Notes: generated by a model not told the origin, from the sequence alone. A stretch of 64,000 nucleotides of DNA from Gemmatimonadales bacterium (GCA_037189525.1 JBBCJC010000005.1:288001-352000); one strand, 5' to 3'; numbered from the stretch's first letter, positions 1-64,000 are shown. Program-made: numbers and translations.

Positions 1-838
1 CGCCGACCACGACGGTCCCGTCGCGCCCGTCAATGACGATGCGGGGCGACTCGGCCAGCGTAACCGGGAGGGTATCCACGGCCGCGAGCCACGCACTGAG
101 ACTATCGGCACGTTCGGCCCCGGGGTTGAGCAAAATGCTGCCCGGATCGTCGGCCCGGGCGGTGCCGGCGCCGAACGCGGCGGAGATCGCGGCGGCAATC
201 CGGGTGGCGGTCCGCAGATCGGGCTGCCGCAGGGCCAGTCGCGGTTCGCCCGCGAAGGTCACGGCCGGCTGATCGACCTCGAGGACACCGCCGTCGGCAA
301 TCCGACCGGCGTTCCCCTGCCGGGTGCTGATCCGGCCCGAGCCATCCGTGGGCACTACGATCGGCCCCTGGGCCGTGGCGAGTGGCGCCTGGTTGGGATC
401 GACCACCAGCGGGGAGATCCAGAGCACGCCGCCGCGGAGCGAGGTCGCGTCGCCCATGGCCGCGACCTGCACCTCGAAGCGACCGCCGGGTCGCAGATAC
501 GGCGAGAGTTCGGCGGTGATGAGAACGGCCGCGACGTTCCGAAGCCGGAGCTGTTCGGGCGGCACTTCGATATTGAAGCGGCGGAGCAGATTGACGACCG
601 AACGCACCGTCATGGTCGAGGAACTTTGAGTTCCGAAGCTCCGGTCGCCGGTACCGTCGAGGCCGACAACGAGGCCGTAGCCGACCAGGCGACGCGGGAC
701 GACGCCCTGCCGGACGGTGAGATCGCCGATCCGCGCCTCTTGCTGCGCAACGGCGGCGGACCCCAGTCCGGCCAGCAGGCCGAACGACACCATCATGACA
801 CGAGCGCGACGAAACGCGCGGAGACGAATCGGCATCAT
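1..838 (-). CDS. flgI: Flagellar P-ring protein FlgI (partial; 3' end runs off the window)
   Basis: Not in the ORF track because there is no stop in the window. Manual translation from ATG 838 gives MMPIRLRAFRRARVMMVSFGLLAGLGSAAVAQQEARIGDLTVRQGVVPRRLVGYGLVVGLDGTGD...RNVAAVLITAELSPY...AAMGDATSLRGGVL...ATAQG, which are FlgI motifs. The start overlaps the flgH stop. Confidence 0.95.
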   Translation of the reverse strand, partial: MMPIRLRAFRRARVMMVSFGLLAGLGSAAVAQQEARIGDLTVRQGVVPRRLVGYGLVVGLDGTGDRSFGTQSSSTMTVRSVVNLLRRFNIEVPPEQLRLRNVAAVLITAELSPYLRPGGRFEVQVAAMGDATSLRGGVLWISPLVVDPNQAPLATAQGPIVVPTDGSGRISTRQGNAGRIADGGVLEVDQPAVTFAGEPRLALRQPDLRTATRIAAAISAAFGAGTARADDPGSILLNPGAERADSLSAWLAAVDTLPVTLAESPRIVIDGRDGTVVVG

Positions 839-1461
839 GGCCAGAGAATCGAGAGGATCTTGCCGAGGATACCGGTCCGCGGCCCGATCTTCTTCCCGTT
901 GTAGGTGATGACCGCATCGGCAATCCGGGACGACGACACCAGATTGCGCGACGAGACGTCTTCGGCGCGAACCAGTCCCTTGATCTGCACCTGCTGGGGC
1001 CGGCCGTCGACGACGACGTTCTTGGAGCCTTCGATGGTGGCGATTCCGTTGGCGTCGATCGAGAGGACACGAACGGTGAGCACGGCCGTCAACTGGCCGC
1101 GGCGACCGCTTTCGCCGACATCGCTGGAGGAGGACTCGAGGCCGGTCGAGAAGTCTTTGGCCGGTCCCAGACGATTGGCGGGGTCGATTCCGACGCCGAT
1201 CTTGGCCCGCTGGCCCCGGTCGGCAGACGCGCGGGTCGAGACCCGTTCGCTTGCTGCGGTGGCTTCATCGACGACGATCGTCAGCAGGTCGCCGGGGCGC
1301 AGGGGAAACCGGTCCGAGAACCAGCCGGCGCGCGGCTGCGCCATGGCAGCGGGTACGGCGGCAAGCCGAGTGGCCGTATCGGCGCCGGCCGGCGGCGGAT
1401 TCTGCGCGGCAAGTTGACTGGTAGCGAGGATCAGCAGGCCAGCGGCTGTCAGTGATCGCAT
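835..1461 (-). CDS. flgH: Flagellar L-ring protein FlgH
   Basis: FSDR...GDLLTIVVDE...IEGSKNVVVDG...GLVRAEDVSSRNLVSSSRIADAVITY motifs; lies between flgA and flgI. Confidence 0.93.
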   Translation of the reverse strand: MRSLTAAGLLILATSQLAAQNPPPAGADTATRLAAVPAAMAQPRAGWFSDRFPLRPGDLLTIVVDEATAASERVSTRASADRGQRAKIGVGIDPANRLGPAKDFSTGLESSSSDVGESGRRGQLTAVLTVRVLSIDANGIATIEGSKNVVVDGRPQQVQIKGLVRAEDVSSRNLVSSSRIADAVITYNGKKIGPRTGILGKILSILWP

Positions 1462-2123
1462 CAGCGACGTCCCTTCCCTTCCAAACGAGCGGTCCCCGGC
1501 CCCGTTGCGGTGCCGGTGAGTTGTTGTCGTCCTTCCGAATCGCGTCCGATGACCCGCTCGCCGCGGCGAGCGCGGGTGGCGGCGACACCTTCACGCACGA
1601 TCCGGAATCCATCCTGTTCCCAGACAAAGGCAATCCGATCGCCGGGTTCGATGACCGGCGGCTCGGCGACATTGGCACCGGCGGCGAGATCGCCCGCGGC
1701 GAGATTCCGCCGGGTTTCCCAGCCGATCGGCGTCGGCGTTTCGTGAGAGGCGGGCGGTCCCCACACCGTGCGCAGCTCGCGCGCGAGGTCGTCCGAATCG
1801 AGCCGCTGCCCGGTCGCAACCGGCCGGGTCACGACCCAGACCGAATCCTCGACGCCGGCCCGAATCGAGACGGCCGTTTCGCCCGTGGCTGAACGAATCG
1901 CCACGACGTACCGGCCATCGCGCCCCGCGCCGAGCACCCGCACCGCCGCCGAGTCGGGCAACGGGGTCCGGGAACGGAGCTGGCCCCAGCTGAGGACGAC
2001 GCGATCGGCCGCGACCTTCCAGTCGGTCGCGAGCGCCGAACGCACCTGCGCGGCAATCGTCTCCGGGACGGAGTCGCCTGCCGCCGCAGCGAGAACGAGG
2101 AGCAGGCTACCGGACCAGATCAT
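1461..2123 (-). CDS. flgA: Flagellar P-ring formation chaperone FlgA (SAF domain)
   Basis: Signal peptide; VWVVTRPVATGQRLDSDDL...PPVIEPGDRI...EGVAATRARRGERV pattern; position flgG-flgA-flgH. Confidence 0.8.
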   Translation of the reverse strand: MIWSGSLLLVLAAAAGDSVPETIAAQVRSALATDWKVAADRVVLSWGQLRSRTPLPDSAAVRVLGAGRDGRYVVAIRSATGETAVSIRAGVEDSVWVVTRPVATGQRLDSDDLARELRTVWGPPASHETPTPIGWETRRNLAAGDLAAGANVAEPPVIEPGDRIAFVWEQDGFRIVREGVAATRARRGERVIGRDSEGRQQLTGTATGPGTARLEGKGRR

Positions 2124-2898
2124 TGGTGATCTGCATCATGTCGTCGGTCGCCCGAATCGCCTTGGAGTTGATCTCGTAGGCGCGCTGCGCGGCGATCATA
2201 TCCGTCATCTCGAGCACGATTTCGACGTTGCTCGCCTCGAGCGAGCCCTGCACGATCCGGCCGAAGCCGCCTTCCTGCGCCTGACCCAGCACCGGTTGTC
2301 CACTGGCCACGGTTTCGCCGTAGAGATTCTCACCCAGGCTTTCCAGCCCGGTGACGTTGGTGAACCGCGCCAGTTCGATCCGGCCGACTTCGACCGGCAT
2401 GGCCCCCGCTTCACCGTTCCGCACCGAGACGATCCCGTTGGCCGAGACGGTGACTTCGACCGCATCGGCCGGGATGGTGACGCCGGGCTGGAGGAGATAA
2501 CCCGCGCTGGTGATCATGGCGCCGGTGCTCGAAAGCGTGAAACTGCCGTCGCGGGTGTAGCCGAGCGATCCGTCGGGCCGCTGCACCTGGAAGAAGCCGT
2601 CGCCCTCGATACCGAGATCGAAGGGGCGGCCCGTTTCCGCCAGGGTGCCCTGCTGATGCAGCCGGAGCACGTTGGCCACCCGGACACCTTTACCCACCTG
2701 GATCGGGCCGACGGTTTCGGCGCTCTGATAGTTGACCAGCGACTCGCCCTGGAGCGTTTCGTAGAGCACGTCTTCGAACGAGGCGCGGCTCCGCTTGAAC
2801 GCCGTGGTGTTGACGTTGGCCAGGTTGTTGGCGATCACGTCGATGGCGCGCTGCTGGGCAATCATACCGCTCGCCGCGGTCCGTAATGCGGGATTCAT
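2107..2898 (-). CDS. flgG: Flagellar distal rod protein FlgG
   Basis: ALRTAASGMIAQQ...IANNLANVNTTAFK...YTRDGSF...LEASNVEIVLEMTDMIAAQRAYEINSK; 263 aa. Confidence 0.97.
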   Translation of the reverse strand: MNPALRTAASGMIAQQRAIDVIANNLANVNTTAFKRSRASFEDVLYETLQGESLVNYQSAETVGPIQVGKGVRVANVLRLHQQGTLAETGRPFDLGIEGDGFFQVQRPDGSLGYTRDGSFTLSSTGAMITSAGYLLQPGVTIPADAVEVTVSANGIVSVRNGEAGAMPVEVGRIELARFTNVTGLESLGENLYGETVASGQPVLGQAQEGGFGRIVQGSLEASNVEIVLEMTDMIAAQRAYEINSKAIRATDDMMQITNDLVR

Positions 2899-2919
2899 GT
2901 CATTCGCTCCCTGTTATGC

Positions 2920-3612
2920 CTAGACGCGGGCGATGTCGCGGGTCACCGACCCGAGCACACCGTCCATGGTCCGGAGTACCGTCGCACTGGCTGCGTAGGC
3001 GCGTTGGATCTCGACCAGCGACACCATCCCGCCGATCGAATTCAGATTGGCTTCTTCCAGCTGTCCCTGGCGTACCTGCACCGACTCGGCCTGGGTCAGT
3101 TCCGTGGTCGGCACGACGTATCGGGACGAGCCCTCCTTCATCAGCGGCACCCCCTCATTGGGGAGCACCAGGCGGAGCCGATCGACCGGCTGCCCGTCGC
3201 TGCGCACGGTCCCGTCCGGATCGATTTCGATCGTGGCGCCCTGCAGCAGGATCGAGCCCTGCTCACCGAGCACGGGGTATCCTTCGTCCGTGGTGAGGCG
3301 ACCGTCGCCGTCCAGTTTGAGGCTGCCGCCTCGGCTCAGCCGATCACCCCAGGGGGTTTCGATCGTCAGATAGCCGCGTCCCTCGAGGGCAATGTCGAGG
3401 GTCCGACCGGTGGTCCGGAGCCCGCCCTGCGAATGGTCGGTGGCCTCGACCGGCACCGGCGAGTCATAGTCGCCCGGTCGATGCGCGACCAGCCGATCGG
3501 CCTTGAAGCCGGCAGTGCCCGCGTTGGCGAGGTTATTGGCAGTGATTTCCTGACGGCGGCTGTAATACGACATCGTCTTGGCCGCGGTCAGTATCCCGGA
3601 AAACGTGTTCAT
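2920..3612 (-). CDS. flgF: Flagellar rod protein FlgF
   Basis: ANNLANAGTAGFK, TGRTLDIALEGRG, QGQLEEANLN...QRAY; upstream of flgG; AGGAGG RBS. Confidence 0.9.
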   Translation of the reverse strand: MNTFSGILTAAKTMSYYSRRQEITANNLANAGTAGFKADRLVAHRPGDYDSPVPVEATDHSQGGLRTTGRTLDIALEGRGYLTIETPWGDRLSRGGSLKLDGDGRLTTDEGYPVLGEQGSILLQGATIEIDPDGTVRSDGQPVDRLRLVLPNEGVPLMKEGSSRYVVPTTELTQAESVQVRQGQLEEANLNSIGGMVSLVEIQRAYAASATVLRTMDGVLGSVTRDIARV

Positions 3613-3637
3613 GGTCTACCTCCTAATGGGCAAGGAG

Positions 3638-3652
3638 GCAACCGATGTGCCG
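3638..3652 (-). promoter_or_regulatory. sigma54 (-24/-12) promoter of the flgFGAHI operon
   Basis: Minus strand reads CGGCAC-ATCGG-TTGC (GG-N10-GC), 25 bp upstream of the flgF ATG. Confidence 0.8.
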
Positions 3653-3664
3653 AGCGGGGCGAAT

Positions 3665-3689
3665 CAGGGGGTTGCAATGCAACCCCCTG
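3665..3689. repeat. Perfect 12-bp inverted repeat (operator or hairpin)
   Basis: CAGGGGGTTGCA-A-TGCAACCCCCTG, between the end of the fli/flh operon and the flgF sigma54 promoter. Confidence 0.75.
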
Positions 3690-3701
3690 TATTTCAATAG
3701 G

Positions 3702-4154
3702 TTACGAACGGGCGGCGGGTTGACGGGCCGAGGCCGTCTCGGCGGCGTCCGGCTGGGATGACCGGAAGGACTTGCCACCTGGAAAAGTCGGGTCGACGGC
3801 GATCGGACCGAGCATGATCCGGACCGCATCCTGGGGGAGGCCGGTGGCCTGCGCGATGACCGAGGCGCCCTGCCCTTTTTTCGACATCTCGATCACGGTC
3901 CGCCACGGCTCCGCGAAGCCGCCCTTGGGCTGACGTCGCTTCCGCCAGAGCGTCGCGATGACGCCGATGGCAAGTACCGCCCCGATGCCGGCCAACGCCG
4001 GCCACCGCGCCGCGCCGAGCCCCTGCTCAACCGCAGCAAGCGCAGGGCCGACCCGGCTTCCGAGCTGGCTCAACTCACCCCACCGGCTGGCGATCGACAC
4101 GACACCCAGCCCGCCGACCACGGTCCCTACGCTGATCCAGAGTCGCTTGTTCAC
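3702..4154 (-). CDS. Hypothetical membrane protein with C-terminal HTH-like segment (DUF2802-like flagellar-associated protein)
   Basis: Two hydrophobic segments, then EMSKKGQGASVIAQATGLPQDAVRIML; GTGA overlap with the fliA stop. Confidence 0.6.
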   Translation of the reverse strand: MNKRLWISVGTVVGGLGVVSIASRWGELSQLGSRVGPALAAVEQGLGAARWPALAGIGAVLAIGVIATLWRKRRQPKGGFAEPWRTVIEMSKKGQGASVIAQATGLPQDAVRIMLGPIAVDPTFPGGKSFRSSQPDAAETASARQPAARS

Positions 4155-4915
4155 AGTCCACCTTCCTTGACGAGCGGGAGTTCCCGCAACCGCTTGAGCG
4201 CCTGGGTCCGGATCTGGCTGATCCGCGACTCGGTGACGTGAAGCACCTCGGCGATCTGCTTCAGATTGAGTTCTTCGTAGTAATAGAGCGAGAGCACCGT
4301 CCGCTCACGGGGCGGCAGCGCACGAATCGCGAGTTTGAGGCGGCTCAGCGTTTCCTGACGTCCGATTTCTTCGACGACCGCGCCGGTATCCGGATCGGCC
4401 AGGGTCTCTTCCAATCGGAGTGCATCGTCTCCGCCGCGGGCCACCGTCCCGGTCAGTGACACCATCAATCCACCGTCGACGTCTTCCTTCATCCGGAAGT
4501 ACGCATCGAGTTCGATCCCCATGGCCGAAGCCACTTCCTCGGGGCCGGGCGGGCGGCCGTATTTGGTCTCGAGTGCCTGGACCACGGCGGCGAGCTGCCG
4601 CCCCTTGGTCCGCACGCTGCGGGGACGCCAGTCGCGGCTCCGCAACTCATCGAGAATGGCCCCGCGGATCCGCCGCATGGCATAGGTGCTGAATGCCAGA
4701 CCTCGGCTGATGTCGAACCCTTCGAGCGCCTGCACCAGTCCCAGCGTGCCCGCCCCAAGCAAATCATCGAAGTCGACGGCGTGGCCGACCCGGGTGGCCA
4801 TGTCGCGGGCGCTATGATGGACCAGACCGAGATACTGGTCGAGCAGCTGCGCACGCGCCTCGGGATCACGGTGTACCGTGTACCGCTCCCAGAGGGCATC
4901 GGTCACTGGTGTCAT
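4151..4915 (-). CDS. fliA: RNA polymerase sigma factor FliA (sigma28)
   Basis: DDLLGAGTLGL...FSTYAMRRIRGAILDELRSRDW...LYYYEELNLKQIAEVLHVTESRISQI. Confidence 0.96.
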   Translation of the reverse strand: MTPVTDALWERYTVHRDPEARAQLLDQYLGLVHHSARDMATRVGHAVDFDDLLGAGTLGLVQALEGFDISRGLAFSTYAMRRIRGAILDELRSRDWRPRSVRTKGRQLAAVVQALETKYGRPPGPEEVASAMGIELDAYFRMKEDVDGGLMVSLTGTVARGGDDALRLEETLADPDTGAVVEEIGRQETLSRLKLAIRALPPRERTVLSLYYYEELNLKQIAEVLHVTESRISQIRTQALKRLRELPLVKEGGL

Positions 4916-5754
4916 GCTCGCCCTCCCGTTTCCGCCGTGGCGAGCGGCTCGGCCACGGGCAGGAGGGTGGCCAGATCACGGATTTCACGACGAAGATCCG
5001 CGAGGTTGAGATCGTTGAGTATCCCGCCGGGGCGCCGCATCGTGTTTCGTAGAGCGCTGGTTTCGGTCAGACCACCCACCGAATGCAGCGTCCGCCCGAG
5101 GAAGCGATCGGCCGCAATCGCCAGGCGATCGAAAGCCTGCTCGACCTCTTCGGGCGCCACGGCCCGATTGACCAGCACATCGATCGGAAGCGACGGCAGC
5201 TGCGCATGCACCAGTTTGATCAGCGCGTAGGCGTCGGTCAGCGCCGACACCTCCGGAACCGTGACCACGAGCAACTTGGTGCCGCCCATCGTGGCGAGGC
5301 GCACAGCCGTTTCGACACCGGGGCCGGCATCGACCACGACCACGTCGAAATCATCGTAGAGCGCCGCCAGGCGGTGATGGAGCCGAGCCTGGTCGACGGC
5401 CGGGAGCGCATAGAGCGATTCGGCCCCGGAGTCACTCGGCAGGAGCCAGAGACCGTCGGACACCTGGCAGACCAGTTGGGCCGGCTCCGCTTCGCCGCGC
5501 AGCACCTGCTCCAGGCGCGCATCGATGGCCACGCCGAGCAGCACGTGCAGGTGGCCAAGATTCTGGGAGCCATCCACCAGCAGGACCCGGCGACCGGATT
5601 CGGCCATGGCCTGCGCCACCAGAACGGAGACGACCGACTTCCCGACCCCACCCTTCCCGCTGCCCACGACATACACGGGCTTGGGCGGCGTGGGATCGGC
5701 TTCGACGACGACCTGCGCCGTCAGTTGCCTCAACTGCAATGCTTGATCGTTCAT
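4912..5754 (-). CDS. flhG: Flagellar number regulator FlhG/FleN (MinD-like ATPase)
   Basis: N-terminal DQA motif, SGKGGVGKS deviant Walker A, DAGPG, LTDAYALIK; between flhF and fliA. Confidence 0.92.
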   Translation of the reverse strand: MNDQALQLRQLTAQVVVEADPTPPKPVYVVGSGKGGVGKSVVSVLVAQAMAESGRRVLLVDGSQNLGHLHVLLGVAIDARLEQVLRGEAEPAQLVCQVSDGLWLLPSDSGAESLYALPAVDQARLHHRLAALYDDFDVVVVDAGPGVETAVRLATMGGTKLLVVTVPEVSALTDAYALIKLVHAQLPSLPIDVLVNRAVAPEEVEQAFDRLAIAADRFLGRTLHSVGGLTETSALRNTMRRPGGILNDLNLADLRREIRDLATLLPVAEPLATAETGGRA

Positions 5755-6596
5755 GCGACCGCCTCATAGAGCGTGCTGCCGCTTTGCCGGCTGATTCGCG
5801 CGGCGGTCAGCGCCTCATCGGCCGAGCCCAGATCGAAGGGCACGTCCTGACCGTCCGTGGTCCAGCGAATCGGAAGATTCTGGCTCACCGCGAGTTCGAA
5901 GAGGCCTGATTCATCGGGCGCCTCGTCGCGCTTGGTGACCAGGAGATGGGTCGCCACCGGAGTCCGCTGCTCACGTAACAGATTGCGGACCAGATGCGTC
6001 GGCATCGATGCCGGCACCGTCAGATGGACTTCCCGCGGTTCGAGCATCCGCAACAACTCGGCCGTAAACTCGCGATCCTGCCGGTGACGCGGGCTGCGTC
6101 CCGGGCTGTCGACCAGCAACACGTCGCACCCGGTGAGCCGCTGCCGGGCCCGCTCCAGGTCGTCGAAGCCCCAGACCACTTCCAGCGGCAGACGGGCAAT
6201 CTCGGAGTAGGTGCGGAGCTGCTCGACAGCGCCGATCCGGTAGGTATCGAGCCCGATCAGGCCGACCTTGCGGGTTCCGAAGATCCGAGGGTGGGTCGCC
6301 AGCTTGGCAATGGTCGTCGTCTTGCCGGCCCCGGTAGGCCCGACCAGCGCGATGACCAGTTGTCCCTCCGGCGGCTGCGCAGGAACCATCAGCTCGAGTG
6401 CTGCCACCGGTGCCGAGCGCGGGGCCAGATCGCCACGGGCCGCGGTGTCCGGGTCGGCAGCGGCCACTTCGAACATGATGCCGTCTTCGGTACGGAACCG
6501 CCGCACGTGGAGAATCACCGCATCGGCGCCGATGGTGGTCTGCGCCTGCTTGAGCAGCACGGCGACGTTCGATCCGACCAAGGTTTTAACTGGCAC
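5751..6596 (-). CDS. flhF: SRP-type GTPase FlhF
   Basis: GPTGAGKTTTIAKLA, DTYRIGAVEQLRTY, TKRDE, TDGQDVP. Confidence 0.93.
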   Translation of the reverse strand: MPVKTLVGSNVAVLLKQAQTTIGADAVILHVRRFRTEDGIMFEVAAADPDTAARGDLAPRSAPVAALELMVPAQPPEGQLVIALVGPTGAGKTTTIAKLATHPRIFGTRKVGLIGLDTYRIGAVEQLRTYSEIARLPLEVVWGFDDLERARQRLTGCDVLLVDSPGRSPRHRQDREFTAELLRMLEPREVHLTVPASMPTHLVRNLLREQRTPVATHLLVTKRDEAPDESGLFELAVSQNLPIRWTTDGQDVPFDLGSADEALTAARISRQSGSTLYEAVA

Positions 6597-8778
6597 GGGG
6601 CAACTCCCAGGTAGCGAGACTCAGAATCGGGGCCTGCGTCGGCAGCTCACCGAGCGACAACACCGGAAGCTTGGGCAACACCGGCTCGACCAGCCGCCGG
6701 ATGCCGGTCCGGAGGCTCGGCGGCGCAATCAGCGCCGGCCAATGTCCGTCATGACGATGCGACGCCACCAGTTCGTTGAGGCGGCGCAGCGCTTCGGTCA
6801 GTTCATCGGGATCCATGGTCCGGGCTCCGCCCTCGCGGAGGGGACGCGGACTGAAGAGCTGCATCAGGGCGGCTTCGAGCCGAGGCCCGACGGTAATGCC
6901 GCGGATGCTGCCATCGGCCTGGGCAAAGAGCTGCAGAATGATCGAGCCCATGGCGCGGCGGACATGCTCCGCCAGCGTCTCCGGATCCTTGGTCGTGTCG
7001 GCGCCGTCGGACAGCGCTTCGAGGATGCTGACGAGATCGCGAATCGGGAGCCCTTCGCGAAGCAGGCGCTGCAGCACCCGGTGAACCGCACCGAGCGAGA
7101 GCTTGCCGGGCACGACGTCGTCGACGAGCGCCGGATGGCTTTCCTTGACCCCGTCGAGGAGTTCGCGCGTATGCTGCCGGGTCAGGAGGTCGGCCGCATG
7201 TTCGCGAACGGTTTCCATCAGATGCGTCGACAACACGGTGGCCGGCTCGACCACGGTGTAGCCGCTCGCCTCGGCTTCGATACGCAGATCGGGTGAAATC
7301 CAGACGGCCGGCATCCCGAAGCTCGGATCGGTGGTCTGGATACCTTCGATGGGCGCCGCCACGCCATTGGTATCGAGCGCGAGCACGAACCGCGGCATGA
7401 CCTCGCCGCCCGCCACGCGAATCCCGCGCAGCTTGATGGCATACTCCGTGGCCGGCAGCTGAATGTTGTCGCGAATCCGGGCCGACGGCACGATGATGCC
7501 GAGTTCGAGCGCGAGCTTCTGCCGCGTCAGCGAGATTCGCCTGAGCAGGTCACCGTTCTGAGCTTCGTCGACCAGCGGCACCAGGGCGTAGCCGATCTCG
7601 ACTTCGAGCGGTTCGACCGCGAGCAGATCCTTGATCGGCGCAGCGGACGGACCAACGGCGGCCGGGGCAGCATCTTCACTGGCGCGGCGACCCGCTTCAT
7701 CCTCTTCCGCAATCGACTTGCGCGCCAACCATCCGGTACCACCCGCGCCGGCCGCGAGCATCAGGAACGGAATCGAGGGCAGGCCGGGCACGATGGCAAA
7801 CGCCGCCAGAATGCCGGCCGCGATGAACATGACCCGCGGCGAACGGAGCAGCTGGCGATTCATCGCCATGCCCATCGCCGGGTTGTTGGCGCCGTAGGTC
7901 ACCAGGATACCGGCGGCCGTACTGACGATCAGCGCAGGCACCTGCGTCACGATACCGTCACCGACGGTGAGCCGCGTATAGGTCGTCATCGAGTCCATGG
8001 CGGACATGTCCTGCTGCGTCACGCCGATGACGAATCCGCCCAGTAGATTGACCGCCGTGATCACGAGGCTGGCCGCCGCGTCACCCCGAACGAACTTCGC
8101 GGCGCCGTCCATCGAGCCGTAGAAGTCGGAGTACCGGGCAATCTCTTCGCGCCGAATCCGCGCTTCGGCTTCATCGATCAGGCCGGCCGACAGGTCGGCA
8201 TCGATGCTCATCTGCCGGCCGGGCATCGCGTCCAAGGTGAATCGGGCCGCGACCTCGGCAATGCGGCCGGCGCCTTTGGTGATCACCATGAAGTTGATGG
8301 CGACCAGGATCAGGAAGATGACGAGACCGACGACGTAGTTTCCGCCGATCACGAACCCGCCGAAGGCGTCGATGACCCGGCCCGCTTTGGCTTCGCTCAG
8401 AATCAGCCGGGTGCTGCTGACCGTGAGGCCGAGCCGAAAGAGGGTGACCAGAAGGAGCACGCTCGGGAAGACGCTGAAATCGAGCGGGTCGTTGGACGAT
8501 ACCGCGACCAGCAAAATTAGAATCGAGAGCCCGATGTTGAGCGCCAGCAGCGCATCGAGCGCCACTGGAGCCAGCGGTACGATCAGCAGCGCGACGATGA
8601 CCACCACGCCAATGGCGAGATAGGTCTCGGCGCCCAGGCCGCCTCCGGTCAACCGGCTGGCCGCCGGTGCGGCGCCGGTGGCACGCGAGCCCTTGGCCCC
8701 TGCCCCGTTGCCTCCGGACGGCGGCGTCCCGCCACCCTGCGGACGAATCGGCGCTCCGGCCAGTGTCGGCGCGGTCAT
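6586..8778 (-). CDS. flhA: Flagellar export gate protein FlhA
   Basis: FHIPEP motif RIAEVAARFTLDAMPGRQMSIDADL; FYGSMDGAAKFVRGDA. Confidence 0.97.
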   Translation of the reverse strand: MTAPTLAGAPIRPQGGGTPPSGGNGAGAKGSRATGAAPAASRLTGGGLGAETYLAIGVVVIVALLIVPLAPVALDALLALNIGLSILILLVAVSSNDPLDFSVFPSVLLLVTLFRLGLTVSSTRLILSEAKAGRVIDAFGGFVIGGNYVVGLVIFLILVAINFMVITKGAGRIAEVAARFTLDAMPGRQMSIDADLSAGLIDEAEARIRREEIARYSDFYGSMDGAAKFVRGDAAASLVITAVNLLGGFVIGVTQQDMSAMDSMTTYTRLTVGDGIVTQVPALIVSTAAGILVTYGANNPAMGMAMNRQLLRSPRVMFIAAGILAAFAIVPGLPSIPFLMLAAGAGGTGWLARKSIAEEDEAGRRASEDAAPAAVGPSAAPIKDLLAVEPLEVEIGYALVPLVDEAQNGDLLRRISLTRQKLALELGIIVPSARIRDNIQLPATEYAIKLRGIRVAGGEVMPRFVLALDTNGVAAPIEGIQTTDPSFGMPAVWISPDLRIEAEASGYTVVEPATVLSTHLMETVREHAADLLTRQHTRELLDGVKESHPALVDDVVPGKLSLGAVHRVLQRLLREGLPIRDLVSILEALSDGADTTKDPETLAEHVRRAMGSIILQLFAQADGSIRGITVGPRLEAALMQLFSPRPLREGGARTMDPDELTEALRRLNELVASHRHDGHWPALIAPPSLRTGIRRLVEPVLPKLPVLSLGELPTQAPILSLATWELPRAS

Positions 8779-9881
8779 GTGCGGCTCCGTTCAGCCGGCG
8801 CCAGCGCACTCGGCATCTTGCGACGCGTCCGGTAGACGAACGCCAGGATCTCCGCGATTGCCACGTAGAGGGCGGGCGGAATGGGTGCGCCGACGACGGC
8901 CGTCGCCAGGAGCGCACGGGCCAGCGGCTTGTTCTCGATCGTCGGCACGCCCGCCTGCTTGGCGAGCTGCTTGATCCGCTCGGCCAGTTTGCGCTGACCC
9001 ATGGCCAGCACCACCGGCGCGCCCGATACGCTCGGGTCGTACTTCAAGGCAACCGCGATGTGCGTCGGGTTGGTAATCACCACGTCCGCCTTGGCAACCT
9101 GCGAGAGCATCCGCTGCCGGGTCCGCTGCCGGCCGAGCTGGCGGATCCGCGCCTTGATCTGGGGGTCGCCTTCCTGCTCGCGGTGCTCCTGCACGACTTC
9201 GTGCCGCGCCATCTTGAGCTTCTGTTCCATCCGGAAGAACTGAATGCCGTAGTCGAGCGCACCGATCGAGAGGAATGCCACCGCGATGGTGGCGCTGAGT
9301 CGGAATGCGGCCGAGCCCATCACGTTGCCGATTTCCTTGGGAGTTTCGTCGACCAGGCCAATGAAGTGCGGCCACGCGGAGCGAAAGACCAGGTATCCGA
9401 CGAATCCCAGCACCACCAGTTTGAGCGCGGATTTGAGCAGATTGATCAGCGAGTCGGCGCCGAAGATCCGGCCCAAACCCTTGATCGGATCGATGCGCGA
9501 GAGATCGGGCGCCGTCGGCTTCCAGGAGACCACGCCACGCGACTGCACCAGGCCGATGACGATCGCCACTACGGCCAGGCCGATGCCGAGCGGCGCCAGC
9601 ATCGCGGCCATCCGCAGCACCACGGCGCGAATCAGCGACACCGCGCCCAGGAAGCTCGGCGCCTCTGACGACAACCAGGTCGGACCGACCCGGAAGATGT
9701 CGATGGTGCCTCGGCTCATGGCCTTACCGGCAAAGGTCGCGAGCATCACGGAGCCGGCCAGCAGCATCGCCGAAGCGCCCAGTTCCACGCTCTTGGCAAT
9801 CTGGCCGTCTTCGCGCGCCTTTTCCCGGCGCCGTGGTGTAGGCGCTTCTGTTTTGTTGTCTGAGCCTTCGTCCTCAGCCAT
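8775..9881 (-). CDS. flhB: Flagellar export switch protein FlhB
   Basis: KTEAPTPRRREKAREDGQ; EGDPQIKARIR; NPTH autocleavage site. Confidence 0.97.
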   Translation of the reverse strand: MAEDEGSDNKTEAPTPRRREKAREDGQIAKSVELGASAMLLAGSVMLATFAGKAMSRGTIDIFRVGPTWLSSEAPSFLGAVSLIRAVVLRMAAMLAPLGIGLAVVAIVIGLVQSRGVVSWKPTAPDLSRIDPIKGLGRIFGADSLINLLKSALKLVVLGFVGYLVFRSAWPHFIGLVDETPKEIGNVMGSAAFRLSATIAVAFLSIGALDYGIQFFRMEQKLKMARHEVVQEHREQEGDPQIKARIRQLGRQRTRQRMLSQVAKADVVITNPTHIAVALKYDPSVSGAPVVLAMGQRKLAERIKQLAKQAGVPTIENKPLARALLATAVVGAPIPPALYVAIAEILAFVYRTRRKMPSALAPAERSRT

Positions 9882-9884
9882 GGC

Positions 9885-10682
9885 TCACTGTACTCCGCTA
9901 CGAATCATCAGATGGAGCAGCCCGTCGGCGCTGCCGATCGAGGCTCCATACCATTTTGCCAGGGCACGTACCACCAGCGACAACGACAGTCCGATCATCA
10001 GGAGTCCGATGCTCAGCGTCACGCCGAACGCCATTGCCATCGCGTTGAGCTGCGGCACCGCGCGGCTCAGGATCGCCATCAGGATGTTGGCGAGCGTGAG
10101 CGCGACCATGACCGGAGCGCAGATTTGGATCGCATACCGGAACACCGCGCCCGTCAGATCCAGCACCGCCATCGGGCCTTCCGTAAACGTGATCGAGGTA
10201 CCCGGCGGATAGTCGACGATGCTCCGGGCCAGCGCCTGCAGCATCACGACCGGTCCGTCGATCCCGATGAAGACGGCCAGGCCGAGCAACCAGTAGAGCT
10301 GGCTCAACGCGGGACCGCCGGTTTCGAGATTCGGCGTCAGCACCTGTCCGAGCGAGAGACCGGTTTGCATCGAGATCACTTCGCTCGCGAGCATCAGGGC
10401 ATGCGCCACGACCGCGGCGGTCAGCCCGATGACCAGACCGATGGTGAACTCCATCATCAGCGGCATCGGAATGCTGAGCACCCGATCGGGAAACGGCACC
10501 GTCCCCGCCAGCGGCGTCAGAATCGCGGCCAGCACCACGATCAGCGCGCCCTTGCTGGGCCGCGGAATCGAGACCATCGACCAGAACGGCGACAGCATCA
10601 TCAGCCCCGAGATCCGTGCCGAAATCAGCACGAACGACGGCCAGGCGCCGGGTGCGAAGAGACTCGTCGCCGCCGCGTCCAT
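9885..10682 (-). CDS. fliR: Flagellar export protein FliR
   Basis: Multi-TM protein, ARISGL...PF, SRAVPQLN motif; order fliP-fliQ-fliR-flhB. Confidence 0.92.
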   Translation of the reverse strand: MDAAATSLFAPGAWPSFVLISARISGLMMLSPFWSMVSIPRPSKGALIVVLAAILTPLAGTVPFPDRVLSIPMPLMMEFTIGLVIGLTAAVVAHALMLASEVISMQTGLSLGQVLTPNLETGGPALSQLYWLLGLAVFIGIDGPVVMLQALARSIVDYPPGTSITFTEGPMAVLDLTGAVFRYAIQICAPVMVALTLANILMAILSRAVPQLNAMAMAFGVTLSIGLLMIGLSLSLVVRALAKWYGASIGSADGLLHLMIRSGVQ

Positions 10683-10951
10683 CAGCCCGCCACCGAGGGG
10701 AGAGAACGGATCGCCACGATCAGAAACTCGCTCAGCTTACGGATCATCCAGGGCAGCGTCAGCACGAAGATCACGGCCATGGTCAGCAGCTTGGGCAGGA
10801 AGGTCAGGGTCTGTTCCTGCAGCTGCGTCACGGCCTGGATCAGCGTCACGATCAGACCGACGATCATGGCCGACAGCAGCAACGGCGCCGCCACGACCAG
10901 GGTCAGCATCACCGCCTGCCGAATCAGTTCCGCCGCCTGAATCGCGCTCAT
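10682..10951 (-). CDS. fliQ: Flagellar export protein FliQ
   Basis: QAVTQLQEQTLTFLPK motif; 89 aa. Confidence 0.96.
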   Translation of the reverse strand: MSAIQAAELIRQAVMLTLVVAAPLLLSAMIVGLIVTLIQAVTQLQEQTLTFLPKLLTMAVIFVLTLPWMIRKLSEFLIVAIRSLPSVAG

Positions 10952-10957
10952 CGTCGG

Positions 10958-12142
10958 CTACCGGTTGAAGCTCGAGACCAGGTTCTGGCCCACCAGCGAC
11001 CACCCGTCTGCGAGTACGAAGAGCAGCAGCTTGAACGGCAGCGAGATCATGACCGGCGGCACCATGAACATGCCGAGACTCATCAGTGACGTCGCCACGA
11101 TGAGGTCGACCACCACGAACGGAATGAACAGCACGAATCCCATCCAGAACGCCGTCGTCAGCTCGCTCGTCACGAAGGCGGAGACGATCGTCATCAACGG
11201 GATCTCGTCCTCGGACTGGGCCTCGGTGGCGCCGGTCATCTCGGTGAAGGCGGCCAGATCTTTTTCGCGCACGTTGGCCAGCATGAAGCGCCGAAACGGC
11301 ACCGCCGCGGCTTGGTATGCCTGATTCTGATCGATCCGCCCTTCCAGATACGGCTGAATGGCCGTCTGGTTGGCTTCCGTCAGAACCGGATGCATCACCA
11401 CGCCGGTGAGCAGCACCGCGATGGCCACCATCAGCTGTCCGGGAGGACTTCCCTGCGTACCGAGCGCCGACCGGAGAAAGTGGAGCACGACGAGGATCCG
11501 GGTAAACCCGGTCATCAGCAGCACCACCGCCGGCAGCAGCGTCATCGCGCCGAGGAAGACGACCAGGCCGACCGTACCGCTCAGGCGGAGCTGCTCGTTG
11601 CCTTGACCGATCTTGACGTCGATGGCGGGGGCTTCGGGCGGCTTGACCTTGATATTGTCGGGGATTCGGGTGGTCGGTACCACCGGCCGCGGCGCCACGG
11701 ACGTCGGCGGCGACACCGGCAAGGGACGCCCCGCATCCTGCGCAGAGAGCGACGAGCCGCCCAGTGCCACCACAGTCAGGATGCCGAGCGTGAGCCGGGA
11801 GAGGAGCCGCTTGAGTTCGAGGTCTTTCCGGGCCGGGATCGGCGCCGCATCGGGATCGGCTGCCGGCAGGTCGCCGATGGCCGTCAGACGATCTTCGCCG
11901 CGGAGTTCGGTCAGCAGGGTCGGCCCCTGCTCGGAGGTTCCGACGACGAGGACCCGGCGCCCCAGCCGAACCAGCGCAACGCCCTGCTTCGGACCAAGCG
12001 CCATCCGCTGGATCACGGACATCGGCACCTTGCCGTGCGCCACGCCCCGGCGATCGAGCCGCTGCAGCAGGCGAAGCGCCATCAGCAGCAAACCGATCGT
12101 AATTGCCATTGCGCCCAGTAGCCCGGGCAACCCGTCAGCCAT
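10958..12142 (-). CDS. fliP: Fused FliO-FliP flagellar export protein
   Basis: First ~110 aa are FliO-like (TM, then MSVIQRMALGPKQGVALVRLGRRVLVVGTSEQGPTLLTEL). The remainder is FliP (MTGFTRILVVLHFLRSALGTQ...MGFVLFIPFVVVDL...PFKLLLFVLADGW). One uninterrupted frame. Confidence 0.93.
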   Translation of the reverse strand: MADGLPGLLGAMAITIGLLLMALRLLQRLDRRGVAHGKVPMSVIQRMALGPKQGVALVRLGRRVLVVGTSEQGPTLLTELRGEDRLTAIGDLPAADPDAAPIPARKDLELKRLLSRLTLGILTVVALGGSSLSAQDAGRPLPVSPPTSVAPRPVVPTTRIPDNIKVKPPEAPAIDVKIGQGNEQLRLSGTVGLVVFLGAMTLLPAVVLLMTGFTRILVVLHFLRSALGTQGSPPGQLMVAIAVLLTGVVMHPVLTEANQTAIQPYLEGRIDQNQAYQAAAVPFRRFMLANVREKDLAAFTEMTGATEAQSEDEIPLMTIVSAFVTSELTTAFWMGFVLFIPFVVVDLIVATSLMSLGMFMVPPVMISLPFKLLLFVLADGWSLVGQNLVSSFNR

Positions 12143-12471
12143 TACGCGACCTCGCCATCCTGGTCGGCAAGGATCCGGGTAATCCGAACGCCGAAGTGCT
12201 CACCGACCACGACGACCTCACCCTCGGCCAGTTTGCGGTCGCTCACGAAGATATCGATCGGTTCGCCGACCATCCGCTCGAGTTTGACGACGGACCCGAC
12301 GCCCAGACCCAGGACATCCTGGACCGTCATCGTGGTGCGGCCGAACTCGATCGACACGGGCAGCGACATGTCGAGCAGCGTGTCGAGTGACGTCGGCGCC
12401 GAGATCGTCTGAGGTGCGCCTGCCAGGTCCTTCAGGGGTTCCATGCCTGCGTCCGATGTTGGTTGAGTCAC
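12142..12471 (-). CDS. fliN: Flagellar motor switch protein FliN
   Basis: LLDMSLPVSIEFGRT...GSVVKLERMVGEPIDI...AEGEVVVVGEHFGVRIT. Confidence 0.96.
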   Translation of the reverse strand: MTQPTSDAGMEPLKDLAGAPQTISAPTSLDTLLDMSLPVSIEFGRTTMTVQDVLGLGVGSVVKLERMVGEPIDIFVSDRKLAEGEVVVVGEHFGVRITRILADQDGEVA

Positions 12472-13457
12472 TGAATCCTCCCTCGTGTCGCGCGTGAGGC
12501 CGGCGCGGGTACGGCAGGAGCCGCACCCGCAATCCGAAGCCCGAGCGCGCGACGGTACTGTCCGAGATGTGCGAGAAAACGACGGGCACCGTTGACATGC
12601 AATTCGACCGGACCGTCGACGGGATGTGAGGTTTGAATCACCTGACCGACCTTGAGCGAGGCGACTTCACGGGCCGAGAGTTTGAGCATCGGCAGCCGCG
12701 CAACCAGGTCGACCTGGGCGCCGCGCACCGCCGTTTCGACGGCCCGCTGCTGCACCGGCGGGACCACCTGACGGGTCGGCTGCCGGCTCGCGCTGCTCTT
12801 CTCGGCCAGATAGTTCTCGAGCACGCCGAGGGGAATGCACATCGAGATCACCGCGGTCGAGCTGCCGGCCTGCACTTCGAGATTCGCCGCCAGGACGTTG
12901 TCCTCCGGCGAGGTGATCTGCAGCATTTCCGGGGTCGACTCGAAGCCCGCGACTTCGGGCGACAGCACCAGGTGATCCTGCCAGGCCTCCTTGAAGTGCA
13001 TCACCATCTTGTCGACGATGCCGCGCGCCACGGTGCGTTCCACCACCGTCAGAGCGCGCTGGAACCCGCCCATCTCCCCCGGGCCGCCGAAGAGGCGGTC
13101 GAGAATGAAGAAGGCCAGATCGGTGCTCAGGTCGAGCACGCAGAGGCGCTGGTCGTCCGGGAAAAGCGAGAAGGTGAACGCTGCGCAGGGATTGCCGATC
13201 GAGAGGATGTACTCGGAAAAGGTCGCCTGCTCGAAGGTGCAGGTGACGTCGACCGGGATCCGGAGGCGCGACGACAGAGTCGATTGTACCGACAGCGCAA
13301 ACCGCGAGAAGATCGGTTCCAGTTGGAGCCGATGATCTTTGGAAATCCGCGACGGGCGCAGGAAGTTGTAGGGCGCGACGCCCCAGAGCAGCTGATCGAC
13401 GTCGCGCTGCGTCAGGGTGTTCCGCCCGCCGGGCCGTCCCTTGAGACCGCTGGTCAT
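12468..13457 (-). CDS. fliM: Flagellar motor switch protein FliM
   Basis: LTQRDVDQLL, YNFLRPSRISKD, DRLFGGPG, C-terminal SpoA domain. Confidence 0.93.
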   Translation of the reverse strand: MTSGLKGRPGGRNTLTQRDVDQLLWGVAPYNFLRPSRISKDHRLQLEPIFSRFALSVQSTLSSRLRIPVDVTCTFEQATFSEYILSIGNPCAAFTFSLFPDDQRLCVLDLSTDLAFFILDRLFGGPGEMGGFQRALTVVERTVARGIVDKMVMHFKEAWQDHLVLSPEVAGFESTPEMLQITSPEDNVLAANLEVQAGSSTAVISMCIPLGVLENYLAEKSSASRQPTRQVVPPVQQRAVETAVRGAQVDLVARLPMLKLSAREVASLKVGQVIQTSHPVDGPVELHVNGARRFLAHLGQYRRALGLRIAGAAPAVPAPASRATRGRIQ

Positions 13458-13470
13458 GGTGGTCGGCCGA

Positions 13471-13998
13471 TTATTGGATGACGAACTGCGGCAGGAAGAC
13501 GCGCAGCTTGGGGCGGCTTCCGGTAATGACCGACAGCGTATCCGCCAGCCGATTCTTGAGGGTATCGCGGATGCCGACCTGGCTCAGCGACTCCATGGTT
13601 TCGCGCTCGAGCAGCGAGATGCTCACGTCGCGGATCTGCGCTTCCTGACGACGGAGCTGTTCCTCGTGAGATGCGCTGCTGGTCTCCACCGCCACCGACA
13701 CCATCAGGAAGCGGGAGCCCTGCGAACCGGCCGGATTGACGATCAGATTGTCGATCCGGAACATCGGGCCCTTGGATTCCCTGCCCGCCGTCTTGCCGGT
13801 TGCGGAATCGGGGTGCTGCGCCGGATCGAGCGCCGCGGTCTGGTGCGCGGGAGCGAGCATCGGAGCGATGACCATCACGCCGACCGCGCCGCCCGCGATG
13901 GTCATGATCGCCACGACCAGGGGAAGGATCAGTTTGTTCGGGGCTTTCGGAGCCTGTGCCTCTTCGGCGCCCTCGGCTGGCGTTGTTTCTTCGGACAT
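13471..13998 (-). CDS. fliL: Flagellar basal-body-associated protein FliL
   Basis: N-terminal TM, LIVNPAGSQGSRFL, QIRD, C-terminal VFLPQFVIQ. Confidence 0.93.
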   Translation of the reverse strand: MSEETTPAEGAEEAQAPKAPNKLILPLVVAIMTIAGGAVGVMVIAPMLAPAHQTAALDPAQHPDSATGKTAGRESKGPMFRIDNLIVNPAGSQGSRFLMVSVAVETSSASHEEQLRRQEAQIRDVSISLLERETMESLSQVGIRDTLKNRLADTLSVITGSRPKLRVFLPQFVIQ

Positions 13999-14048
13999 AA
14001 CTCCCCTGCTTTGACTCGGAAGACGGAACTACTCGCCGAGTCGCAAAG

Positions 14049-14063
14049 GCAACGCACATACCA
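14049..14063 (-). promoter_or_regulatory. sigma54 promoter of the fliL-fliA operon
   Basis: Minus strand TGGTAT-GTGCG-TTGC (GG-N10-GC), 50 bp upstream of fliL. Confidence 0.78.
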
Positions 14064-14180
14064 CGAAAATGCGGCGGGAGACCAGCCGGGGACCTGCCAG
14101 CTATCCTGTTGCAGGAACTAGACTTACAGAAACGGCTTTCGGGGGCGTCGGACCGGGGCGTCTGCCCGGAACGACCGGAG

Positions 14181-14219
14181 GGGAATTCCTTGCCGCGCTC
14201 GGGTCGGCGGAAACTGCCG
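14181..14219. promoter_or_regulatory. Tandem enhancer-like (bEBP UAS) sites for the fliL promoter
   Basis: GGGAATTCCTTGCCG (14181-14195) and CGGCGGAAACTGCCG (14205-14219); similar 15-mers lie upstream of the other sigma54 promoters. Confidence 0.55.
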
Positions 14220-14244
14220 AGCCAGGGGGACGGAAACGGCGGCG

Positions 14245-14274
14245 CGGGGGTGCGGTCAGACGACCTCACCCCCG
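14245..14274 (-). terminator. GC-rich hairpin downstream of flgE (probable terminator or mRNA-stabilising stem)
   Basis: CGGGGGTGCGGTC-AGAC-GACCTCACCCCCG, 26 bp after the flgE stop; weak U-tract. Confidence 0.5.
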
Positions 14275-14300
14275 AACCCTACCCCCCCATTACGCCATCC

Positions 14301-15653
14301 TTACCGCTTGAGGTTGACCATCTCAGTCAGCATCTCGTCCGCCGTCGTGATGACACGGGCCGCCGCCTGGAAGCCGCGCTGGGCCACGATCATCTCGGTA
14401 AACTGCTCCGACAGGTCGACGTTCGAGGACTCGAGCGCCGAGGCCGTGATCGTCGAGGTGTTGCTCGACCCGGCAAAGCCCAGGACCGCCACGCCGGAGT
14501 TCGGCGACGACTCGAACATGTTGTCGCCGCGGCGGAGCAACGCCGTCGGGTTGTTGAACTGCGCCAGTGAGAGCTGGGCGACCGGGCGGCTCACACCGTT
14601 GGTGTAGAAGCCCGTCATGACGCCGCTCGCGTCGATCGAGATGTCGGCCAGATCGCCGCTGCTGTAGCCGTCCTGCGCGGTAAAGACCGCGTTCGACGGA
14701 TTCGAGAACTGCGACAATCCGTTGATGTCGTTGAGGCTGCCCGGATCGAGGGTGATGTCGAACGGGGTACCACCGGATGCCGGGGTGACCCGAATCCGGA
14801 CGTTCTCGGTCGACATGTCCGTGACGCCGTTGCTGAAGTCGACCATCTGGCCGCTGGCGTTGAAGGTCACCAGACCCTGATCGGCGTCGAGCGCCGCCGT
14901 CGCCGCCGGCGTGGCGTTATCGATGGCTTCGACGGTACCGGTCTCGGTGGTGATCGAGTAGCTCCAGGTGTTATTCGATGCGGGGGGCGTCCCCGCGAAC
15001 ACCTGACGGAAGGTCATGACCAGGTTGTGCGCCTGTCCCGCCGTGTCGTAGACCGTGATCGACATCTGGTGCGGCTCGGACACCGTCGCGGGCGACGTTT
15101 CCGTGATCTGCTGATTGAGGTTCAGGTTACCGGCCAGCCGCACGGACTCGGTCGCGCGAGCGGGCGACTTGAGGTTGAGCGACAGGTCGATCCCGGTCAC
15201 CGCGGACGACGACGAGAAGTTGCCGTTCGGGTCCGCATTGATGCCCTGGACGATGAAGCCGTTGGACGGCGACACCAGCCGGTTGTTGGCATCGAACTGG
15301 AAGTTGCCGGCGCGGGTGTAGAGCGCGCGGCCGTTGCCGCTCACGACGAAGAAGGCATCGCCCGAGATGGCGACGTCCGTCTTGACCCCGGTCGACTGGA
15401 CCGTCCCCTGGGTGAACTTGGTGTCGATACTGGCCACCCGCATACCGTTACCGATCTGCATCGGGTTCCGGCCACCCGAGTTCTCCGGCGGCCGCGTGGC
15501 CCCCTGGAGCAGCTGGTTGAACGACTCCGCAAAGGTGACCCGCGACGACTTGAACGCCACGGTATTCACGTTTGCGATGTTGTTGCCGATAACATCCATC
15601 TGCACCTGTTGATTCTTCAAGCCGGATACACCGGCAAACAGCGCGCGCATCAT
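14301..15653 (-). CDS. flgE: Flagellar hook protein FlgE
   Basis: MMRALFAGVSGL...IGNNIANVNTVAFK...YTRAGNF...LESSNVDLSEQFTEMIVAQRGFQA. Confidence 0.97.
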   Translation of the reverse strand: MMRALFAGVSGLKNQQVQMDVIGNNIANVNTVAFKSSRVTFAESFNQLLQGATRPPENSGGRNPMQIGNGMRVASIDTKFTQGTVQSTGVKTDVAISGDAFFVVSGNGRALYTRAGNFQFDANNRLVSPSNGFIVQGINADPNGNFSSSSAVTGIDLSLNLKSPARATESVRLAGNLNLNQQITETSPATVSEPHQMSITVYDTAGQAHNLVMTFRQVFAGTPPASNNTWSYSITTETGTVEAIDNATPAATAALDADQGLVTFNASGQMVDFSNGVTDMSTENVRIRVTPASGGTPFDITLDPGSLNDINGLSQFSNPSNAVFTAQDGYSSGDLADISIDASGVMTGFYTNGVSRPVAQLSLAQFNNPTALLRRGDNMFESSPNSGVAVLGFAGSSNTSTITASALESSNVDLSEQFTEMIVAQRGFQAAARVITTADEMLTEMVNLKR

Positions 15654-15667
15654 TGGAGCATATCTCC

Positions 15668-16318
15668 TTACGTCAGGGGGGTAATCTCAGAAAGTCTATC
15701 GAGCGGTACGCGGATGCTGCCGATCCGGAGCAGCACCTGGCCGCCCTCGAACGACACGCCATCCACGACGCCTTGCGTATAGGTACGGACGGCGACATTC
15801 TCGCCGCTCGCGTTTTCGACCTGGACCGAATAGTGATGCACACCAGACGGGAGTCCGCCCGGCGGATTGATCGTCTGGAGACCGCCACGAACGGTGCCGA
15901 GATCACGGGTCGCGACCACGTTACCCGAGGTATCGTAGAGCGTCAGCGTGCCGCGCCCGCCCGGGCTCGCCACCTCCGCCTGGAACGAGGTCGAGCCTCC
16001 GCTCACCAAGAGCTGGTTCCCTTCGGCCACGACGTGCCGGCCAATCAGCGAAGCGCCGAGATTGGTCTTGTCGAGCAGCGTCCGGGCAATCGAATCTGCC
16101 TGCTGCGCATCGAAGGCCTTGTTGAGCTGGCTCAGCTGCTCGACCGACGAGAACTGGGCCAGCTGCGCCGCAAAGGCGTCCGGCGCCAGCGGGTTGAGCG
16201 GATCCTGATGCCGGAGCTGTGTCACCAGGAGCGACAGGAATTGGTCCCGTCCAAGCTCCTGGCGATCACGCACCGGCGTGGTCGGGCTCGAGCCCAAGCC
16301 CGCGAGCGGTGATGTCAT
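15668..16318 (-). CDS. flgD: Flagellar hook capping protein FlgD
   Basis: LGRDQFLSLLVTQLRHQDPLNP...AQLAQFSSVEQL. Confidence 0.96.
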   Translation of the reverse strand: MTSPLAGLGSSPTTPVRDRQELGRDQFLSLLVTQLRHQDPLNPLAPDAFAAQLAQFSSVEQLSQLNKAFDAQQADSIARTLLDKTNLGASLIGRHVVAEGNQLLVSGGSTSFQAEVASPGGRGTLTLYDTSGNVVATRDLGTVRGGLQTINPPGGLPSGVHHYSVQVENASGENVAVRTYTQGVVDGVSFEGGQVLLRIGSIRVPLDRLSEITPLT

Positions 16319-18192
16319 CCCTGTCCTCCTCGTTTGTCCTGCCTCTGATCCCGCGACCGATGTGACGGCCGCTGGTCCTCACGCTGCTGGTCCCGCGGAT
16401 CGCGCGGGGTTTCCCGCCGTTGGTCCTCGGCCCGCGGCCGATCGGCCATGCGCGCCTCGAACCCGGTCGTCTCGACTACGTCTCGCACCATCAACGTGGG
16501 CGACGACGCGCTGTTCTCTACCACCCGGGGCGCCTGTACCGTCACGGCGGCATCGGCAAAGCCGCGGTCACCGAGCTGCTGCTTGAGCTGCCGCAAGTCG
16601 ACCGTGAGGCGCTCGGCCAGCACCGGATCGTTGGGCAGAATGGTGGCTCGGACGGATGTGCCCGCCACCGAAACCTTGAGCCGCCCGTACTCGCCCTGAT
16701 CGTCGGCGATATTGAGCATCAGATGTTCGACCCGCCGGGCAATCCGATCGGTCGGATCAGCGGCGGTTGCCGCCCCCGGAGTCGGGCGAATTCCTGAAGC
16801 GACCTCGGGCGCGCCGGATTCGACCGGCAGCTGTGCTGCAGCGGGCGTCGCCAGCAGGACCGGATCGGCCTGTTCACTACGCGCACTGATCGTCACGGGC
16901 TCTGACGGTGTGCCCGGCTGGCGCACGATTCGGAACTCTTCGAGACCCCGCGTCGCGGCCAGCGCTCGATGCTCAGCAGTCTTTCCGCCGGATTCCCGAC
17001 CGCTGTGCGCGTCGGCGTCCCGCCGATTGCCGGCCAAGCCATCGCCCTGCCCCGCCAGCACCTGGTTCCGCAGGCGGTCATAGGCCGAGACCTCGGCCGA
17101 CTCCACCCGACTGCGACCGGTGATTACCGGTGCCGTCTCCTCCGGTACAGCATCCAGGGCATCGAGCGGGAATGCGAAGCCGCCGATTTCCACCGCGGGA
17201 TGACGCGCTTCATACCGGGCCAGTAAGGCTTCGGGGTCCAGCCCCTCATCCAGGAACTGCTCCATCCCGATCCGCTGCTCACCACTCCATCCCGGATTCG
17301 TCGCAACCGAGCGAGCGGGCGCGCGTTCCGGCCGCGATCCGAACTCAGTCGATGCCGGCTCATCGTCGATGGTCTCACCGTCGAGCAACCGATCGCGGTA
17401 CACGGCCGAGCTCTGATGAACCGACGCCGGCGAGGCAGCTCCCCAGACGCCAGCAAGTGGAACTCCGGCTGCATCGGGCGAACCCGGAACAACCGCTGTA
17501 CGGTCTGCCGCGAGATCAAACTCCGAATCGGACGACAAATCAGCATCGAGTCGTCGGTCGGTCTTATCGATCGATGAACGTTCTCGGACGGTTACATCAT
17601 CCGGGTTTGCACTATTCGTCGAACTGCCCGTTAGGCGGGTCTGATCGCTCGAGGTCGGCAGTTCCGTTTCATCGGCACCTTCAACAGCCGGGCGCACGAC
17701 CTCGGTCGGGATCGACGAACCAGCGGACTTCGGCGCCTCAACTGCAGAGGTCGTAGACAAGCCGGTCGAGAGATCCGGACCCACCAGGTCCACCATCTCC
17801 TCGGCCGCGCCGTGACGAACCTCCGTCGGCACCGGAGCCGATCGGCGTCCAGCGACCGCAAGCCAGTTCTCGAGGCTCTTACTCAGCGGTACCACCGCAC
17901 CATCGTCGACAACCGAAGTGGCATCGGCGGTCGTTTCCGAAGCGCCCGGCGTAGCACCCTCCTCGGTCGCTTGCTCCGGATCGAGGCGCCACTCGCCGTC
18001 GAGCACCAGTTCCACGGGCGCCTCGGCCGGAGCGGTCCGAACCGCCGACGGCGAGATCATGGCACCGAGCGCCAATTCGAACGCCCCGCCCGATTCACTC
18101 GTCCCGGCCGCCGCCCGGAAGGCACGCGATGCCGCCTTCCCCTGGGCCGATTCGCCTGCCGAAGGCAGGACGATGGACATCGGCAACGTCAT
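16315..18192 (-). CDS. fliK: Flagellar hook-length control protein FliK
   Basis: Long acidic low-complexity N-terminus; C-terminal T3S4-like segment (EYGRLKVSVAGTSVRATI...LRQLKQQLGDRGF); directly upstream of flgD. Confidence 0.72.
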   Translation of the reverse strand: MTLPMSIVLPSAGESAQGKAASRAFRAAAGTSESGGAFELALGAMISPSAVRTAPAEAPVELVLDGEWRLDPEQATEEGATPGASETTADATSVVDDGAVVPLSKSLENWLAVAGRRSAPVPTEVRHGAAEEMVDLVGPDLSTGLSTTSAVEAPKSAGSSIPTEVVRPAVEGADETELPTSSDQTRLTGSSTNSANPDDVTVRERSSIDKTDRRLDADLSSDSEFDLAADRTAVVPGSPDAAGVPLAGVWGAASPASVHQSSAVYRDRLLDGETIDDEPASTEFGSRPERAPARSVATNPGWSGEQRIGMEQFLDEGLDPEALLARYEARHPAVEIGGFAFPLDALDAVPEETAPVITGRSRVESAEVSAYDRLRNQVLAGQGDGLAGNRRDADAHSGRESGGKTAEHRALAATRGLEEFRIVRQPGTPSEPVTISARSEQADPVLLATPAAAQLPVESGAPEVASGIRPTPGAATAADPTDRIARRVEHLMLNIADDQGEYGRLKVSVAGTSVRATILPNDPVLAERLTVDLRQLKQQLGDRGFADAAVTVQAPRVVENSASSPTLMVRDVVETTGFEARMADRPRAEDQRRETPRDPRDQQREDQRPSHRSRDQRQDKRGGQG

Positions 18193-18665
18193 CAGGTCCC
18201 TCCCCGGGTTCCAGCGGTCGGCGTCAGCAGGCGCCGGCTCAGCATCGCCGCCCGCTCCTGCGGAAGCGATCCCAGCAATGCGGCGACCTGCTTGGCATTC
18301 AGTTGTCGCACGATCGTCTCGACCTCATCATCCGTCAGCTTCTCGATGATCTCGGCGGCCGCTTTGGGCTTCATCGTGATCAGGATCTTGGCCACCTCGC
18401 GCGCGCCTCGCGGATCGACCACGGGTTCGGTAACGGCCGGCACCGCAACCGCCGAACGCGCCGAATCGGGTCGGGTCAGCAGCGCGGCCACCTGAACGGC
18501 GCTCGCGGAATCATTGCTTGCCACCACGGCCCGCGGCCGGACGCTGTCGATCAGCGAATCGGCGACGACAGCCGGGCGCTCCGGCGCAACGAAGATCGAA
18601 AACCAGGTCGCTCCGGCAATCGCCATCAGGAACGCGAACAGCGCCAGGATCAGGTTCTGCTTCAT
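18192..18665 (-). CDS. MotE/FlbB-like protein (MgtE N-terminal-like domain)
   Basis: N-terminal TM, then AKILITMKPKAAAEIIEKL...KQVAALLGSLPQERAAML; typical fliJ-[motE]-fliK position. Confidence 0.75.
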   Translation of the reverse strand: MKQNLILALFAFLMAIAGATWFSIFVAPERPAVVADSLIDSVRPRAVVASNDSASAVQVAALLTRPDSARSAVAVPAVTEPVVDPRGAREVAKILITMKPKAAAEIIEKLTDDEVETIVRQLNAKQVAALLGSLPQERAAMLSRRLLTPTAGTRGGT

Positions 18666-19108
18666 GACGGCGCACTCCCCCGGCTCCGCCCGGCAATCTC
18701 ATCCATCGTCTTCTGCTCGTCCCGATCGACCTCGCCCAGCCAGGTTGCGCGCTGATTCTCTTTGAGGCGTTCGAGGGTCTTTCGCTCCCGCCGCGCTTCG
18801 GCCAAACGATCCCGCTCGACATCGGCGCGCCGGCGCGCTTCATCGCGCTCCTGCTCGGCCTGTTCGAGTTGATTGGCGGCCGCCAAGCCTGTCAGCTGAA
18901 GTGCCCGCAGCATCCCGGCATTCGTGACCTGTCCCACGGGCGGCTGCAAACGACCCGACATCTCCGCCAGATACGATTCCTGCTCGCGGCAAAGCCCTTC
19001 CATCTCCGCTTCCGCGCGCGCCGCCTCGCCCAATGCAACGGCCTGACGCTGTTCGGCGTCTCCGCGGAGCCGAAGCAACCGCTCGAGCCGGAACGAGAAG
19101 GCTTTCAT
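18662..19108 (-). CDS. fliJ: Flagellar export protein FliJ
   Basis: FSFRLERLLRLR...ARRERKTLERLKE...EQKTMDEIA. Confidence 0.9.
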   Translation of the reverse strand: MKAFSFRLERLLRLRGDAEQRQAVALGEAARAEAEMEGLCREQESYLAEMSGRLQPPVGQVTNAGMLRALQLTGLAAANQLEQAEQERDEARRRADVERDRLAEARRERKTLERLKENQRATWLGEVDRDEQKTMDEIAGRSRGSAPS

Positions 19109-20445
19109 CGCGCCCCTCCGGCGGCCGGCTTGGCGCGGGCGGCAAGCTGACGCACCTGCTGCCGCGTGTCGTTCAGGGTGCCGCCTTCATCCGGTCGCTG
19201 CCGCAGGATCCGGAGCAGGTCCGGTCGAATCCCGATGGCGGTATCGAGCTGCTTGTCGGTACCGGTCTTGTACGCACCGACCGTGATCAGGTCTTCCTGG
19301 GTACGGTAGGTCGCTTCGAGCGCCATCAGTCCGTTGGCTGCATCGAGATCTTCCCGCGGCGTCACCTGGTCGCGCACGCGGCTGACACTGTCGAGTACGT
19401 CGATGGCCGGGAAATGCTTCTGCTGCGCAAGTTTGCGCGAAAGAACGATGTGCCCGTCCAGAATCGACCGGGCCGAGTCGGCTACGGGTTCGTTGAAGTC
19501 GTCGCCTTCGACCAGGACGGTGTAGAGTCCGGTAATCGAACCGTGTTTGCCAGTACCAGCGCGTTCGAGCAGGCGCGGCAACGCTGCAAACACCGAAGGG
19601 GGATATCCCTTGGTCGCGGGCGGCTCACCAACCGACAAGCCCACTTCGCGCCACGCCATGGCCACGCGAGTCACCGAGTCCATCATCAACAGGACATCTT
19701 TGCCCTGATCGCGGAAGTACTCGGCAACGGCGGTCGCCACCAGCGCACCGGTGGCGCGCACTACGGCGGCCTGGTCGCTCGTGGCAACGACGACGACACT
19801 TCGCTTAAGCCCTTCGGGGCCCAGGTCGCGCTCGATGAACTCGCGGACCTCGCGGCCGCGTTCGCCCAACAGGGCAATCACGTTCACGTCGGCCGAGGTC
19901 TGCCTGGCAATCATGCCGAGGGTGACGCTTTTGCCGACGCCGCTACCGGCCATGATGCCGATACGCTGGCCGCGTCCCACGGTCAGAAATCCGTCGATGG
20001 CGCGCACACCGGTAGCGAGCGGCGTCGTGATCCGGCCCCGCTCCAGCGGATGCGGTGGATCAGCATTGAGCGGGTATCGCATCGTCAAGCCGATCGGGCG
20101 ATCCGAATCGATCGGGCGGCCCAGCCCATTGAGCACCCGGCCGATTAGCCCATCACCGACCTCGGCGTAGAGCGAGCGACCGAGCGGGACGACTTCATCG
20201 CCGGGGTGGATCCCGTCGAGATCGCCGAGCGGCATCAGCATCACGCCGCGGTCATGAAAGCCGACGACCTGCGCCAGCACACCGGCGTTGGCGCCGATCA
20301 CGATGCGGCACACTTCGCCGACGGCCACCTCGATCGAGGTGCCTTCGACGATCTGCCCGATCACCCGGGTTACCCGTCCGTGGACGGCAAACCGGGGCGT
20401 CTGGGCCAGTAGGTGGCCGAAATCAGTCGCCAATGATGCGTTCAT
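19105..20445 (-). CDS. fliI: Flagellum-specific ATPase FliI
   Basis: GRGQRIGIMAGSGVGKS, LLGERGREVREF, MDSVTR, GEPPATKGYPPS. Confidence 0.97.
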   Translation of the reverse strand: MNASLATDFGHLLAQTPRFAVHGRVTRVIGQIVEGTSIEVAVGEVCRIVIGANAGVLAQVVGFHDRGVMLMPLGDLDGIHPGDEVVPLGRSLYAEVGDGLIGRVLNGLGRPIDSDRPIGLTMRYPLNADPPHPLERGRITTPLATGVRAIDGFLTVGRGQRIGIMAGSGVGKSVTLGMIARQTSADVNVIALLGERGREVREFIERDLGPEGLKRSVVVVATSDQAAVVRATGALVATAVAEYFRDQGKDVLLMMDSVTRVAMAWREVGLSVGEPPATKGYPPSVFAALPRLLERAGTGKHGSITGLYTVLVEGDDFNEPVADSARSILDGHIVLSRKLAQQKHFPAIDVLDSVSRVRDQVTPREDLDAANGLMALEATYRTQEDLITVGAYKTGTDKQLDTAIGIRPDLLRILRQRPDEGGTLNDTRQQVRQLAARAKPAAGGAR

Positions 20446-21052
20446 AGAGCGCCCGCAGGGCGGTATCGACCCGGCCGTCGATGATGCGTTCGGGACTGAT
20501 CAGGTGAAAACTGCCTCGTTCGAGCGTGGCGTCGGCCACCCAGTGCACCGGCAATGCGCGGCCATCGGGCTCGGTAAACTCGAGCGTCGTGCCCAGTTGT
20601 TCGATGTCGGTCGGGTTGGCGTGGATCTCGACGGGCGATCCGGCCGGCAACAGCGTCACTGCGCGCCGAATCATCGGTTCGACCACGGAAGGGTCGGCGG
20701 TGACTTCACGCTGCAGCAGCCAGCGCGCCGCGACCAGGGCAATCGCCACACCATTGTGCTCGGCGCGCCGGGTGGCGGCTTCGATCTCCCGGCCAAGTTC
20801 GGCCAGCAAGCGGTTCAACGTTTCCCGGCCAGGCGCCAGCTCGGCACGGGCGTGAGCCAGACCGGCGGCGAACCCTTCGTCGAATCGCTGCGCGCGGCTT
20901 TCCGCCACCGGATCGACGATCGGCTCTTCCGCCGCGATGTCTTCCGGCACGTTCTGCAGTTCCGATCCGAGATCGGGCAAGCCCCACTGTACCGGGCTCG
21001 GCGCCGCCTCGGCCACGGCCCAGGTGCGGGCGATCGGCTCAGAGGATGACAT
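20423..21052 (-). CDS. fliH: Flagellar assembly protein FliH
   Basis: GxxxG repeat (FDEGFAAG), VEIHANPTD, DATLERGS...IIDG; between fliG and fliI. ATG 21052 preferred over GTG 21064. Confidence 0.88.
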   Translation of the reverse strand: MSSSEPIARTWAVAEAAPSPVQWGLPDLGSELQNVPEDIAAEEPIVDPVAESRAQRFDEGFAAGLAHARAELAPGRETLNRLLAELGREIEAATRRAEHNGVAIALVAARWLLQREVTADPSVVEPMIRRAVTLLPAGSPVEIHANPTDIEQLGTTLEFTEPDGRALPVHWVADATLERGSFHLISPERIIDGRVDTALRALYERIIGD

Positions 21053-22079
21053 CGTCGTCTCCACCGCGACCGCTGATCATGATCTCGCCCTGGTCCTCGA
21101 GCGAGCGCATCACCTCGATGATCCGGGTATGCGCACCTTCCACGTCGCGAACCTTTACCGGCCCCAGGAACTCGAGCTCCTCCTTGAGAGCCGCCGACGC
21201 CCGCTCCGACATGTTGGCAAAGATGTGTTCCTTGAGCTCGTCGCTGGCCGCCTTGAGCGCCAGGGCGAGTTCCTTGCCGTCGATTTCGCGCAGCAGCCGC
21301 TGCATGGCGCGGCCGTCGAGCAGGCGAAGATCTTCGAAGACGAACATCAGGTTCTTGATCTGCGACGCCATGTCGGCATTGCGCGACCCGATGCCCTCCA
21401 GCAACACTTTTTCCAGCGTGCTGCCGGTGAGGTTGAGCACCTTGGCCACCGCGGACGGTCCACCCGACGTGGTCATTTCCTGATTGAGACTCAGATCGGT
21501 TTTGTTGGCAAGTCCGGTTTCGACCAGCGCCAGAATTTCCGGCGCGATCTTGTCCATCCGGGCAATCCGATAGAGCACATCGGCCGCGAGGTCGGGCTCC
21601 ATCGTGCTGATGACATTGACCGACTGCCGCGCATCGAGGTGGGCCAGAATCAGTGCGATCGTCTGCGGGTGTTCGCCGCGTAGGACGCTCATCAGCAGTT
21701 CGGGCGCGACCTTCCGGAGGCGCTTGAGCCCGGTATCGGTGATCTGTTCCTGGATCTTGTCGATAATGGCCTTGGCGCGCTGCGGGCCGATCGCCTTTTC
21801 GAGCAATTCCTGCGCAACGACGAGGCCGCCTTGCGCCGCTGCATCGGCCGCCTGGAAGACGCCGCGAAACTCGCCCAGGACCAGCTCGACCTCGCTCGGC
21901 TCGACCGACGTGGTCAGTGCGATCTCACGAGTCAGCTCCTCGACCTCGAACGGGGAGAGCTGGCGGAGAATATCTGCCGCGGCCTCTTTGCCAAGCGTCA
22001 AACAGAGGACGGCAGCCTTGCGAACCCCGGTCGCCGCGAGGCTCGGCGTATCACGCCGTGACGCGAGCGCCGTGCTCAT
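21039..22079 (-). CDS. fliG: Flagellar motor switch protein FliG
   Basis: GVRKAAVL, EHPQTIALIL, MFVFEDL, NMSERAS, GPVKVRDVE. Confidence 0.97.
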   Translation of the reverse strand: MSTALASRRDTPSLAATGVRKAAVLCLTLGKEAAADILRQLSPFEVEELTREIALTTSVEPSEVELVLGEFRGVFQAADAAAQGGLVVAQELLEKAIGPQRAKAIIDKIQEQITDTGLKRLRKVAPELLMSVLRGEHPQTIALILAHLDARQSVNVISTMEPDLAADVLYRIARMDKIAPEILALVETGLANKTDLSLNQEMTTSGGPSAVAKVLNLTGSTLEKVLLEGIGSRNADMASQIKNLMFVFEDLRLLDGRAMQRLLREIDGKELALALKAASDELKEHIFANMSERASAALKEELEFLGPVKVRDVEGAHTRIIEVMRSLEDQGEIMISGRGGDDDVIL

Positions 22080-22107
22080 CGCATCGCCTCAATCCGATCG
22101 GTGCGCA

Positions 22108-23595
22108 TCAGGACTTCCCTTCCGCCATCCACGCCCGGACCACCTGTGCCATCAACTCGGGACGGGTGCTCGTCTCCTCGACGACTCGATTCTTGAGCAG
22201 GACCGCCTCGGGCGTCGGCCCGAGTGGCGGTACCACCGGCTCGCTGACCGGCTGCTCCAAACCGCGCTGCGCCACGGCTGCTGCCCGCGGGGGCTGCAGC
22301 GCCTTGATAGTCCGCATCGCCACGATGAGGAGCGCGATGATCGCAAACAAACCGATGGCCGGACGGCTGAACCGTTCGAGCAGGCCGATCACGTCTCGCG
22401 GCGGCGGCGGGGTCTCTGCCGGTACCGCCGCCACTTCGAACGGCACGGCGCGTACGGTGATACGATCGCCCCGCGCGCTGTCGAACCCGACGGCATTCTT
22501 GACCAGCGCTTCGACGTTGCCGAGCCGCTCCGGAATCGGCGTCCGAGTAACGGTATCGCCGTTGATGGCGCGTTCGTCGACCAACACCGATACGGTCAGC
22601 CGAGTCAGCCCGCCGCCCGCCGTCAGGATACGCTCCATCCGGCGCGAGTTCTGATAGGTGTTGTTGACGATGGTCTGCGCGCCGCCGCCTTCGGCGGTCG
22701 CTTCGGTCTCGCTCCGACCTTCGGCGGCGAGCACCTGTCCATCGGGATCGAACGACTCGATGGTCCGTTCGACCTGATCGAAGTTGAGATCGGCGCCGAC
22801 CTGGATTCGCGGGCGTCCCAGTCCGGCCACGGTCTCGAGCAATCGCTCGGCCTTGCCCGCCAGGTAGGTTTCGAGTCCCTGGCGCATCTCGATGCGCTTG
22901 CCGGCGCCGATCCCGCCCACGGATAACTCTTCGGCAGCTCCGGAGAGGAGCCGGCCCGACTCGTCGGTCACCACGACGTTTTCCGGCGAGAGACGATCGA
23001 CACTGTTGCTGACGGTGGCAATGATGCCCTGCACCGCGCCGGGTGCCAGCAGCATCCCCGAGCGCATCCGCAACCGGACCGCCGCTTTGGCCGGCCGATC
23101 GGTGCGACGAAGAGCGGTCGGCTCAGGAATCGTCAGGTGAACATCGGCGCGCTCGACGCCGGTCGTATTACCGATGCTCTGCGCCAGCTCGCCTTCCAGA
23201 GCGCGCTGATAGGTGACCCGCTGAATGAAGTCGGTGGTGCCCCAAATGTTCTGCTGATCGAGCAGCTTGAAGCCGGGACGCCCCCCCTGCGGCAGATCGG
23301 ACTTCGCGAGCAGCACCCGCGCGCGCGCGTAATCTTCCTTCGACACCATGACCTCGGAGCCCGCGGCGCCCAGCTTGTTGCGGATGCCCGCTTTGTCGAG
23401 TGCTTCGGTCATCTGGGCCGCCTCACCCAAACCGACGCCCTCGTACAGCGAGACCCAGGCCGGTTCCGACGCCCAGATACCGACGCCGATGACCGCTGCC
23501 AGGACGACGGCAAGGCCGCCCACCAACAGCATCCGGCGAGGAGCGGGCATACGCTGCACGGCGCCGCTGACTTGATGTACCAGATCGTTGGCCAT
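22108..23595 (-). CDS. fliF: Flagellar M-ring protein FliF
   Basis: YQRALEGELAQSI...ADVHLTIPE...AKAAV; AVGFDSARGDRITV; two TM segments. Confidence 0.95.
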   Translation of the reverse strand: MANDLVHQVSGAVQRMPAPRRMLLVGGLAVVLAAVIGVGIWASEPAWVSLYEGVGLGEAAQMTEALDKAGIRNKLGAAGSEVMVSKEDYARARVLLAKSDLPQGGRPGFKLLDQQNIWGTTDFIQRVTYQRALEGELAQSIGNTTGVERADVHLTIPEPTALRRTDRPAKAAVRLRMRSGMLLAPGAVQGIIATVSNSVDRLSPENVVVTDESGRLLSGAAEELSVGGIGAGKRIEMRQGLETYLAGKAERLLETVAGLGRPRIQVGADLNFDQVERTIESFDPDGQVLAAEGRSETEATAEGGGAQTIVNNTYQNSRRMERILTAGGGLTRLTVSVLVDERAINGDTVTRTPIPERLGNVEALVKNAVGFDSARGDRITVRAVPFEVAAVPAETPPPPRDVIGLLERFSRPAIGLFAIIALLIVAMRTIKALQPPRAAAVAQRGLEQPVSEPVVPPLGPTPEAVLLKNRVVEETSTRPELMAQVVRAWMAEGKS

Positions 23596-23909
23596 TAGAC
23601 CTGCATGTTCATGATGGTCCGGTACGCCTCAGACAGCTTGTTGCGTACTTCGACCAGAAGTTCGAGAGAAATGGCCGCTTCTTCGCTGGCAGCCATGACC
23701 TGATGCAGTTCGACCGGCTCGCCGCGCAGGAACGCGTTGATCACGTCCTTGGCGTCGTTCTCCATCGCCGACGTGTCGTTGAGGGCGCGGGTAAAGAGAT
23801 CGCTGAACGAAGGTCCGTTGTCGTTGAGCGGGATCCCGCCGTCGAGCGGAAACCCTCCCCCGGCCCGCTCGATGGGGCTGATCACGCGTGGTCCGATCGG
23901 CGCCGTCAT
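23595..23909 (-). CDS. fliE: Flagellar hook-basal body protein FliE
   Basis: ELHQVMAASEEAAISLELLVEVRNKLSEAYRTIMNMQV. Confidence 0.96.
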   Translation of the reverse strand: MTAPIGPRVISPIERAGGGFPLDGGIPLNDNGPSFSDLFTRALNDTSAMENDAKDVINAFLRGEPVELHQVMAASEEAAISLELLVEVRNKLSEAYRTIMNMQV

Positions 23910-23911
23910 GA

Positions 23912-24139
23912 TCAGGCCCGCACGTCGATGCGCTGACCCAGCGCAGCCGGCGAGGTCGCCGATTCCGTCTTCGCGCCACGGCCGTAGGTCACCGGACCCA
24001 TCAGCTCGAGTTCGGCGAAGTAGTTCCGCTCTTCCTGCGACAGCACCCGGGCCGTATCGACCGGTGTCGTCGTCTGCGACCGCTGAACCGGGGTCCGCGA
24101 GATCAGTTCGGGCTGGTAACCAAGACCATCAATGCGCAT
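23912..24139 (-). CDS. Small hypothetical protein in the flgBC-fliE operon
   Basis: 75-aa ORF filling the flgC-fliE gap on the operon strand; ends LGQRIDVRA. Confidence 0.65.
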   Translation of the reverse strand: MRIDGLGYQPELISRTPVQRSQTTTPVDTARVLSQEERNYFAELELMGPVTYGRGAKTESATSPAALGQRIDVRA

Positions 24140-24159
24140 GAGAGAATCCGTAGGGGATG

Positions 24160-24585
24160 TCAGATATCGATGGCGCGGCGGAGCATCTGCTTCGCCGTCT
24201 GAAACGCGGAGAGGTTGGCCTCATGGAGACGTCGGGCCAGCATCATGTCAACCATTTCCGCGTTCATGTCGACGTTGGGATAGAAGACGTTGCCGTTTTC
24301 GTCCGCATCGGGATGCGCCGGATCGTGAACCACCCGGCCTTCGCGGTTGTCTTCGACGACCCGCAGCGAGATCTCGCCGGTGCGCGGGTCGCGATTCGCC
24401 ACCGCCACCTGCCGCTTGTACGCGCCGCCTTCGGCCGTCCGCGTGGTTTCGGCGTTGCTGATGTTCTCGGCGATGATATCGAGAAACTTCTGCTGCGTAG
24501 CCATGCCCTGCGCGCTGGTGGCCAGCGAGCGCATGAACTGCCGCACCGGACGCGGCGTGACCGGAAAGTTCGAGAACTCAGCCAC
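24160..24585 (-). CDS. flgC: Flagellar rod protein FlgC
   Basis: IAENISNAETTRTAEGGAYKRQ...HDPAHPDADENGNVFYPNVDMNAEMVDM; GTG 24585 overlaps the flgB 3' end (alternative ATG 24534). Confidence 0.94.
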   Translation of the reverse strand: MAEFSNFPVTPRPVRQFMRSLATSAQGMATQQKFLDIIAENISNAETTRTAEGGAYKRQVAVANRDPRTGEISLRVVEDNREGRVVHDPAHPDADENGNVFYPNVDMNAEMVDMMLARRLHEANLSAFQTAKQMLRRAIDI

Positions 24586-24880
24586 GTCCGCCGCCGATCG
24601 CGGACCGGAGCCGCTGATACGCTTCGCGCAGCAACTGCGCATCGGCTTCGTACCGGATCTGGGTGTCGGCGAGCGATGCCATCTCCCGCTGGATATCGGC
24701 TTCGGTCTGCGCGGCCTTGGCCATCGCAGCCTGCGACGCATCGGTAAAGGCCGTCGTCGTGCTGGCCAGGAGCGCCTCCGACACGCGACGCCCGATCCCG
24801 CGCTGGGTGGCGCTTGCTTCCTCGAGCCCGCCGCGCAATTGCGCAGTGAGTGACGAATTATCGAAAAGTCCTCGGATCAT
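24578..24880 (-). CDS. flgB: Divergent flagellar rod protein FlgB
   Basis: First gene of the operon, before flgC; C-terminal ADIQREMASLADTQIRYEA...LRSAI is the FlgB tail; the N-terminal xNIAN motif is absent. Confidence 0.7.
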   Translation of the reverse strand: MIRGLFDNSSLTAQLRGGLEEASATQRGIGRRVSEALLASTTTAFTDASQAAMAKAAQTEADIQREMASLADTQIRYEADAQLLREAYQRLRSAIGGGRG

Positions 24881-24926
24881 CGTTCCGGCCCTCGTTGTCG
24901 ACGAAATCCTGCCGACCCGACTCCGG

Positions 24927-24941
24927 GCAAGCCGCATACCG
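24927..24941 (-). promoter_or_regulatory. sigma54 promoter of the flgB-flgE operon
   Basis: Minus strand CGGTAT-GCGGC-TTGC (GG-N10-GC); IHF-like CGACAACGACTTA at 24992-25004. Confidence 0.75.
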
Positions 24942-25073
24942 AGGAACGCAAAGGGGCATCCAGAGCCAGATCTTGCGAGCAAGCTCTTTTACGACAACGA
25001 CTTAACCGCCATGCAAAGAATGGCACCCCAACGCCGATAATTTGCGCGCCGGGGTTAGGCGGGAAGATTCGAC

Positions 25074-25088
25074 CGGCAGCAAATGCCG
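25074..25088. promoter_or_regulatory. Enhancer-like palindrome (bEBP UAS) for the flgB promoter
   Basis: CGGCAGCAAATGCCG (CGGCA-N5-TGCCG), about 135-147 bp upstream of the -24 box. Confidence 0.55.
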
Positions 25089-25097
25089 CCGGGTCGT

Positions 25098-26519
25098 TCA
25101 ACGAGGAGTGGTCTGCTTGGGAGAGTTGAGCTTGTTCCGGAGGGTGCGCTCGCTGATACCGAGCAGCTTGGCGGCCCGAGTCCGGTTGCCGCCGGTCACC
25201 ACCAGCGCCCGCTGGATGGTGGCTGCCTCGAGCTCTTCGAGATCCAGGCTGTCCGGCATGCTCGGCAGGACAGCTGGCTGAGTACCTTCGGCACTGGCCG
25301 ACGCCGGCACGGCGACCGGCGTCGTTCTGGGCAGCGGCGTCCGCGACGGCGTGCTGACCGCGTCGTCGATGAAGGCCTCGGCCTTGAGCATCCCGCCCCG
25401 CGACAGGATCACGGCGCGTTCGACCGCATTGGAAAGTTCGCGGATGTTCCCGGGCCAGCCCCGCTGCTGCAGTACCGCAATGGCTTCGGGGGCAACGCCC
25501 GTGACCTCGACCCCAAGTTGCTGCGCAGCCCGCTGGACGAAATGATGCACCAGGACCGGGATATCCTCGAGCCGGTCGCGGAGCGGCGGCATGTGCATCG
25601 GCACGACGTTGAGACGATAGTATAGATCCTGCCGAAATTTCCCGGCTTCGGCCTCGGCGCGGAGGTCCCGGTTCGTGGTGGCGATGAGCCGGACATCGAC
25701 CCGGATCGACTGATGCCCCCCCACCCGTTCGAACTCCTGCTCCTGGATGACCCGAAGCAGTTTGGCCTGGAGATCGAGCCGCATCTCCGAAATTTCGTCG
25801 AGCAGGAGCGTCCCGCCGTGGGCCCGCTCGAAGGCGCCCTGGGTCCGCGCGGTCGCCCCGGTAAAGGCGCCCTTTTCATGCCCGAAGATAGCGCTCTCGA
25901 CCAGCCCCTCCGGCATGGCCGCGCAGTTGATCGTGATGAAAGGCCGATCCCGCCGCTGGCTCTGTTCGTGGATCGCGCGGGCCACCAATTCTTTACCGGT
26001 CCCCGATTCGCCCTGGATCAGCACCGTCGCGCGGGTGGGAGCAACCGTGCCGACGACCTCGAGCACCCGTCGAACCGCCTGGCCATCGCCCAGGATCTGA
26101 CGGCGCCCGCGCAGGCCCGACAACTCCTGACGGAAGGTTTCGTTCTCTTTACGGAGACGAATCACCTCGAGCGCTTGCGTCACCGCGATGCGCAGCGTTT
26201 CCTGACGAACCGGCTTGGTGAGATAATCGATGGCGCCGCTCCGCAGCGACATCACCGCGTGTTCCACCGAGGAGTATCCGGTCATGATGATGACCGGGAT
26301 CTGATGCCCTTCCTTCTCCAGCTGCGACAACAGGTCGAGGCCGGTTGCGCTGGGCATCCGATAATCAGAGATGATGAGTTCGAACTGCTGCCGGCCCACG
26401 GCCTTCATCGCTTCGTCGACGCTGGTGGCCAGCACCGGGGTGTGACCTAATTTCGTCAGCGCCGCCTCGAGCACGACGCCGACTGACGGCTCATCATCGA
26501 CGCACAGGATGGTAGCCAA
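25098..26519 (-). CDS. sigma54-dependent response regulator (NtrC family; probable flagellar activator, FleR/FlrC/FlgR-like)
   Basis: REC domain (VDDE, ISDYRMP), AAA+ GESGTGKE, GAFTGA, Fis-type HTH (GGNRTRAAKLLGISERTLRNKL); TTG start with GGAGG RBS. Confidence 0.93.
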   Translation of the reverse strand: MATILCVDDEPSVGVVLEAALTKLGHTPVLATSVDEAMKAVGRQQFELIISDYRMPSATGLDLLSQLEKEGHQIPVIIMTGYSSVEHAVMSLRSGAIDYLTKPVRQETLRIAVTQALEVIRLRKENETFRQELSGLRGRRQILGDGQAVRRVLEVVGTVAPTRATVLIQGESGTGKELVARAIHEQSQRRDRPFITINCAAMPEGLVESAIFGHEKGAFTGATARTQGAFERAHGGTLLLDEISEMRLDLQAKLLRVIQEQEFERVGGHQSIRVDVRLIATTNRDLRAEAEAGKFRQDLYYRLNVVPMHMPPLRDRLEDIPVLVHHFVQRAAQQLGVEVTGVAPEAIAVLQQRGWPGNIRELSNAVERAVILSRGGMLKAEAFIDDAVSTPSRTPLPRTTPVAVPASASAEGTQPAVLPSMPDSLDLEELEAATIQRALVVTGGNRTRAAKLLGISERTLRNKLNSPKQTTPR

Positions 26520-26538
26520 TGCCCCTCCCAGGTGTGGC

Positions 26539-26566
26539 TCAAGGTTTGCAGCGTTCGGGCCGATAC
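26539..26566 (+). promoter_or_regulatory. sigma28 promoter of flgL
   Basis: TCAA-N16-GCCGATAC. Confidence 0.75.
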
Positions 26567-26618
26567 TCGAATATAGTTAGTCCGCCCGAGGCGGGTCCAT
26601 CGGCCAGGAGCAAAGTTC

Positions 26619-27524
26619 GTGAGGATAACCAGCCTGGGGCAACGGGATCAGATGCTCCGCGACCTGCAAGGTAACTTGGCGCGGCTGGCCGAGTTACAGC
26701 ACCAGGTGGCGACCGAGAAGCGGTTCGACCGGGTCGAACAGGACCCCCTGGGGACCGCCCAGCTGCTTCGGGCCCAGCGCGATACCAAGGCCATCGACCA
26801 ATACACCAAGAACGGGACGAATGCCCAGCTCCGCCTCGGTGCAGAAGAGGCGGTTTTGAAGCAGGTCGACGATCTGCTCCGCGAGGCGCGCGATTTTGCG
26901 CTCAGCTTTACCCGGGGCGATCCTCCCTATACCGCCGACCAGACAGCCCAGCGCCAGACCGCGATGGAACACGTCGACCGCCTGCTCGCGAGCGCGGTGT
27001 CGCTCGGTAACACCCGGATCGGTAACGAGTATATCCTGGCGGGCGGCCAGTCGCTGACGCCCCCCTTCGACGCCACTGCTGGCGCCACCTTGGGCGACTA
27101 CCAGGGCGACACCACCAAGCGTAAAGTCGAGATTGCCCAGGGCGTCCTGATTACGCCCAATCATACCGGTGACGAGTACCTGGCCCCCGCCCTCCTGGCG
27201 CTCCGGGAACTCCGCGATGCCATCGACCCGGCCAACGGCCAGACCGAGGCTCAGGTCGATGCCCGCGTCGCCGCGGTGTTCGACGCCAGCCAGGCCCTGC
27301 AGGTTTCCCGCGCCGAGACGGCCACGACCGGCAATCACGTCGCGGCAACGCTGGCCAACAACGCCGCCGTCAAGCGCGACCTGGTGAACATTCAGTCGGC
27401 GATTCAGAAGATTCCGCTCGAGGAGTCGATTGCCTCGATCCTCTCGCTGCAGACGACGCTCCAGGCCTCCTATTCGGCCACCAGCCGCCTGATCAACCTG
27501 AGCCTGACCGACTACCTGCGGTAA
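26619..27524 (+). CDS. flgL: Flagellar hook-filament junction protein FlgL
   Basis: MRIT...LQHQVATEKRFDRVEQDP...GNTRIGNEYILAGG...YQGD...LQASYSATSRLINLSLTDYLR. Confidence 0.92.
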   Translation: MRITSLGQRDQMLRDLQGNLARLAELQHQVATEKRFDRVEQDPLGTAQLLRAQRDTKAIDQYTKNGTNAQLRLGAEEAVLKQVDDLLREARDFALSFTRGDPPYTADQTAQRQTAMEHVDRLLASAVSLGNTRIGNEYILAGGQSLTPPFDATAGATLGDYQGDTTKRKVEIAQGVLITPNHTGDEYLAPALLALRELRDAIDPANGQTEAQVDARVAAVFDASQALQVSRAETATTGNHVAATLANNAAVKRDLVNIQSAIQKIPLEESIASILSLQTTLQASYSATSRLINLSLTDYLR

Positions 27525-27569
27525 GGCCGCGCGCCACCGCAGCCATCGACTGGCTGGAATGTTAGCTGG

Positions 27570-27606
27570 AAAAGACGACGCCGCCCCGACTCGGGGCGGC
27601 GTTTTC
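27570..27606. terminator. Intrinsic terminator (probably bidirectional) between convergent flgL and flaF
   Basis: AAAAGACG-ACGCCGCCCCGA-C-TCGGGGCGGCGT-TTTC. Confidence 0.75.
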
Positions 27607-27638
27607 GTTGCAGCCTACGACGGTGAATGACCTGAGGC

Positions 27639-28025
27639 TCAGGCCGCCACACCCGCCGGCGCCGCCGACAGACCGGCCGCCACGTTCCGGTTGATGTCGA
27701 TCAGGATCCGGAGCTTGTTCGAAGCCGGGAACGCCATCACGTCGAAGGTCCGCTTGTCGATGAACTCGATCAGGTTGAGCAGCTGCACCTTGAGCTCACG
27801 CGGCAGCGGATTGTCCTCCGACGCCAGTTCGGTCTGGAAGAAGGTCCAGAGCCGCTGATTGAGCTTCAATGCCTCGTCCAGCCGGCGCTCGCGATCGGGA
27901 GCGTCCCACTGGTCGTGAACCACTTGCAGCGCCCGGGCGGCGCGGAAGAGCGCCGAAGCTTCGAGTTGGCGGCCGCTCGTCGAAATTTTTTCGACCGTGG
28001 CGTAGGCGTCAGCGATGCGCGACAT
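27639..28025 (-). CDS. flaF: Flagellar biosynthesis regulator FlaF
   Basis: AYA...SGRQLEASALFRAA...EALKLNQRLWTFFQTELASEDNPLPRELKVQLLNL...LIDINRNVAAGL. Confidence 0.93.
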   Translation of the reverse strand: MSRIADAYATVEKISTSGRQLEASALFRAARALQVVHDQWDAPDRERRLDEALKLNQRLWTFFQTELASEDNPLPRELKVQLLNLIEFIDKRTFDVMAFPASNKLRILIDINRNVAAGLSAAPAGVAA

Positions 28026-28404
28026 GACTGATGAGTTCCTCTTCGTAGGCGATCAGTTTGCGCCCCAACTTGAGCGCTTGGTAGTACTGTCCGGCGCCGA
28101 TGCGATCGCTCATTTCGGTCAGGAGGCCCCCCATGCTGGGCGACGCCTCCAGAACTTCGCGGACGAGCTGCCAGTACAGTTGCTGGTGATCGGATTCATG
28201 CTCGCGGTCGACGTAGAGCAGCTGGATCGCAAAGTAGATCCGGCGGCAGGGGCTCGTCGCCTCGTCGATCGAGAGCACTTCCTTACCCCGAAGTATCGGC
28301 ACGTCGTTCTCGATAATGAGCGCGCACCGGGAGTCGCCGTTTCGCACGACGGCATTACCGACGATCAACCGCTCGCCGGCTTTGAGAGAAATTCTGAGTG
28401 GCAT
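28009..28404 (-). CDS. flbT: Flagellar biosynthesis regulator FlbT
   Basis: MPLRISLKAGERLIVGNAVVRNGD...ILRGKEVLSIDEATSPCRRIYFAIQLLY...YYQALKLGRKLIAYE. Confidence 0.95.
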   Translation of the reverse strand: MPLRISLKAGERLIVGNAVVRNGDSRCALIIENDVPILRGKEVLSIDEATSPCRRIYFAIQLLYVDREHESDHQQLYWQLVREVLEASPSMGGLLTEMSDRIGAGQYYQALKLGRKLIAYEEELISHVAHR

Positions 28405-28411
28405 GAACGCC

Positions 28412-28999
28412 TCAGGGAAAACGACGAAGGAAACCGGCGTCCGATGCAGTCAGTCCGGCATCGACCTGCGCCAGCGCGCTGCCCGCGGCACGGCTGGCCG
28501 CGGCCGCTCCCGATTCCGCCGGCGACGCGGCGCCGGCCGCGAGCGAAGCCCGGGTCGAGCCGATGGTATCGACCAGCGCGCCGAGATCCGCGACGGCCTG
28601 TTCCGCCCGTTCGGTCGAGGCGTTAGGCGCCAACGCCTGCAGCGTCAGCCCTTCCAAGCGAGCCACTTCGGTCGCGAGTCCGTTGAACTGGCGGATCGTT
28701 TCCGCCCGGCGCGATTCGTTGATCGGATACGGCGGGTACAGCTTGACCTGCTCCAGGTTGAAGCGCAGCGTTTCAGCATCGCGCGCGACCCGACCCAACT
28801 TCTGATCGAGATGACGAACGCGCGCCGCATCCGTCCACGATCCGCTCCGTAACTGGCCCGCCCCGATTTCGACGGTGGCCACGTCCGCAGCAGGCGCGTC
28901 CCCGCCCCGCCGCCCGTTCCCGGCCGGCGATGGCGAAACGCCCTCCCATCGACCGGGAACGGTCGGTGTGAAGGCAGTGCGCATCTGGTCCGTTACCAT
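28412..28999 (-). CDS. Hypothetical protein between fliC and flbT
   Basis: 195-aa ORF with GAGGTG RBS; helical core LEQVKLYPPYPINESRRAETIRQFNGLATEVARL. Confidence 0.7.
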   Translation of the reverse strand: MVTDQMRTAFTPTVPGRWEGVSPSPAGNGRRGGDAPAADVATVEIGAGQLRSGSWTDAARVRHLDQKLGRVARDAETLRFNLEQVKLYPPYPINESRRAETIRQFNGLATEVARLEGLTLQALAPNASTERAEQAVADLGALVDTIGSTRASLAAGAASPAESGAAAASRAAGSALAQVDAGLTASDAGFLRRFP

Positions 29000-29027
29000 A
29001 TGCTATCACCTCACGTCTGTGGGAGAC

Positions 29028-29056
29028 TCAGACGGGGAGGGAATCTCCCCGCCTGA
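29028..29056 (-). terminator. Hairpin after fliC (attenuating terminator or stabiliser)
   Basis: Minus strand TCAGGCGGGGAG-ATTCC-CTCCCCGTCTGA; no strong U-tract. Confidence 0.55.
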
Positions 29057-29072
29057 ACCCCACCTGCCCTGA

Positions 29073-29888
29073 TTAGAAGAGCCGGAGGATCGCCTGCTGG
29101 CTCTGGTTCGCCAGGCTCAAGGAGATCACACCGAGCTGCTGGCGCGTCTGCAGCGACAGCAGGTTGGCGCCTTCTTCGTTCTGGTCCGCAACCGTCAGCT
29201 TGTCGGCACCTTCCCGAAGGACGTTGCGCATCTCGTCCAGGAAGTTGTCGCGGATCGTCAGCTGGCTCGAAACCGCGCCGAGCGTCGCCGAGTTGGTCCG
29301 GAGGGTCGACTGCGCCGTGTTGAGCTGGCTCACCGCGGCGTCGAGGGCCGAATCCGCCGTCCAGGTGCTGGTGGCAATCGTGGACACTGCGAGACCGGTA
29401 GTCGACGAGGCGTCGAAGCCGTTGATCGAGATCTTCGAGCTGCCGTCCTCGTTGGTCTTGACCACGAGCTCGCTGCTGGCCGTCAGGAGGTTGGTGCCTT
29501 TGTACTTGGCATCCGTCGCGGCCTGGTCGATCTGCTTCAGCACCTCGTTGAACTGCGCAGCCAGGGTCGAACGGCCGGCCGTGGTGGCCGAACGCGCCGA
29601 CTCGGCGAGACCCTTGGCGGTCTCGACCAGCTTCGAGATCGTCTCGATGCCCGACGAGGCGGCCTTAATGGTCTGGATCGCTTCGCCGATCTCGTTCTTC
29701 CGGGCGGCCAGGTCGTTGGCGCGGCCACGAGCGTTCTGCGCCGCGAAGTACGCGGTCGCGTCGTCGATCGGGTTGTTGACCTTGAGGCCGGAGGCCAGCC
29801 GCTGCTGGGTGGTCCCGATCAGCGAGGCCGTGTTCTGCAGGGTAAGGAGGTTGGCGCGAATGCCAGAGGAAAGTGAAACGTCAGCCAT
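29073..29888 (-). CDS. fliC: Flagellin (short, alphaproteobacterial-like N-terminus)
   Basis: MADVSLSSGIRANLLTLQNTASLIGTTQQRLASGLKVNNPIDD...ADQNEEGANLLSLQTRQQLGVISLSLANQSQQAILRLF; 271 aa. Confidence 0.96.
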   Translation of the reverse strand: MADVSLSSGIRANLLTLQNTASLIGTTQQRLASGLKVNNPIDDATAYFAAQNARGRANDLAARKNEIGEAIQTIKAASSGIETISKLVETAKGLAESARSATTAGRSTLAAQFNEVLKQIDQAATDAKYKGTNLLTASSELVVKTNEDGSSKISINGFDASSTTGLAVSTIATSTWTADSALDAAVSQLNTAQSTLRTNSATLGAVSSQLTIRDNFLDEMRNVLREGADKLTVADQNEEGANLLSLQTRQQLGVISLSLANQSQQAILRLF

Positions 29889-29995
29889 GGGAACTGCTCC
29901 TGTCCTAGGGATCTGGGGCGAGGCTTCTCCTCGCCCCCTGCGACCGCGTCGTCATCGCCTTTCTGGCGAGCGACCTTCGATCGGTACGTTCTTAG

Positions 29996-30023
29996 GTTTC
30001 GGCAGCCCCCCTCAAAAGCTTTA
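29996..30023 (-). promoter_or_regulatory. sigma28 promoter of fliC
   Basis: Minus strand TAAA-N16-GCCGAAAC; the -35 TAAA includes the TAA stop of the upstream TPR gene. Confidence 0.8.
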
Positions 30024-31862
30024 GCCCTGCCCCAACAGCCCGGACCGGATCTCGGTCATGACCCGGCCATGGTCCGCCTCGCCCGGGCGCAGCGCGGCGA
30101 CCTGAATCGACGGGAACCAGGGAGACCGGCTCCCCCCGAAGACGGTCCAGTCGCTGCCGCTGTCGACCTGCCAGGTCGGGCACCCCACCGCCCCGGCCAG
30201 CGAGCTGACCGCCGTCGGCGCCGTCACCACGGCATCGAGGTTGGCGAGCAATCCGACCACCGATTCGAGGTCGTTCCGGAGATCGACGTCGGCCCACCGG
30301 TGAATCCGGCGACCCCACTGGCTTTCGATCGCGGTCAGTTCGGCCTCGCAGTCGTCATACTGCAGATTGATCCAGGTAATTCCCGGCGTCTCGAGCAGCG
30401 ACCGGAAGGCCACCAGCGGCGCGTACTGCTTCTGGCGATCCGGCGTGACCAGACCGCTTCGCCAGCAGAGCCCGACCCGGCGCCCTTCGCCTAACGATGC
30501 CAGCCGCGCACGCCACTGCTCGACCTGGACCGGGTCCGGCGCGAGGAGCGCCTCGGCCGCCGGGAATGCTCCCCGGGTCCGGCGCACCCAGCGCGGCAGG
30601 CTCGCGAGACCGACCTGCCAATCGAACTCTCCTGCGGGCGGCGTCGTGAGATCGTCGGCCACCACGCGCACCTCGGGAAAAGCCCGGGTCACCAGCGAGA
30701 CCAGCCGCTCGCTGACGGCAACGGTAACCTGCGCACCTGCCTCGACCAGATCCGGCAGGCAGGTCAGGAAGAGGAGTTCATCGCCGATCCCCTGCTCCCG
30801 CCAGACGAAGATCCGCGCCCCCGCCAGCGGCTCGCCTTGCCACGAGGGCCACGACAGCGTCCGCGGTTCCGGCCGCGCCGCCTCAGTCCGATGGCGCCAC
30901 TCATATTCGTCCCAGCCCGCGCCGAGCGCGCCGGACGCCAACAGCGTGAACGACCGGTTCCAGCGCGCCTGGGCCAATTCTGGAGCCGCGGCAATGGCCC
31001 GATTGTGGGCCGTCAACCCTTCGGCCAACCGGCCCTGGTCGTGCAGCAGATTGCCTAACGTCGACCACGCCTCGGCGTAGCCAGGCTCGAGCGCCACCGC
31101 GCGTTCGAGATCCGCCTGCGCACCAGCCAGGTCGCCCAATTCGCGCCGCGCATTGGCCCGGTTGAGGTACGCTCCCGGGCGACCGGGAGCCAGTTCCACC
31201 GCCCGATCCGTGGCGACCAGCGCCTGCTGATACCGGCCCAGCGCCGTCAGCACCGTCCCCAGATTGGCCTGCGCCTCGAAGAGCTCGGGTTCGACCGAGA
31301 CCGCCTGGGTGTACGCGATGGCCGCCGCCTCGAACAGTTCCTGCGACTGCAGACCGACCCCCAGATAGAAGAGCGCCGCGGCATCGACCGGCGACTGCCC
31401 CAGATGAATCAGTAGCTGCGTTACCGCCTCCGACCAGCGCTGATCGGCCAGCGCGATCCGTCCCAGCGCTCGTGGTGCCCAGCGGGCCGGCAGATCGAGG
31501 CTGAGCAGCGATCGGGCCTGGTCGATCTCACCACTGTCGAGCACGATGTCGGCCAAGGCGGCTGCGGCTTCGGCGCGATCGGCATCGAGACGCAGCGCCT
31601 CTTCGAGAGCTTCCTGCGCATCACTGCGATGCACGGCGCCGAGCAGCGCCAGTCCCAGATCTTCGTGGTAGCGCGCCTCACCCGGCGCCCGCGCAGCCGC
31701 CTGCCCGATCAGGGCGAGTTCGAGATCGTGCTGTCCCAGCTGCCCCATCACACGACCGAGACCATGGAGCGCACTGGCATCATCCGGATTGCGACTCAGC
31801 GCGACGTGATACTCTTCGGCCAGCCGCGCCAGGGCCGGGTCGACCTGCTCTACGGTGCTCAC
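30021..31862 (-). CDS. TPR + GT-B glycosyltransferase, FlmG/FlbA-like (paralog 5)
   Basis: N-terminal TPRs; C-terminal GWDEYEWR...WQGEPLAGARIFVWREQGIGDELLF...VGLCWRSG...INLQYDDC...DLRNDLE...APTAVSSLAGA...SPW. Confidence 0.85.
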   Translation of the reverse strand: MSTVEQVDPALARLAEEYHVALSRNPDDASALHGLGRVMGQLGQHDLELALIGQAAARAPGEARYHEDLGLALLGAVHRSDAQEALEEALRLDADRAEAAAALADIVLDSGEIDQARSLLSLDLPARWAPRALGRIALADQRWSEAVTQLLIHLGQSPVDAAALFYLGVGLQSQELFEAAAIAYTQAVSVEPELFEAQANLGTVLTALGRYQQALVATDRAVELAPGRPGAYLNRANARRELGDLAGAQADLERAVALEPGYAEAWSTLGNLLHDQGRLAEGLTAHNRAIAAAPELAQARWNRSFTLLASGALGAGWDEYEWRHRTEAARPEPRTLSWPSWQGEPLAGARIFVWREQGIGDELLFLTCLPDLVEAGAQVTVAVSERLVSLVTRAFPEVRVVADDLTTPPAGEFDWQVGLASLPRWVRRTRGAFPAAEALLAPDPVQVEQWRARLASLGEGRRVGLCWRSGLVTPDRQKQYAPLVAFRSLLETPGITWINLQYDDCEAELTAIESQWGRRIHRWADVDLRNDLESVVGLLANLDAVVTAPTAVSSLAGAVGCPTWQVDSGSDWTVFGGSRSPWFPSIQVAALRPGEADHGRVMTEIRSGLLGQG

Positions 31863-32626
31863 GATTCTGTCCTTTCGACGACCGACGCCGCCACCCTGCG
31901 GCTCGGATCCCAGGTATGTCCTGCCTGATCACGCCGCATCTGTGATTCATCGGCTCGGCACCAGGCGACGATCTCCCGGTACGATCCGATCCGTTCTCCA
32001 AGCTCGAGGGCATCATAGACCCGCCGCACGAAGGCGAGGTCCTCCGCCGTATCCACCGTCCACCGCAAATCGCTCGCGTCCTCCGCGGCCCGAACGCTCC
32101 GCACCCGAAACGCATCGGGCGCCTCCAACCGCGCCGGAATGGTTACATGTTCCCGAGCCGCCGCCGAGGTGCCTAGACGATCCATCCGATCGAGCGCCTC
32201 GCGGGTAAAGACTTCCGTATCGAGCCCGCGCGGGTAGCTCCGCTCGAGCACGTTGGCCGCGTAGTCGAAAGGCCCGTCGAGCGCCGCGATCGTCTCATCG
32301 ATGACCGCCGGATCGAGCAACGGACAGTCCGCCGTCAATCGCACGATCCTCGTGGCCCGAGCCAACTCGGCCGTGGCCACGAAACGGCCCAGCACATCGG
32401 ACTCGGATCCGCGGAACGACGGCACCGCGTTGGCTTCACACCACCGGGCAATCGGATCGTCGGCCGGCCCGGTCGTGCACGCCACCCAGACCGCATCGAC
32501 CCGCTTCGCCGCCTGCGCACGCCGGACGACACGATCGAGCATCGGCTTGCCGGCCAGGTCCATCAATACCTTGCCCGGCAGTCGCGACGACGTCATCCGC
32601 GCCTGAACGATTGCGACCACGCTCAT
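31859..32626 (-). CDS. spsF: SpsF/PseF-type acylneuraminate cytidylyltransferase (second copy)
   Basis: AIVQARMTSSRLPGKVL, RGSESDVLGRF, VRLTADCPLLDP, YPRGLDTEVF, REHVT, RWTVDTAED. Confidence 0.88.
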   Translation of the reverse strand: MSVVAIVQARMTSSRLPGKVLMDLAGKPMLDRVVRRAQAAKRVDAVWVACTTGPADDPIARWCEANAVPSFRGSESDVLGRFVATAELARATRIVRLTADCPLLDPAVIDETIAALDGPFDYAANVLERSYPRGLDTEVFTREALDRMDRLGTSAAAREHVTIPARLEAPDAFRVRSVRAAEDASDLRWTVDTAEDLAFVRRVYDALELGERIGSYREIVAWCRADESQMRRDQAGHTWDPSRRVAASVVERTES

Positions 32627-33579
32627 GGCCGCTCCCAGGTTGCGACGTAGTAGGGAGTCGGAACCGCTCCGAAACTGGTCTTGAAGTCGCCGCGCGACGG
32701 GGAGTTGAGCCCGACGACGTCGAGCGCCGTCAAACCACGCGCCAGAGCACGCTCCGCACCGCTCAGGAAGAGCAGCGTCGACACTCCCGCCGACCGATAG
32801 TCCGGATCGTTGGCCGCGACGAGGTAATACGCCGAGGTCTGATCGAAGAGGAAGAGAACGGCGCCCGCGGCGATGCCATCGCCATCGAAGGCCACCAGCA
32901 GCTCACCGAACCCATGCTCCAGGGCGGCGGCGGTAATCGACCGGAGCAACCGTCCTTCTCGTTCGCTGCGCACGATTCCCTGCCGGTCGAAGGTCCGCCG
33001 ATGCAGGCCGTCGAGCAGATCGAGATCCTCCGACGGCTCGACCCGGAATCGTGTCGCGGCCTTTCGGTATTCCTGCCGTCGTACCGTACGCGCCCCGGCC
33101 AGCACACCATCGAGCCCGGCGGCCGGGTCGAGCGCGATGATACCGGTGTACCGGACCTCGATCCGGAACTGCCCCAGTTCGGGCTCGTGATAGTGGAACC
33201 AGCTGAGCGCTCGTATGTCCGTCAACGACGGATGGAGACACCACGAAAGGCGCGCTTCGCCCGAGAGCCCGTCGAGCAAGCTGCCCACCGAATCGAGCTC
33301 ACGCCGGACCTTGCGATGCGGCGCCTCGTCGGGACGATGCGGGAGGAAAATCCCCTGATAGAGACAGAACGGCACCGGCGCCCGCACCGCCGTCCCTGCA
33401 TCGCGCAGCACCAGTGCGGCGGCCTCCGGGCAGTCGACCGCTCCCCCAACCGATCGGACTTCCCAGCTGACGTCCAGGGCATCGAGCAGTTCAGCCCGGC
33501 TGAAGACCGAGCCCTGCGGTGAGGCCGAGACGTAGCGGTTCCAGGCCGTCCGGTCGGCGGATACGAGCGTGGTGGTCAT
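32623..33579 (-). CDS. GNAT/FemAB-like acyltransferase
   Basis: WNRYVSASPQGSVF...AYYLVAAND...GLNSPSRGDFKTSFGA; ATG 33579 overlaps the upstream stop (ATGA). Confidence 0.75.
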   Translation of the reverse strand: MTTTLVSADRTAWNRYVSASPQGSVFSRAELLDALDVSWEVRSVGGAVDCPEAAALVLRDAGTAVRAPVPFCLYQGIFLPHRPDEAPHRKVRRELDSVGSLLDGLSGEARLSWCLHPSLTDIRALSWFHYHEPELGQFRIEVRYTGIIALDPAAGLDGVLAGARTVRRQEYRKAATRFRVEPSEDLDLLDGLHRRTFDRQGIVRSEREGRLLRSITAAALEHGFGELLVAFDGDGIAAGAVLFLFDQTSAYYLVAANDPDYRSAGVSTLLFLSGAERALARGLTALDVVGLNSPSRGDFKTSFGAVPTPYYVATWERP

Positions 33580-34169
33580 CGGTAGACGAACACGGCGACG
33601 TCGCACCGCTCATAATGATGTTCGATCCGGACTCGACGCGACAACCGGCGCACACAGAAATCGAAGACTCGCGCCGGATCGTGGTACGCCATCGTCGCAT
33701 CGGTGAAGTTGTGATGCGACGACAGAAAGTTGAATCCGAGCCCACGCTCCGCATGGTCCCAGGACCGTTCGATCAGCGCTTCGAGGAACGAAGTCGGGTC
33801 CGGAATGGCATTGTTGAAAATCGCCGACAGCAGCACATAGTCGAACCGCCCCACCCGGGCGCCACTCAGCAAATCCGCGACCTGGAACTGCGCCTCGGGA
33901 TACTTGGCTGCGGCGCACTCGACCATATCAGGTACGACATCGACCCCGGTATAGCGAGTCCGCGGATACCGCGCGCGTAGGTATGGATATAGGTCAGCCA
34001 GGCCACAACCGACATCGAGGACGTCGGCGCCGTCGAGATCCGCAATCTCCAGCAGCTTGAGAAAGCGGAACCGCTGGCCCTCGGCGCTCATCTGCGTGGC
34101 GAGCGGCGCATCACCATGCTCGCGGAACAAGGCGCCGTAGTGGGCGCTCAGATCGGCAACGGAACTCAT
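33576..34169 (-). CDS. Class I SAM-dependent methyltransferase
   Basis: VLDVGCGLADLY...YTGVDVVPDMV. Confidence 0.88.
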   Translation of the reverse strand: MSSVADLSAHYGALFREHGDAPLATQMSAEGQRFRFLKLLEIADLDGADVLDVGCGLADLYPYLRARYPRTRYTGVDVVPDMVECAAAKYPEAQFQVADLLSGARVGRFDYVLLSAIFNNAIPDPTSFLEALIERSWDHAERGLGFNFLSSHHNFTDATMAYHDPARVFDFCVRRLSRRVRIEHHYERCDVAVFVYR

Positions 34170-35440
34170 ACGGCCTCGAGCACCCCGGCATGGCGCAGCA
34201 CCTTCTCGAATGCCTGGACGACGTCATCGAGATCGGCCCGGCTCACCCCGGCGTGGCACACGGTGAGATAGAGCAGTTCCTGCTCGTGCATCCGCTCCGC
34301 CACCGGGCAAAGTCCGTCGGGATACCGCACCGGCGCCCTGCCCTGCTGGCGGAATGGGAACCCGTCGCGGCCAAGCGCAATACCCTGTCGATACATCGGC
34401 TGGCGATAGAGCGGTTCGACGTAGCCCACATGGATCGGCACGCCCTCGGCGCGCACCGCCTCGGCAAAGCGGCCGCGGCTGAGGCCGGTGGCCTGCGCAT
34501 CGTACTTGATGGCATAGACGTAGTAGCCGTGGCGGACACCCTCGCGGACCGCCGGAGGAGTCAGGCCGGTCATCCCTCTGACTTGTGCCGTCAGATAGTC
34601 GGCGGCGTCGATCCGAGGCTGCACCAGTCCCTCGAGCTTGCGCAGCTGTTCAAGCGCAATGGCCGCTTCGATTTCCGTCATCCGATAGTTGAACCCGACC
34701 ATGTTGACCAGATCGTCGTGCCCTTTGGCCTTGACGACGGCCTCGCCATGGTTGCGAATCAACTGGAGCCGTTCGGCCAGGCGTGAATCGTCGGTGACGA
34801 CGATGCCCCCCTCGCCGCTGTGGATCGTCTTGTGATAGTTGAGGCTGAACACGCCCATGTCGGCCAATGTGCCTGCCCAGCGATTGCCCATCCGGGCGCC
34901 CGGCGCCTGCGCCGTATCTTCGATCAGGACGATATCCCGGCCCGCCGTAACCGCACGCAGTTCATCCCACGCCGCGGGGTGACCGAAGATGTCGACCCCG
35001 ATGATCGCACGAGTCCGGTCGGTCAGCAAACGGCGGACTGATTCGGGATCGAGACAGAAGGTGTCCGGATCGATGTCTGCAAAGACCGGCACCGCGCCGT
35101 AGACGATTGCGGCCGCAGCCGAAGCACTCATGGTATAGGGCGACACGATCACTTCGTCGCCTGGCCCCACGCCAGCCGCGCCGACTGCCGCGTAGAGCCC
35201 GGAGGTGGCCGAGTTGACCGAGACCGCGTAGGCCACCTCGAAATGGCGCGCCCAGGCCGATTCGAGCGCCTGCACTCGCGGCCCTCCGAAAAAATCGGGA
35301 CCCCAGACCCCGACGAACTGCGACAGCACCCCGCTGTCGAGCACCTCGAGCACCGCACGGCGTTCCTCGGCCCCAATGGTGTTGTAGATCGGAAAAGGGG
35401 CCGTCCGAACCGGAGTGCCGCCTTGAATGGCCAATTTCAT
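34166..35440 (-). CDS. DegT/DnrJ/EryC1/StrS PLP-dependent sugar aminotransferase (second copy)
   Basis: VNSATSGL, GPGDEVIV, IEDTAQA, FSLNYHKTIHSGEGG, GFNYRMTE. Confidence 0.92.
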   Translation of the reverse strand: MKLAIQGGTPVRTAPFPIYNTIGAEERRAVLEVLDSGVLSQFVGVWGPDFFGGPRVQALESAWARHFEVAYAVSVNSATSGLYAAVGAAGVGPGDEVIVSPYTMSASAAAAIVYGAVPVFADIDPDTFCLDPESVRRLLTDRTRAIIGVDIFGHPAAWDELRAVTAGRDIVLIEDTAQAPGARMGNRWAGTLADMGVFSLNYHKTIHSGEGGIVVTDDSRLAERLQLIRNHGEAVVKAKGHDDLVNMVGFNYRMTEIEAAIALEQLRKLEGLVQPRIDAADYLTAQVRGMTGLTPPAVREGVRHGYYVYAIKYDAQATGLSRGRFAEAVRAEGVPIHVGYVEPLYRQPMYRQGIALGRDGFPFRQQGRAPVRYPDGLCPVAERMHEQELLYLTVCHAGVSRADLDDVVQAFEKVLRHAGVLEAV

Positions 35441-36540
35441 GAAGTCACCTCGGAAAAATCACGAGCTCCCATTTCAACGACGAGGTCGAGCAGGCGCATC
35501 GTGGCGCCCGTGGCATGCAGGCGCAGCCGCTGCACCTCGCGCGCCGACCCCAGATGCGCCGGGCGTGCCAGCACCCGGTACAACGCCGAGCCGACCCCTG
35601 CCGCATCGATCACACCTTCACTCAGGCCCATGCGGTTGCTCGGCAGATGGTCCACGCCGATCAATCCCGGCTGGACGCTCACCACGCGGAGTCCCAGCAA
35701 CGCAGCCTGAAGCAACAGGGCACTGCTCATCCCGACGACCAGATCGGCCGCGAGTATCCAGGACAGCGGGTCGCCCTCATCGGCGCGACGCACCGCGACT
35801 TTGGCGGTGCCTTCCGGCAGCCACGCTCCCCCGTCCTGCCGCGGATGACTCCGCACCGCCAGCGTAATTCCGTGGCCCAGCCAGTCCGCCACGTTCTCGA
35901 CGCCGTCGCGCACCAGAGAAACGACCTGGTCTTCGTCGTACCCGATCCGGCTGCCGTACAGCGCGCGGATCGGCTGCGAAGCAAACAGGACCAGCGTCGC
36001 CTTACGCGATACGCCGACCCGTTCCCGAAAGGCCAGGCGCGCATCGCGATCGAACCCTTGCCCCTGCCTGAGGAGTACCTCGTAGTGAGGATTGCCCGTC
36101 GCCACGACCCGCTCGGCAGGCAGCCCCTCGGCCACGGCTTCCGCCGCGGCGACATCGTCGGGAACCGCAATCCGGTCCGGCAGGACGAGCCGGCCGTCGC
36201 TGCCCAGAAAGCGCGCCGCGTAGTTCGACCAGAAATCCACGACGGACAGCACCGGAATGCCCTCCCGCGTCGCGGCCCCGATATAGTCGAGTTCCGGCGG
36301 CTGCTCGGCCCAGGAGGTTCCTGTCAGCAGCACCGTCGGACTGGTCAGCTCGAGGAGCGCATTCGGCGTCCGCTCGACCAGCGGGCGATGCGGGATTCCC
36401 TCTCGGCGCAGAACCTGCTGGGCCGGGCCCGCGGCCCAGACGCCGGCGAGGGTCTTCCGCTGTTCGAGCAGCTTGAGCACCGGCACGACGGCTTCCGCGC
36501 CGCCGGCATCGCCGAGGACGCTAGCGACCGACAACTGCAT
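35437..36540 (-). CDS. Putative GT-B-fold transferase (CDP-glycerol glycerophosphotransferase / sialyltransferase-like)
   Basis: DAGGA, VDFWSNYAARF, LPDRIAV, TGNP, RSHPR and GMSSALLL motifs; inside the nonulosonate operon. Confidence 0.55.
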   Translation of the reverse strand: MQLSVASVLGDAGGAEAVVPVLKLLEQRKTLAGVWAAGPAQQVLRREGIPHRPLVERTPNALLELTSPTVLLTGTSWAEQPPELDYIGAATREGIPVLSVVDFWSNYAARFLGSDGRLVLPDRIAVPDDVAAAEAVAEGLPAERVVATGNPHYEVLLRQGQGFDRDARLAFRERVGVSRKATLVLFASQPIRALYGSRIGYDEDQVVSLVRDGVENVADWLGHGITLAVRSHPRQDGGAWLPEGTAKVAVRRADEGDPLSWILAADLVVGMSSALLLQAALLGLRVVSVQPGLIGVDHLPSNRMGLSEGVIDAAGVGSALYRVLARPAHLGSAREVQRLRLHATGATMRLLDLVVEMGARDFSEVTS

Positions 36541-37513
36541 GGCGCCCCTCCTCTGCCTCTGCACTTGCCAATGCCTCGGAAGCCAACCGCAGGGCAGCGA
36601 CGGCATCGGTGCCCGTCCCTGCCGGAGCGCGCCCGGTCGTCAGAGCCGCCAACAGATCGCGAACGGCGTGGCCAAGGAGATCAGTCAGATCGCCGGCTGG
36701 GCATCCGATCGGCGCCAGTTCGGCAAAGCCGGGGAACGAGCGGCTGGGCACTGCCGTCCACGCCTCGAAACGGCGCCCCGATTCTGTCAAACGCACCCGG
36801 CCGTTCGAACCAATCAGATCGATTTCGAAGAGCGAGTAGCTGACATCGCGCACCCCACGTAGCGATCCGATCGCACCCGATGCAAACCGAAGCTCTGCAT
36901 CGATGGTGGCGTCGGACGCCTCCGGCTCGACGGCGCCATGACCCCGGATCTCCGTGATCTCACCCGCCAGCCAGCGCGCCAGATCCAGCCAATGCGTACC
37001 GTTGTGCTTGATCCCGCGAACGTAGACCCCATCCACCCGCTGAATCGCTCCGATCGGAGCGGACTCGAGCCACGCAGCCAGCGCGCGATGGCTCGGGGTA
37101 TACCGCCGGCTATAATTGACCGCCAGGACAATGCCGCGCTCCTCCGCCATGCGGACCAGAGACTCGGCCCGGTCCACGTCCACCGCCAGCGGCTTCTCGG
37201 CCAGCACGGCACGGACGGAGGATCCGGCAAGCACCTGTTCGAGCAGATCCGCGTGGGTCGCATCCGGAGACGCCACGCTCACGACCTCGGGCCGGACCGC
37301 CTCGAGCATCGAGGCGACATCCGAATAGAGGGCGTCGACACCCCACCGCGCGCCGGCCGACGCCAGCCGCGCGGCGTCGGGTTCGACCAGCGCGGCAAGC
37401 GTGACACCATCCGCTTCGCGCCAGGCGGCGGCATGCGACTGCGCCCCGGCGCCCGGAACACTCGCTCCGGCACCGATGAACCCGCAGCCGATCACCGCCG
37501 CGCGCATGGTCAC
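36521..37513 (-). CDS. Gfo/Idh/MocA NAD(P)-dependent oxidoreductase
   Basis: AAVIGCGFIG, VASPDATH, EKPL, VNYSRRY, HNGTHWLDL. Confidence 0.92.
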   Translation of the reverse strand: MTMRAAVIGCGFIGAGASVPGAGAQSHAAAWREADGVTLAALVEPDAARLASAGARWGVDALYSDVASMLEAVRPEVVSVASPDATHADLLEQVLAGSSVRAVLAEKPLAVDVDRAESLVRMAEERGIVLAVNYSRRYTPSHRALAAWLESAPIGAIQRVDGVYVRGIKHNGTHWLDLARWLAGEITEIRGHGAVEPEASDATIDAELRFASGAIGSLRGVRDVSYSLFEIDLIGSNGRVRLTESGRRFEAWTAVPSRSFPGFAELAPIGCPAGDLTDLLGHAVRDLLAALTTGRAPAGTGTDAVAALRLASEALASAEAEEGRHAVVGR

Positions 37514-38178
37514 GCCACGCCGGCCTTTTCGAACAGCACGACCTGATCGACGAGCCCGGGACCGCCGGTCGACTCGCTGTAGGGATAGAGCTGGCGTTCG
37601 ACCTCACGCAGCCCAGGCGCCGTCTCGAGGTAGCGCCGCGCAAAGTCCGTCTTCCAAAGCAGGCCGGTCTGTCCGTGATACGGAATCTCGACCGTGTCCG
37701 GCGCATAGTATTCGTGACACAGCACGAAACGACGGCTCACCCGGACGATCTCGGCGAGGGCGCGAGGCAGGTCGTTCGGATGGATGTGGATCAGTACACC
37801 GTGCGTGAAGACCAGGTCGTACAACCCGTCTGCAAACGGCAGGGCAAAGGCATTGCCCTGATGAAAATGATGATGCGGCGCCAGAGCCTTGGCCCGCTCG
37901 ATGGCGTAGCTCTGCGGCTCGAGGCCGTGCAGTTCGAGCGCCGGATTGGCCTTTTCCAGCAATCGCAACTGGAGGCCGATGTTGCAACCCACCTCGAGCA
38001 CCCGGCCGCCCGGCAGCCGATCCGGCCCAACAAAGCGGCGGTAGATGCTCGACTTGCTGACGCCGAATTGTTCGGCAAAGGCCGCATCCATCTCGTCCAG
38101 CGAGAGCGTATTGCGGTCGGTGTACTCCTTCCCGAAGGTCGAAGTCCAGGTGGACAGCTGCGCAGTCGACGTGCTCAT
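37510..38178 (-). CDS. Pseudaminic-acid-biosynthesis-associated SAM methylase
   Basis: WTSTFGKEYTDRN, LEVGCNIGLQL, GVLIHIHP, EIPYHGQTGLLWKTDFA. Confidence 0.88.
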   Translation of the reverse strand: MSTSTAQLSTWTSTFGKEYTDRNTLSLDEMDAAFAEQFGVSKSSIYRRFVGPDRLPGGRVLEVGCNIGLQLRLLEKANPALELHGLEPQSYAIERAKALAPHHHFHQGNAFALPFADGLYDLVFTHGVLIHIHPNDLPRALAEIVRVSRRFVLCHEYYAPDTVEIPYHGQTGLLWKTDFARRYLETAPGLREVERQLYPYSESTGGPGLVDQVVLFEKAGVA

Positions 38179-38921
38179 GCGATCCTCTCGCGAACGGCCT
38201 TTTGCCGAACATGGTTGTTGATGGTATGCAGTTCCGGATACCGGCTCATCAGCGTCAGAATGTCGTGAAGCGTGAACCGGGGGTCGATCGGATACAGTTC
38301 CTGATAGATCCGGGACACCAGCTCGTAGTCTTCCGGCGTATCCACCGTGAGTCGCAGCGATGACACCGACGGGTCGAGACCGCTGGCCACGTTGAGCAGC
38401 CGGTACTGGTCCGGATGCTGGTAGATGTAGAGCGAGACATGCTCCCGGTCATCCGGGTCGTCCGTCTGCATCGCCACGTCCGCCAGCACGGCGGTCGGAA
38501 ACACCTGAACGTCCATTCCCCGCGGGTACGTGGGCCACTGAACATTTGCGCAGTAGTCGACGTCATTGGTCGCGAAGGTCTGAATGACCTGGTCGATGAC
38601 GCCCGGATCGATCAGCGGGCAATCGGCCGTCGTCTCGACGATCAGTTCCGCCCCCGCCTCGGTGGCTGCACCGAGCACACGGGACAGCACGTCTTCCTCG
38701 CTGCCGCGATAGCAGCCCACACCGAGCGCACTGGCCAGCGCCACGATCGGCTCGTCGGCTTCGTGCACCGTCGTGGCTACCACGATTTCGTCCGCCAAAC
38801 GGACCCGCCGGAGCCGCTCGACCATCAGGGCCAGCATCGGCTGCCCCAGAATCGGCCGGAGCACTTTGCCCGGCAACCGGCTCGAGCGCATCCGCGCTTC
38901 GATCGTGATCACGGTTTTCAT
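38175..38921 (-). CDS. spsF: SpsF/PseF-type acylneuraminate cytidylyltransferase (first copy)
   Basis: IEARMRSSRLPGKVL, RGSEEDVLSR, TADCPLIDP, YPRGMD, REHVS, RLTVDTPED; ATG 38921 overlaps the pseI stop. Confidence 0.88.
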   Translation of the reverse strand: MKTVITIEARMRSSRLPGKVLRPILGQPMLALMVERLRRVRLADEIVVATTVHEADEPIVALASALGVGCYRGSEEDVLSRVLGAATEAGAELIVETTADCPLIDPGVIDQVIQTFATNDVDYCANVQWPTYPRGMDVQVFPTAVLADVAMQTDDPDDREHVSLYIYQHPDQYRLLNVASGLDPSVSSLRLTVDTPEDYELVSRIYQELYPIDPRFTLHDILTLMSRYPELHTINNHVRQKAVRERIA

Positions 38922-39985
38922 TGCACCACCTCCACCATCCCGTCGATCAGTTCCCATGAGAGCGGCGTCCCCCGCTCCACCGCGACCCGGGCGCGCTGCC
39001 CAAGCACCACTTCGCGATGCCGAGGCGCCAGCCCGAACCCGGGGCGGATCGACCGCACGTTGCGTTCGGTAAAGGGCGCCCCCTGCGCAACATCCTCGAC
39101 CACGTAGAGCGAACGCCGGAACGTGACGCTCCCCTCCTCCGCGACGCCGGCGCCGAAAGTGGGCCGGCCCAGCATCTGACTGGCCCGTCCGACCGCGTCG
39201 GCCAGGGCGCGAAACTCGTCCGGCTCGAGCGAGAAGTGGCTGTCCACCCCGCCCGCCGCGCGATCCAGCGTGAAGTGTTTCTCGATCATCACGGCGCCCT
39301 GAGCCACGGCCACGATCGAGGCAATGATCCCCATGCTGTGATCGGAGAGACCCACCAGGCCTCCGGTCAACTCGGCCAGCGCCGGGAGCGTGCTCAGATG
39401 CATTTCAGCATCGGGAGCCGGATAACTGCTGGTGCAGCGCAGCGTGATCAGATCGCGGGTTCCCGCCTCACGCAGGATCTCGACGGCGCGGCGGATCTCC
39501 TCCTTCGTCGCCATACCCGTCGAGAGCACGACCGGTTTTCCCGTGGCAGCCACTTCACGAAGCAGGGCGTCGTCGACCAGCTCGAACGAGGCGATTTTGT
39601 ACGCCGGCGCGCCGAGCCGCTCGAGCAGTGTCACGGCCGTGCTGTCGAAAGGCGTCGAAAAGATTTCCAGTCCGATGGACCGGGCCTCGTCGAAAAGGCG
39701 CTCGTGCCAGTCCCAGGGCGTATGCGCCTCCTGGTACAGATCGTAGAGCGTCCGGCCTCCCCAGGGGCCGTTGCCCGGCACAACGAACTCGGCCCGATTC
39801 GAACGGATCGTCAGCGTATCTGCCGTATAGGTCTGGAGCTTGATGGCGTGCGCCCCTGCTTGCTTGGCAGCATGCACCGTCGCCAGCGCGCGATCGAGGT
39901 CGCCGTTGTGATTGCCCGACAGCTCCGCCACCAGAAAGCAGGGGTGCCCCGCGCCGACGGTGATCCGCCCGATCTGAATCGTCAT
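38918..39985 (-). CDS. pseI: Pseudaminic acid synthase (NeuB family)
   Basis: AELSGNHNGD, IKLQTYTADT, KIASFE, GLSDH, IEKHFTL, C-terminal RRSLYVV...NVRSIRPGFGLAP; ATG 39985. Confidence 0.92.
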   Translation of the reverse strand: MTIQIGRITVGAGHPCFLVAELSGNHNGDLDRALATVHAAKQAGAHAIKLQTYTADTLTIRSNRAEFVVPGNGPWGGRTLYDLYQEAHTPWDWHERLFDEARSIGLEIFSTPFDSTAVTLLERLGAPAYKIASFELVDDALLREVAATGKPVVLSTGMATKEEIRRAVEILREAGTRDLITLRCTSSYPAPDAEMHLSTLPALAELTGGLVGLSDHSMGIIASIVAVAQGAVMIEKHFTLDRAAGGVDSHFSLEPDEFRALADAVGRASQMLGRPTFGAGVAEEGSVTFRRSLYVVEDVAQGAPFTERNVRSIRPGFGLAPRHREVVLGQRARVAVERGTPLSWELIDGMVEVVQ

Positions 39986-40446
39986 ACGCTTGCCGCCCGC
40001 CGATCGGCAAACTGCCGACGTCCGCCGACCGGTGTGAGTTCCTCCCAACCGAGAAATTCGAAGAGCCGAGTCGATCGGGTATTGCCGGTTGCAACCTCCG
40101 CGGTCAGCACCAGGCCGGGATGCACCGCCCGAACCGCCTCGACCCCTTCCACCAGCAGCGCGCGACCGAAGCCGCGGCCACGAACTTCCGGCGCCACCAC
40201 ATAGCTGAGTACCGCCGTCCGCCATCCGTCCTGACTCTCGAACCGGATTGCCCCGATCGGCTGTTCATTGGCGTTCTCGCCGATATAGATCAGCGCAGAA
40301 GACGACCGCAGGCGCCGGTCGAACCAATCGATGTGGCCGGCCCAGTCGATCACCGGACGCGCACCAGACGCCTCGCGAGTGACCGGATCATTGGCCCAGA
40401 GCCACAGGGCGTACGCATCGGCACGCTCCGCGCTACGAAGTCGCAT
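39982..40446 (-). CDS. GNAT N-acetyltransferase (PseH-like)
   Basis: LWLWANDPVTREAS...HIDWFDRRL...RGRGFG...GNTRSTRLF; between pseG and pseI. Confidence 0.75.
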   Translation of the reverse strand: MRLRSAERADAYALWLWANDPVTREASGARPVIDWAGHIDWFDRRLRSSSALIYIGENANEQPIGAIRFESQDGWRTAVLSYVVAPEVRGRGFGRALLVEGVEAVRAVHPGLVLTAEVATGNTRSTRLFEFLGWEELTPVGGRRQFADRRAASV

Positions 40447-41365
40447 GCACGGCCTCCTTCGAGGTCAGCAGTTCGATCAGCCGTTGCACCACCCGATCGG
40501 TACCATCCGCGACCGGTGGCAGGGGGCTGGGCACGGCGAGGAGCGCCCGAAGTTGGTGGGCAAGGAACTCCGCATCGACGAGCAGTGTGTTGATGCCCGG
40601 AATTGCCGCGTCCCGACCCCATCGATAGACCAGTCGCTGGTTTTCGGCCGTCATCAGCAGAATGACGGGAATGCCGACCGCCGCCGCCTCCCAGACGGTC
40701 GTACCCGCCGCCACCACCAGTTGGCGCGCATGCTGCGCCTCGTCCCATAGGCGATCGGCGGCGATCTTCCGCCACCGCGGCGGCGCCCAGTTACCGGTGG
40801 TCGCGAATTGCTCGGTGTCGAGCAAGGCGTCCAACTGGCGCATCGACTCGATCAGAACCGGGCTCGGAACTCCACCGCCCAGGATGACGAGGATTTCGGT
40901 CTGCCCCACGTTGCGCCAGCTCGGCAGGCCGTCGCGAATGGCCAGATAGTCGACGCCGGCCAGCACGGTGCCTGCGCTGTTTGGATACATCGACTCCGTG
41001 CTGTACGCGTTTGGATTCCAGACGACGTCATAGCCCCTCGGCACGTCGCCGTCCGCCGTATCGTCGACCAGAACGCGCAAGGCCGATCCGGCCCGCTTGG
41101 ACCAGGCAAACCGCGTTGCAGCATCATAGGTGTCGACGACGACCACAGCATTCGGGCCAAAATCGGTGCCCTCATCCGCGCGCTCGATGCCCAGGCTCCG
41201 GTACCGGTCCTGCACGAAATCGAGCTCGATCGCCCCGATCGCGACCGCGCGTCCTCCACGTCGCCGCCAGGCAGCCGCAAGCGTGCCGAGCCGCATGGCG
41301 TGCCCGGCGCCGGAGCGCCCGGTCGCATGGGTAACGAGGACGAGGGATCGATCGGCCGTCGTCAC
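40433..41365 (-). CDS. pseG: UDP-sugar hydrolase PseG/SpsG-like
   Basis: GAGHAMRLGTLA, VVVDTY, LVDD, ILGG, AAGTTVWE, AENQ. Confidence 0.78.
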   Translation of the reverse strand: MTTADRSLVLVTHATGRSGAGHAMRLGTLAAAWRRRGGRAVAIGAIELDFVQDRYRSLGIERADEGTDFGPNAVVVVDTYDAATRFAWSKRAGSALRVLVDDTADGDVPRGYDVVWNPNAYSTESMYPNSAGTVLAGVDYLAIRDGLPSWRNVGQTEILVILGGGVPSPVLIESMRQLDALLDTEQFATTGNWAPPRWRKIAADRLWDEAQHARQLVVAAGTTVWEAAAVGIPVILLMTAENQRLVYRWGRDAAIPGINTLLVDAEFLAHQLRALLAVPSPLPPVADGTDRVVQRLIELLTSKEAVHATS

Positions 41366-42528
41366 GATACGGTCTCCGTCCGCACGGCCGACGCGAGGAT
41401 CGTCACGACCCGATCGACATCGGCTTCCGTCATGGCCGGAAAAAGCGGCAGCGTCAACGCCGATTCGTAGTAGGCTTCAGCACCCGGCAGCGCCGTACGG
41501 CCGAAGCCGCGCTGCCGATAGAACGGCTGATGGTAGACCGGGATGTAATGCACGTTGGCCCCGATCCCCTGGCGCACCAGCTCGTCATAGATGCGGCGAC
41601 GGCGATCCGCCGGCACCCGCACCACGAAGAGATGATGCGCACCCTTCGAGCCGGTCGGGCGACGGAGCGGCGTCACACCCTCGAGCCCCTCCAGGCGCGC
41701 CTCGTACCAGTTTGCGACCGTGCGCCGGCGCTCGACCCACTCGGGCAGCCGCGCCAATTGCGATATGCCTAACGCACTCTGGAAGTCGGTCAGGCGATAG
41801 TTGAAGCCGAGTTCATGCTGTTCGTAGTACCAGGGCCCTTCCGCCGCGCCGAGTTCGCTCGGCTCCCTGGTAATCCCATGGGTCCGGAAGCGCTTGAGCC
41901 GTCGATACAAGGCCGGGTCGTTGGTCGTCACCGCCCCACCCTCACCCGTCGTCATCTGCTTGACGGGATGGAAGCTGAAGCAGCACATCAGGCTGTGCGC
42001 GCATTCGCCGACGCGGTATTCCTGCCCGTCCGCGGCTTTGTACCGGGCGCCGATGGCATGAGCCGCATCCTCGATCACGACCCAGCCCCGAGCCTGCGCA
42101 ATGGCGCTCAGCGCTTCGACCGGAGCGACCTCTCCTCCAAAATGGACCGGCACCACCAGCGCCGTGTCCGCCTCGGCCCGATCGTCAGCCGAATCGGGAT
42201 CGATCAGGCCGGTCGACGGATCGATATCCGCAAATCCCACTCGGCCGCCCAGATAGAGCGACGCGTTGGCGGTCGCGACGAAGGTGATCGGACTGGTCAC
42301 CACGCTGCGGCCCGGACCGATCTCCGCCGCTGCGTACGCCGCGTGGAGTGCCGCCGTCCCGCTATTGAACGCGACCGCATACTCGGCGCCTGTGAACTCC
42401 GCCAGCGCCTGCTCGAATCGGTCGACCAGCGGCCCCTGCGTAATGTGCGAAGCGCGCAACGCCTCGGTCACCGCGGCGATGTCGGCATCCGAGATCTGGT
42501 GCCGACCATAAGGGAGAAATCCGCTCAT
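41362..42528 (-). CDS. pseC: UDP-4-amino-4,6-dideoxy-N-acetyl-beta-L-altrosamine transaminase
   Basis: LPYGRHQIS, ITQGP, NSGTAALH, FSFHPVKQMTTGEGG, GPWYYEQHELGFNYRLTD; ATG 42528 (TGATG overlap). Confidence 0.93.
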   Translation of the reverse strand: MSGFLPYGRHQISDADIAAVTEALRASHITQGPLVDRFEQALAEFTGAEYAVAFNSGTAALHAAYAAAEIGPGRSVVTSPITFVATANASLYLGGRVGFADIDPSTGLIDPDSADDRAEADTALVVPVHFGGEVAPVEALSAIAQARGWVVIEDAAHAIGARYKAADGQEYRVGECAHSLMCCFSFHPVKQMTTGEGGAVTTNDPALYRRLKRFRTHGITREPSELGAAEGPWYYEQHELGFNYRLTDFQSALGISQLARLPEWVERRRTVANWYEARLEGLEGVTPLRRPTGSKGAHHLFVVRVPADRRRRIYDELVRQGIGANVHYIPVYHQPFYRQRGFGRTALPGAEAYYESALTLPLFPAMTEADVDRVVTILASAVRTETVS

Positions 42529-43508
42529 CAGTCGAGTCCGAGCGAACCGAGCAGGTCGCGAACTTCCGTGACACCGAGCCGCTCGGGATTGGTGTCGCTC
42601 CGGTATGAGAATCCTTCCGGCACCACGGTCCCCGCGCTGGTCACCGCATCGTCCCACCACGACTGCTGTGGCTGGAGCACATAGTGCGACCCCATGTCGA
42701 CGGTACGCCGCGCATCGTCTTCGCTGATCATCAGCTCGTGCAGCTTCTCACCGGGCCGGATCCCGATCACCTCGGTCCGGCATTGGGGCGCCAGCGCCTC
42801 GACCAGCGTCATGATGTCGGTCGACGGAATCTTGGGCACGAAGAGCTCGCCGCCATGCATCCGCCGGAGCGAATCGAGCACGAAAGCGACGCCCTGCTCG
42901 AGCGTGATCCAGAACCGCGTCATCCGCGGATCGGTAATCGGCAGGACACCATTGCGCCGCGCCTTGAGGAAGAAGGGGACGACCGAGCCGCGGCTGCCGA
43001 CGACGTTGCCATATCGGACCACGCTCATCAGCGGTCCGCGGCCCGCAGCGTAGGCATTGGCCGCCACGAACAGTTTGTCGGAGCAAAGCTTGGTGGCGCC
43101 GTAGAGATTGGCGGGATTGGCAGCCTTGTCGGTCGAGAGCGCAATCACCTTTTCGACCCCGGTGTTGAGCGCCGCCTCGATCACATTCTGGCCGCCCAGC
43201 ACGTTGGTCTTGATGCACTCGAACGGATTGTATTCCGCGGCAGGCACCTGTTTGAGCGCGGCGGCGTGTACCACCACCTGCACACCTGACATGGCGCGCT
43301 GTAGCCGCGACAGATCCCGAACATCGCCCAGGAAGAACCGGATCCGGCGGTCGCGGATCTGCTCCGCCATCTCATACTGTTTCAGCTCGTCACGGCTGTA
43401 GACGATGACCCGGCGCGGTTCATAACGCTCGAGTACCGTCTTGACGAAGGCGCGCCCGAACGAACCGGTACCGCCGGTGATGAGGATCGATTGACCTTCG
43501 AGAAACAT
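42528..43508 (-). CDS. pseB: UDP-N-acetylglucosamine 4,6-dehydratase (inverting)
   Basis: TGGTGSFG, SRDELKQ, AAALKQVPAAEYNP, STDKA, YGATK, RYGNVVGSRGSVVP, MTRFWITL. Confidence 0.96.
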   Translation of the reverse strand: MFLEGQSILITGGTGSFGRAFVKTVLERYEPRRVIVYSRDELKQYEMAEQIRDRRIRFFLGDVRDLSRLQRAMSGVQVVVHAAALKQVPAAEYNPFECIKTNVLGGQNVIEAALNTGVEKVIALSTDKAANPANLYGATKLCSDKLFVAANAYAAGRGPLMSVVRYGNVVGSRGSVVPFFLKARRNGVLPITDPRMTRFWITLEQGVAFVLDSLRRMHGGELFVPKIPSTDIMTLVEALAPQCRTEVIGIRPGEKLHELMISEDDARRTVDMGSHYVLQPQQSWWDDAVTSAGTVVPEGFSYRSDTNPERLGVTEVRDLLGSLGLD

Positions 43509-43511
43509 TGC

Positions 43512-45023
43512 TTATGCCCTTCCGGTATCCGAAGCCGCGACCTCGCGGCTTCTGCGGATGATCAGTTCCTGCTCGATCCGGCGACACACCGGACCCCAGT
43601 CGTTGGTTCCATACTCGCGCGTGAAAGCACGGATCGCCGGCAGCCACGGCGATCGCTCCTCGCCAAACAGCGTCCAGTCGGTGCCCGCATCCAGCTGCCA
43701 CGTCTCGGTCCCGATGGCGCCCGCCAGCGAGCTCACGGCGGTAGGCGCCGTGATGACGAGATCGAGATGCCAGGCGAGCGCTGCCACACTTTCCAGATCC
43801 TGCTTGAGATCCACCCCGGCCCAGCGATGAATCCGAATTCCGAGCCGCGCTTCGGCCTCTTCCAGCTCCGTACGACAGTCGTCGTACTGGAGGTTGACGA
43901 ACTCGACGCCGGGCACCCGGAGCACCGGAGCCAGATCGAGCAAGGTCGGGTAATAGCGACGCCGTTCCCCACCATTGAGGCCGCTGCGCCAGCAGAGGCC
44001 CACGCGGAGCGGACCGTTCAGTGCGCGCAGCCGCTCGGTCCAGTTCGCAATCTCTGCGGGAGCAGGAACGAGATGACTCCAGCGTGGACGGAAGGCCGTG
44101 CGAGAAGTGCGAAGACGCCCGGGCAGGTCACCAAGCGGTGCCTGGAACTCGAACGCCTTCGCTCCCCACTCGCCATGGGCCACGACCTCCACAGCCGGGA
44201 ACGACCGGGCGTAGAGGCTGACCAACCGTCGATCGACCGCGAGCGTCACCAACGCTCCCGCATCGATCAAATCCGGGACACAGGTGGCAAACAGGATTTC
44301 ATCGCCCACCCCCTGCTCACCCCACACCAGTATCCGCTTTCCTTCGAGCGACTCCCCCTGCCAATGCGTCCAGGGCAACGCGGACGGTCCGGGAAGCCCG
44401 GCCCGCGCCCATCGGTGCGCATATCCGGACCAACCGTCCGCCAGACACCCATCCGCCAGGTTCACGAGGCCGAGATTCCACTGCGCTTCGGCCCAGTCGG
44501 ACTTGAACTGGATGGCGCGCTCGAGCGATGCCCGTGCTTCCGTCAAACGGCCCAGCTCGCGTTGAACGTTGCCCAGGTTGAGCCAGACATCGGCCGCTTG
44601 CGGAGCTGCCTCTGCGGCTTCGGCAAACGCCTCCGCCGCGGCCACCAACTGCCCCTGTTTACGAAGTACGTTGCCGATGTTGAAGAGCCCGGTAGCCCGC
44701 CACGTCCCGCCCAACTCCACTGCCTGACGATACGCGACCATCGCCAGTTCGAGCTCGCCCAGCCCTTCGCGCGATACGCCAAGATGGAGCCAGGCATCGG
44801 CCGCCGAGGGGCGGAGATGCGCTGCAGCCTCGAATGCCCGCGCCGCCCCGGCCAGGTCCTTCGCCGCGCGCAGCAAGTGACCAAGGTTGAAATGGGCCGC
44901 GGCATGCCGCGGATCCGAAGCGATGGTCCGGCGGTACGCGGCAATGGCTCCCTGAGCATCGCCCGATTTCTGCGCGGCCAAGCCGCGGTCGAAGTCGGTC
45001 AGCGCGGGTGCGGCGGCAATCAT
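43512..45023 (-). CDS. TPR + GT-B glycosyltransferase, FlmG/FlbA-like (paralog 4)
   Basis: TPRs plus WQGESLEGKRILVWGEQGVGDEILF...NLQYDDC...DLKQDLE...APTAVSSLAGA; ATG 45023 (ATGA overlap). Confidence 0.85.
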   Translation of the reverse strand: MIAAAPALTDFDRGLAAQKSGDAQGAIAAYRRTIASDPRHAAAHFNLGHLLRAAKDLAGAARAFEAAAHLRPSAADAWLHLGVSREGLGELELAMVAYRQAVELGGTWRATGLFNIGNVLRKQGQLVAAAEAFAEAAEAAPQAADVWLNLGNVQRELGRLTEARASLERAIQFKSDWAEAQWNLGLVNLADGCLADGWSGYAHRWARAGLPGPSALPWTHWQGESLEGKRILVWGEQGVGDEILFATCVPDLIDAGALVTLAVDRRLVSLYARSFPAVEVVAHGEWGAKAFEFQAPLGDLPGRLRTSRTAFRPRWSHLVPAPAEIANWTERLRALNGPLRVGLCWRSGLNGGERRRYYPTLLDLAPVLRVPGVEFVNLQYDDCRTELEEAEARLGIRIHRWAGVDLKQDLESVAALAWHLDLVITAPTAVSSLAGAIGTETWQLDAGTDWTLFGEERSPWLPAIRAFTREYGTNDWGPVCRRIEQELIIRRSREVAASDTGRA

Positions 45024-46948
45024 GGCAAACGCTCCAATCCGGTGCGCACCCATCGCTCGACCTGCCTGGCCACTCCGTTCAGCACCGGCTGCCAATCCTG
45101 ACCAGGCCCTTTGCGCGCCAATCCAATCGACGGCCACCACGGCGAACGATCCCGGCCGAAGACGGTCCAGTCGTTGCCGCCGTCGGTCTGCCAGGTGCGA
45201 ACACCACTGGCTCCCGCGAGCGACGACACCGCGGTCGGCGCCGTAATCACGGCATCGAGCGACGCGAGCAACCCGACGACACTCTCGAGATCCTGCTTGA
45301 GATCTTCACCCGCCCAGCGGTGCACCCGCACCCCGTGAATGCGCTCGATCTCGGCCAGTTCCACGTCGCAGTCGTCATACTGCAGATTGATCCAGGTCAC
45401 ACCGGGTACGCGCCACACCGGCGCCCACGCGGCGAGCGGAGCGTAGTGCCGCTGCCGTTCGGCCGTGAGCAACCCGCTACGCCAGCAGACACCGATCTTC
45501 GGACCTGCCGGGAGCGCTGCCAGCCGCTCCGCCCAGCGGTCGGCCAGATCGGGCCGCGCACGGAGATACGCGCCGCTCCCTGCGAATGCCGCATGGGTGC
45601 GCCGCCAGAATCGAGGCAGGCTTCCCATCGGCAGATGGAAATCGAACGGTCCCGCCGCAGTGATCAGCACACCGCCATCCGGGAGGACCCGCACCGTAGG
45701 AAAGGCGCGTTCGACCATGGAGACCAGACGGGGCGACACCGCCACCGTCACCTGCGCACCTGACTGCAGCACATCGTCCAGGCAGGTCAGGAACATCAGT
45801 TCGTCGCCCAAACCCTGCTCACGCCAGATCAGGATCCGCTTGCCGTTCAGGTCCTCGCCCTGATACGCCGGCCACGGATAGGTCCGATACTCTGCCGGCC
45901 GGCTGGTTGCCCGCCAGCGCCACTCGTACTCGTCCCACCCGGCCGGAATGTCACCGTGCCCGATCAGGGCAAGGGATCGGTTCCACCGGGTATCGGCTCG
46001 GTCGGGACTCCGGGCCATTGCCTGATCGTGCAGCTCGACCGCCAGCGCGAAGTCCCCACGCTCCGCCGCCAGACTCCCCATGGCGGTCAGCGGTTCGGGA
46101 CCATCGGACAGCGCGGCGGCTTGCATGAAGTACTGCAGCGCTTCGTCGAGTCGCCCGGCCGCCTGCAGCGCCGTGCCACCGTTGAGCCAGCCGTCGGCCT
46201 GCCGGGGTGCAACCGTGACGGCGCGCCCCTGCAGCGCAATCGCGTCCTCCACCCGATCGAGCTTGAGGCAGAGCACCCCCAGGTTCGTGAGGACATCGGC
46301 GTCGTTCGGCGCGGTCGCCAGAGCGCGCTGGTAGGCCAGCACGGCTTCATCGTTCCGTCCCGCCAGCTGGGCAAGCACGCCGAGGTTCTTGTGGGCAATC
46401 GACAGCTCGGGCGCGATTCCGGCGGCGGTGCGATACCGAGCGGCCGCCTCATCTAGCCGGCCGGCGGCGCGCAGCGCGTTACCCAGGTTGAGCTGAGCCA
46501 GCGGCGACCGCGGGTCCTTGATCACCGCAGTCTCCAGCACGTCGACCGCCTCGGCAATGTCCCCGCGGTCGAGCCGCACCAGACCCAGGTTGATCCAGGC
46601 GTCGGTATATCCGGGTTCGAGCCGGGTAGCGGTCGTGAGTTCACGCAGGGCGCTCTCGAGGTCGCCGAGACCGCGCAACACGTGCCCATAGTTCGAGCGA
46701 TACTCCGCCACTTTGGGACGCAGGGCCACGAGACGCTCGAAGTGCGACGCCGCCTCCGTCAGATGCCCATCGGCCAGCAGCAGCAACCCCAGCAGGTGAT
46801 GCGCATCGGCATTGGACGGCTCGGCCGCGAGCACCTGGCTGTAGCACGAGGCCGCCGCTTCGTGGCGGCCGGCACGATGATGCGCCAGGCCGTCGTGCAA
46901 CTGCTGACGAACGGCGCCAGCGCGCTGGGTGCGAACGGCGCCGCTCAT
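45020..46948 (-). CDS. TPR + GT-B glycosyltransferase, FlmG/FlbA-like (paralog 3)
   Basis: TPRs plus YQGEDLNGKRILIWREQGLGDELMF...NLQYDDC...; ATG 46948 (ATGA overlap). Confidence 0.85.
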   Translation of the reverse strand: MSGAVRTQRAGAVRQQLHDGLAHHRAGRHEAAASCYSQVLAAEPSNADAHHLLGLLLLADGHLTEAASHFERLVALRPKVAEYRSNYGHVLRGLGDLESALRELTTATRLEPGYTDAWINLGLVRLDRGDIAEAVDVLETAVIKDPRSPLAQLNLGNALRAAGRLDEAAARYRTAAGIAPELSIAHKNLGVLAQLAGRNDEAVLAYQRALATAPNDADVLTNLGVLCLKLDRVEDAIALQGRAVTVAPRQADGWLNGGTALQAAGRLDEALQYFMQAAALSDGPEPLTAMGSLAAERGDFALAVELHDQAMARSPDRADTRWNRSLALIGHGDIPAGWDEYEWRWRATSRPAEYRTYPWPAYQGEDLNGKRILIWREQGLGDELMFLTCLDDVLQSGAQVTVAVSPRLVSMVERAFPTVRVLPDGGVLITAAGPFDFHLPMGSLPRFWRRTHAAFAGSGAYLRARPDLADRWAERLAALPAGPKIGVCWRSGLLTAERQRHYAPLAAWAPVWRVPGVTWINLQYDDCDVELAEIERIHGVRVHRWAGEDLKQDLESVVGLLASLDAVITAPTAVSSLAGASGVRTWQTDGGNDWTVFGRDRSPWWPSIGLARKGPGQDWQPVLNGVARQVERWVRTGLERLP

Positions 46949-48348
46949 ACGATACCGTCCTCGACCCGGCGCGCATCGAGTTCCATGGCGGCGCGCCGGA
47001 GTACCGGCGCCCAGTCGGCGGATCCGAAGGTTCGGCGAATCAGGCGGATGCTCGGGAACCACGGCGATCGGTCCTCACCGTGCGCCGTCCAGTCGAGCCC
47101 GTTGTCGATCTGCCAGGTCGAAACCCCCGCCGCGCCGGCCAGCGAACTCACGGCGGTCGGTGCGGTGACCACGGCGTCCAGATTCCAGATCAGCCCGAGC
47201 GCGCTCTCGAGATCGTTCTTGAGATCCTCCTCGTCCCAGCGATGGATCGTGATCCCGTGCTGCGCTTCCGCAGTCGTCAGCTCCGCCAGGCAGTCATCGT
47301 ACTGGAGATTGATCCAGTGAATGCCCGGCGTCGTCAGAACAGGGCCCCACTCTTCCAAACGGCTGTAGGTGCGCGACCGCTCTTCCGTCATCATGCCGCT
47401 CCGCCAGCAGATCCCGACCTTGAGGCCGGGACCCAGCGCATCGAGCCGGGTCGTCCACCGGGTGGCATGCGCCGAATCCGGGGTCAGAAACTTGGTCTGC
47501 AACGGAAAGGCGTCGCGATTCTTTCGCAGGTACCGCGGCAACGTGCCGAGCGGAACGTGGAAATCGTACTCGGCGTCACCCCACGCGCCATCGTCGATGA
47601 CCGTCACGCCGGGAAAGGCGCGCGTCAGCATGCCGACCAGGCGCGGTGAGACGGCCAGCGTGACCTCCGCGCCGGCGGCAACCAGATCTCGGAGGCAGGT
47701 GGCAAAGAGGAGTTCGTCGCCCAGTCCCTGCTCCCGCCAGACCAGGATCCGTTTGGCGGCCACCGGCTCGCCCGCCCAGAGCGGCCAGGAAAACCGGGTA
47801 GCGGGGTCGACGCCAAGTTGGGTCCAGCGATGCTCGTACTGGGCCCATCCCGCCTGGAAGCTCCCGCCGGCCAACAGGGCCGTGGCCAAATTCCACTGCG
47901 CGCCGGTGTATTCCGGCTCCTGTTCGAGGACGGCGCGGTAGCTCTCCGCCGCTTCCGAAAACTCGCCTAACGCCAGCAGCGCGTTGGCCAGGTTGTAGCG
48001 GGGCCGCACATCGTCGCTCACGCACTCGACCGCCTGGCGGTACATCACCACGGCTTCCTGATGCCGTTCGAGGCGCTCCAGCATGGCGCCCAGATTGAGC
48101 CACGCGTCGCCCGCTGTCGGACGGAGCCGGACCGCGGCCTCGAAGCAGGTCACCGCCCCTTCGTAGTCCCGTTCCTCCCGAAGCAACTGGCCCAGATTGA
48201 AATGTGCCGGCGCCAGACCCGGATTGATCCGGATCGCCTTCCGGTACGCGGCCACCGCGCGAACCCGGTCACCCGCCTGCTGCGCTGCGATGCCGCGACG
48301 CAACACGTCGATTCCGGGTACCAGCGTCGCTCCTTGTACTCCGATCAT
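46945..48348 (-). CDS. TPR + GT-B glycosyltransferase, FlmG/FlbA-like (paralog 2)
   Basis: TPRs plus WAGEPVAAKRILVWREQGLGDELLF...NLQYDDC...; ATG 48348 (ATGA overlap). Confidence 0.85.
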   Translation of the reverse strand: MIGVQGATLVPGIDVLRRGIAAQQAGDRVRAVAAYRKAIRINPGLAPAHFNLGQLLREERDYEGAVTCFEAAVRLRPTAGDAWLNLGAMLERLERHQEAVVMYRQAVECVSDDVRPRYNLANALLALGEFSEAAESYRAVLEQEPEYTGAQWNLATALLAGGSFQAGWAQYEHRWTQLGVDPATRFSWPLWAGEPVAAKRILVWREQGLGDELLFATCLRDLVAAGAEVTLAVSPRLVGMLTRAFPGVTVIDDGAWGDAEYDFHVPLGTLPRYLRKNRDAFPLQTKFLTPDSAHATRWTTRLDALGPGLKVGICWRSGMMTEERSRTYSRLEEWGPVLTTPGIHWINLQYDDCLAELTTAEAQHGITIHRWDEEDLKNDLESALGLIWNLDAVVTAPTAVSSLAGAAGVSTWQIDNGLDWTAHGEDRSPWFPSIRLIRRTFGSADWAPVLRRAAMELDARRVEDGIV

Positions 48349-50711
48349 CGGCCGTTCTCCCGCCCCATCGAAATCCATTCACCCAGCCGACCCGCCAAGC
48401 GCTGAACGGCCGACTCCCATGTCGTTTCCCCCGGTCGCTTCCGCTCGAGCCGAATGCTCGGCCACCAGGGCGACCGATCCGCCCCGAAGACGGTCCAGTC
48501 GCTCCCGCTGTCGAGCTGCCAGGTCGGAATGCCCGTCGCTCCGGCCAGCGAGCTCACCGCGGTCGGTGCGCTCACCACCGCATCGAGCTGGCTCATCAGG
48601 CCGACGACGCTCTCCAGGTCGTTCTTCAAGTCCTCACCGTCCCAGCGATGGACCCGGACGCCCGTCGCCGCCTCGATGGCAGACAACTCGGCCTCACAGT
48701 CGTCATATTGCAGGTTGACCCAGGTCACCCCAGGCACCCGCCAGAGCGCGCCCCATTCGTCGGCAGGCGCGTAATACCGGCGGCGTTCCGGCGTCACCAG
48801 CCCGCTCCGCCAGCAGATGCCCACCTTGCGGTCGTCGCCCAGCGTGTCCAGCCGCGCCCGCCACCGGGCCGCCTCGGATGCCGTCGGCGCGAGAAACACA
48901 CCGGAACTCCGGAACGTTTCCCGGCTCCGACGCCACCAGCGCGGCAGGCTCCCCATCGGTAGCTGCCCATCGAAGTGTTCGAGTTCGCCCAGCACCCCAG
49001 GCCCATCCGCCAGCACCTCTGCTTCGGGAAAGGCCCGGCCGACCAGCGACACCAGCCGAGGACTGACCACGAGCGTGACGGTAGCGCCAGCGGTAATCAG
49101 GTCGGGTACGCAGGTCAGGAAGAGCAGTTCGTCGCCCAATCCCTGCTCCCGCCACACCAGGAGACGCCGCCCCGCCACCTCCGCACCGCCCTGCCAAACC
49201 GGCACCTTGGGCAGCTCGGGCACCTGCGGGGTATCGCCGTTCCGCCAACGCCATTCGTAACCGTCCCAACCACGGGCCAGTTCGCCCTTGCCCAGCTGCG
49301 CCAGCGCCAGATTCCAGTTGGCCTCGCCGTACTGCGGACGAATCCGCAACGCCTGGTAGTAACCGGTAATGGCTTCGTCGTAGCGGCCCACCTCACGCCA
49401 CGCATTGCCGATGTTGTACGCAGCTTCCGCATAGTCGTGACGGAGCTGCAGCGCTTCGTGATAACTGACGACCGCGCGCGCCGTGTCGCCGCGGGCTTTG
49501 AGCGCGTTCCCCAGACCCAGGCGCGCATCGGCCTGTCCGGGATCGAGCGCGACCGCGCCTTCGAGGGTGACTACGGCAGCATCGACCTCACCGGCCGCCA
49601 GCAGCACGTTGCCGAGATTGGTGGCGATCCGTACCGATTCGGGAGCCAGTTGCACGGCGCGCCGGAGGTCGACGACGGCAGCGTCGAACTGACCGAGATG
49701 CCGGTACACGCCACCCCGCGTCGACAGCAGGTCCGCATGATCGGGCGCCTGGCGGAGCCCTTCGGTCAGCGCAGCGAGTGCCTGATCGAGCGCGCCCTGC
49801 GCCTGACAGATCACGCCCAGATGGAGATAGGCTTGCGCCGCGGCGGGACGCGCCACGCAGGCCGTCTCGAACGCTTCGCGGGCTTCGTCGAGCCGCCCCA
49901 GCGCCTGCAGCGCAATGCCTAGATTGATGACGGCTTCGTAGTGGGCGGGCTCGAGCACCAATCCCTGGCGATAGACCTCGACCGCGCCCGCGAGATCGCC
50001 CGCGGCCGACAGCGCAGTCCCCAGGTTCGAATAGGCCTCGACCAGCGTGGGTTTGAGCTCGATGGCCCGGCGATAGGACGCGACCGCCTCATCCAGGCGA
50101 TCGGTGGCCTGCAGCAGCGAGCCCAGATCGGAGTGGGCTTCGGCAAAATCGGGCTTCAATTCGAGCGAGGTTCGGAGCGCGCGCTCCGCATCGCTCATCC
50201 GGCCCAGCGCATGGAGAGCGGCGCCCCGGGTCGCGTGGGCCTCCGCAAAGCCGGGATCCAACGCCAGCGCACGATCGTACCCCCGGACCGCGCCGCGCGG
50301 ATCGCCGAGCAGCCGGCGGACGGTGCCCAGATGGAGGTGCGCATGCGGCGAAGCCGGACGGAGGACGACGGCACGCTCGAAGGCCGCCCGCGCGCGATCG
50401 ACCTGCCCGGTCGCCTGCAACGCCAGACCGAGATTGATGACGAAATCGGGCGCCTTGGGATCGAGCGCCACCGCCTGCTCGAGCAGCGAAACGGCCACCG
50501 CGTGCTTTCCCGCCTGATGGGCCAATACCCCACTCAGATGGAGCGCATCGGGCTGGCGCGGATCCAGGGACAGCACGGCCTGATAGCAGGCCAGCGCACG
50601 GCTCAACTCGCCCCGTTGATGGAAGGCGAGCCCCTGGCGCAGTACCTGTCGCAGATCCTGGGTCGAACCCGGCAGATCCAGCTCGACCCCTGGCAGTACA
50701 TCAGTGTCCAT
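48345..50711 (-). CDS. TPR + GT-B glycosyltransferase, FlmG/FlbA-like (paralog 1, longest TPR array)
   Basis: More than 10 TPR-like repeats plus RRLLVWREQGLGDELLF...NLQYDDC...; ATG 50711 preferred (in-frame TTG at 50744 possible). Confidence 0.85.
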   Translation of the reverse strand: MDTDVLPGVELDLPGSTQDLRQVLRQGLAFHQRGELSRALACYQAVLSLDPRQPDALHLSGVLAHQAGKHAVAVSLLEQAVALDPKAPDFVINLGLALQATGQVDRARAAFERAVVLRPASPHAHLHLGTVRRLLGDPRGAVRGYDRALALDPGFAEAHATRGAALHALGRMSDAERALRTSLELKPDFAEAHSDLGSLLQATDRLDEAVASYRRAIELKPTLVEAYSNLGTALSAAGDLAGAVEVYRQGLVLEPAHYEAVINLGIALQALGRLDEAREAFETACVARPAAAQAYLHLGVICQAQGALDQALAALTEGLRQAPDHADLLSTRGGVYRHLGQFDAAVVDLRRAVQLAPESVRIATNLGNVLLAAGEVDAAVVTLEGAVALDPGQADARLGLGNALKARGDTARAVVSYHEALQLRHDYAEAAYNIGNAWREVGRYDEAITGYYQALRIRPQYGEANWNLALAQLGKGELARGWDGYEWRWRNGDTPQVPELPKVPVWQGGAEVAGRRLLVWREQGLGDELLFLTCVPDLITAGATVTLVVSPRLVSLVGRAFPEAEVLADGPGVLGELEHFDGQLPMGSLPRWWRRSRETFRSSGVFLAPTASEAARWRARLDTLGDDRKVGICWRSGLVTPERRRYYAPADEWGALWRVPGVTWVNLQYDDCEAELSAIEAATGVRVHRWDGEDLKNDLESVVGLMSQLDAVVSAPTAVSSLAGATGIPTWQLDSGSDWTVFGADRSPWWPSIRLERKRPGETTWESAVQRLAGRLGEWISMGRENGR

Positions 50712-50867
50712 GGCGTTCCCGTACGTCGCGTCAGCCGATGACAACAGTTGAGACGGATACCGGCGTATCCAGCCGCTGCTTCGATCGTTTGTGCCGATCC
50801 CGTTCCAGGATCAGGCCGATCGACGAGGCATGATTTGCCGGTTTCCCCGTCGGTACAGGCAGGAGGG

Positions 50868-50882
50868 GCAAGAGGGGGGCCA
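50868..50882 (-). promoter_or_regulatory. sigma54 promoter of the glycosylation operon
   Basis: Minus strand TGGCCC-CCCTC-TTGC (GG-N10-GC); IHF-like AATAATGACTTA ending 50949; enhancer-like AGGCATGATTTGCCG at 50826-50840. Confidence 0.65.
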
Positions 50883-51076
50883 GGGCCGTAAAAGGCGCCA
50901 CATGGGCACCGAAAGCGCTCCACCTATCGCATTGCCGAATAATGACTTAGGATTCTATGATCGGGGTGTTTTCCCGAGCCGGGCCGCAGTGCGTGCGCAC
51001 CGGGAGGAGAGGAGAAATCGGCCGGACCTTTCTTCCCGGGCACAGAGCGTGCACTCCTGCCCTTCGGCGCGCGGGC

Positions 51077-51104
51077 TCAAGTTTTCCGGGCGACCGACCG
51101 ATAC
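51077..51104 (+). promoter_or_regulatory. sigma28 promoter of flgM
   Basis: TCAA-N16-ACCGATAC; same spacing as the flgL and fliC promoters. Confidence 0.7.
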
Positions 51105-51167
51105 CATCCGGAGTCGGGGAAATCGGTTATGGAACCGGCTCCCGTCTGGCGAGGAGAAGAGGATCGA

Positions 51168-51509
51168 ATGGCCATCAATCCAGCGGCACCCCAAGGCCCA
51201 AGGCGCGGGACCGACCCAGCCGCGCTCGAAGCCAATCGGGCCCAGGAAGCCCGGCGACCGGGATCAGGCAATCCGGAGCCGGGGGCAGCAGACTCGACCC
51301 GGCCGCGCGCCGACTCGGTCGACCTGTCGGCCGACGCCCGGGCACTTTCGGAGCAGCAGGAGGTCCGCAGCGCGAAGTCGTCCCTGCCGACCGACCGTCT
51401 CAAGGAGATCGGTGAACGCCTGGCTACCGGGTTCTACGATCAGCCCGAGGTGATCGAGTCCGTGGCGCGCCGCATCTCGGCAGACCCCGGTTTCCGCGCA
51501 GACGGCTGA
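51168..51509 (+). CDS. flgM: Anti-sigma28 factor FlgM
   Basis: DSVDLSADARAL...DRLKEIGERLATGFYDQPEVIESVARRI; RBS before ATG 51168; sigma28 promoter upstream. Confidence 0.78.
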   Translation: MAINPAAPQGPRRGTDPAALEANRAQEARRPGSGNPEPGAADSTRPRADSVDLSADARALSEQQEVRSAKSSLPTDRLKEIGERLATGFYDQPEVIESVARRISADPGFRADG

Positions 51510-51514
51510 GCAGC

Positions 51515-51925
51515 ATGATGGCGCAGCCCGCCCCGGAACCGCGTCCGACCGTCCTGCTCGTCGATGATGACGAGATGGTCTGTCGGAGCGTCGCGCGTTT
51601 TCTGGGGAGGGCGGGCTTCGATGTCACCGTATCCCACTCGGGACACGATGCGCTGGAGCGGGTTCGAACCCGTCACTTCGATGCCGTTGTGACCGACCAC
51701 AACATGCCCACCATGAGCGGCATCGAATTGATCGAGGAACTGGTCCGCCGCAATCCGGAATTGCGTGGGCACATCTTTCTGACCAGCGGCGACCTCGACA
51801 TTCTGAGGCACGACGCCTTCCTCAAGAGCACCGGCTCGCGGGGGCTCGAAAAGCCGTTTCAGGTGGCCGAACTCGCCTCGACGCTCCGCAGCACCCTGGG
51901 CCTGGCCCCCGCCTCCGTCAGCTGA
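51515..51925 (+). CDS. Single-domain response regulator (CheY-like receiver)
   Basis: LLVDDDE, VTDHNMP (phospho-Asp), FLTSG, LEKPF. Confidence 0.88.
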   Translation: MMAQPAPEPRPTVLLVDDDEMVCRSVARFLGRAGFDVTVSHSGHDALERVRTRHFDAVVTDHNMPTMSGIELIEELVRRNPELRGHIFLTSGDLDILRHDAFLKSTGSRGLEKPFQVAELASTLRSTLGLAPASVS

Positions 51926-51931
51926 CCCGCC

Positions 51932-52825
51932 TCAGGGCTGCAGGTCAGACCGATACGTCGTCAAAAACTGCAGCAGCGTTACCGCGTCCGTGAGCGACGG
52001 CGTCGCATAGCGGATGGTGTGCGCATCGTGTCGAGTCACACCAGGCATCAGCGCAGCGGCTTCCGCCGGCAGATAACTCTTGTAGGTGACATCGAGGGTA
52101 TAGGGCCCCCGAACCACGAACGGCTTGATCTGCCGCAACCGCTCGATGGCAGCTTTAGCCTTGGTCCGAATCAGCTCCTGCCCGGCCTGCGGCGTCATCG
52201 TCTCGGCCGAATGGAAGCCGAGCGACCGCTTGACCACCGCGCCCTCGACGTTCGGAATGAACTTCTGCACCTCGGCCACCGCGGCGTCATCACCCGATAC
52301 GAGCACCACCGGCACCCCGAACAGCCCGGCAACCGCAGCATTGAGACTCGACTCGGACTGCGTCACCCCGTTCAGCGAAACGGCCGCGAAGGTCGCACTC
52401 GAGAGCGTATGGGCGCGCACCCCGTTCGGGTTGGTCGTCGCCGAGTGGTAGCCGATGAACATCACCGCGCTCACCGAGGAATCGATCCCGGCGACCATCG
52501 AATACTTCCGCGGCGACCCCCGGATGATCCGGACATCGGCCGGGAACCGGTCGATCAGCAGGTTCTGCATGTTGCCGTGGGAGTCGGCGACCAGAAACTC
52601 GGTCGCGCCGCCGGCCCGGGCGCCCTCGACTGCGGCAAGCGCCTCCGCCGTCATGAACTCGCGGAACCGTTGATACTCGAAGCCCGTCGGCCCGAGTTGC
52701 TCGCCCGTGACCACCCCGGTAATGCCTTCCATGTCGACCGTGATCAGGACCTTGATCGGTCGCTGGGCATCGAGGGTACCGGCGCCCGCGCCGAGACAGA
52801 GCGCAGCCAGAATCCATCGGGTCAT
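51932..52825 (-). CDS. M55 family D-aminopeptidase (DppA-like) with signal peptide
   Basis: VDMEGITGV, VADSHG, FIGYHS, AHT, VSGDD. Confidence 0.9.
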   Translation of the reverse strand: MTRWILAALCLGAGAGTLDAQRPIKVLITVDMEGITGVVTGEQLGPTGFEYQRFREFMTAEALAAVEGARAGGATEFLVADSHGNMQNLLIDRFPADVRIIRGSPRKYSMVAGIDSSVSAVMFIGYHSATTNPNGVRAHTLSSATFAAVSLNGVTQSESSLNAAVAGLFGVPVVLVSGDDAAVAEVQKFIPNVEGAVVKRSLGFHSAETMTPQAGQELIRTKAKAAIERLRQIKPFVVRGPYTLDVTYKSYLPAEAAALMPGVTRHDAHTIRYATPSLTDAVTLLQFLTTYRSDLQP

Positions 52826-52901
52826 CGTATCGTCTGCTCCTCCGGATCGGGCACGGCCCTTCCCGGTCGTTGAGTCATCCAGCCTGGCCCACCCGTGCTC
52901 A

Positions 52902-54059
52902 TCACGGGCGACCGTCGAAATACCGAACCGTGGCGTCGACCAGCACGTCGACCACGGGCTCGAGCGTCGCCACCTCGACGTACTCGTTCTTCTCGTGGAA
53001 GCCGGTGCCCCGCGGTCCGAACGTCACCGTCGGAATCCTGCCCTCCCCGAGATAGACGTTACCGTCGGTGATGACCAGCGTGCCCCCCAGCCGCGGCGCC
53101 ACGCCGAGCCGCGCCTGGTACGCAGCCTCGAAGGCGGCCATCCCGGGATGCGCCGGATCGAGCTCGAACGGCTCGTACGACGGCGGCGCGGCTTCGACCG
53201 TGACCGTCGACTCGAGCCCGAGCCCCGCGATCAGCGTTCGCAGTTCGTCGAGCGCCTTGGCCTGGGTTTCGCCAGGAGCCAGCAGGCGGGTGATGATGAT
53301 CTCGCACCGTTCGGGCACGATCACCGAGTACTCGCGATACCCGCCGTCGATCTTGAGGGTGGAGTAATTCATCGGCCCGATCAGGTGATGCGAACCGAGC
53401 GGCAGCCGATCGAGCGCCGCCACGATCTTGGACGCATCGTGAACCGCGTTGATGCCCCGCTCCGGCGAGAGCAGCGCATGCGAGGTCCGCCCCGTCACCA
53501 CGACACGGTAGAGGATCTTGCCCGGCTGCGCAATCGGGATCACCAGGTCGGTCGCTTCCGAACCGCCGTAGAAGCTCTCGGTCAGAAAGAGCAAGTCGCT
53601 CTTGCCTAACGGCGTCTCGAGGAGCGCGCGCGAGCCGGTGCCGAACGCCTCCTCATCCACCGTCGCCGCAAACGCCAGCGTGCCCAGCCGGCTGGCCAGG
53701 GCCGGATCCTGGATCAACCGGCGAAACGCATGAAAGGCGCAGGCAATGCCCGACTTCATGTCGAGCGCGCCCAGTCCGTACAGCTTGCCGTCACGCTCCA
53801 CCGGGTCCAGCGGGTCCGTCTCCCATCCCTCGGCCGCATCGACGGTATCGAGGTGACCGGTAAACGTGACCAGTCCGGACTTGGGACCGGCTTTGACGAT
53901 GACATAGACGTTCGGCCGGCCCGGCGAAACCTCCTGCCAGACGGGCTCGAGCCCGATACTCCGAATTTCGTCCGCCACCAGCTGCGCAAGCGGCCCTTCG
54001 GCCGGCAGCCGGGAATCGACCCGCACCATCCGCTTCGTAAAGGAAAGAACGTCGCTCAT
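52902..54059 (-). CDS. M20 metallo-hydrolase (ArgE/DapE family)
   Basis: GHLDTV, YGLGALDMKSG, DEE, GRTSHA, FHEKNEYV. Confidence 0.9.
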   Translation of the reverse strand: MSDVLSFTKRMVRVDSRLPAEGPLAQLVADEIRSIGLEPVWQEVSPGRPNVYVIVKAGPKSGLVTFTGHLDTVDAAEGWETDPLDPVERDGKLYGLGALDMKSGIACAFHAFRRLIQDPALASRLGTLAFAATVDEEAFGTGSRALLETPLGKSDLLFLTESFYGGSEATDLVIPIAQPGKILYRVVVTGRTSHALLSPERGINAVHDASKIVAALDRLPLGSHHLIGPMNYSTLKIDGGYREYSVIVPERCEIIITRLLAPGETQAKALDELRTLIAGLGLESTVTVEAAPPSYEPFELDPAHPGMAAFEAAYQARLGVAPRLGGTLVITDGNVYLGEGRIPTVTFGPRGTGFHEKNEYVEVATLEPVVDVLVDATVRYFDGRP

Positions 54060-54128
54060 GCCGAACCTTGGGAGAAGAACGAGGAACCTGCGAAAGCCGC
54101 CAAATATACCGGCCCGATGGATCGTGCC

Positions 54129-55277
54129 CTAGTCACCAGACGTCCTGGCAAACGAGCGATCGATCCGGAAATGACTGATGTCGGCCGCGGTTTCGCCCCG
54201 GGTGACCAGATCGGTGAGGATCTCGCCGATAGCGGGAGCGAACTTGAACCCGTGGCCGGAACACGGACTGGCGATCACGACCCGCCGATCGTCCGGATGG
54301 AAATCGAGGATGAAATCTTCGTCGGGCGTGTTGGTGTAGAGGCAGACGCCACCCCGCACCGCCGGCCCGATCATCCCAGGAAAGGTCTGGTCGACGATGG
54401 CCCGAACCGCTCGTTCGTCGGCGTCGTGGACGGTTCGATCGGCCGTATCCGGATCGACCGCCGTCCCCTCGTGATGCACCGCCACTTTGAAGCCGTGCCC
54501 CTGGTCTGGAAAACCGTAGATCGAACGCCCCGGCGACCACTCCCAGAGGAAGATCGGACAGCGGCCGAGCTCGAACCACGCCTTGGGCGCGGTGGGCTCG
54601 AACCAGAACAGAACCTGACGATTGGGCGCCAGCGACAACGACCGCTTGGGCAATCCCTTGGCCATCCACGCGCCCGCCGCGAGGATCAGACGATCGGCGG
54701 TGTACCGACCCTCTGCCGTCGTCACCGTGATCCGCTCCCCGCTTTCCCAATCGAGGACCGGCTCGTTGTAGTGCAAGTCAGCCCCAGCCCCGCGCGCGAC
54801 CCCGAGCGCCGACTCGATCGCGTCTTCCGGCATCAGCGATCCGGCGCGCGGCTCATAGACCGCCACCTGTCCCGGCAGCAAACGGAAGGCCGGGAACCGC
54901 TCCGCCACCTGCGCAGCCTCCAGCAGTTCCGCCTGCAGGCCGAATTGCTGCGCACTGGCCATGGCGCCTGACACGATGTAACCACTCCGCTCGCCGATCA
55001 GCAGCCCGCCGGTCGTCGTCAGGATGGATCGGCCGGCCAGCCGCTCGAGCTCCGCCCAGAGCGGATAGGCCCGTTGCACGATCGGGACATAGTAGCGCTG
55101 CTCGGAATAGCATTCGCGAATGATCCGGCTCAATCCGGTGGAGGAACCGTTGGCATGCGGCGGCGCAAAACGGTCGAAGCCGATGACCTTGAGGCCGCGC
55201 GCACTCGCCTGCCATGCGGCCATGCTGCCCATTGCGCCGAGCCCGGCGATTGCCACATCGTAGTGCGCGGTACTCAT
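54129..55277 (-). CDS. solA: N-methyl-L-tryptophan / monomeric sarcosine oxidase family FAD oxidase
   Basis: GLGAMGS, GSSTGLSRIIR, CLYTNTPDEDFILD, SPCSGHGFKFAP; ATG 55277. Confidence 0.88.
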   Translation of the reverse strand: MSTAHYDVAIAGLGAMGSMAAWQASARGLKVIGFDRFAPPHANGSSTGLSRIIRECYSEQRYYVPIVQRAYPLWAELERLAGRSILTTTGGLLIGERSGYIVSGAMASAQQFGLQAELLEAAQVAERFPAFRLLPGQVAVYEPRAGSLMPEDAIESALGVARGAGADLHYNEPVLDWESGERITVTTAEGRYTADRLILAAGAWMAKGLPKRSLSLAPNRQVLFWFEPTAPKAWFELGRCPIFLWEWSPGRSIYGFPDQGHGFKVAVHHEGTAVDPDTADRTVHDADERAVRAIVDQTFPGMIGPAVRGGVCLYTNTPDEDFILDFHPDDRRVVIASPCSGHGFKFAPAIGEILTDLVTRGETAADISHFRIDRSFARTSGD

Positions 55278-55321
55278 CGTGCCTCCCGAAGGAACCCGCT
55301 CCGGCTCATTAGATTGCCGGC

Positions 55322-56245
55322 ATGCCATTCAACGATACGACCATCGATGTGCAGCATCTCAACCGTCGGCAGTACGTTGCCGTCGAGTTGCTGGCGACCT
55401 CGGCCGGGCCGGTGCTGCTCGACACAGGCCCGGGCTCGACCCTCGATACCCTCGAAGCCGGTCTTGCCGCGGCAGGCACCCGGGTCGAGGCGCTCCATGC
55501 CGTCCTGCTCTCGCACATTCACTTCGATCACGCCGGCGCCACTGGCCTTCTGGTGGAGCGCAATCCGAACCTGATCGTGTATGTCCACGAGCGGGGCGCC
55601 CGCCACCTGGCCGATCCCGCCAAACTGGTGGCCAGCGCCACGCGGATCTATGGCGATCGCATGGACAGCCTGTGGGGTCGCTTCCTGCCGGTTCCGCCGC
55701 CCAACCTGCGCTCACTCACGGGCGGCGAAACCGTCCGCCTGGGTAACCGCGAGTTTGCCGTGGCCGCCACGCCGGGGCACGCCTCACATCATGTCGGCTA
55801 CTACGAGGCCGCTACGTCGACCGCCTACGTCGGCGATACCGGCGGCCTGCACGTGCCTGCCCTGCCGATCACGCTTCCGGTGACACCGCCGCCGGATTTC
55901 GACCTGGAAGCATGGCTCGCCAGCCTGGACCAGATCGCCAGCTGGGCACCGGCGCGGCTCTTCTGCACCCACTACGGCTTCAGCAACGACGTTCCTGCCC
56001 ACCTGGCAGATCTCCGTCGCGGGCTGGCACAGTGGACGGCGCTGGCTCGGGACCTGCTTTCACGAGACCTGTCGGACGACGCGCGAGCCGATCAGTTCCA
56101 CCGCGCCGTCCTGGCCGGTCTCGAAGGTCAGGCCTCACCCGAGGCCATCGCCGCCTTCTCGTCGTTTGCCGACTTCAGGGCCAGCTATCACGGCATTGCC
56201 CGCTATTGGCAGAAGCGACTGGCCCAACCATCGCCGACAGCCTGA
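55322..56245 (+). CDS. MBL-fold metallo-hydrolase
   Basis: SHIHFDHAG (HxHxDH), TPGHASHH, GD, THYG. Confidence 0.9.
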   Translation: MPFNDTTIDVQHLNRRQYVAVELLATSAGPVLLDTGPGSTLDTLEAGLAAAGTRVEALHAVLLSHIHFDHAGATGLLVERNPNLIVYVHERGARHLADPAKLVASATRIYGDRMDSLWGRFLPVPPPNLRSLTGGETVRLGNREFAVAATPGHASHHVGYYEAATSTAYVGDTGGLHVPALPITLPVTPPPDFDLEAWLASLDQIASWAPARLFCTHYGFSNDVPAHLADLRRGLAQWTALARDLLSRDLSDDARADQFHRAVLAGLEGQASPEAIAAFSSFADFRASYHGIARYWQKRLAQPSPTA

Positions 56246-56332
56246 CCAACCGGTCCAGCCGGTGCAGCGCCGCATCCAGCGCCTGCCGGACCGTGTGGAT
56301 CGGCGCTCCGGCAGCCCCGGCCTCCGGGTGGC

Positions 56333-57583
56333 TTACCAGTTGAAGCGACCCGGATCGAACGGCGCCAGCGCATCGGGCGCGGCATTTCCCGTCATCGCAT
56401 CGGCCATCACATTGCCCGTGACCGGCGCGAGCGTAATTCCCAGCATCGCATGCCCGGTAGCCAGGTAGACGTTCCGGAATCCCGGCACCAGGCCGAGCAT
56501 CGGTAAACCGTCTGGTGTGAGCGGACGCATCCCGACCCACTCGGTGCCCACGTTGGGACCGATCTTGGCGTTCAGGTAGCGATCGATGCCCTTGCGAATC
56601 CCGCGAACCCGGCGCGGATCGAAGTAGGTGTTGACCCCGGAGAGTTCCATCGTTCCGGCAAATCGCACCGCCTCACCATCGAACGGCGTCACGCCGATCC
56701 GCGCCTCGCCCAGGTAGAGCGGACGGGTCAATTGCGGTGCGGCGCCGTCGTTGACGGTGATGCTGTAGCCTTTGCCCGCCTGCACCGGCAGCGACCGCCC
56801 GAACGGCTGCAGCACTTCTCCGGACCAGGCGCCCGCCGCCACCAGCACCTCGTCCGCCAGGAGCGTCCCGGCCGTCGTCTCGACGCCGGTCACCCGATCA
56901 CCGCTCACGACCGCGCCGCGTACCTCGATCCCGGTCTGTACCTCGACGCCAAGTTCCTTGAGCCGCTGGACATAGCCGGAGGTCAGCGTCTCGGGGCGAA
57001 TATGGTATTCCTCTTTGACCAGGAAACCGCCATGGACCTGATCTGACAGGCCGGGCTCGAGCTGGCGTAGTTCTCGGCCCGAAATCGGCGACGGCACCAC
57101 GTAGCCGTAACGCTGGTAGTAGTCGAATTCCTGCAGCGTGTTCTGAAGGTACTGCTCGCCCATGAAGACGAAGAGCAGTCCTTCGCGATGCAACTCGAAC
57201 TTGACGCCGTCGGCTTCGAGCGCATCGAACGCGGCGAGCGTAGTGCTGTTGAGCTCCGCCATGAGCGTGAGCCCGCGGAGGAAATCCTTCTGGTTGCAGT
57301 AGCGCCAGAAGCGCCAGAGCCAGCGGGCGAGACGAGGCGCAGCCGTCGGCGCGATGTACAACGGGCTGTCACTCTTGAGCATCCACTTGAGCGAAGTCCA
57401 GGTCAGACCCGGCGCCGGAATCGGCGCCGAAATGGACGGCGTGATCCAGCCGGCATTCCCTTTGGAGGCGCCCTCACCCGGCAAACCCTTGTCGATCACC
57501 AGCACGTCGCGACCACGCTGACGTAAGGCGTACGCACAGGCCAATCCAATCGCGCCGGCGCCCACCACGATGGTTCGTTTCAT
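56333..57583 (-). CDS. D-amino-acid dehydrogenase (DadA-like FAD oxidoreductase)
   Basis: VGAGAIG, GASKGNAG, AGKGYS, WVGMRPLTPDGLP, ATGHAMLGITLAP. Confidence 0.88.
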   Translation of the reverse strand: MKRTIVVGAGAIGLACAYALRQRGRDVLVIDKGLPGEGASKGNAGWITPSISAPIPAPGLTWTSLKWMLKSDSPLYIAPTAAPRLARWLWRFWRYCNQKDFLRGLTLMAELNSTTLAAFDALEADGVKFELHREGLLFVFMGEQYLQNTLQEFDYYQRYGYVVPSPISGRELRQLEPGLSDQVHGGFLVKEEYHIRPETLTSGYVQRLKELGVEVQTGIEVRGAVVSGDRVTGVETTAGTLLADEVLVAAGAWSGEVLQPFGRSLPVQAGKGYSITVNDGAAPQLTRPLYLGEARIGVTPFDGEAVRFAGTMELSGVNTYFDPRRVRGIRKGIDRYLNAKIGPNVGTEWVGMRPLTPDGLPMLGLVPGFRNVYLATGHAMLGITLAPVTGNVMADAMTGNAAPDALAPFDPGRFNW

Positions 57584-57610
57584 ATCCGTTCCGATCCGTC
57601 AGAGCGCCGA

Positions 57611-59695
57611 TTAGCGCTTCAGATGACGATTGAAAAAGTCGAGCGACGCCCGATAGATCCTGGACCAGTTGTCGTAGGTCAGGAAGTCGTGGACGTCATC
57701 CGGGAAGACCATCGTTTCCGGTTCGATCCCCTGGTTCCGGAGCGCGGCCACCAGGCGAATCGACTCGTTGAACTTGACGTTCCGGTCGTCGTCGCCATGG
57801 ATGATGAGGACCGGCGAGCGCCAGGTATCGACCCACCGGAGCGGCGACGAGTCGAACGCCAGCTGCGTAGCGCGGGGATCCTCCAGCGGGTTGTAGCTGG
57901 GGACGAAGTTATGGATCCCTTCGTTCCAGTCATGCACCCCGTGGATGTCGACGCCGGCCTTGTAGAGATCCGACGCCTTCGCGAGCCCCATGGCCGTCAG
58001 ATAGCCGCCGTACGATCCGCCCCACAGACCGATCCGGTTACCGTCGACGTCGGCGCGCCCGCGCAGGTACATCCCGGCGCCCATTACGTCGTTGAACTCG
58101 GTGGCGCCGGTGGCGCCGTAATTTTCCGCCTCCCGGAATTTCATCCCGTACCCGGTACCGCTCCGGTAGTTAGCCGACAACACCACATAGCCGTGCTGCG
58201 CCAGCCACTGATTCATGGCATAGGCGCCGGCGTAGTAGCCCATGTAGTGAAAGCCGAGCAGCATCTGTCGCCGGGATCCACCATGGAAGAAGACCACCGC
58301 TGGCCGCTTCTCACCCGACTTGAGATCGGGCGGCAGGAACAGCTGCGCATGGATCTGCATCCCGTCGGCCGAGGTGTAGATGACCTGCTCGGGCTCGACC
58401 AGACGGCTCGACGGGAAGGAAGCGGGAGTCGACCCGGGCGCCAGCGGCCGGATCTTGCCGTCGATCAGGACGGCGGCGTGCGACGGAGTCCGCGCATCGG
58501 AATGCAGGAACGCCAGCGTCCGCCCATCGGCCAGCGGTTCCGGCGCCCACTCGATGCTCTTCTCGCTCCGCCAGAGCGGCTCCGGCGCGCCGCCGTTGAC
58601 GCTGACGCGATAGAGGTCGCGCCGATCGATATTGCCTATGTTGGTGTTGTAGTAGACCGACTGCCCGTCGGGAGACAGGGTGACGTACTCGACTTCACCG
58701 GCGCCGGGCGTGAGATGCACGGGCTCGCCGCCCTGCGCAGGAATCGAATACAACTGGCCCCAGTCGTTCCGCTCCCACAGGAACACCAGCCGGTCGCCCG
58801 CGCCCCACATCAACCCGGGGCCGGTCGGACCCTGGAAGACGCTGCCGTCGCCTTCGGCCGCCGTCCAGATCTTGCGGGCCGTACCGGCGCCGACATCGGC
58901 GACCCAGATCGACCAGGGACGCGCCGACCGGATCGCGCCGAAGAGCGGCATCCGGATGCCCGCCGGAATCCGCACGAAGGCCAGCCGCTTCCCGTCCGGC
59001 GACCATGCCGCATGGCCGTCGCGATCATAGCTCGGTTCGATCCAGCGCAGCGAGCGCGCCGAGAAATCATAGAGGCCGATGAACGAGTGGGTACCGCGGC
59101 CGCTGGTGAACGCCAGCTTGGAACCGTCCGGCGAAAACCGCAGCGTGCCGGCTCCGCCCCGCGCCTTGAACAACTCCGTCGCGGCGGGCGTCGCGCCTCC
59201 GACCTGCGCCGTCCAGACCTGGCCGCGAGAGACATAGACCACCCGATCGCCCGTCGGCGACATCGCAACGCCGGAACCGACCCCGACCCGCACCGGTTCC
59301 CCGCCCGCCACCGCAATCCGCCAGACCGCCTGCTCCTGGCCGCGCGGATCACTGGTGGGATTGGGAATCTCTCCCTGCCGATTGGGACCGCCGCCGCGCA
59401 CATAGAAAACCGTCTTCCCATCCGGAGAGACGACGACATTCCCGATGGCCTGGCCGTCATCGGCCGTATAGCGCGTGAGCTGCCGCCCGGTAAACTGTGG
59501 CCCCGTCGCGACCCAGACGTTGCGGACACCGCGAGTGTTGTGCACCCACGCGATGGTGGCCCCGCCCGACGTCAGATTCTCCGCGAAAGGAGCGGCAATC
59601 ACGTCGTCGATCGAAAATGGCGTCTGCTGCGCAGAGACCGGACCCGCCAGCATCCCGGCCATCGACAGCACTGCCACCATGGTCCGTAATCTCAT
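57611..59695 (-). CDS. S9 prolyl-oligopeptidase family serine peptidase (exported; beta-propeller + alpha/beta hydrolase)
   Basis: Signal peptide, SPDG repeats, GGSYGG nucleophile, HGDDDRNV, DDVHDF; GAGGAG RBS before ATG 59695. Confidence 0.92.
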   Translation of the reverse strand: MRLRTMVAVLSMAGMLAGPVSAQQTPFSIDDVIAAPFAENLTSGGATIAWVHNTRGVRNVWVATGPQFTGRQLTRYTADDGQAIGNVVVSPDGKTVFYVRGGGPNRQGEIPNPTSDPRGQEQAVWRIAVAGGEPVRVGVGSGVAMSPTGDRVVYVSRGQVWTAQVGGATPAATELFKARGGAGTLRFSPDGSKLAFTSGRGTHSFIGLYDFSARSLRWIEPSYDRDGHAAWSPDGKRLAFVRIPAGIRMPLFGAIRSARPWSIWVADVGAGTARKIWTAAEGDGSVFQGPTGPGLMWGAGDRLVFLWERNDWGQLYSIPAQGGEPVHLTPGAGEVEYVTLSPDGQSVYYNTNIGNIDRRDLYRVSVNGGAPEPLWRSEKSIEWAPEPLADGRTLAFLHSDARTPSHAAVLIDGKIRPLAPGSTPASFPSSRLVEPEQVIYTSADGMQIHAQLFLPPDLKSGEKRPAVVFFHGGSRRQMLLGFHYMGYYAGAYAMNQWLAQHGYVVLSANYRSGTGYGMKFREAENYGATGATEFNDVMGAGMYLRGRADVDGNRIGLWGGSYGGYLTAMGLAKASDLYKAGVDIHGVHDWNEGIHNFVPSYNPLEDPRATQLAFDSSPLRWVDTWRSPVLIIHGDDDRNVKFNESIRLVAALRNQGIEPETMVFPDDVHDFLTYDNWSRIYRASLDFFNRHLKR

Positions 59696-59816
59696 CGTGT
59701 ACTCCTCGTTCCGAGTCTCGAACGCCGGCGTCCCCGGCCCGGGATCGATCGGCCGGCATTGCCAGGCCACCGTCCGTGATCCACTATATGTCACCCTCAC
59801 CCACTACCGGCCGACC

Positions 59817-61046
59817 ATGACCGCTACGCCCCGGGACACCCGCCTGCTGGTCGGCATGCTCGCGCTCCTGAGCCTGATCGGCTACCTGCTCCGCACCGAC
59901 ATCACCATCGCGCAAGAACTGATGGCGCCCGCGCTCGGCCTCTCGATGGCCGACATGGGCCTGATCACCGGTCTCGGCTTTCAACTGGCCTACGCCCTGT
60001 TCCAGGTTCCCGCCGGCATTCTCGGCGACCGTTTCGGGGCCCGGCCCATACTCGGCATTGCCCTGATCGGGATGGGAATTGCCTCGCTCGCCTCGGGATT
60101 GGCCGGCACCTTCGGGAGCGCCTTTATCCTGCTGTTCGCCGCCCGGTCATTGCTCGGCGTGGCCCAGGCCGCCACCTACCCGGTCGGCGCACTGGCCATT
60201 CGCCAGCGAGTCCCAGGCGACTATCAAACCACGGCCAGCGCCATCTTCGTCTCGACCTCACTGCTCGGATCGGCGCTCGCTCCGCTCGTCCTCGCCCCGC
60301 TGATGGCCGCCACCGGCTGGCGTCCCGTCTTTCTGGTGAGCGGCCTGGTCGGGCTGCTCGGCGCGGCGGCCTGGTTTGCCCTGGCCCCCGCCATTCCACG
60401 TCCCGCCGCCGCGACGACGCTCGGTTCGCAGACGCGGAGCGCGCTGGCACTCTTCCGCAACCGGGATGTCGTGCTGCTCTCGCTTGCCTACCTGCTCCAC
60501 TCGGCGGTCTTCTTCGTCTTCATCTTCTGGTTCTTCCGCTACCTCACCGACGCGCGTGGCATGAGCCTGCTCGCCAGCGGCTTCTGGGGCAGCATCCCGC
60601 CGATCACGGCGTTCCTGTTCGCGCCCATCGGGGGTCTGCTCGCCGACCGGCTCGGCCGTCGCTATCGCCCCGGACGGGCCCGGCGCGCCGTGGCCGTCGG
60701 CTGCCTCGTTGTTGCCGCCCTGCTGGTGCTGCTCGGCGCCAACCTGAGCGATCCGATCCTCGCCATCGCGGTCCTCTCCCTCTCGGTCGCCAGCATCAAC
60801 GCGGCGGAAGGCCCCTTCTGGGTCACCATCACCTCGCTGGGCGGCAGCACGCCCGGCGCCGCTGCCGGGGTCCTCAACCTGATGGGCAACCTGGGCGGGG
60901 TCATCTCCATCTGGGCCGTGCCCCACATGCGCGAGGCTCTGGGCTGGACCACCCTGCTGGCCGTCTGGGCCGGCGTAGCCGGGGTGGCGGCCCTGCTCTG
61001 GCTCCTGGTCAGAGTCGACCGCCCCGAGGTACCCGCCACCGCCTAA
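59817..61046 (+). CDS. MFS transporter (ACS/anion:cation symporter-like)
   Basis: About 12 hydrophobic segments; FQVPAGILGDRFGAR motif A; GGLLADRL; ATG 59817. Confidence 0.9.
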   Translation: MTATPRDTRLLVGMLALLSLIGYLLRTDITIAQELMAPALGLSMADMGLITGLGFQLAYALFQVPAGILGDRFGARPILGIALIGMGIASLASGLAGTFGSAFILLFAARSLLGVAQAATYPVGALAIRQRVPGDYQTTASAIFVSTSLLGSALAPLVLAPLMAATGWRPVFLVSGLVGLLGAAAWFALAPAIPRPAAATTLGSQTRSALALFRNRDVVLLSLAYLLHSAVFFVFIFWFFRYLTDARGMSLLASGFWGSIPPITAFLFAPIGGLLADRLGRRYRPGRARRAVAVGCLVVAALLVLLGANLSDPILAIAVLSLSVASINAAEGPFWVTITSLGGSTPGAAAGVLNLMGNLGGVISIWAVPHMREALGWTTLLAVWAGVAGVAALLWLLVRVDRPEVPATA

Positions 61047-61052
61047 CGACGC

Positions 61053-62462
61053 CTAACGCTTGGGTGCGGTCGCCTTCACGAACACGAGGTTCTGGGTCCG
61101 CGCCGCGCTCAGCCGAAAGCCGGTGACCTGCCCTCGGCGATCGCGATCGACGTCGATCCGCGCCCCACCCACCATGAAGGCATCCGGACCAATCGGCCGC
61201 CAGCGCACCGGCGTGCTCCAGCGGGTCCGCGCGAAGAGCGTGTCGCCTCGCGCCTCGACCACTGCCCAGGTATCGAGCTCCTCACTGGTATACCGCCCAA
61301 CATACGCCGCTGCCTGCTGCGCAGTGATCGGCACGGTCTCCGGCGGTCCGGCCGGTCGGGACGCCGAGGCCTCGGGCGCGGGCCCCAGCTTGCCGGCCAG
61401 ATAGAGGTCGGCAACCTGGTTGGTCAGCACCGTCGGATTGGCGGAACCGTCGTTGCACAACACGGCAATGCCGAGTCGTTCCGACGGGAAGCGAACCAGG
61501 TTGGTGCGGAACCCGAACATCGCGCCGCCGTGCGACACCGTCGCGAGTCCGCGATAGTTCCCCGGCACCAGGCCAAAGGCGTAGGTTGCCTGCGCGCTGT
61601 CCAATCCGCCCGGCGTGATGACGCGATCGATCAGCGCCTGGCCGCCGCCCAGCCGGTTCTGGTAGAAGTTGTGGTCCCAGTTGACCAGGTCTTCGATGCT
61701 GGAGAGGAGCCCGCCGTCGCCCACCAGCGCGTAGCTCGAGCGAATCGCACGATACCCGTCGCCGCGACGCTCATAGCTCTCGGCCCGTCCCGGGACGATC
61801 AGGCTGTTGTCGTCGTGAAAATGGGTATGCCCCATCCCGAGCGGCCCGAACATCTTGGCCTCGGTGTACTCCCGCAGCGACTTGCCGCTCGCCCGTTTGA
61901 CGATCTCGGCCATCAGGATGTACCCCGAATTCGAGTACGAGTACCGCGAGCCGGGTGCAAAGTCGAGCGACCGCTGCCGGGCAATCAGTTCGATCGCGGC
62001 TTCCTGCGGGATCTCGTCCGTGAAGGGCCGGCCCGACAGGCTCCAGAGGCCGAGGTAGTCACGAATCCCGCTGGTGTGGTGCACCAGATGACGAATCCGG
62101 ATCGGATCGGTGTAGGCCGGGAGCTCGGGCACCCACTTGCGCACCGGATCCTCGAGGGAAATCCGGCCTTCTTCGGCAAGCAAGGCGATGGCAAAGGCGG
62201 CGAACTGTTTGGAAACGGAGGCGAGGTAGAAGACGGTGGAGGGGGTGATGGGCACGCCCTGGTTCAGATCCGCCATCCCGTAACCACGGCTGTAGACGAT
62301 CCGGCCATCCCGGAACACCCCCAGGGCACACCCGGGTGTATTGGTGTGGTCGTACCGGGCAAAGATCGCGTCAATGGCCTTGGGGGCGGGCCCTGTCTCC
62401 TGGGCGCTCAACGCCCCTCCGGCGACGAAAAGGCCCAGCAGGCTCGTGGCGAGGAGCTTCAT
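61053..62462 (-). CDS. Serine hydrolase, beta-lactamase/S12 (D-aminopeptidase-like) family, exported
   Basis: ASVSK (SxxK), HHTSGIRD, YSYSNSGY (YxN), HGGA. Confidence 0.9.
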   Translation of the reverse strand: MKLLATSLLGLFVAGGALSAQETGPAPKAIDAIFARYDHTNTPGCALGVFRDGRIVYSRGYGMADLNQGVPITPSTVFYLASVSKQFAAFAIALLAEEGRISLEDPVRKWVPELPAYTDPIRIRHLVHHTSGIRDYLGLWSLSGRPFTDEIPQEAAIELIARQRSLDFAPGSRYSYSNSGYILMAEIVKRASGKSLREYTEAKMFGPLGMGHTHFHDDNSLIVPGRAESYERRGDGYRAIRSSYALVGDGGLLSSIEDLVNWDHNFYQNRLGGGQALIDRVITPGGLDSAQATYAFGLVPGNYRGLATVSHGGAMFGFRTNLVRFPSERLGIAVLCNDGSANPTVLTNQVADLYLAGKLGPAPEASASRPAGPPETVPITAQQAAAYVGRYTSEELDTWAVVEARGDTLFARTRWSTPVRWRPIGPDAFMVGGARIDVDRDRRGQVTGFRLSAARTQNLVFVKATAPKR

Positions 62463-62568
62463 GCGAATCTCGATGGGATTTGGAAGTTGGTATACAATAA
62501 CGAATCCAAAAGGCTAAGTTCAAGGCGAGCTTCCGGTACATCCTTGCCAATTCACAGAGGTTTTTCCG

Positions 62569-64000
62569 ATGCGCATGCGCCTCCTGCTGCTCGTCCTGGC
62601 CGTTCTCGGTACCGCCCCGGCGTTGGCCGCCCAGGGGAACGATCGTTTTGCCCCGGTTCGGGCGACCATCAAACGGATCCTGGATTCGACCGGCACCCCG
62701 TCGATTGCCGTGGCCGTCTCCAAGGACGGCAAGGTCATCTGGGAGGAAGGATTCGGCTGGGCCAATCGCGAAAAGCGGATTCCGGCGACCGAGCACACCA
62801 TGTACTCCCTGGCCTCGATCTCCAAGCCGATCACGGCGACCGCCCTCATGGTCCTCGTCGATCGGGGCCTGGTCGCCCTGGATAAGCCCGCCAACGACTA
62901 CCTGGGAGTCGGTAAGATCACCGGCCTGGCCGGCGACGCCTCGGGGGCGACCGTGGCCCGGGTGCTGAGCCACACCGCCGGCCTGCCGCTCCACTACCGG
63001 TTCTTCTACGACAACCTTCCGTATGGCGCGCCGTCCATGGACGAGGCCATCGGGCGGTACGGCAACACGGTCTTTCCTCCGGGCCAGATCTACGAGTACT
63101 CGAACCTGGGCTATGGCATCATCGACCACATCGTCGAGCGAGTGGGCGGACAGACCTACGCCGACTTCATGCGGAGCGAGGTTTTCCTGCCCCTGGGCCT
63201 GACCCACACCACCATCGATATCGGCCCCGGACTCGAGGAGTATGCGGCGGAGCGGTATGACAACCGCGGCCGGCCGATTCCGTTCTACGCCTTCGACCAC
63301 GCCGGCGCCTCTGCGGTGTATTCGAGCGCGCACGACCTGGTCCGCTTCGGCATGTTCCACATGAAGAACAAGCTCCCCGGCCAGCGCCAGATCCTCAAGC
63401 CGGCCACGATCGACCTGATGCAGCAGCCGATTGCTCCGGCCAACTACGGCCTCGGGTGGAACACCAGCAGCGACCGGGGCCATCGCCGGTTTTCCCACAC
63501 CGGCGGTATGCCCGGAGTCTCGACGGTGCTCAACATGTATCCGGATCAGAACGTCACCATCACCGTGCTGACCAATGCCGGGCCCAGCGGACTGATTGCG
63601 CAGGAAATCGCGGCGGTGATGCTGCCGGGCTATGCCGATTCGCTCAAGGCCCAGCGCGCCCGCGGCCCCCAGCAGCCGCCCCGTCGGGAATTCACCCCGT
63701 CCGCCGACCTGGTCGGTGAATGGGTCGGCACGATGCGCACCTGGCAGCGGACCGTACCGCTCCGCCTGCTGGTCAAGCCCGACGGCGATATCCACGTCTG
63801 GCTGGGCTCGCAGCCTCGCGCCATTCTCAACTTCGTGTCGTTCAACAACGGCCGCCTCTCCGGACGGTTTGCCGGCACCATCCCGACGGATGACGCCCAG
63901 CTCTGGCGTCACGACATTCTCTTCGGCCTCTTGCACGGCAACGGCACGTTGCGCGGCGAGGCGAACGCCATGTCGACCGACGAGCTCAACATGGGATCGA
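62569..64000 (+). CDS. Serine hydrolase, beta-lactamase/S12 family, exported (partial; runs off the window)
   Basis: Manual translation: MRMRLLLLVLAVLGTAPALAAQGNDRF...YSLASISKPITAT...LSHTAGL...YEYSNLGY...SHTGGMPG; no stop before 64000. Confidence 0.9.
   Translation, partial: MRMRLLLLVLAVLGTAPALAAQGNDRFAPVRATIKRILDSTGTPSIAVAVSKDGKVIWEEGFGWANREKRIPATEHTMYSLASISKPITATALMVLVDRGLVALDKPANDYLGVGKITGLAGDASGATVARVLSHTAGLPLHYRFFYDNLPYGAPSMDEAIGRYGNTVFPPGQIYEYSNLGYGIIDHIVERVGGQTYADFMRSEVFLPLGLTHTTIDIGPGLEEYAAERYDNRGRPIPFYAFDHAGASAVYSSAHDLVRFGMFHMKNKLPGQRQILKPATIDLMQQPIAPANYGLGWNTSSDRGHRRFSHTGGMPGVSTVLNMYPDQNVTITVLTNAGPSGLIAQEIAAVMLPGYADSLKAQRARGPQQPPRREFTPSADLVGEWVGTMRTWQRTVPLRLLVKPDGDIHVWLGSQPRAILNFVSFNNGRLSGRFAGTIPTDDAQLWRHDILFGLLHGNGTLRGEANAMSTDELNMGS

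What the first reader, a model, noticed from the sequence alone, without database searches (positions are those of the whole stretch)
30021..50711. Flagellin-glycosylation operon with five paralogous FlmG-like TPR-glycosyltransferases
Seen: five genes (788, 467, 642, 503 and 613 aa) share one C-terminal domain (EQGxGDE, CWRSG, NLQYDDC, DL[KR]xDLE, APTAVSSLAGA, SPW) but carry very different numbers of N-terminal TPRs. Four lead the operon and one closes it, bracketing the nonulosonate genes and ending at the fliC promoter. Established: Caulobacter FlmG (FlbA) is a TPR + GT-B enzyme whose TPR domain binds flagellin and whose GT domain adds pseudaminic acid, and one FlmG serves several flagellins. 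Inference: the ratio is inverted here, five transferases for one visible 271-aa flagellin. This suggests division of labour by site, by acceptor (hook, FlgL or non-flagellar proteins), by sugar donor, or stepwise glycan extension. A multi-enzyme O-nonulosonylation system like this is not one I recognise as characterised, and it is the best candidate for a new system in this window.
Basis: partly seen in the sequence, partly recalled or inferred. Interest (0 to 1): 0.85.

Follow-up and report, generated by a model that had tools for sequence, protein, structure and literature searches.

The report
Five sugar-adding enzymes for one flagellin

Summary
Observation confirmed. Five TPR + GT-B genes (catalytic domains 49-57% identical) lie in one 18-gene pseudaminic-acid operon ending at the genome's only flagellin; the host is a Gemmatimonadales. 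The domain has a GT9-like GT-B fold and is 34-36% identical to a Caulobacter-type FlmG proxy. All five keep the predicted catalytic Asp, are under purifying selection (dN/dS 0.02-0.13), and recur in 11 of 13 near-complete genus relatives; the other two lack flagellin and PseI. TPR regions are position-specific (55 of 55 copies), one genome carries a GT1-type catalytic domain on the GT3 TPR, and another keeps all five without the second sugar-tailoring block: this favours division by site or acceptor over donor. Not unique: Azospirillum has 4-5 fused modules behind its polar flagellin, multi-module fusions are common, and Shewanella Maf-1/Maf-2 already split sites on flagellin. This scan earlier noted an FlmG homologue outside Caulobacterales on other DNA (e1-2365018). 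Binding and activity are untested. New variant of a known kind.

The parts
48345..50711 (-). GT1: 788 aa, 476-residue TPR array + FlmG-type GT-B domain; predicted catalytic D527; first gene of the operon
46945..48348 (-). GT2: 467 aa, shortest TPR array (160 residues); most conserved copy; predicted catalytic D211
45020..46948 (-). GT3: 642 aa, 331-residue TPR array; catalytic domain closest to GT1's; predicted catalytic D382
43512..45023 (-). GT4: 503 aa, 190-residue TPR array; predicted catalytic D241
42528..43508 (-). pseB, UDP-GlcNAc 4,6-dehydratase (inverting)
   Evidence: TIGR03589 over cut-off
41362..42531 (-). pseC aminotransferase
   Evidence: TIGR03588 over cut-off
40433..41365 (-). 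pseG-like UDP-sugar hydrolase
   Evidence: TIGR03590 E 2e-12, below cut-off
39982..40446 (-). pseH-like GNAT acetyltransferase
   Evidence: TIGR03585 below cut-off; PF13302
38918..39985 (-). pseI, the genome's only strong nonulosonate synthase match
   Evidence: TIGR03586 over cut-off
38175..38921 (-). cytidylyltransferase 1 (PF02348)
37510..38178 (-). Pse-associated methylase
   Evidence: TIGR03587 over cut-off
36521..37513 (-). Gfo/Idh/MocA oxidoreductase (second tailoring block)
35437..36537 (-). 366-aa protein with no Pfam or NCBIfam family; nearest Atlas clusters carry Glyphos_transf (23% of members) or A-2,8-polyST (13%): a possible sixth GT-B-like enzyme (lead only)
34166..35440 (-). 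second DegT/DnrJ aminotransferase
33576..34169 (-). second SAM methyltransferase
32623..33579 (-). GNAT (Acetyltransf_6) acyltransferase
31859..32626 (-). cytidylyltransferase 2 (PF02348)
30021..31862 (-). GT5: 613 aa, 310-residue TPR array; closes the operon; predicted catalytic D361; domain modelled as GT-B
29996..30025 (-). sigma-28-like promoter for fliC whose -35 box overlaps the GT5 stop codon (inferred; consensus recalled)
   Evidence: sequence; similar site 87-152 nt upstream of fliC in 18 of 18 genus loci; pattern chosen after seeing the window, no shuffle control
29073..29888 (-). fliC, the only flagellin; alphaproteobacterial type; 21% Ser+Thr; presumed acceptor
27639..28404 (-). 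flbT (28009-28404) and flaF (27639-28025), alphaproteobacterial-type flagellin regulators
26619..27524 (+). flgL, hook-filament junction protein (alternative acceptor candidate)
   Evidence: TIGR02550 over cut-off

Best explanation
The five genes encode FlmG-class TPR + GT-B proteins that likely all transfer a pseudaminic-acid-type sugar from its CMP donor onto Ser/Thr residues of the single flagellin, each TPR array predicted to grip flagellin differently so that each enzyme would serve its own subset of sites. Shown: gene anatomy, one operon with the Pse pathway, one flagellin, GT-B fold (on a predicted model), homology to an FlmG proxy, retention and purifying selection of all five, position-specific TPR arrays. 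Inferred from the Caulobacter/Brevundimonas work: TPR selects the acceptor, GT domain selects the donor, transfer happens in the cytoplasm before export. Inferred from comparison: GT1 and GT3 share a donor; the five arose by duplication inside this genus after an FlmG-type module and an alphaproteobacterial-type fliC-flbT-flaF set were acquired. GT2 and GT4, whose catalytic domains form separate clean clades, may additionally prefer a tailored Pse derivative.
For: Operon of 18 coupled genes between the Pse pathway and fliC. One flagellin, no Maf-family gene found in the genome. GT-B fold, best Z 18.1 (rmsd 3.4, 258 aligned) to a GT9 enzyme, then WaaF, WaaC and the protein O-heptosyltransferase TibC (one search agrees). 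FlmG proxy L091 is 34-36% identical on average to the five groups versus 28% to more distant TPR-GT9-like proteins, and shares 20 of 23 residues invariant in 72 genus copies. The Asp of EQGxGD is kept in 71 of 72 genus copies; it lies after the first strand where WaaC has catalytic D13 (range offset; D13). dN/dS 0.02-0.13 in 20 of 20 TPR and GT comparisons. 11 of 13 genus relatives at least 90% complete have 5-6 matches; the other two (G013, G016) lack fliC and pseI too. N-terminal regions best match their own position in 55 of 55 copies. G006 GT3 has a GT1-type catalytic domain (71% to its own GT1 versus 56-60% in 10 other genomes; AU rejects one GT3 clade, p 0.012 on codon positions 1+2) under a GT3-type TPR; published chimeras show the GT domain sets the donor. 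G017 keeps pieces of all five while its island lacks six tailoring genes. FliC has 22 Ser/Thr positions in residues 95-205 kept in at least 90% of 31 close flagellins. Azospirillum places 4-5 such modules, fused into two proteins, directly behind fliC-flbT. Precedent for site splitting: Shewanella Maf-1 and Maf-2.
Against: No binding or activity data exist for any of the five. One FlmG is enough for several Thr sites and six flagellins in Caulobacter, so five enzymes are not required by site number alone. The hook protein FlgE is as Ser/Thr-rich as FliC (20% versus 21%). Azospirillum also has modules away from flagellin genes (beside a chemotaxis cluster; three modules in L173 with no flagellin match), and G001 and G015 have extra copies outside the flagellar region. 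The domain swap rests on one genome: the protein-level AU test did not reject a GT3 clade (p 0.093), and without G006 the codon 1+2 test does not reject it (p 0.23). G017 is in 260 contigs and GT1/GT3 were seen only in part. G001 lacks GT5 beside fliC and its GT2 has lost the motif Asp, so the set is not rigid. The characterised FlmG itself was not obtained; grouping with the proxy has only 87-92 SH-aLRT support on a long branch.
Confidence: 0.5

Rival explanations
1. Division by acceptor protein: one or two copies (GT5 first) would modify FliC, the others the hook FlgE, the junction proteins FlgK/FlgL or non-flagellar cytoplasmic proteins.
For: Five distinct TPR types kept by position; FlgE 20% Ser+Thr; related modules occur away from flagellin genes in Azospirillum, G001 and G015.
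Against: In G016 the island is gone together with fliC while flgL, flaF and flbT remain (one event, possibly an assembly gap). Fusion of 2-5 modules into one chain in many relatives fits a shared target better. Characterised FlmGs act on flagellins.
Confidence: 0.2
2. Division by donor: two cytidylyltransferases, an oxidoreductase, a second aminotransferase, two methylases and an acyltransferase would make two or more CMP-sugars, each with its own transferase, as recalled for Campylobacter Maf paralogs.
For: Two PF02348 genes and a second tailoring block in the operon, kept in 18 of 22 genus genomes by its marker gene. GT2 and GT4 catalytic domains form separate, strongly supported clades. The GT domain sets the donor in FlmG.
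Against: Only one nonulosonate synthase. G017 lacks the block yet keeps five copies. GT1 and GT3 catalytic domains are exchangeable in G006. Only three columns separate the five groups among well-conserved positions.
Confidence: 0.15
3. The five act as one hetero-oligomeric or relay machine on flagellin (like the TibC dodecamer, where two protomers serve one substrate), or extend a glycan stepwise.
For: Translational coupling of GT1-GT4; natural fusions of 2-5 modules; fold likeness to TibC.
Against: GT5 is 11 kb from the other four and is absent from its slot in G001. All five keep a full TPR array, which a glycan-extending enzyme would not need; the 366-aa GT-B-like gene is a better extension candidate (lead only).
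Confidence: 0.1
4. Redundant copies kept for dosage or by chance.
For: Copy loss, decay and extra copies occur (G001, G015).
Against: Position-specific TPR sequence and length across genomes whose orthologues are only about 50-65% identical, and dN/dS below 0.14 for every copy.
Confidence: 0.05

Closest known systems
FlmG (FlbA, CCNA_01524) of Caulobacter crescentus and FlmG of Brevundimonas subvibrioides
   Same: N-terminal TPR + C-terminal GT-B; homologous catalytic domain (34-36% to a 596-aa proxy); linked to a nonulosonate pathway and to flagellin, flbT and flaF.
   Different: One FlmG serves up to six flagellins; here five paralogs face one flagellin, TPR arrays range from about 4 to 14 repeats, and the host is a Gemmatimonadales, whereas the class was described as confined to Caulobacterales.
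Azospirillum TPR-GT module arrays behind the polar flagellin (uncharacterised; A. brasilense Sp7 p1, A. lipoferum 4B p1, A. ramasamyi)
   Same: Closest named relatives (41-42% identity); pseI, cytidylyltransferase, flagellin and flbT nearby; 4-5 modules per locus.
   Different: Modules are fused 3+2 or 2+2 into two large proteins, form their own clade (independent expansion), and the flagellin is about 620 aa.
Shewanella oneidensis Maf-1 / Maf-2(+GlfM); Campylobacter maf paralogs
   Same: Several flagellin nonulosonyl-transferases flank the Pse genes and, in Shewanella, prefer different serines; up to seven maf genes in Campylobacter.
   Different: Maf enzymes are GT-A (MAF_flag10), unrelated to these GT-B proteins; no Maf found in this genome.
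GT9 heptosyltransferases WaaC/WaaF and the protein O-heptosyltransferase TibC
   Same: Best fold matches (Z 15.6-18.1); Asp after the first strand.
   Different: 11-18% identity; no TPR; ADP-heptose donor; PF01075 not matched above cut-off.

Membership tests
FlmG-class flagellin glycosyltransferases | N-terminal TPR array | tested here: met
   Pfam TPR families over cut-off in all five
FlmG-class flagellin glycosyltransferases | C-terminal GT-B domain | tested here: met
   GT5 domain model (pLDDT 76, pTM 0.79) matches GT-B/GT9 structures; the other four by 49-57% identity
FlmG-class flagellin glycosyltransferases | Sequence homology to FlmG over the catalytic domain | tested here: met
   Against proxy L091:2054-3844, not the characterised protein: 38%, E 9e-63 to GT4; 34%, E 3e-65 to GT5; 20 of 23 invariant residues shared
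FlmG-class flagellin glycosyltransferases | One clade with FlmG apart from the wider TPR-GT9-like family | tested here: inconclusive
   Grouped with SH-aLRT 92 (quick tree), proxy on a long branch, only 7 distant rows sampled from a family of over 13,000 clusters
FlmG-class flagellin glycosyltransferases | CMP-Pse or CMP-Leg pathway in the same cell | tested here: met
   PseB, PseC, PseI over cut-off; two cytidylyltransferases in the same operon
FlmG-class flagellin glycosyltransferases | TPR domain binds flagellin | not testable with these tools
   Needs two-hybrid or pull-down assay
FlmG-class flagellin glycosyltransferases | Transfers Pse/Leg to Ser/Thr of flagellin | not testable with these tools
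   Needs co-expression and glycopeptide mass spectrometry
Maf-class flagellin glycosyltransferases | MAF_flag10 (PF01973) GT-A domain | tested here: not met
   No PF01973 match in the five proteins or the genome; fold is GT-B
GT9 LPS heptosyltransferases (WaaC/WaaF) | PF01075 above cut-off | tested here: not met
   Best E 0.11, one of five domains
GT9 LPS heptosyltransferases (WaaC/WaaF) | GT-B fold of the GT9 type with Asp after strand 1 | tested here: met
   Z 15.6-18.1; Asp position inferred from range offset, no residue-level alignment was printed
BAHT/TibC autotransporter heptosyltransferases | Iron-finger dodecamer architecture and ADP-heptose donor | not tested
   Only the catalytic fold was compared (Z 15.6; paper passages)

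The most novel reading that the evidence does not exclude
Multi-module FlmG arrays, as five separate genes here and as 2-5-module fusion proteins in Azospirillum and many unnamed lineages, are a site-addressing code for protein O-nonulosonylation: each TPR array is a ruler that directs a near-identical catalytic domain to its own Ser/Thr (candidates in this FliC: S107, T145, T163, S169, T177, conserved in the genus and rare in related flagellins), some with a differently tailored pseudaminic acid.
Probability: 0.3. Interest if true: 0.75.

Novelty: new variant of a known kind. Interest (0 to 1): 0.52.

Why it matters
How a cytoplasmic O-glycosyltransferase picks which Ser/Thr to modify is open for the FlmG class. 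Five natural paralogs with one donor pathway, one small acceptor, fixed TPR types and a natural catalytic-domain swap make that question directly testable in the existing Caulobacter or E. coli Pse-producing hosts, and could give site-selective sialylation-like tools. It also extends FlmG-type enzymes, described as confined to Caulobacterales, to Gemmatimonadota and points to the unstudied Azospirillum modules as candidates for modifying its heavily glycosylated polar flagellin.

Tried and rejected
Complex prediction of the GT3 TPR region with FliC gave no verdict. Two exact-primer scans for C. crescentus flmG found a chance hit in Arthrobacter and nothing; a degenerate scan gave 33 loci of which 1 was an FlmG orthologue. 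Sequence searches of the PDB found nothing real (integrase rows at E 0.04 or worse are chance). Pfam and NCBIfam have no family for the catalytic domain. The careful 95-row tree did not finish; the quick tree is reported. Two AU tests on FlmG placement did not finish. A sigma-54-like site upstream of GT1 was found in 1 of 10 genomes and was dropped. The sigma-70 scan found nothing. Recurrent GT1/GT3 gene conversion, suggested by the all-position DNA tree, did not survive on codon positions 1+2 once G006 was removed; only the G006 event is kept. The paper search for an 8-amino-nonulosonate pathway gave nothing usable. Names for the multi-module fusion proteins could not be obtained, so their taxa are unknown. 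Rejected: hidden extra flagellins, pseudogenes, a recent tandem duplication, inheritance of the five from the Azospirillum five (separate clades).
Full report
Observation. Their C-terminal domains are 49-57% identical to each other, and tblastn of the 4.65 Mb genome (98% complete) finds these five and no others. The N-terminal regions are TPR arrays of 476, 160, 331, 190 and 310 residues. I call them GT1-GT4 at the head and GT5 at the end. All 17 junctions from GT1 to GT5 overlap or are within 3 nt, so the 18 genes read as one operon; fliC starts 132 nt later. Between GT4 and GT5 lie pseB, pseC, pseI and the Pse methylase (over NCBIfam cut-offs), pseG- and pseH-like genes (below cut-off), two cytidylyltransferases, and a second block with an oxidoreductase, an unassigned 366-aa protein, a second aminotransferase, a methyltransferase and a GNAT. 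The genome has one flagellin, flgL, one strong nonulosonate synthase match, and no FliD or Maf match. Source names of the closest proteins say Gemmatimonadales. The flagellin matches alphaproteobacterial models best and is followed by flbT and flaF, unlike the canonical flagellins of other Gemmatimonadales; its next relatives with names are mostly from Candidatus Eisenbacteria at 54-58%.

What the domain is. Pfam and NCBIfam give no family; the Atlas points to GT9-tagged clusters (11-26% of members). A model of the GT5 domain (pLDDT 76) matches GT-B enzymes of the GT9 type: 3tov Z 18.1 (rmsd 3.4, 258 aligned), WaaF 17.0, WaaC 15.6, TibC 15.6, well above other GT-B rows (Foldseek agrees). The characterised Caulobacter FlmG could not be fetched. 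A metagenome locus, L091, serves as proxy: a 596-aa TPR protein (the published length of FlmG), divergent from flbT and a flagellin, followed by a GNAT, with peptides that agree closely with four published flmG primers. It is 34-36% identical on average to the five groups and 28% to more distant TPR-GT9-like proteins, and shares 20 of the 23 residues invariant in 72 genus copies (pairwise E 3e-65). The Asp of EQGxGD sits after the first strand; by the aligned ranges (model 39 to chain 1) it falls at WaaC residue 13, the proposed catalytic base; this is inferred, not a printed residue alignment. It is kept in all five here and in 71 of 72 genus copies; the exception is G001 GT2. The wider family is huge: 13,398 clusters at E 1e-30 or better.

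Conservation. In the genus, 19 of 21 relatives have matches; of the 13 at least 90% complete, 11 have 5-6 and two have none. Those two also lack this flagellin and pseI: G013 has no Flagellin_N match at all, and in G016 flbT abuts a 124-residue stub of GT1, as if fliC and the island were deleted together (not checked against reads). G010 (73% complete) has three matches and no flagellin found. Six relatives with the whole island on one contig show the same 18-gene order. In a sample of 301 genomes of the phylum, only the five genus members have this high-scoring type; 23 others have 1-2 distant copies (142 bits or less), several beside a canonical flagellin. dN/dS against two close relatives is 0.02-0.13 for all five genes in both TPR and GT regions (20 of 20 values), and 0.14-0.22 for eight GT-domain comparisons among other relatives. 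Each genome has one flagellin of this type (19 of 22; G008's second match is a contig-end fragment).

How the labour is split. Published chimeras show that in FlmG the TPR selects the acceptor and the GT domain the donor. Here N-terminal regions best match the G000 copy of their own position in 55 of 55 cases. Catalytic domains sort less cleanly: the genus copies form one clade (SH-aLRT 97-98), GT2 and GT4 are clean groups, GT5 is compatible with one group, and GT1/GT3 mix. In G006 the GT3 catalytic domain is 71% identical to its own GT1, against 56-60% in ten other genomes, while its TPR is GT3-type. AU tests reject a single GT3 clade on DNA (p 1e-7 all positions; p 0.012 on positions 1+2) but not on protein (p 0.093), and not on positions 1+2 without G006 (p 0.23). 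So one swap is supported; repeated swapping is not. G017 (96% complete, 260 contigs) runs pseI, methylase, cytidylyltransferase 2, GT5, fliC without the six-gene block, and those genes were not found elsewhere with two queries, yet GT4, GT5 and GT2 are whole and GT1 and GT3 are present in part at contig ends. Both natural experiments argue that copy number does not track donor number. FliC offers many sites: 22 Ser/Thr positions in residues 95-205 are kept in at least 90% of 31 close flagellins, and five of them (107, 145, 163, 169, 177) are Ser/Thr in 26% or fewer of 89 more distant ones (threshold chosen after seeing the data, so a lead only). Against: FlgE is as Ser/Thr-rich; one FlmG handles several threonines in Caulobacter; G001 has no GT5 beside fliC, a decayed GT2 motif and a separate three-copy cluster, and G015 a sixth copy elsewhere.

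Not unique. The closest named relatives are on Azospirillum plasmids (42-45% identity, up to 12 places per record; the FlmG proxy finds the same genes first). A. brasilense Sp7 and A. lipoferum 4B have five modules, fused 3+2, directly behind fliC-flbT, A. ramasamyi four; single modules sit by the fliS/fliD cluster, whose minor flagellin is reported as likely glycosylated, and others lie by a chemotaxis cluster or away from any flagellin match. These form a separate clade, so the expansion happened at least twice. Among 147 new top hits of the representative search, 143 have two or more full domains and 93 have two or more of the high-scoring type, up to five; the ranking favours multi-domain proteins, so this shows existence, not frequency.

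Literature seen. PMC7591256: passages and primer rows of one supplement. 10.1101/2022.03.25.485807: passages. 10.1101/2023.12.03.569772: abstract, section 7 in full, passages; it shows Maf-1 and Maf-2 prefer different serines and calls FlmG confined to Caulobacterales. PMC3958885, PMC4358343, PMC5713226, PMC12826043, 10.1101/2020.07.27.223248: passages. Supplements of the bioRxiv preprints were not seen and may bear on FlmG distribution. Seven searches listed no paper on multi-copy FlmG systems or on Pse flagellin glycosylation in Gemmatimonadota; most subscription papers are outside this library. Donor-specific roles of Campylobacter Maf paralogs and the sigma-28 consensus are recalled, from no call.

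Verdict. A real, conserved, selected feature; most likely five FlmG-class transferases dividing the sites of one flagellin (0.5), with acceptor (0.2), donor (0.15), complex or extension (0.1) and redundancy (0.05) as rivals. The principle is known from the Maf class; its occurrence in the FlmG class and in this phylum was not found in print. New variant of a known kind, interest 0.52.

Noticed in passing
window 51129-51509 (+): ORF divergent from GT1 that reads like the anti-sigma factor FlgM (my recollection of the family; no Pfam hit); a similar ORF is in G016 (L116:12036-12419). If so the island is bracketed by flgM and fliC.
   Followed up: partly
window 27639-29888: An alphaproteobacterial-type fliC-flbT-flaF set with no fliD found sits inside a Gemmatimonadales flagellar cluster that also has fliA; other Gemmatimonadales have canonical flagellins. 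Suggests replacement of the filament module in this genus; related flagellins occur in Candidatus Eisenbacteria.
   Followed up: partly
window 28412-28999 (-): 195-aa ORF between fliC and flbT with no family, conserved in place across the genus at 37-78% identity.
   Followed up: no
window 31859-38921: Second tailoring block (oxidoreductase + aminotransferase + methyltransferase + GNAT + two cytidylyltransferases) could add a further amino group to Pse; product unknown. Marker gene in 18 of 22 genus genomes.
   Followed up: partly
L116:10592-11829 (G016:C24): flbT directly abuts a 124-residue stub of GT1: fliC and the whole glycosylation island appear deleted while flgL, flaF and flbT remain.
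   Followed up: partly
L037:8209-16299 (G001:C271): Second cluster with GT1-like, Pse methylase, GT5-like and GT2-like genes beside a WbuX-type amidotransferase and an EmrAB-TolC efflux set, away from the flagellar genes.
   Followed up: partly
L073:14835-25131; L172:13795-24832; L070:18513-27223: Azospirillum proteins of 1100-2000 aa made of 2-3 tandem TPR-GT modules right behind the polar flagellin and flbT, annotated only as TPR proteins; candidates for its flagellin modification.
   Followed up: partly
L108, L109, L110, L111 (G027, G033, G041, G057): Other Gemmatimonadales carry one distant TPR-GT9-like gene beside their canonical flagellin, outside the FlmG-like group; in G041 it is fused to a further GT4-type domain.
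   Followed up: partly
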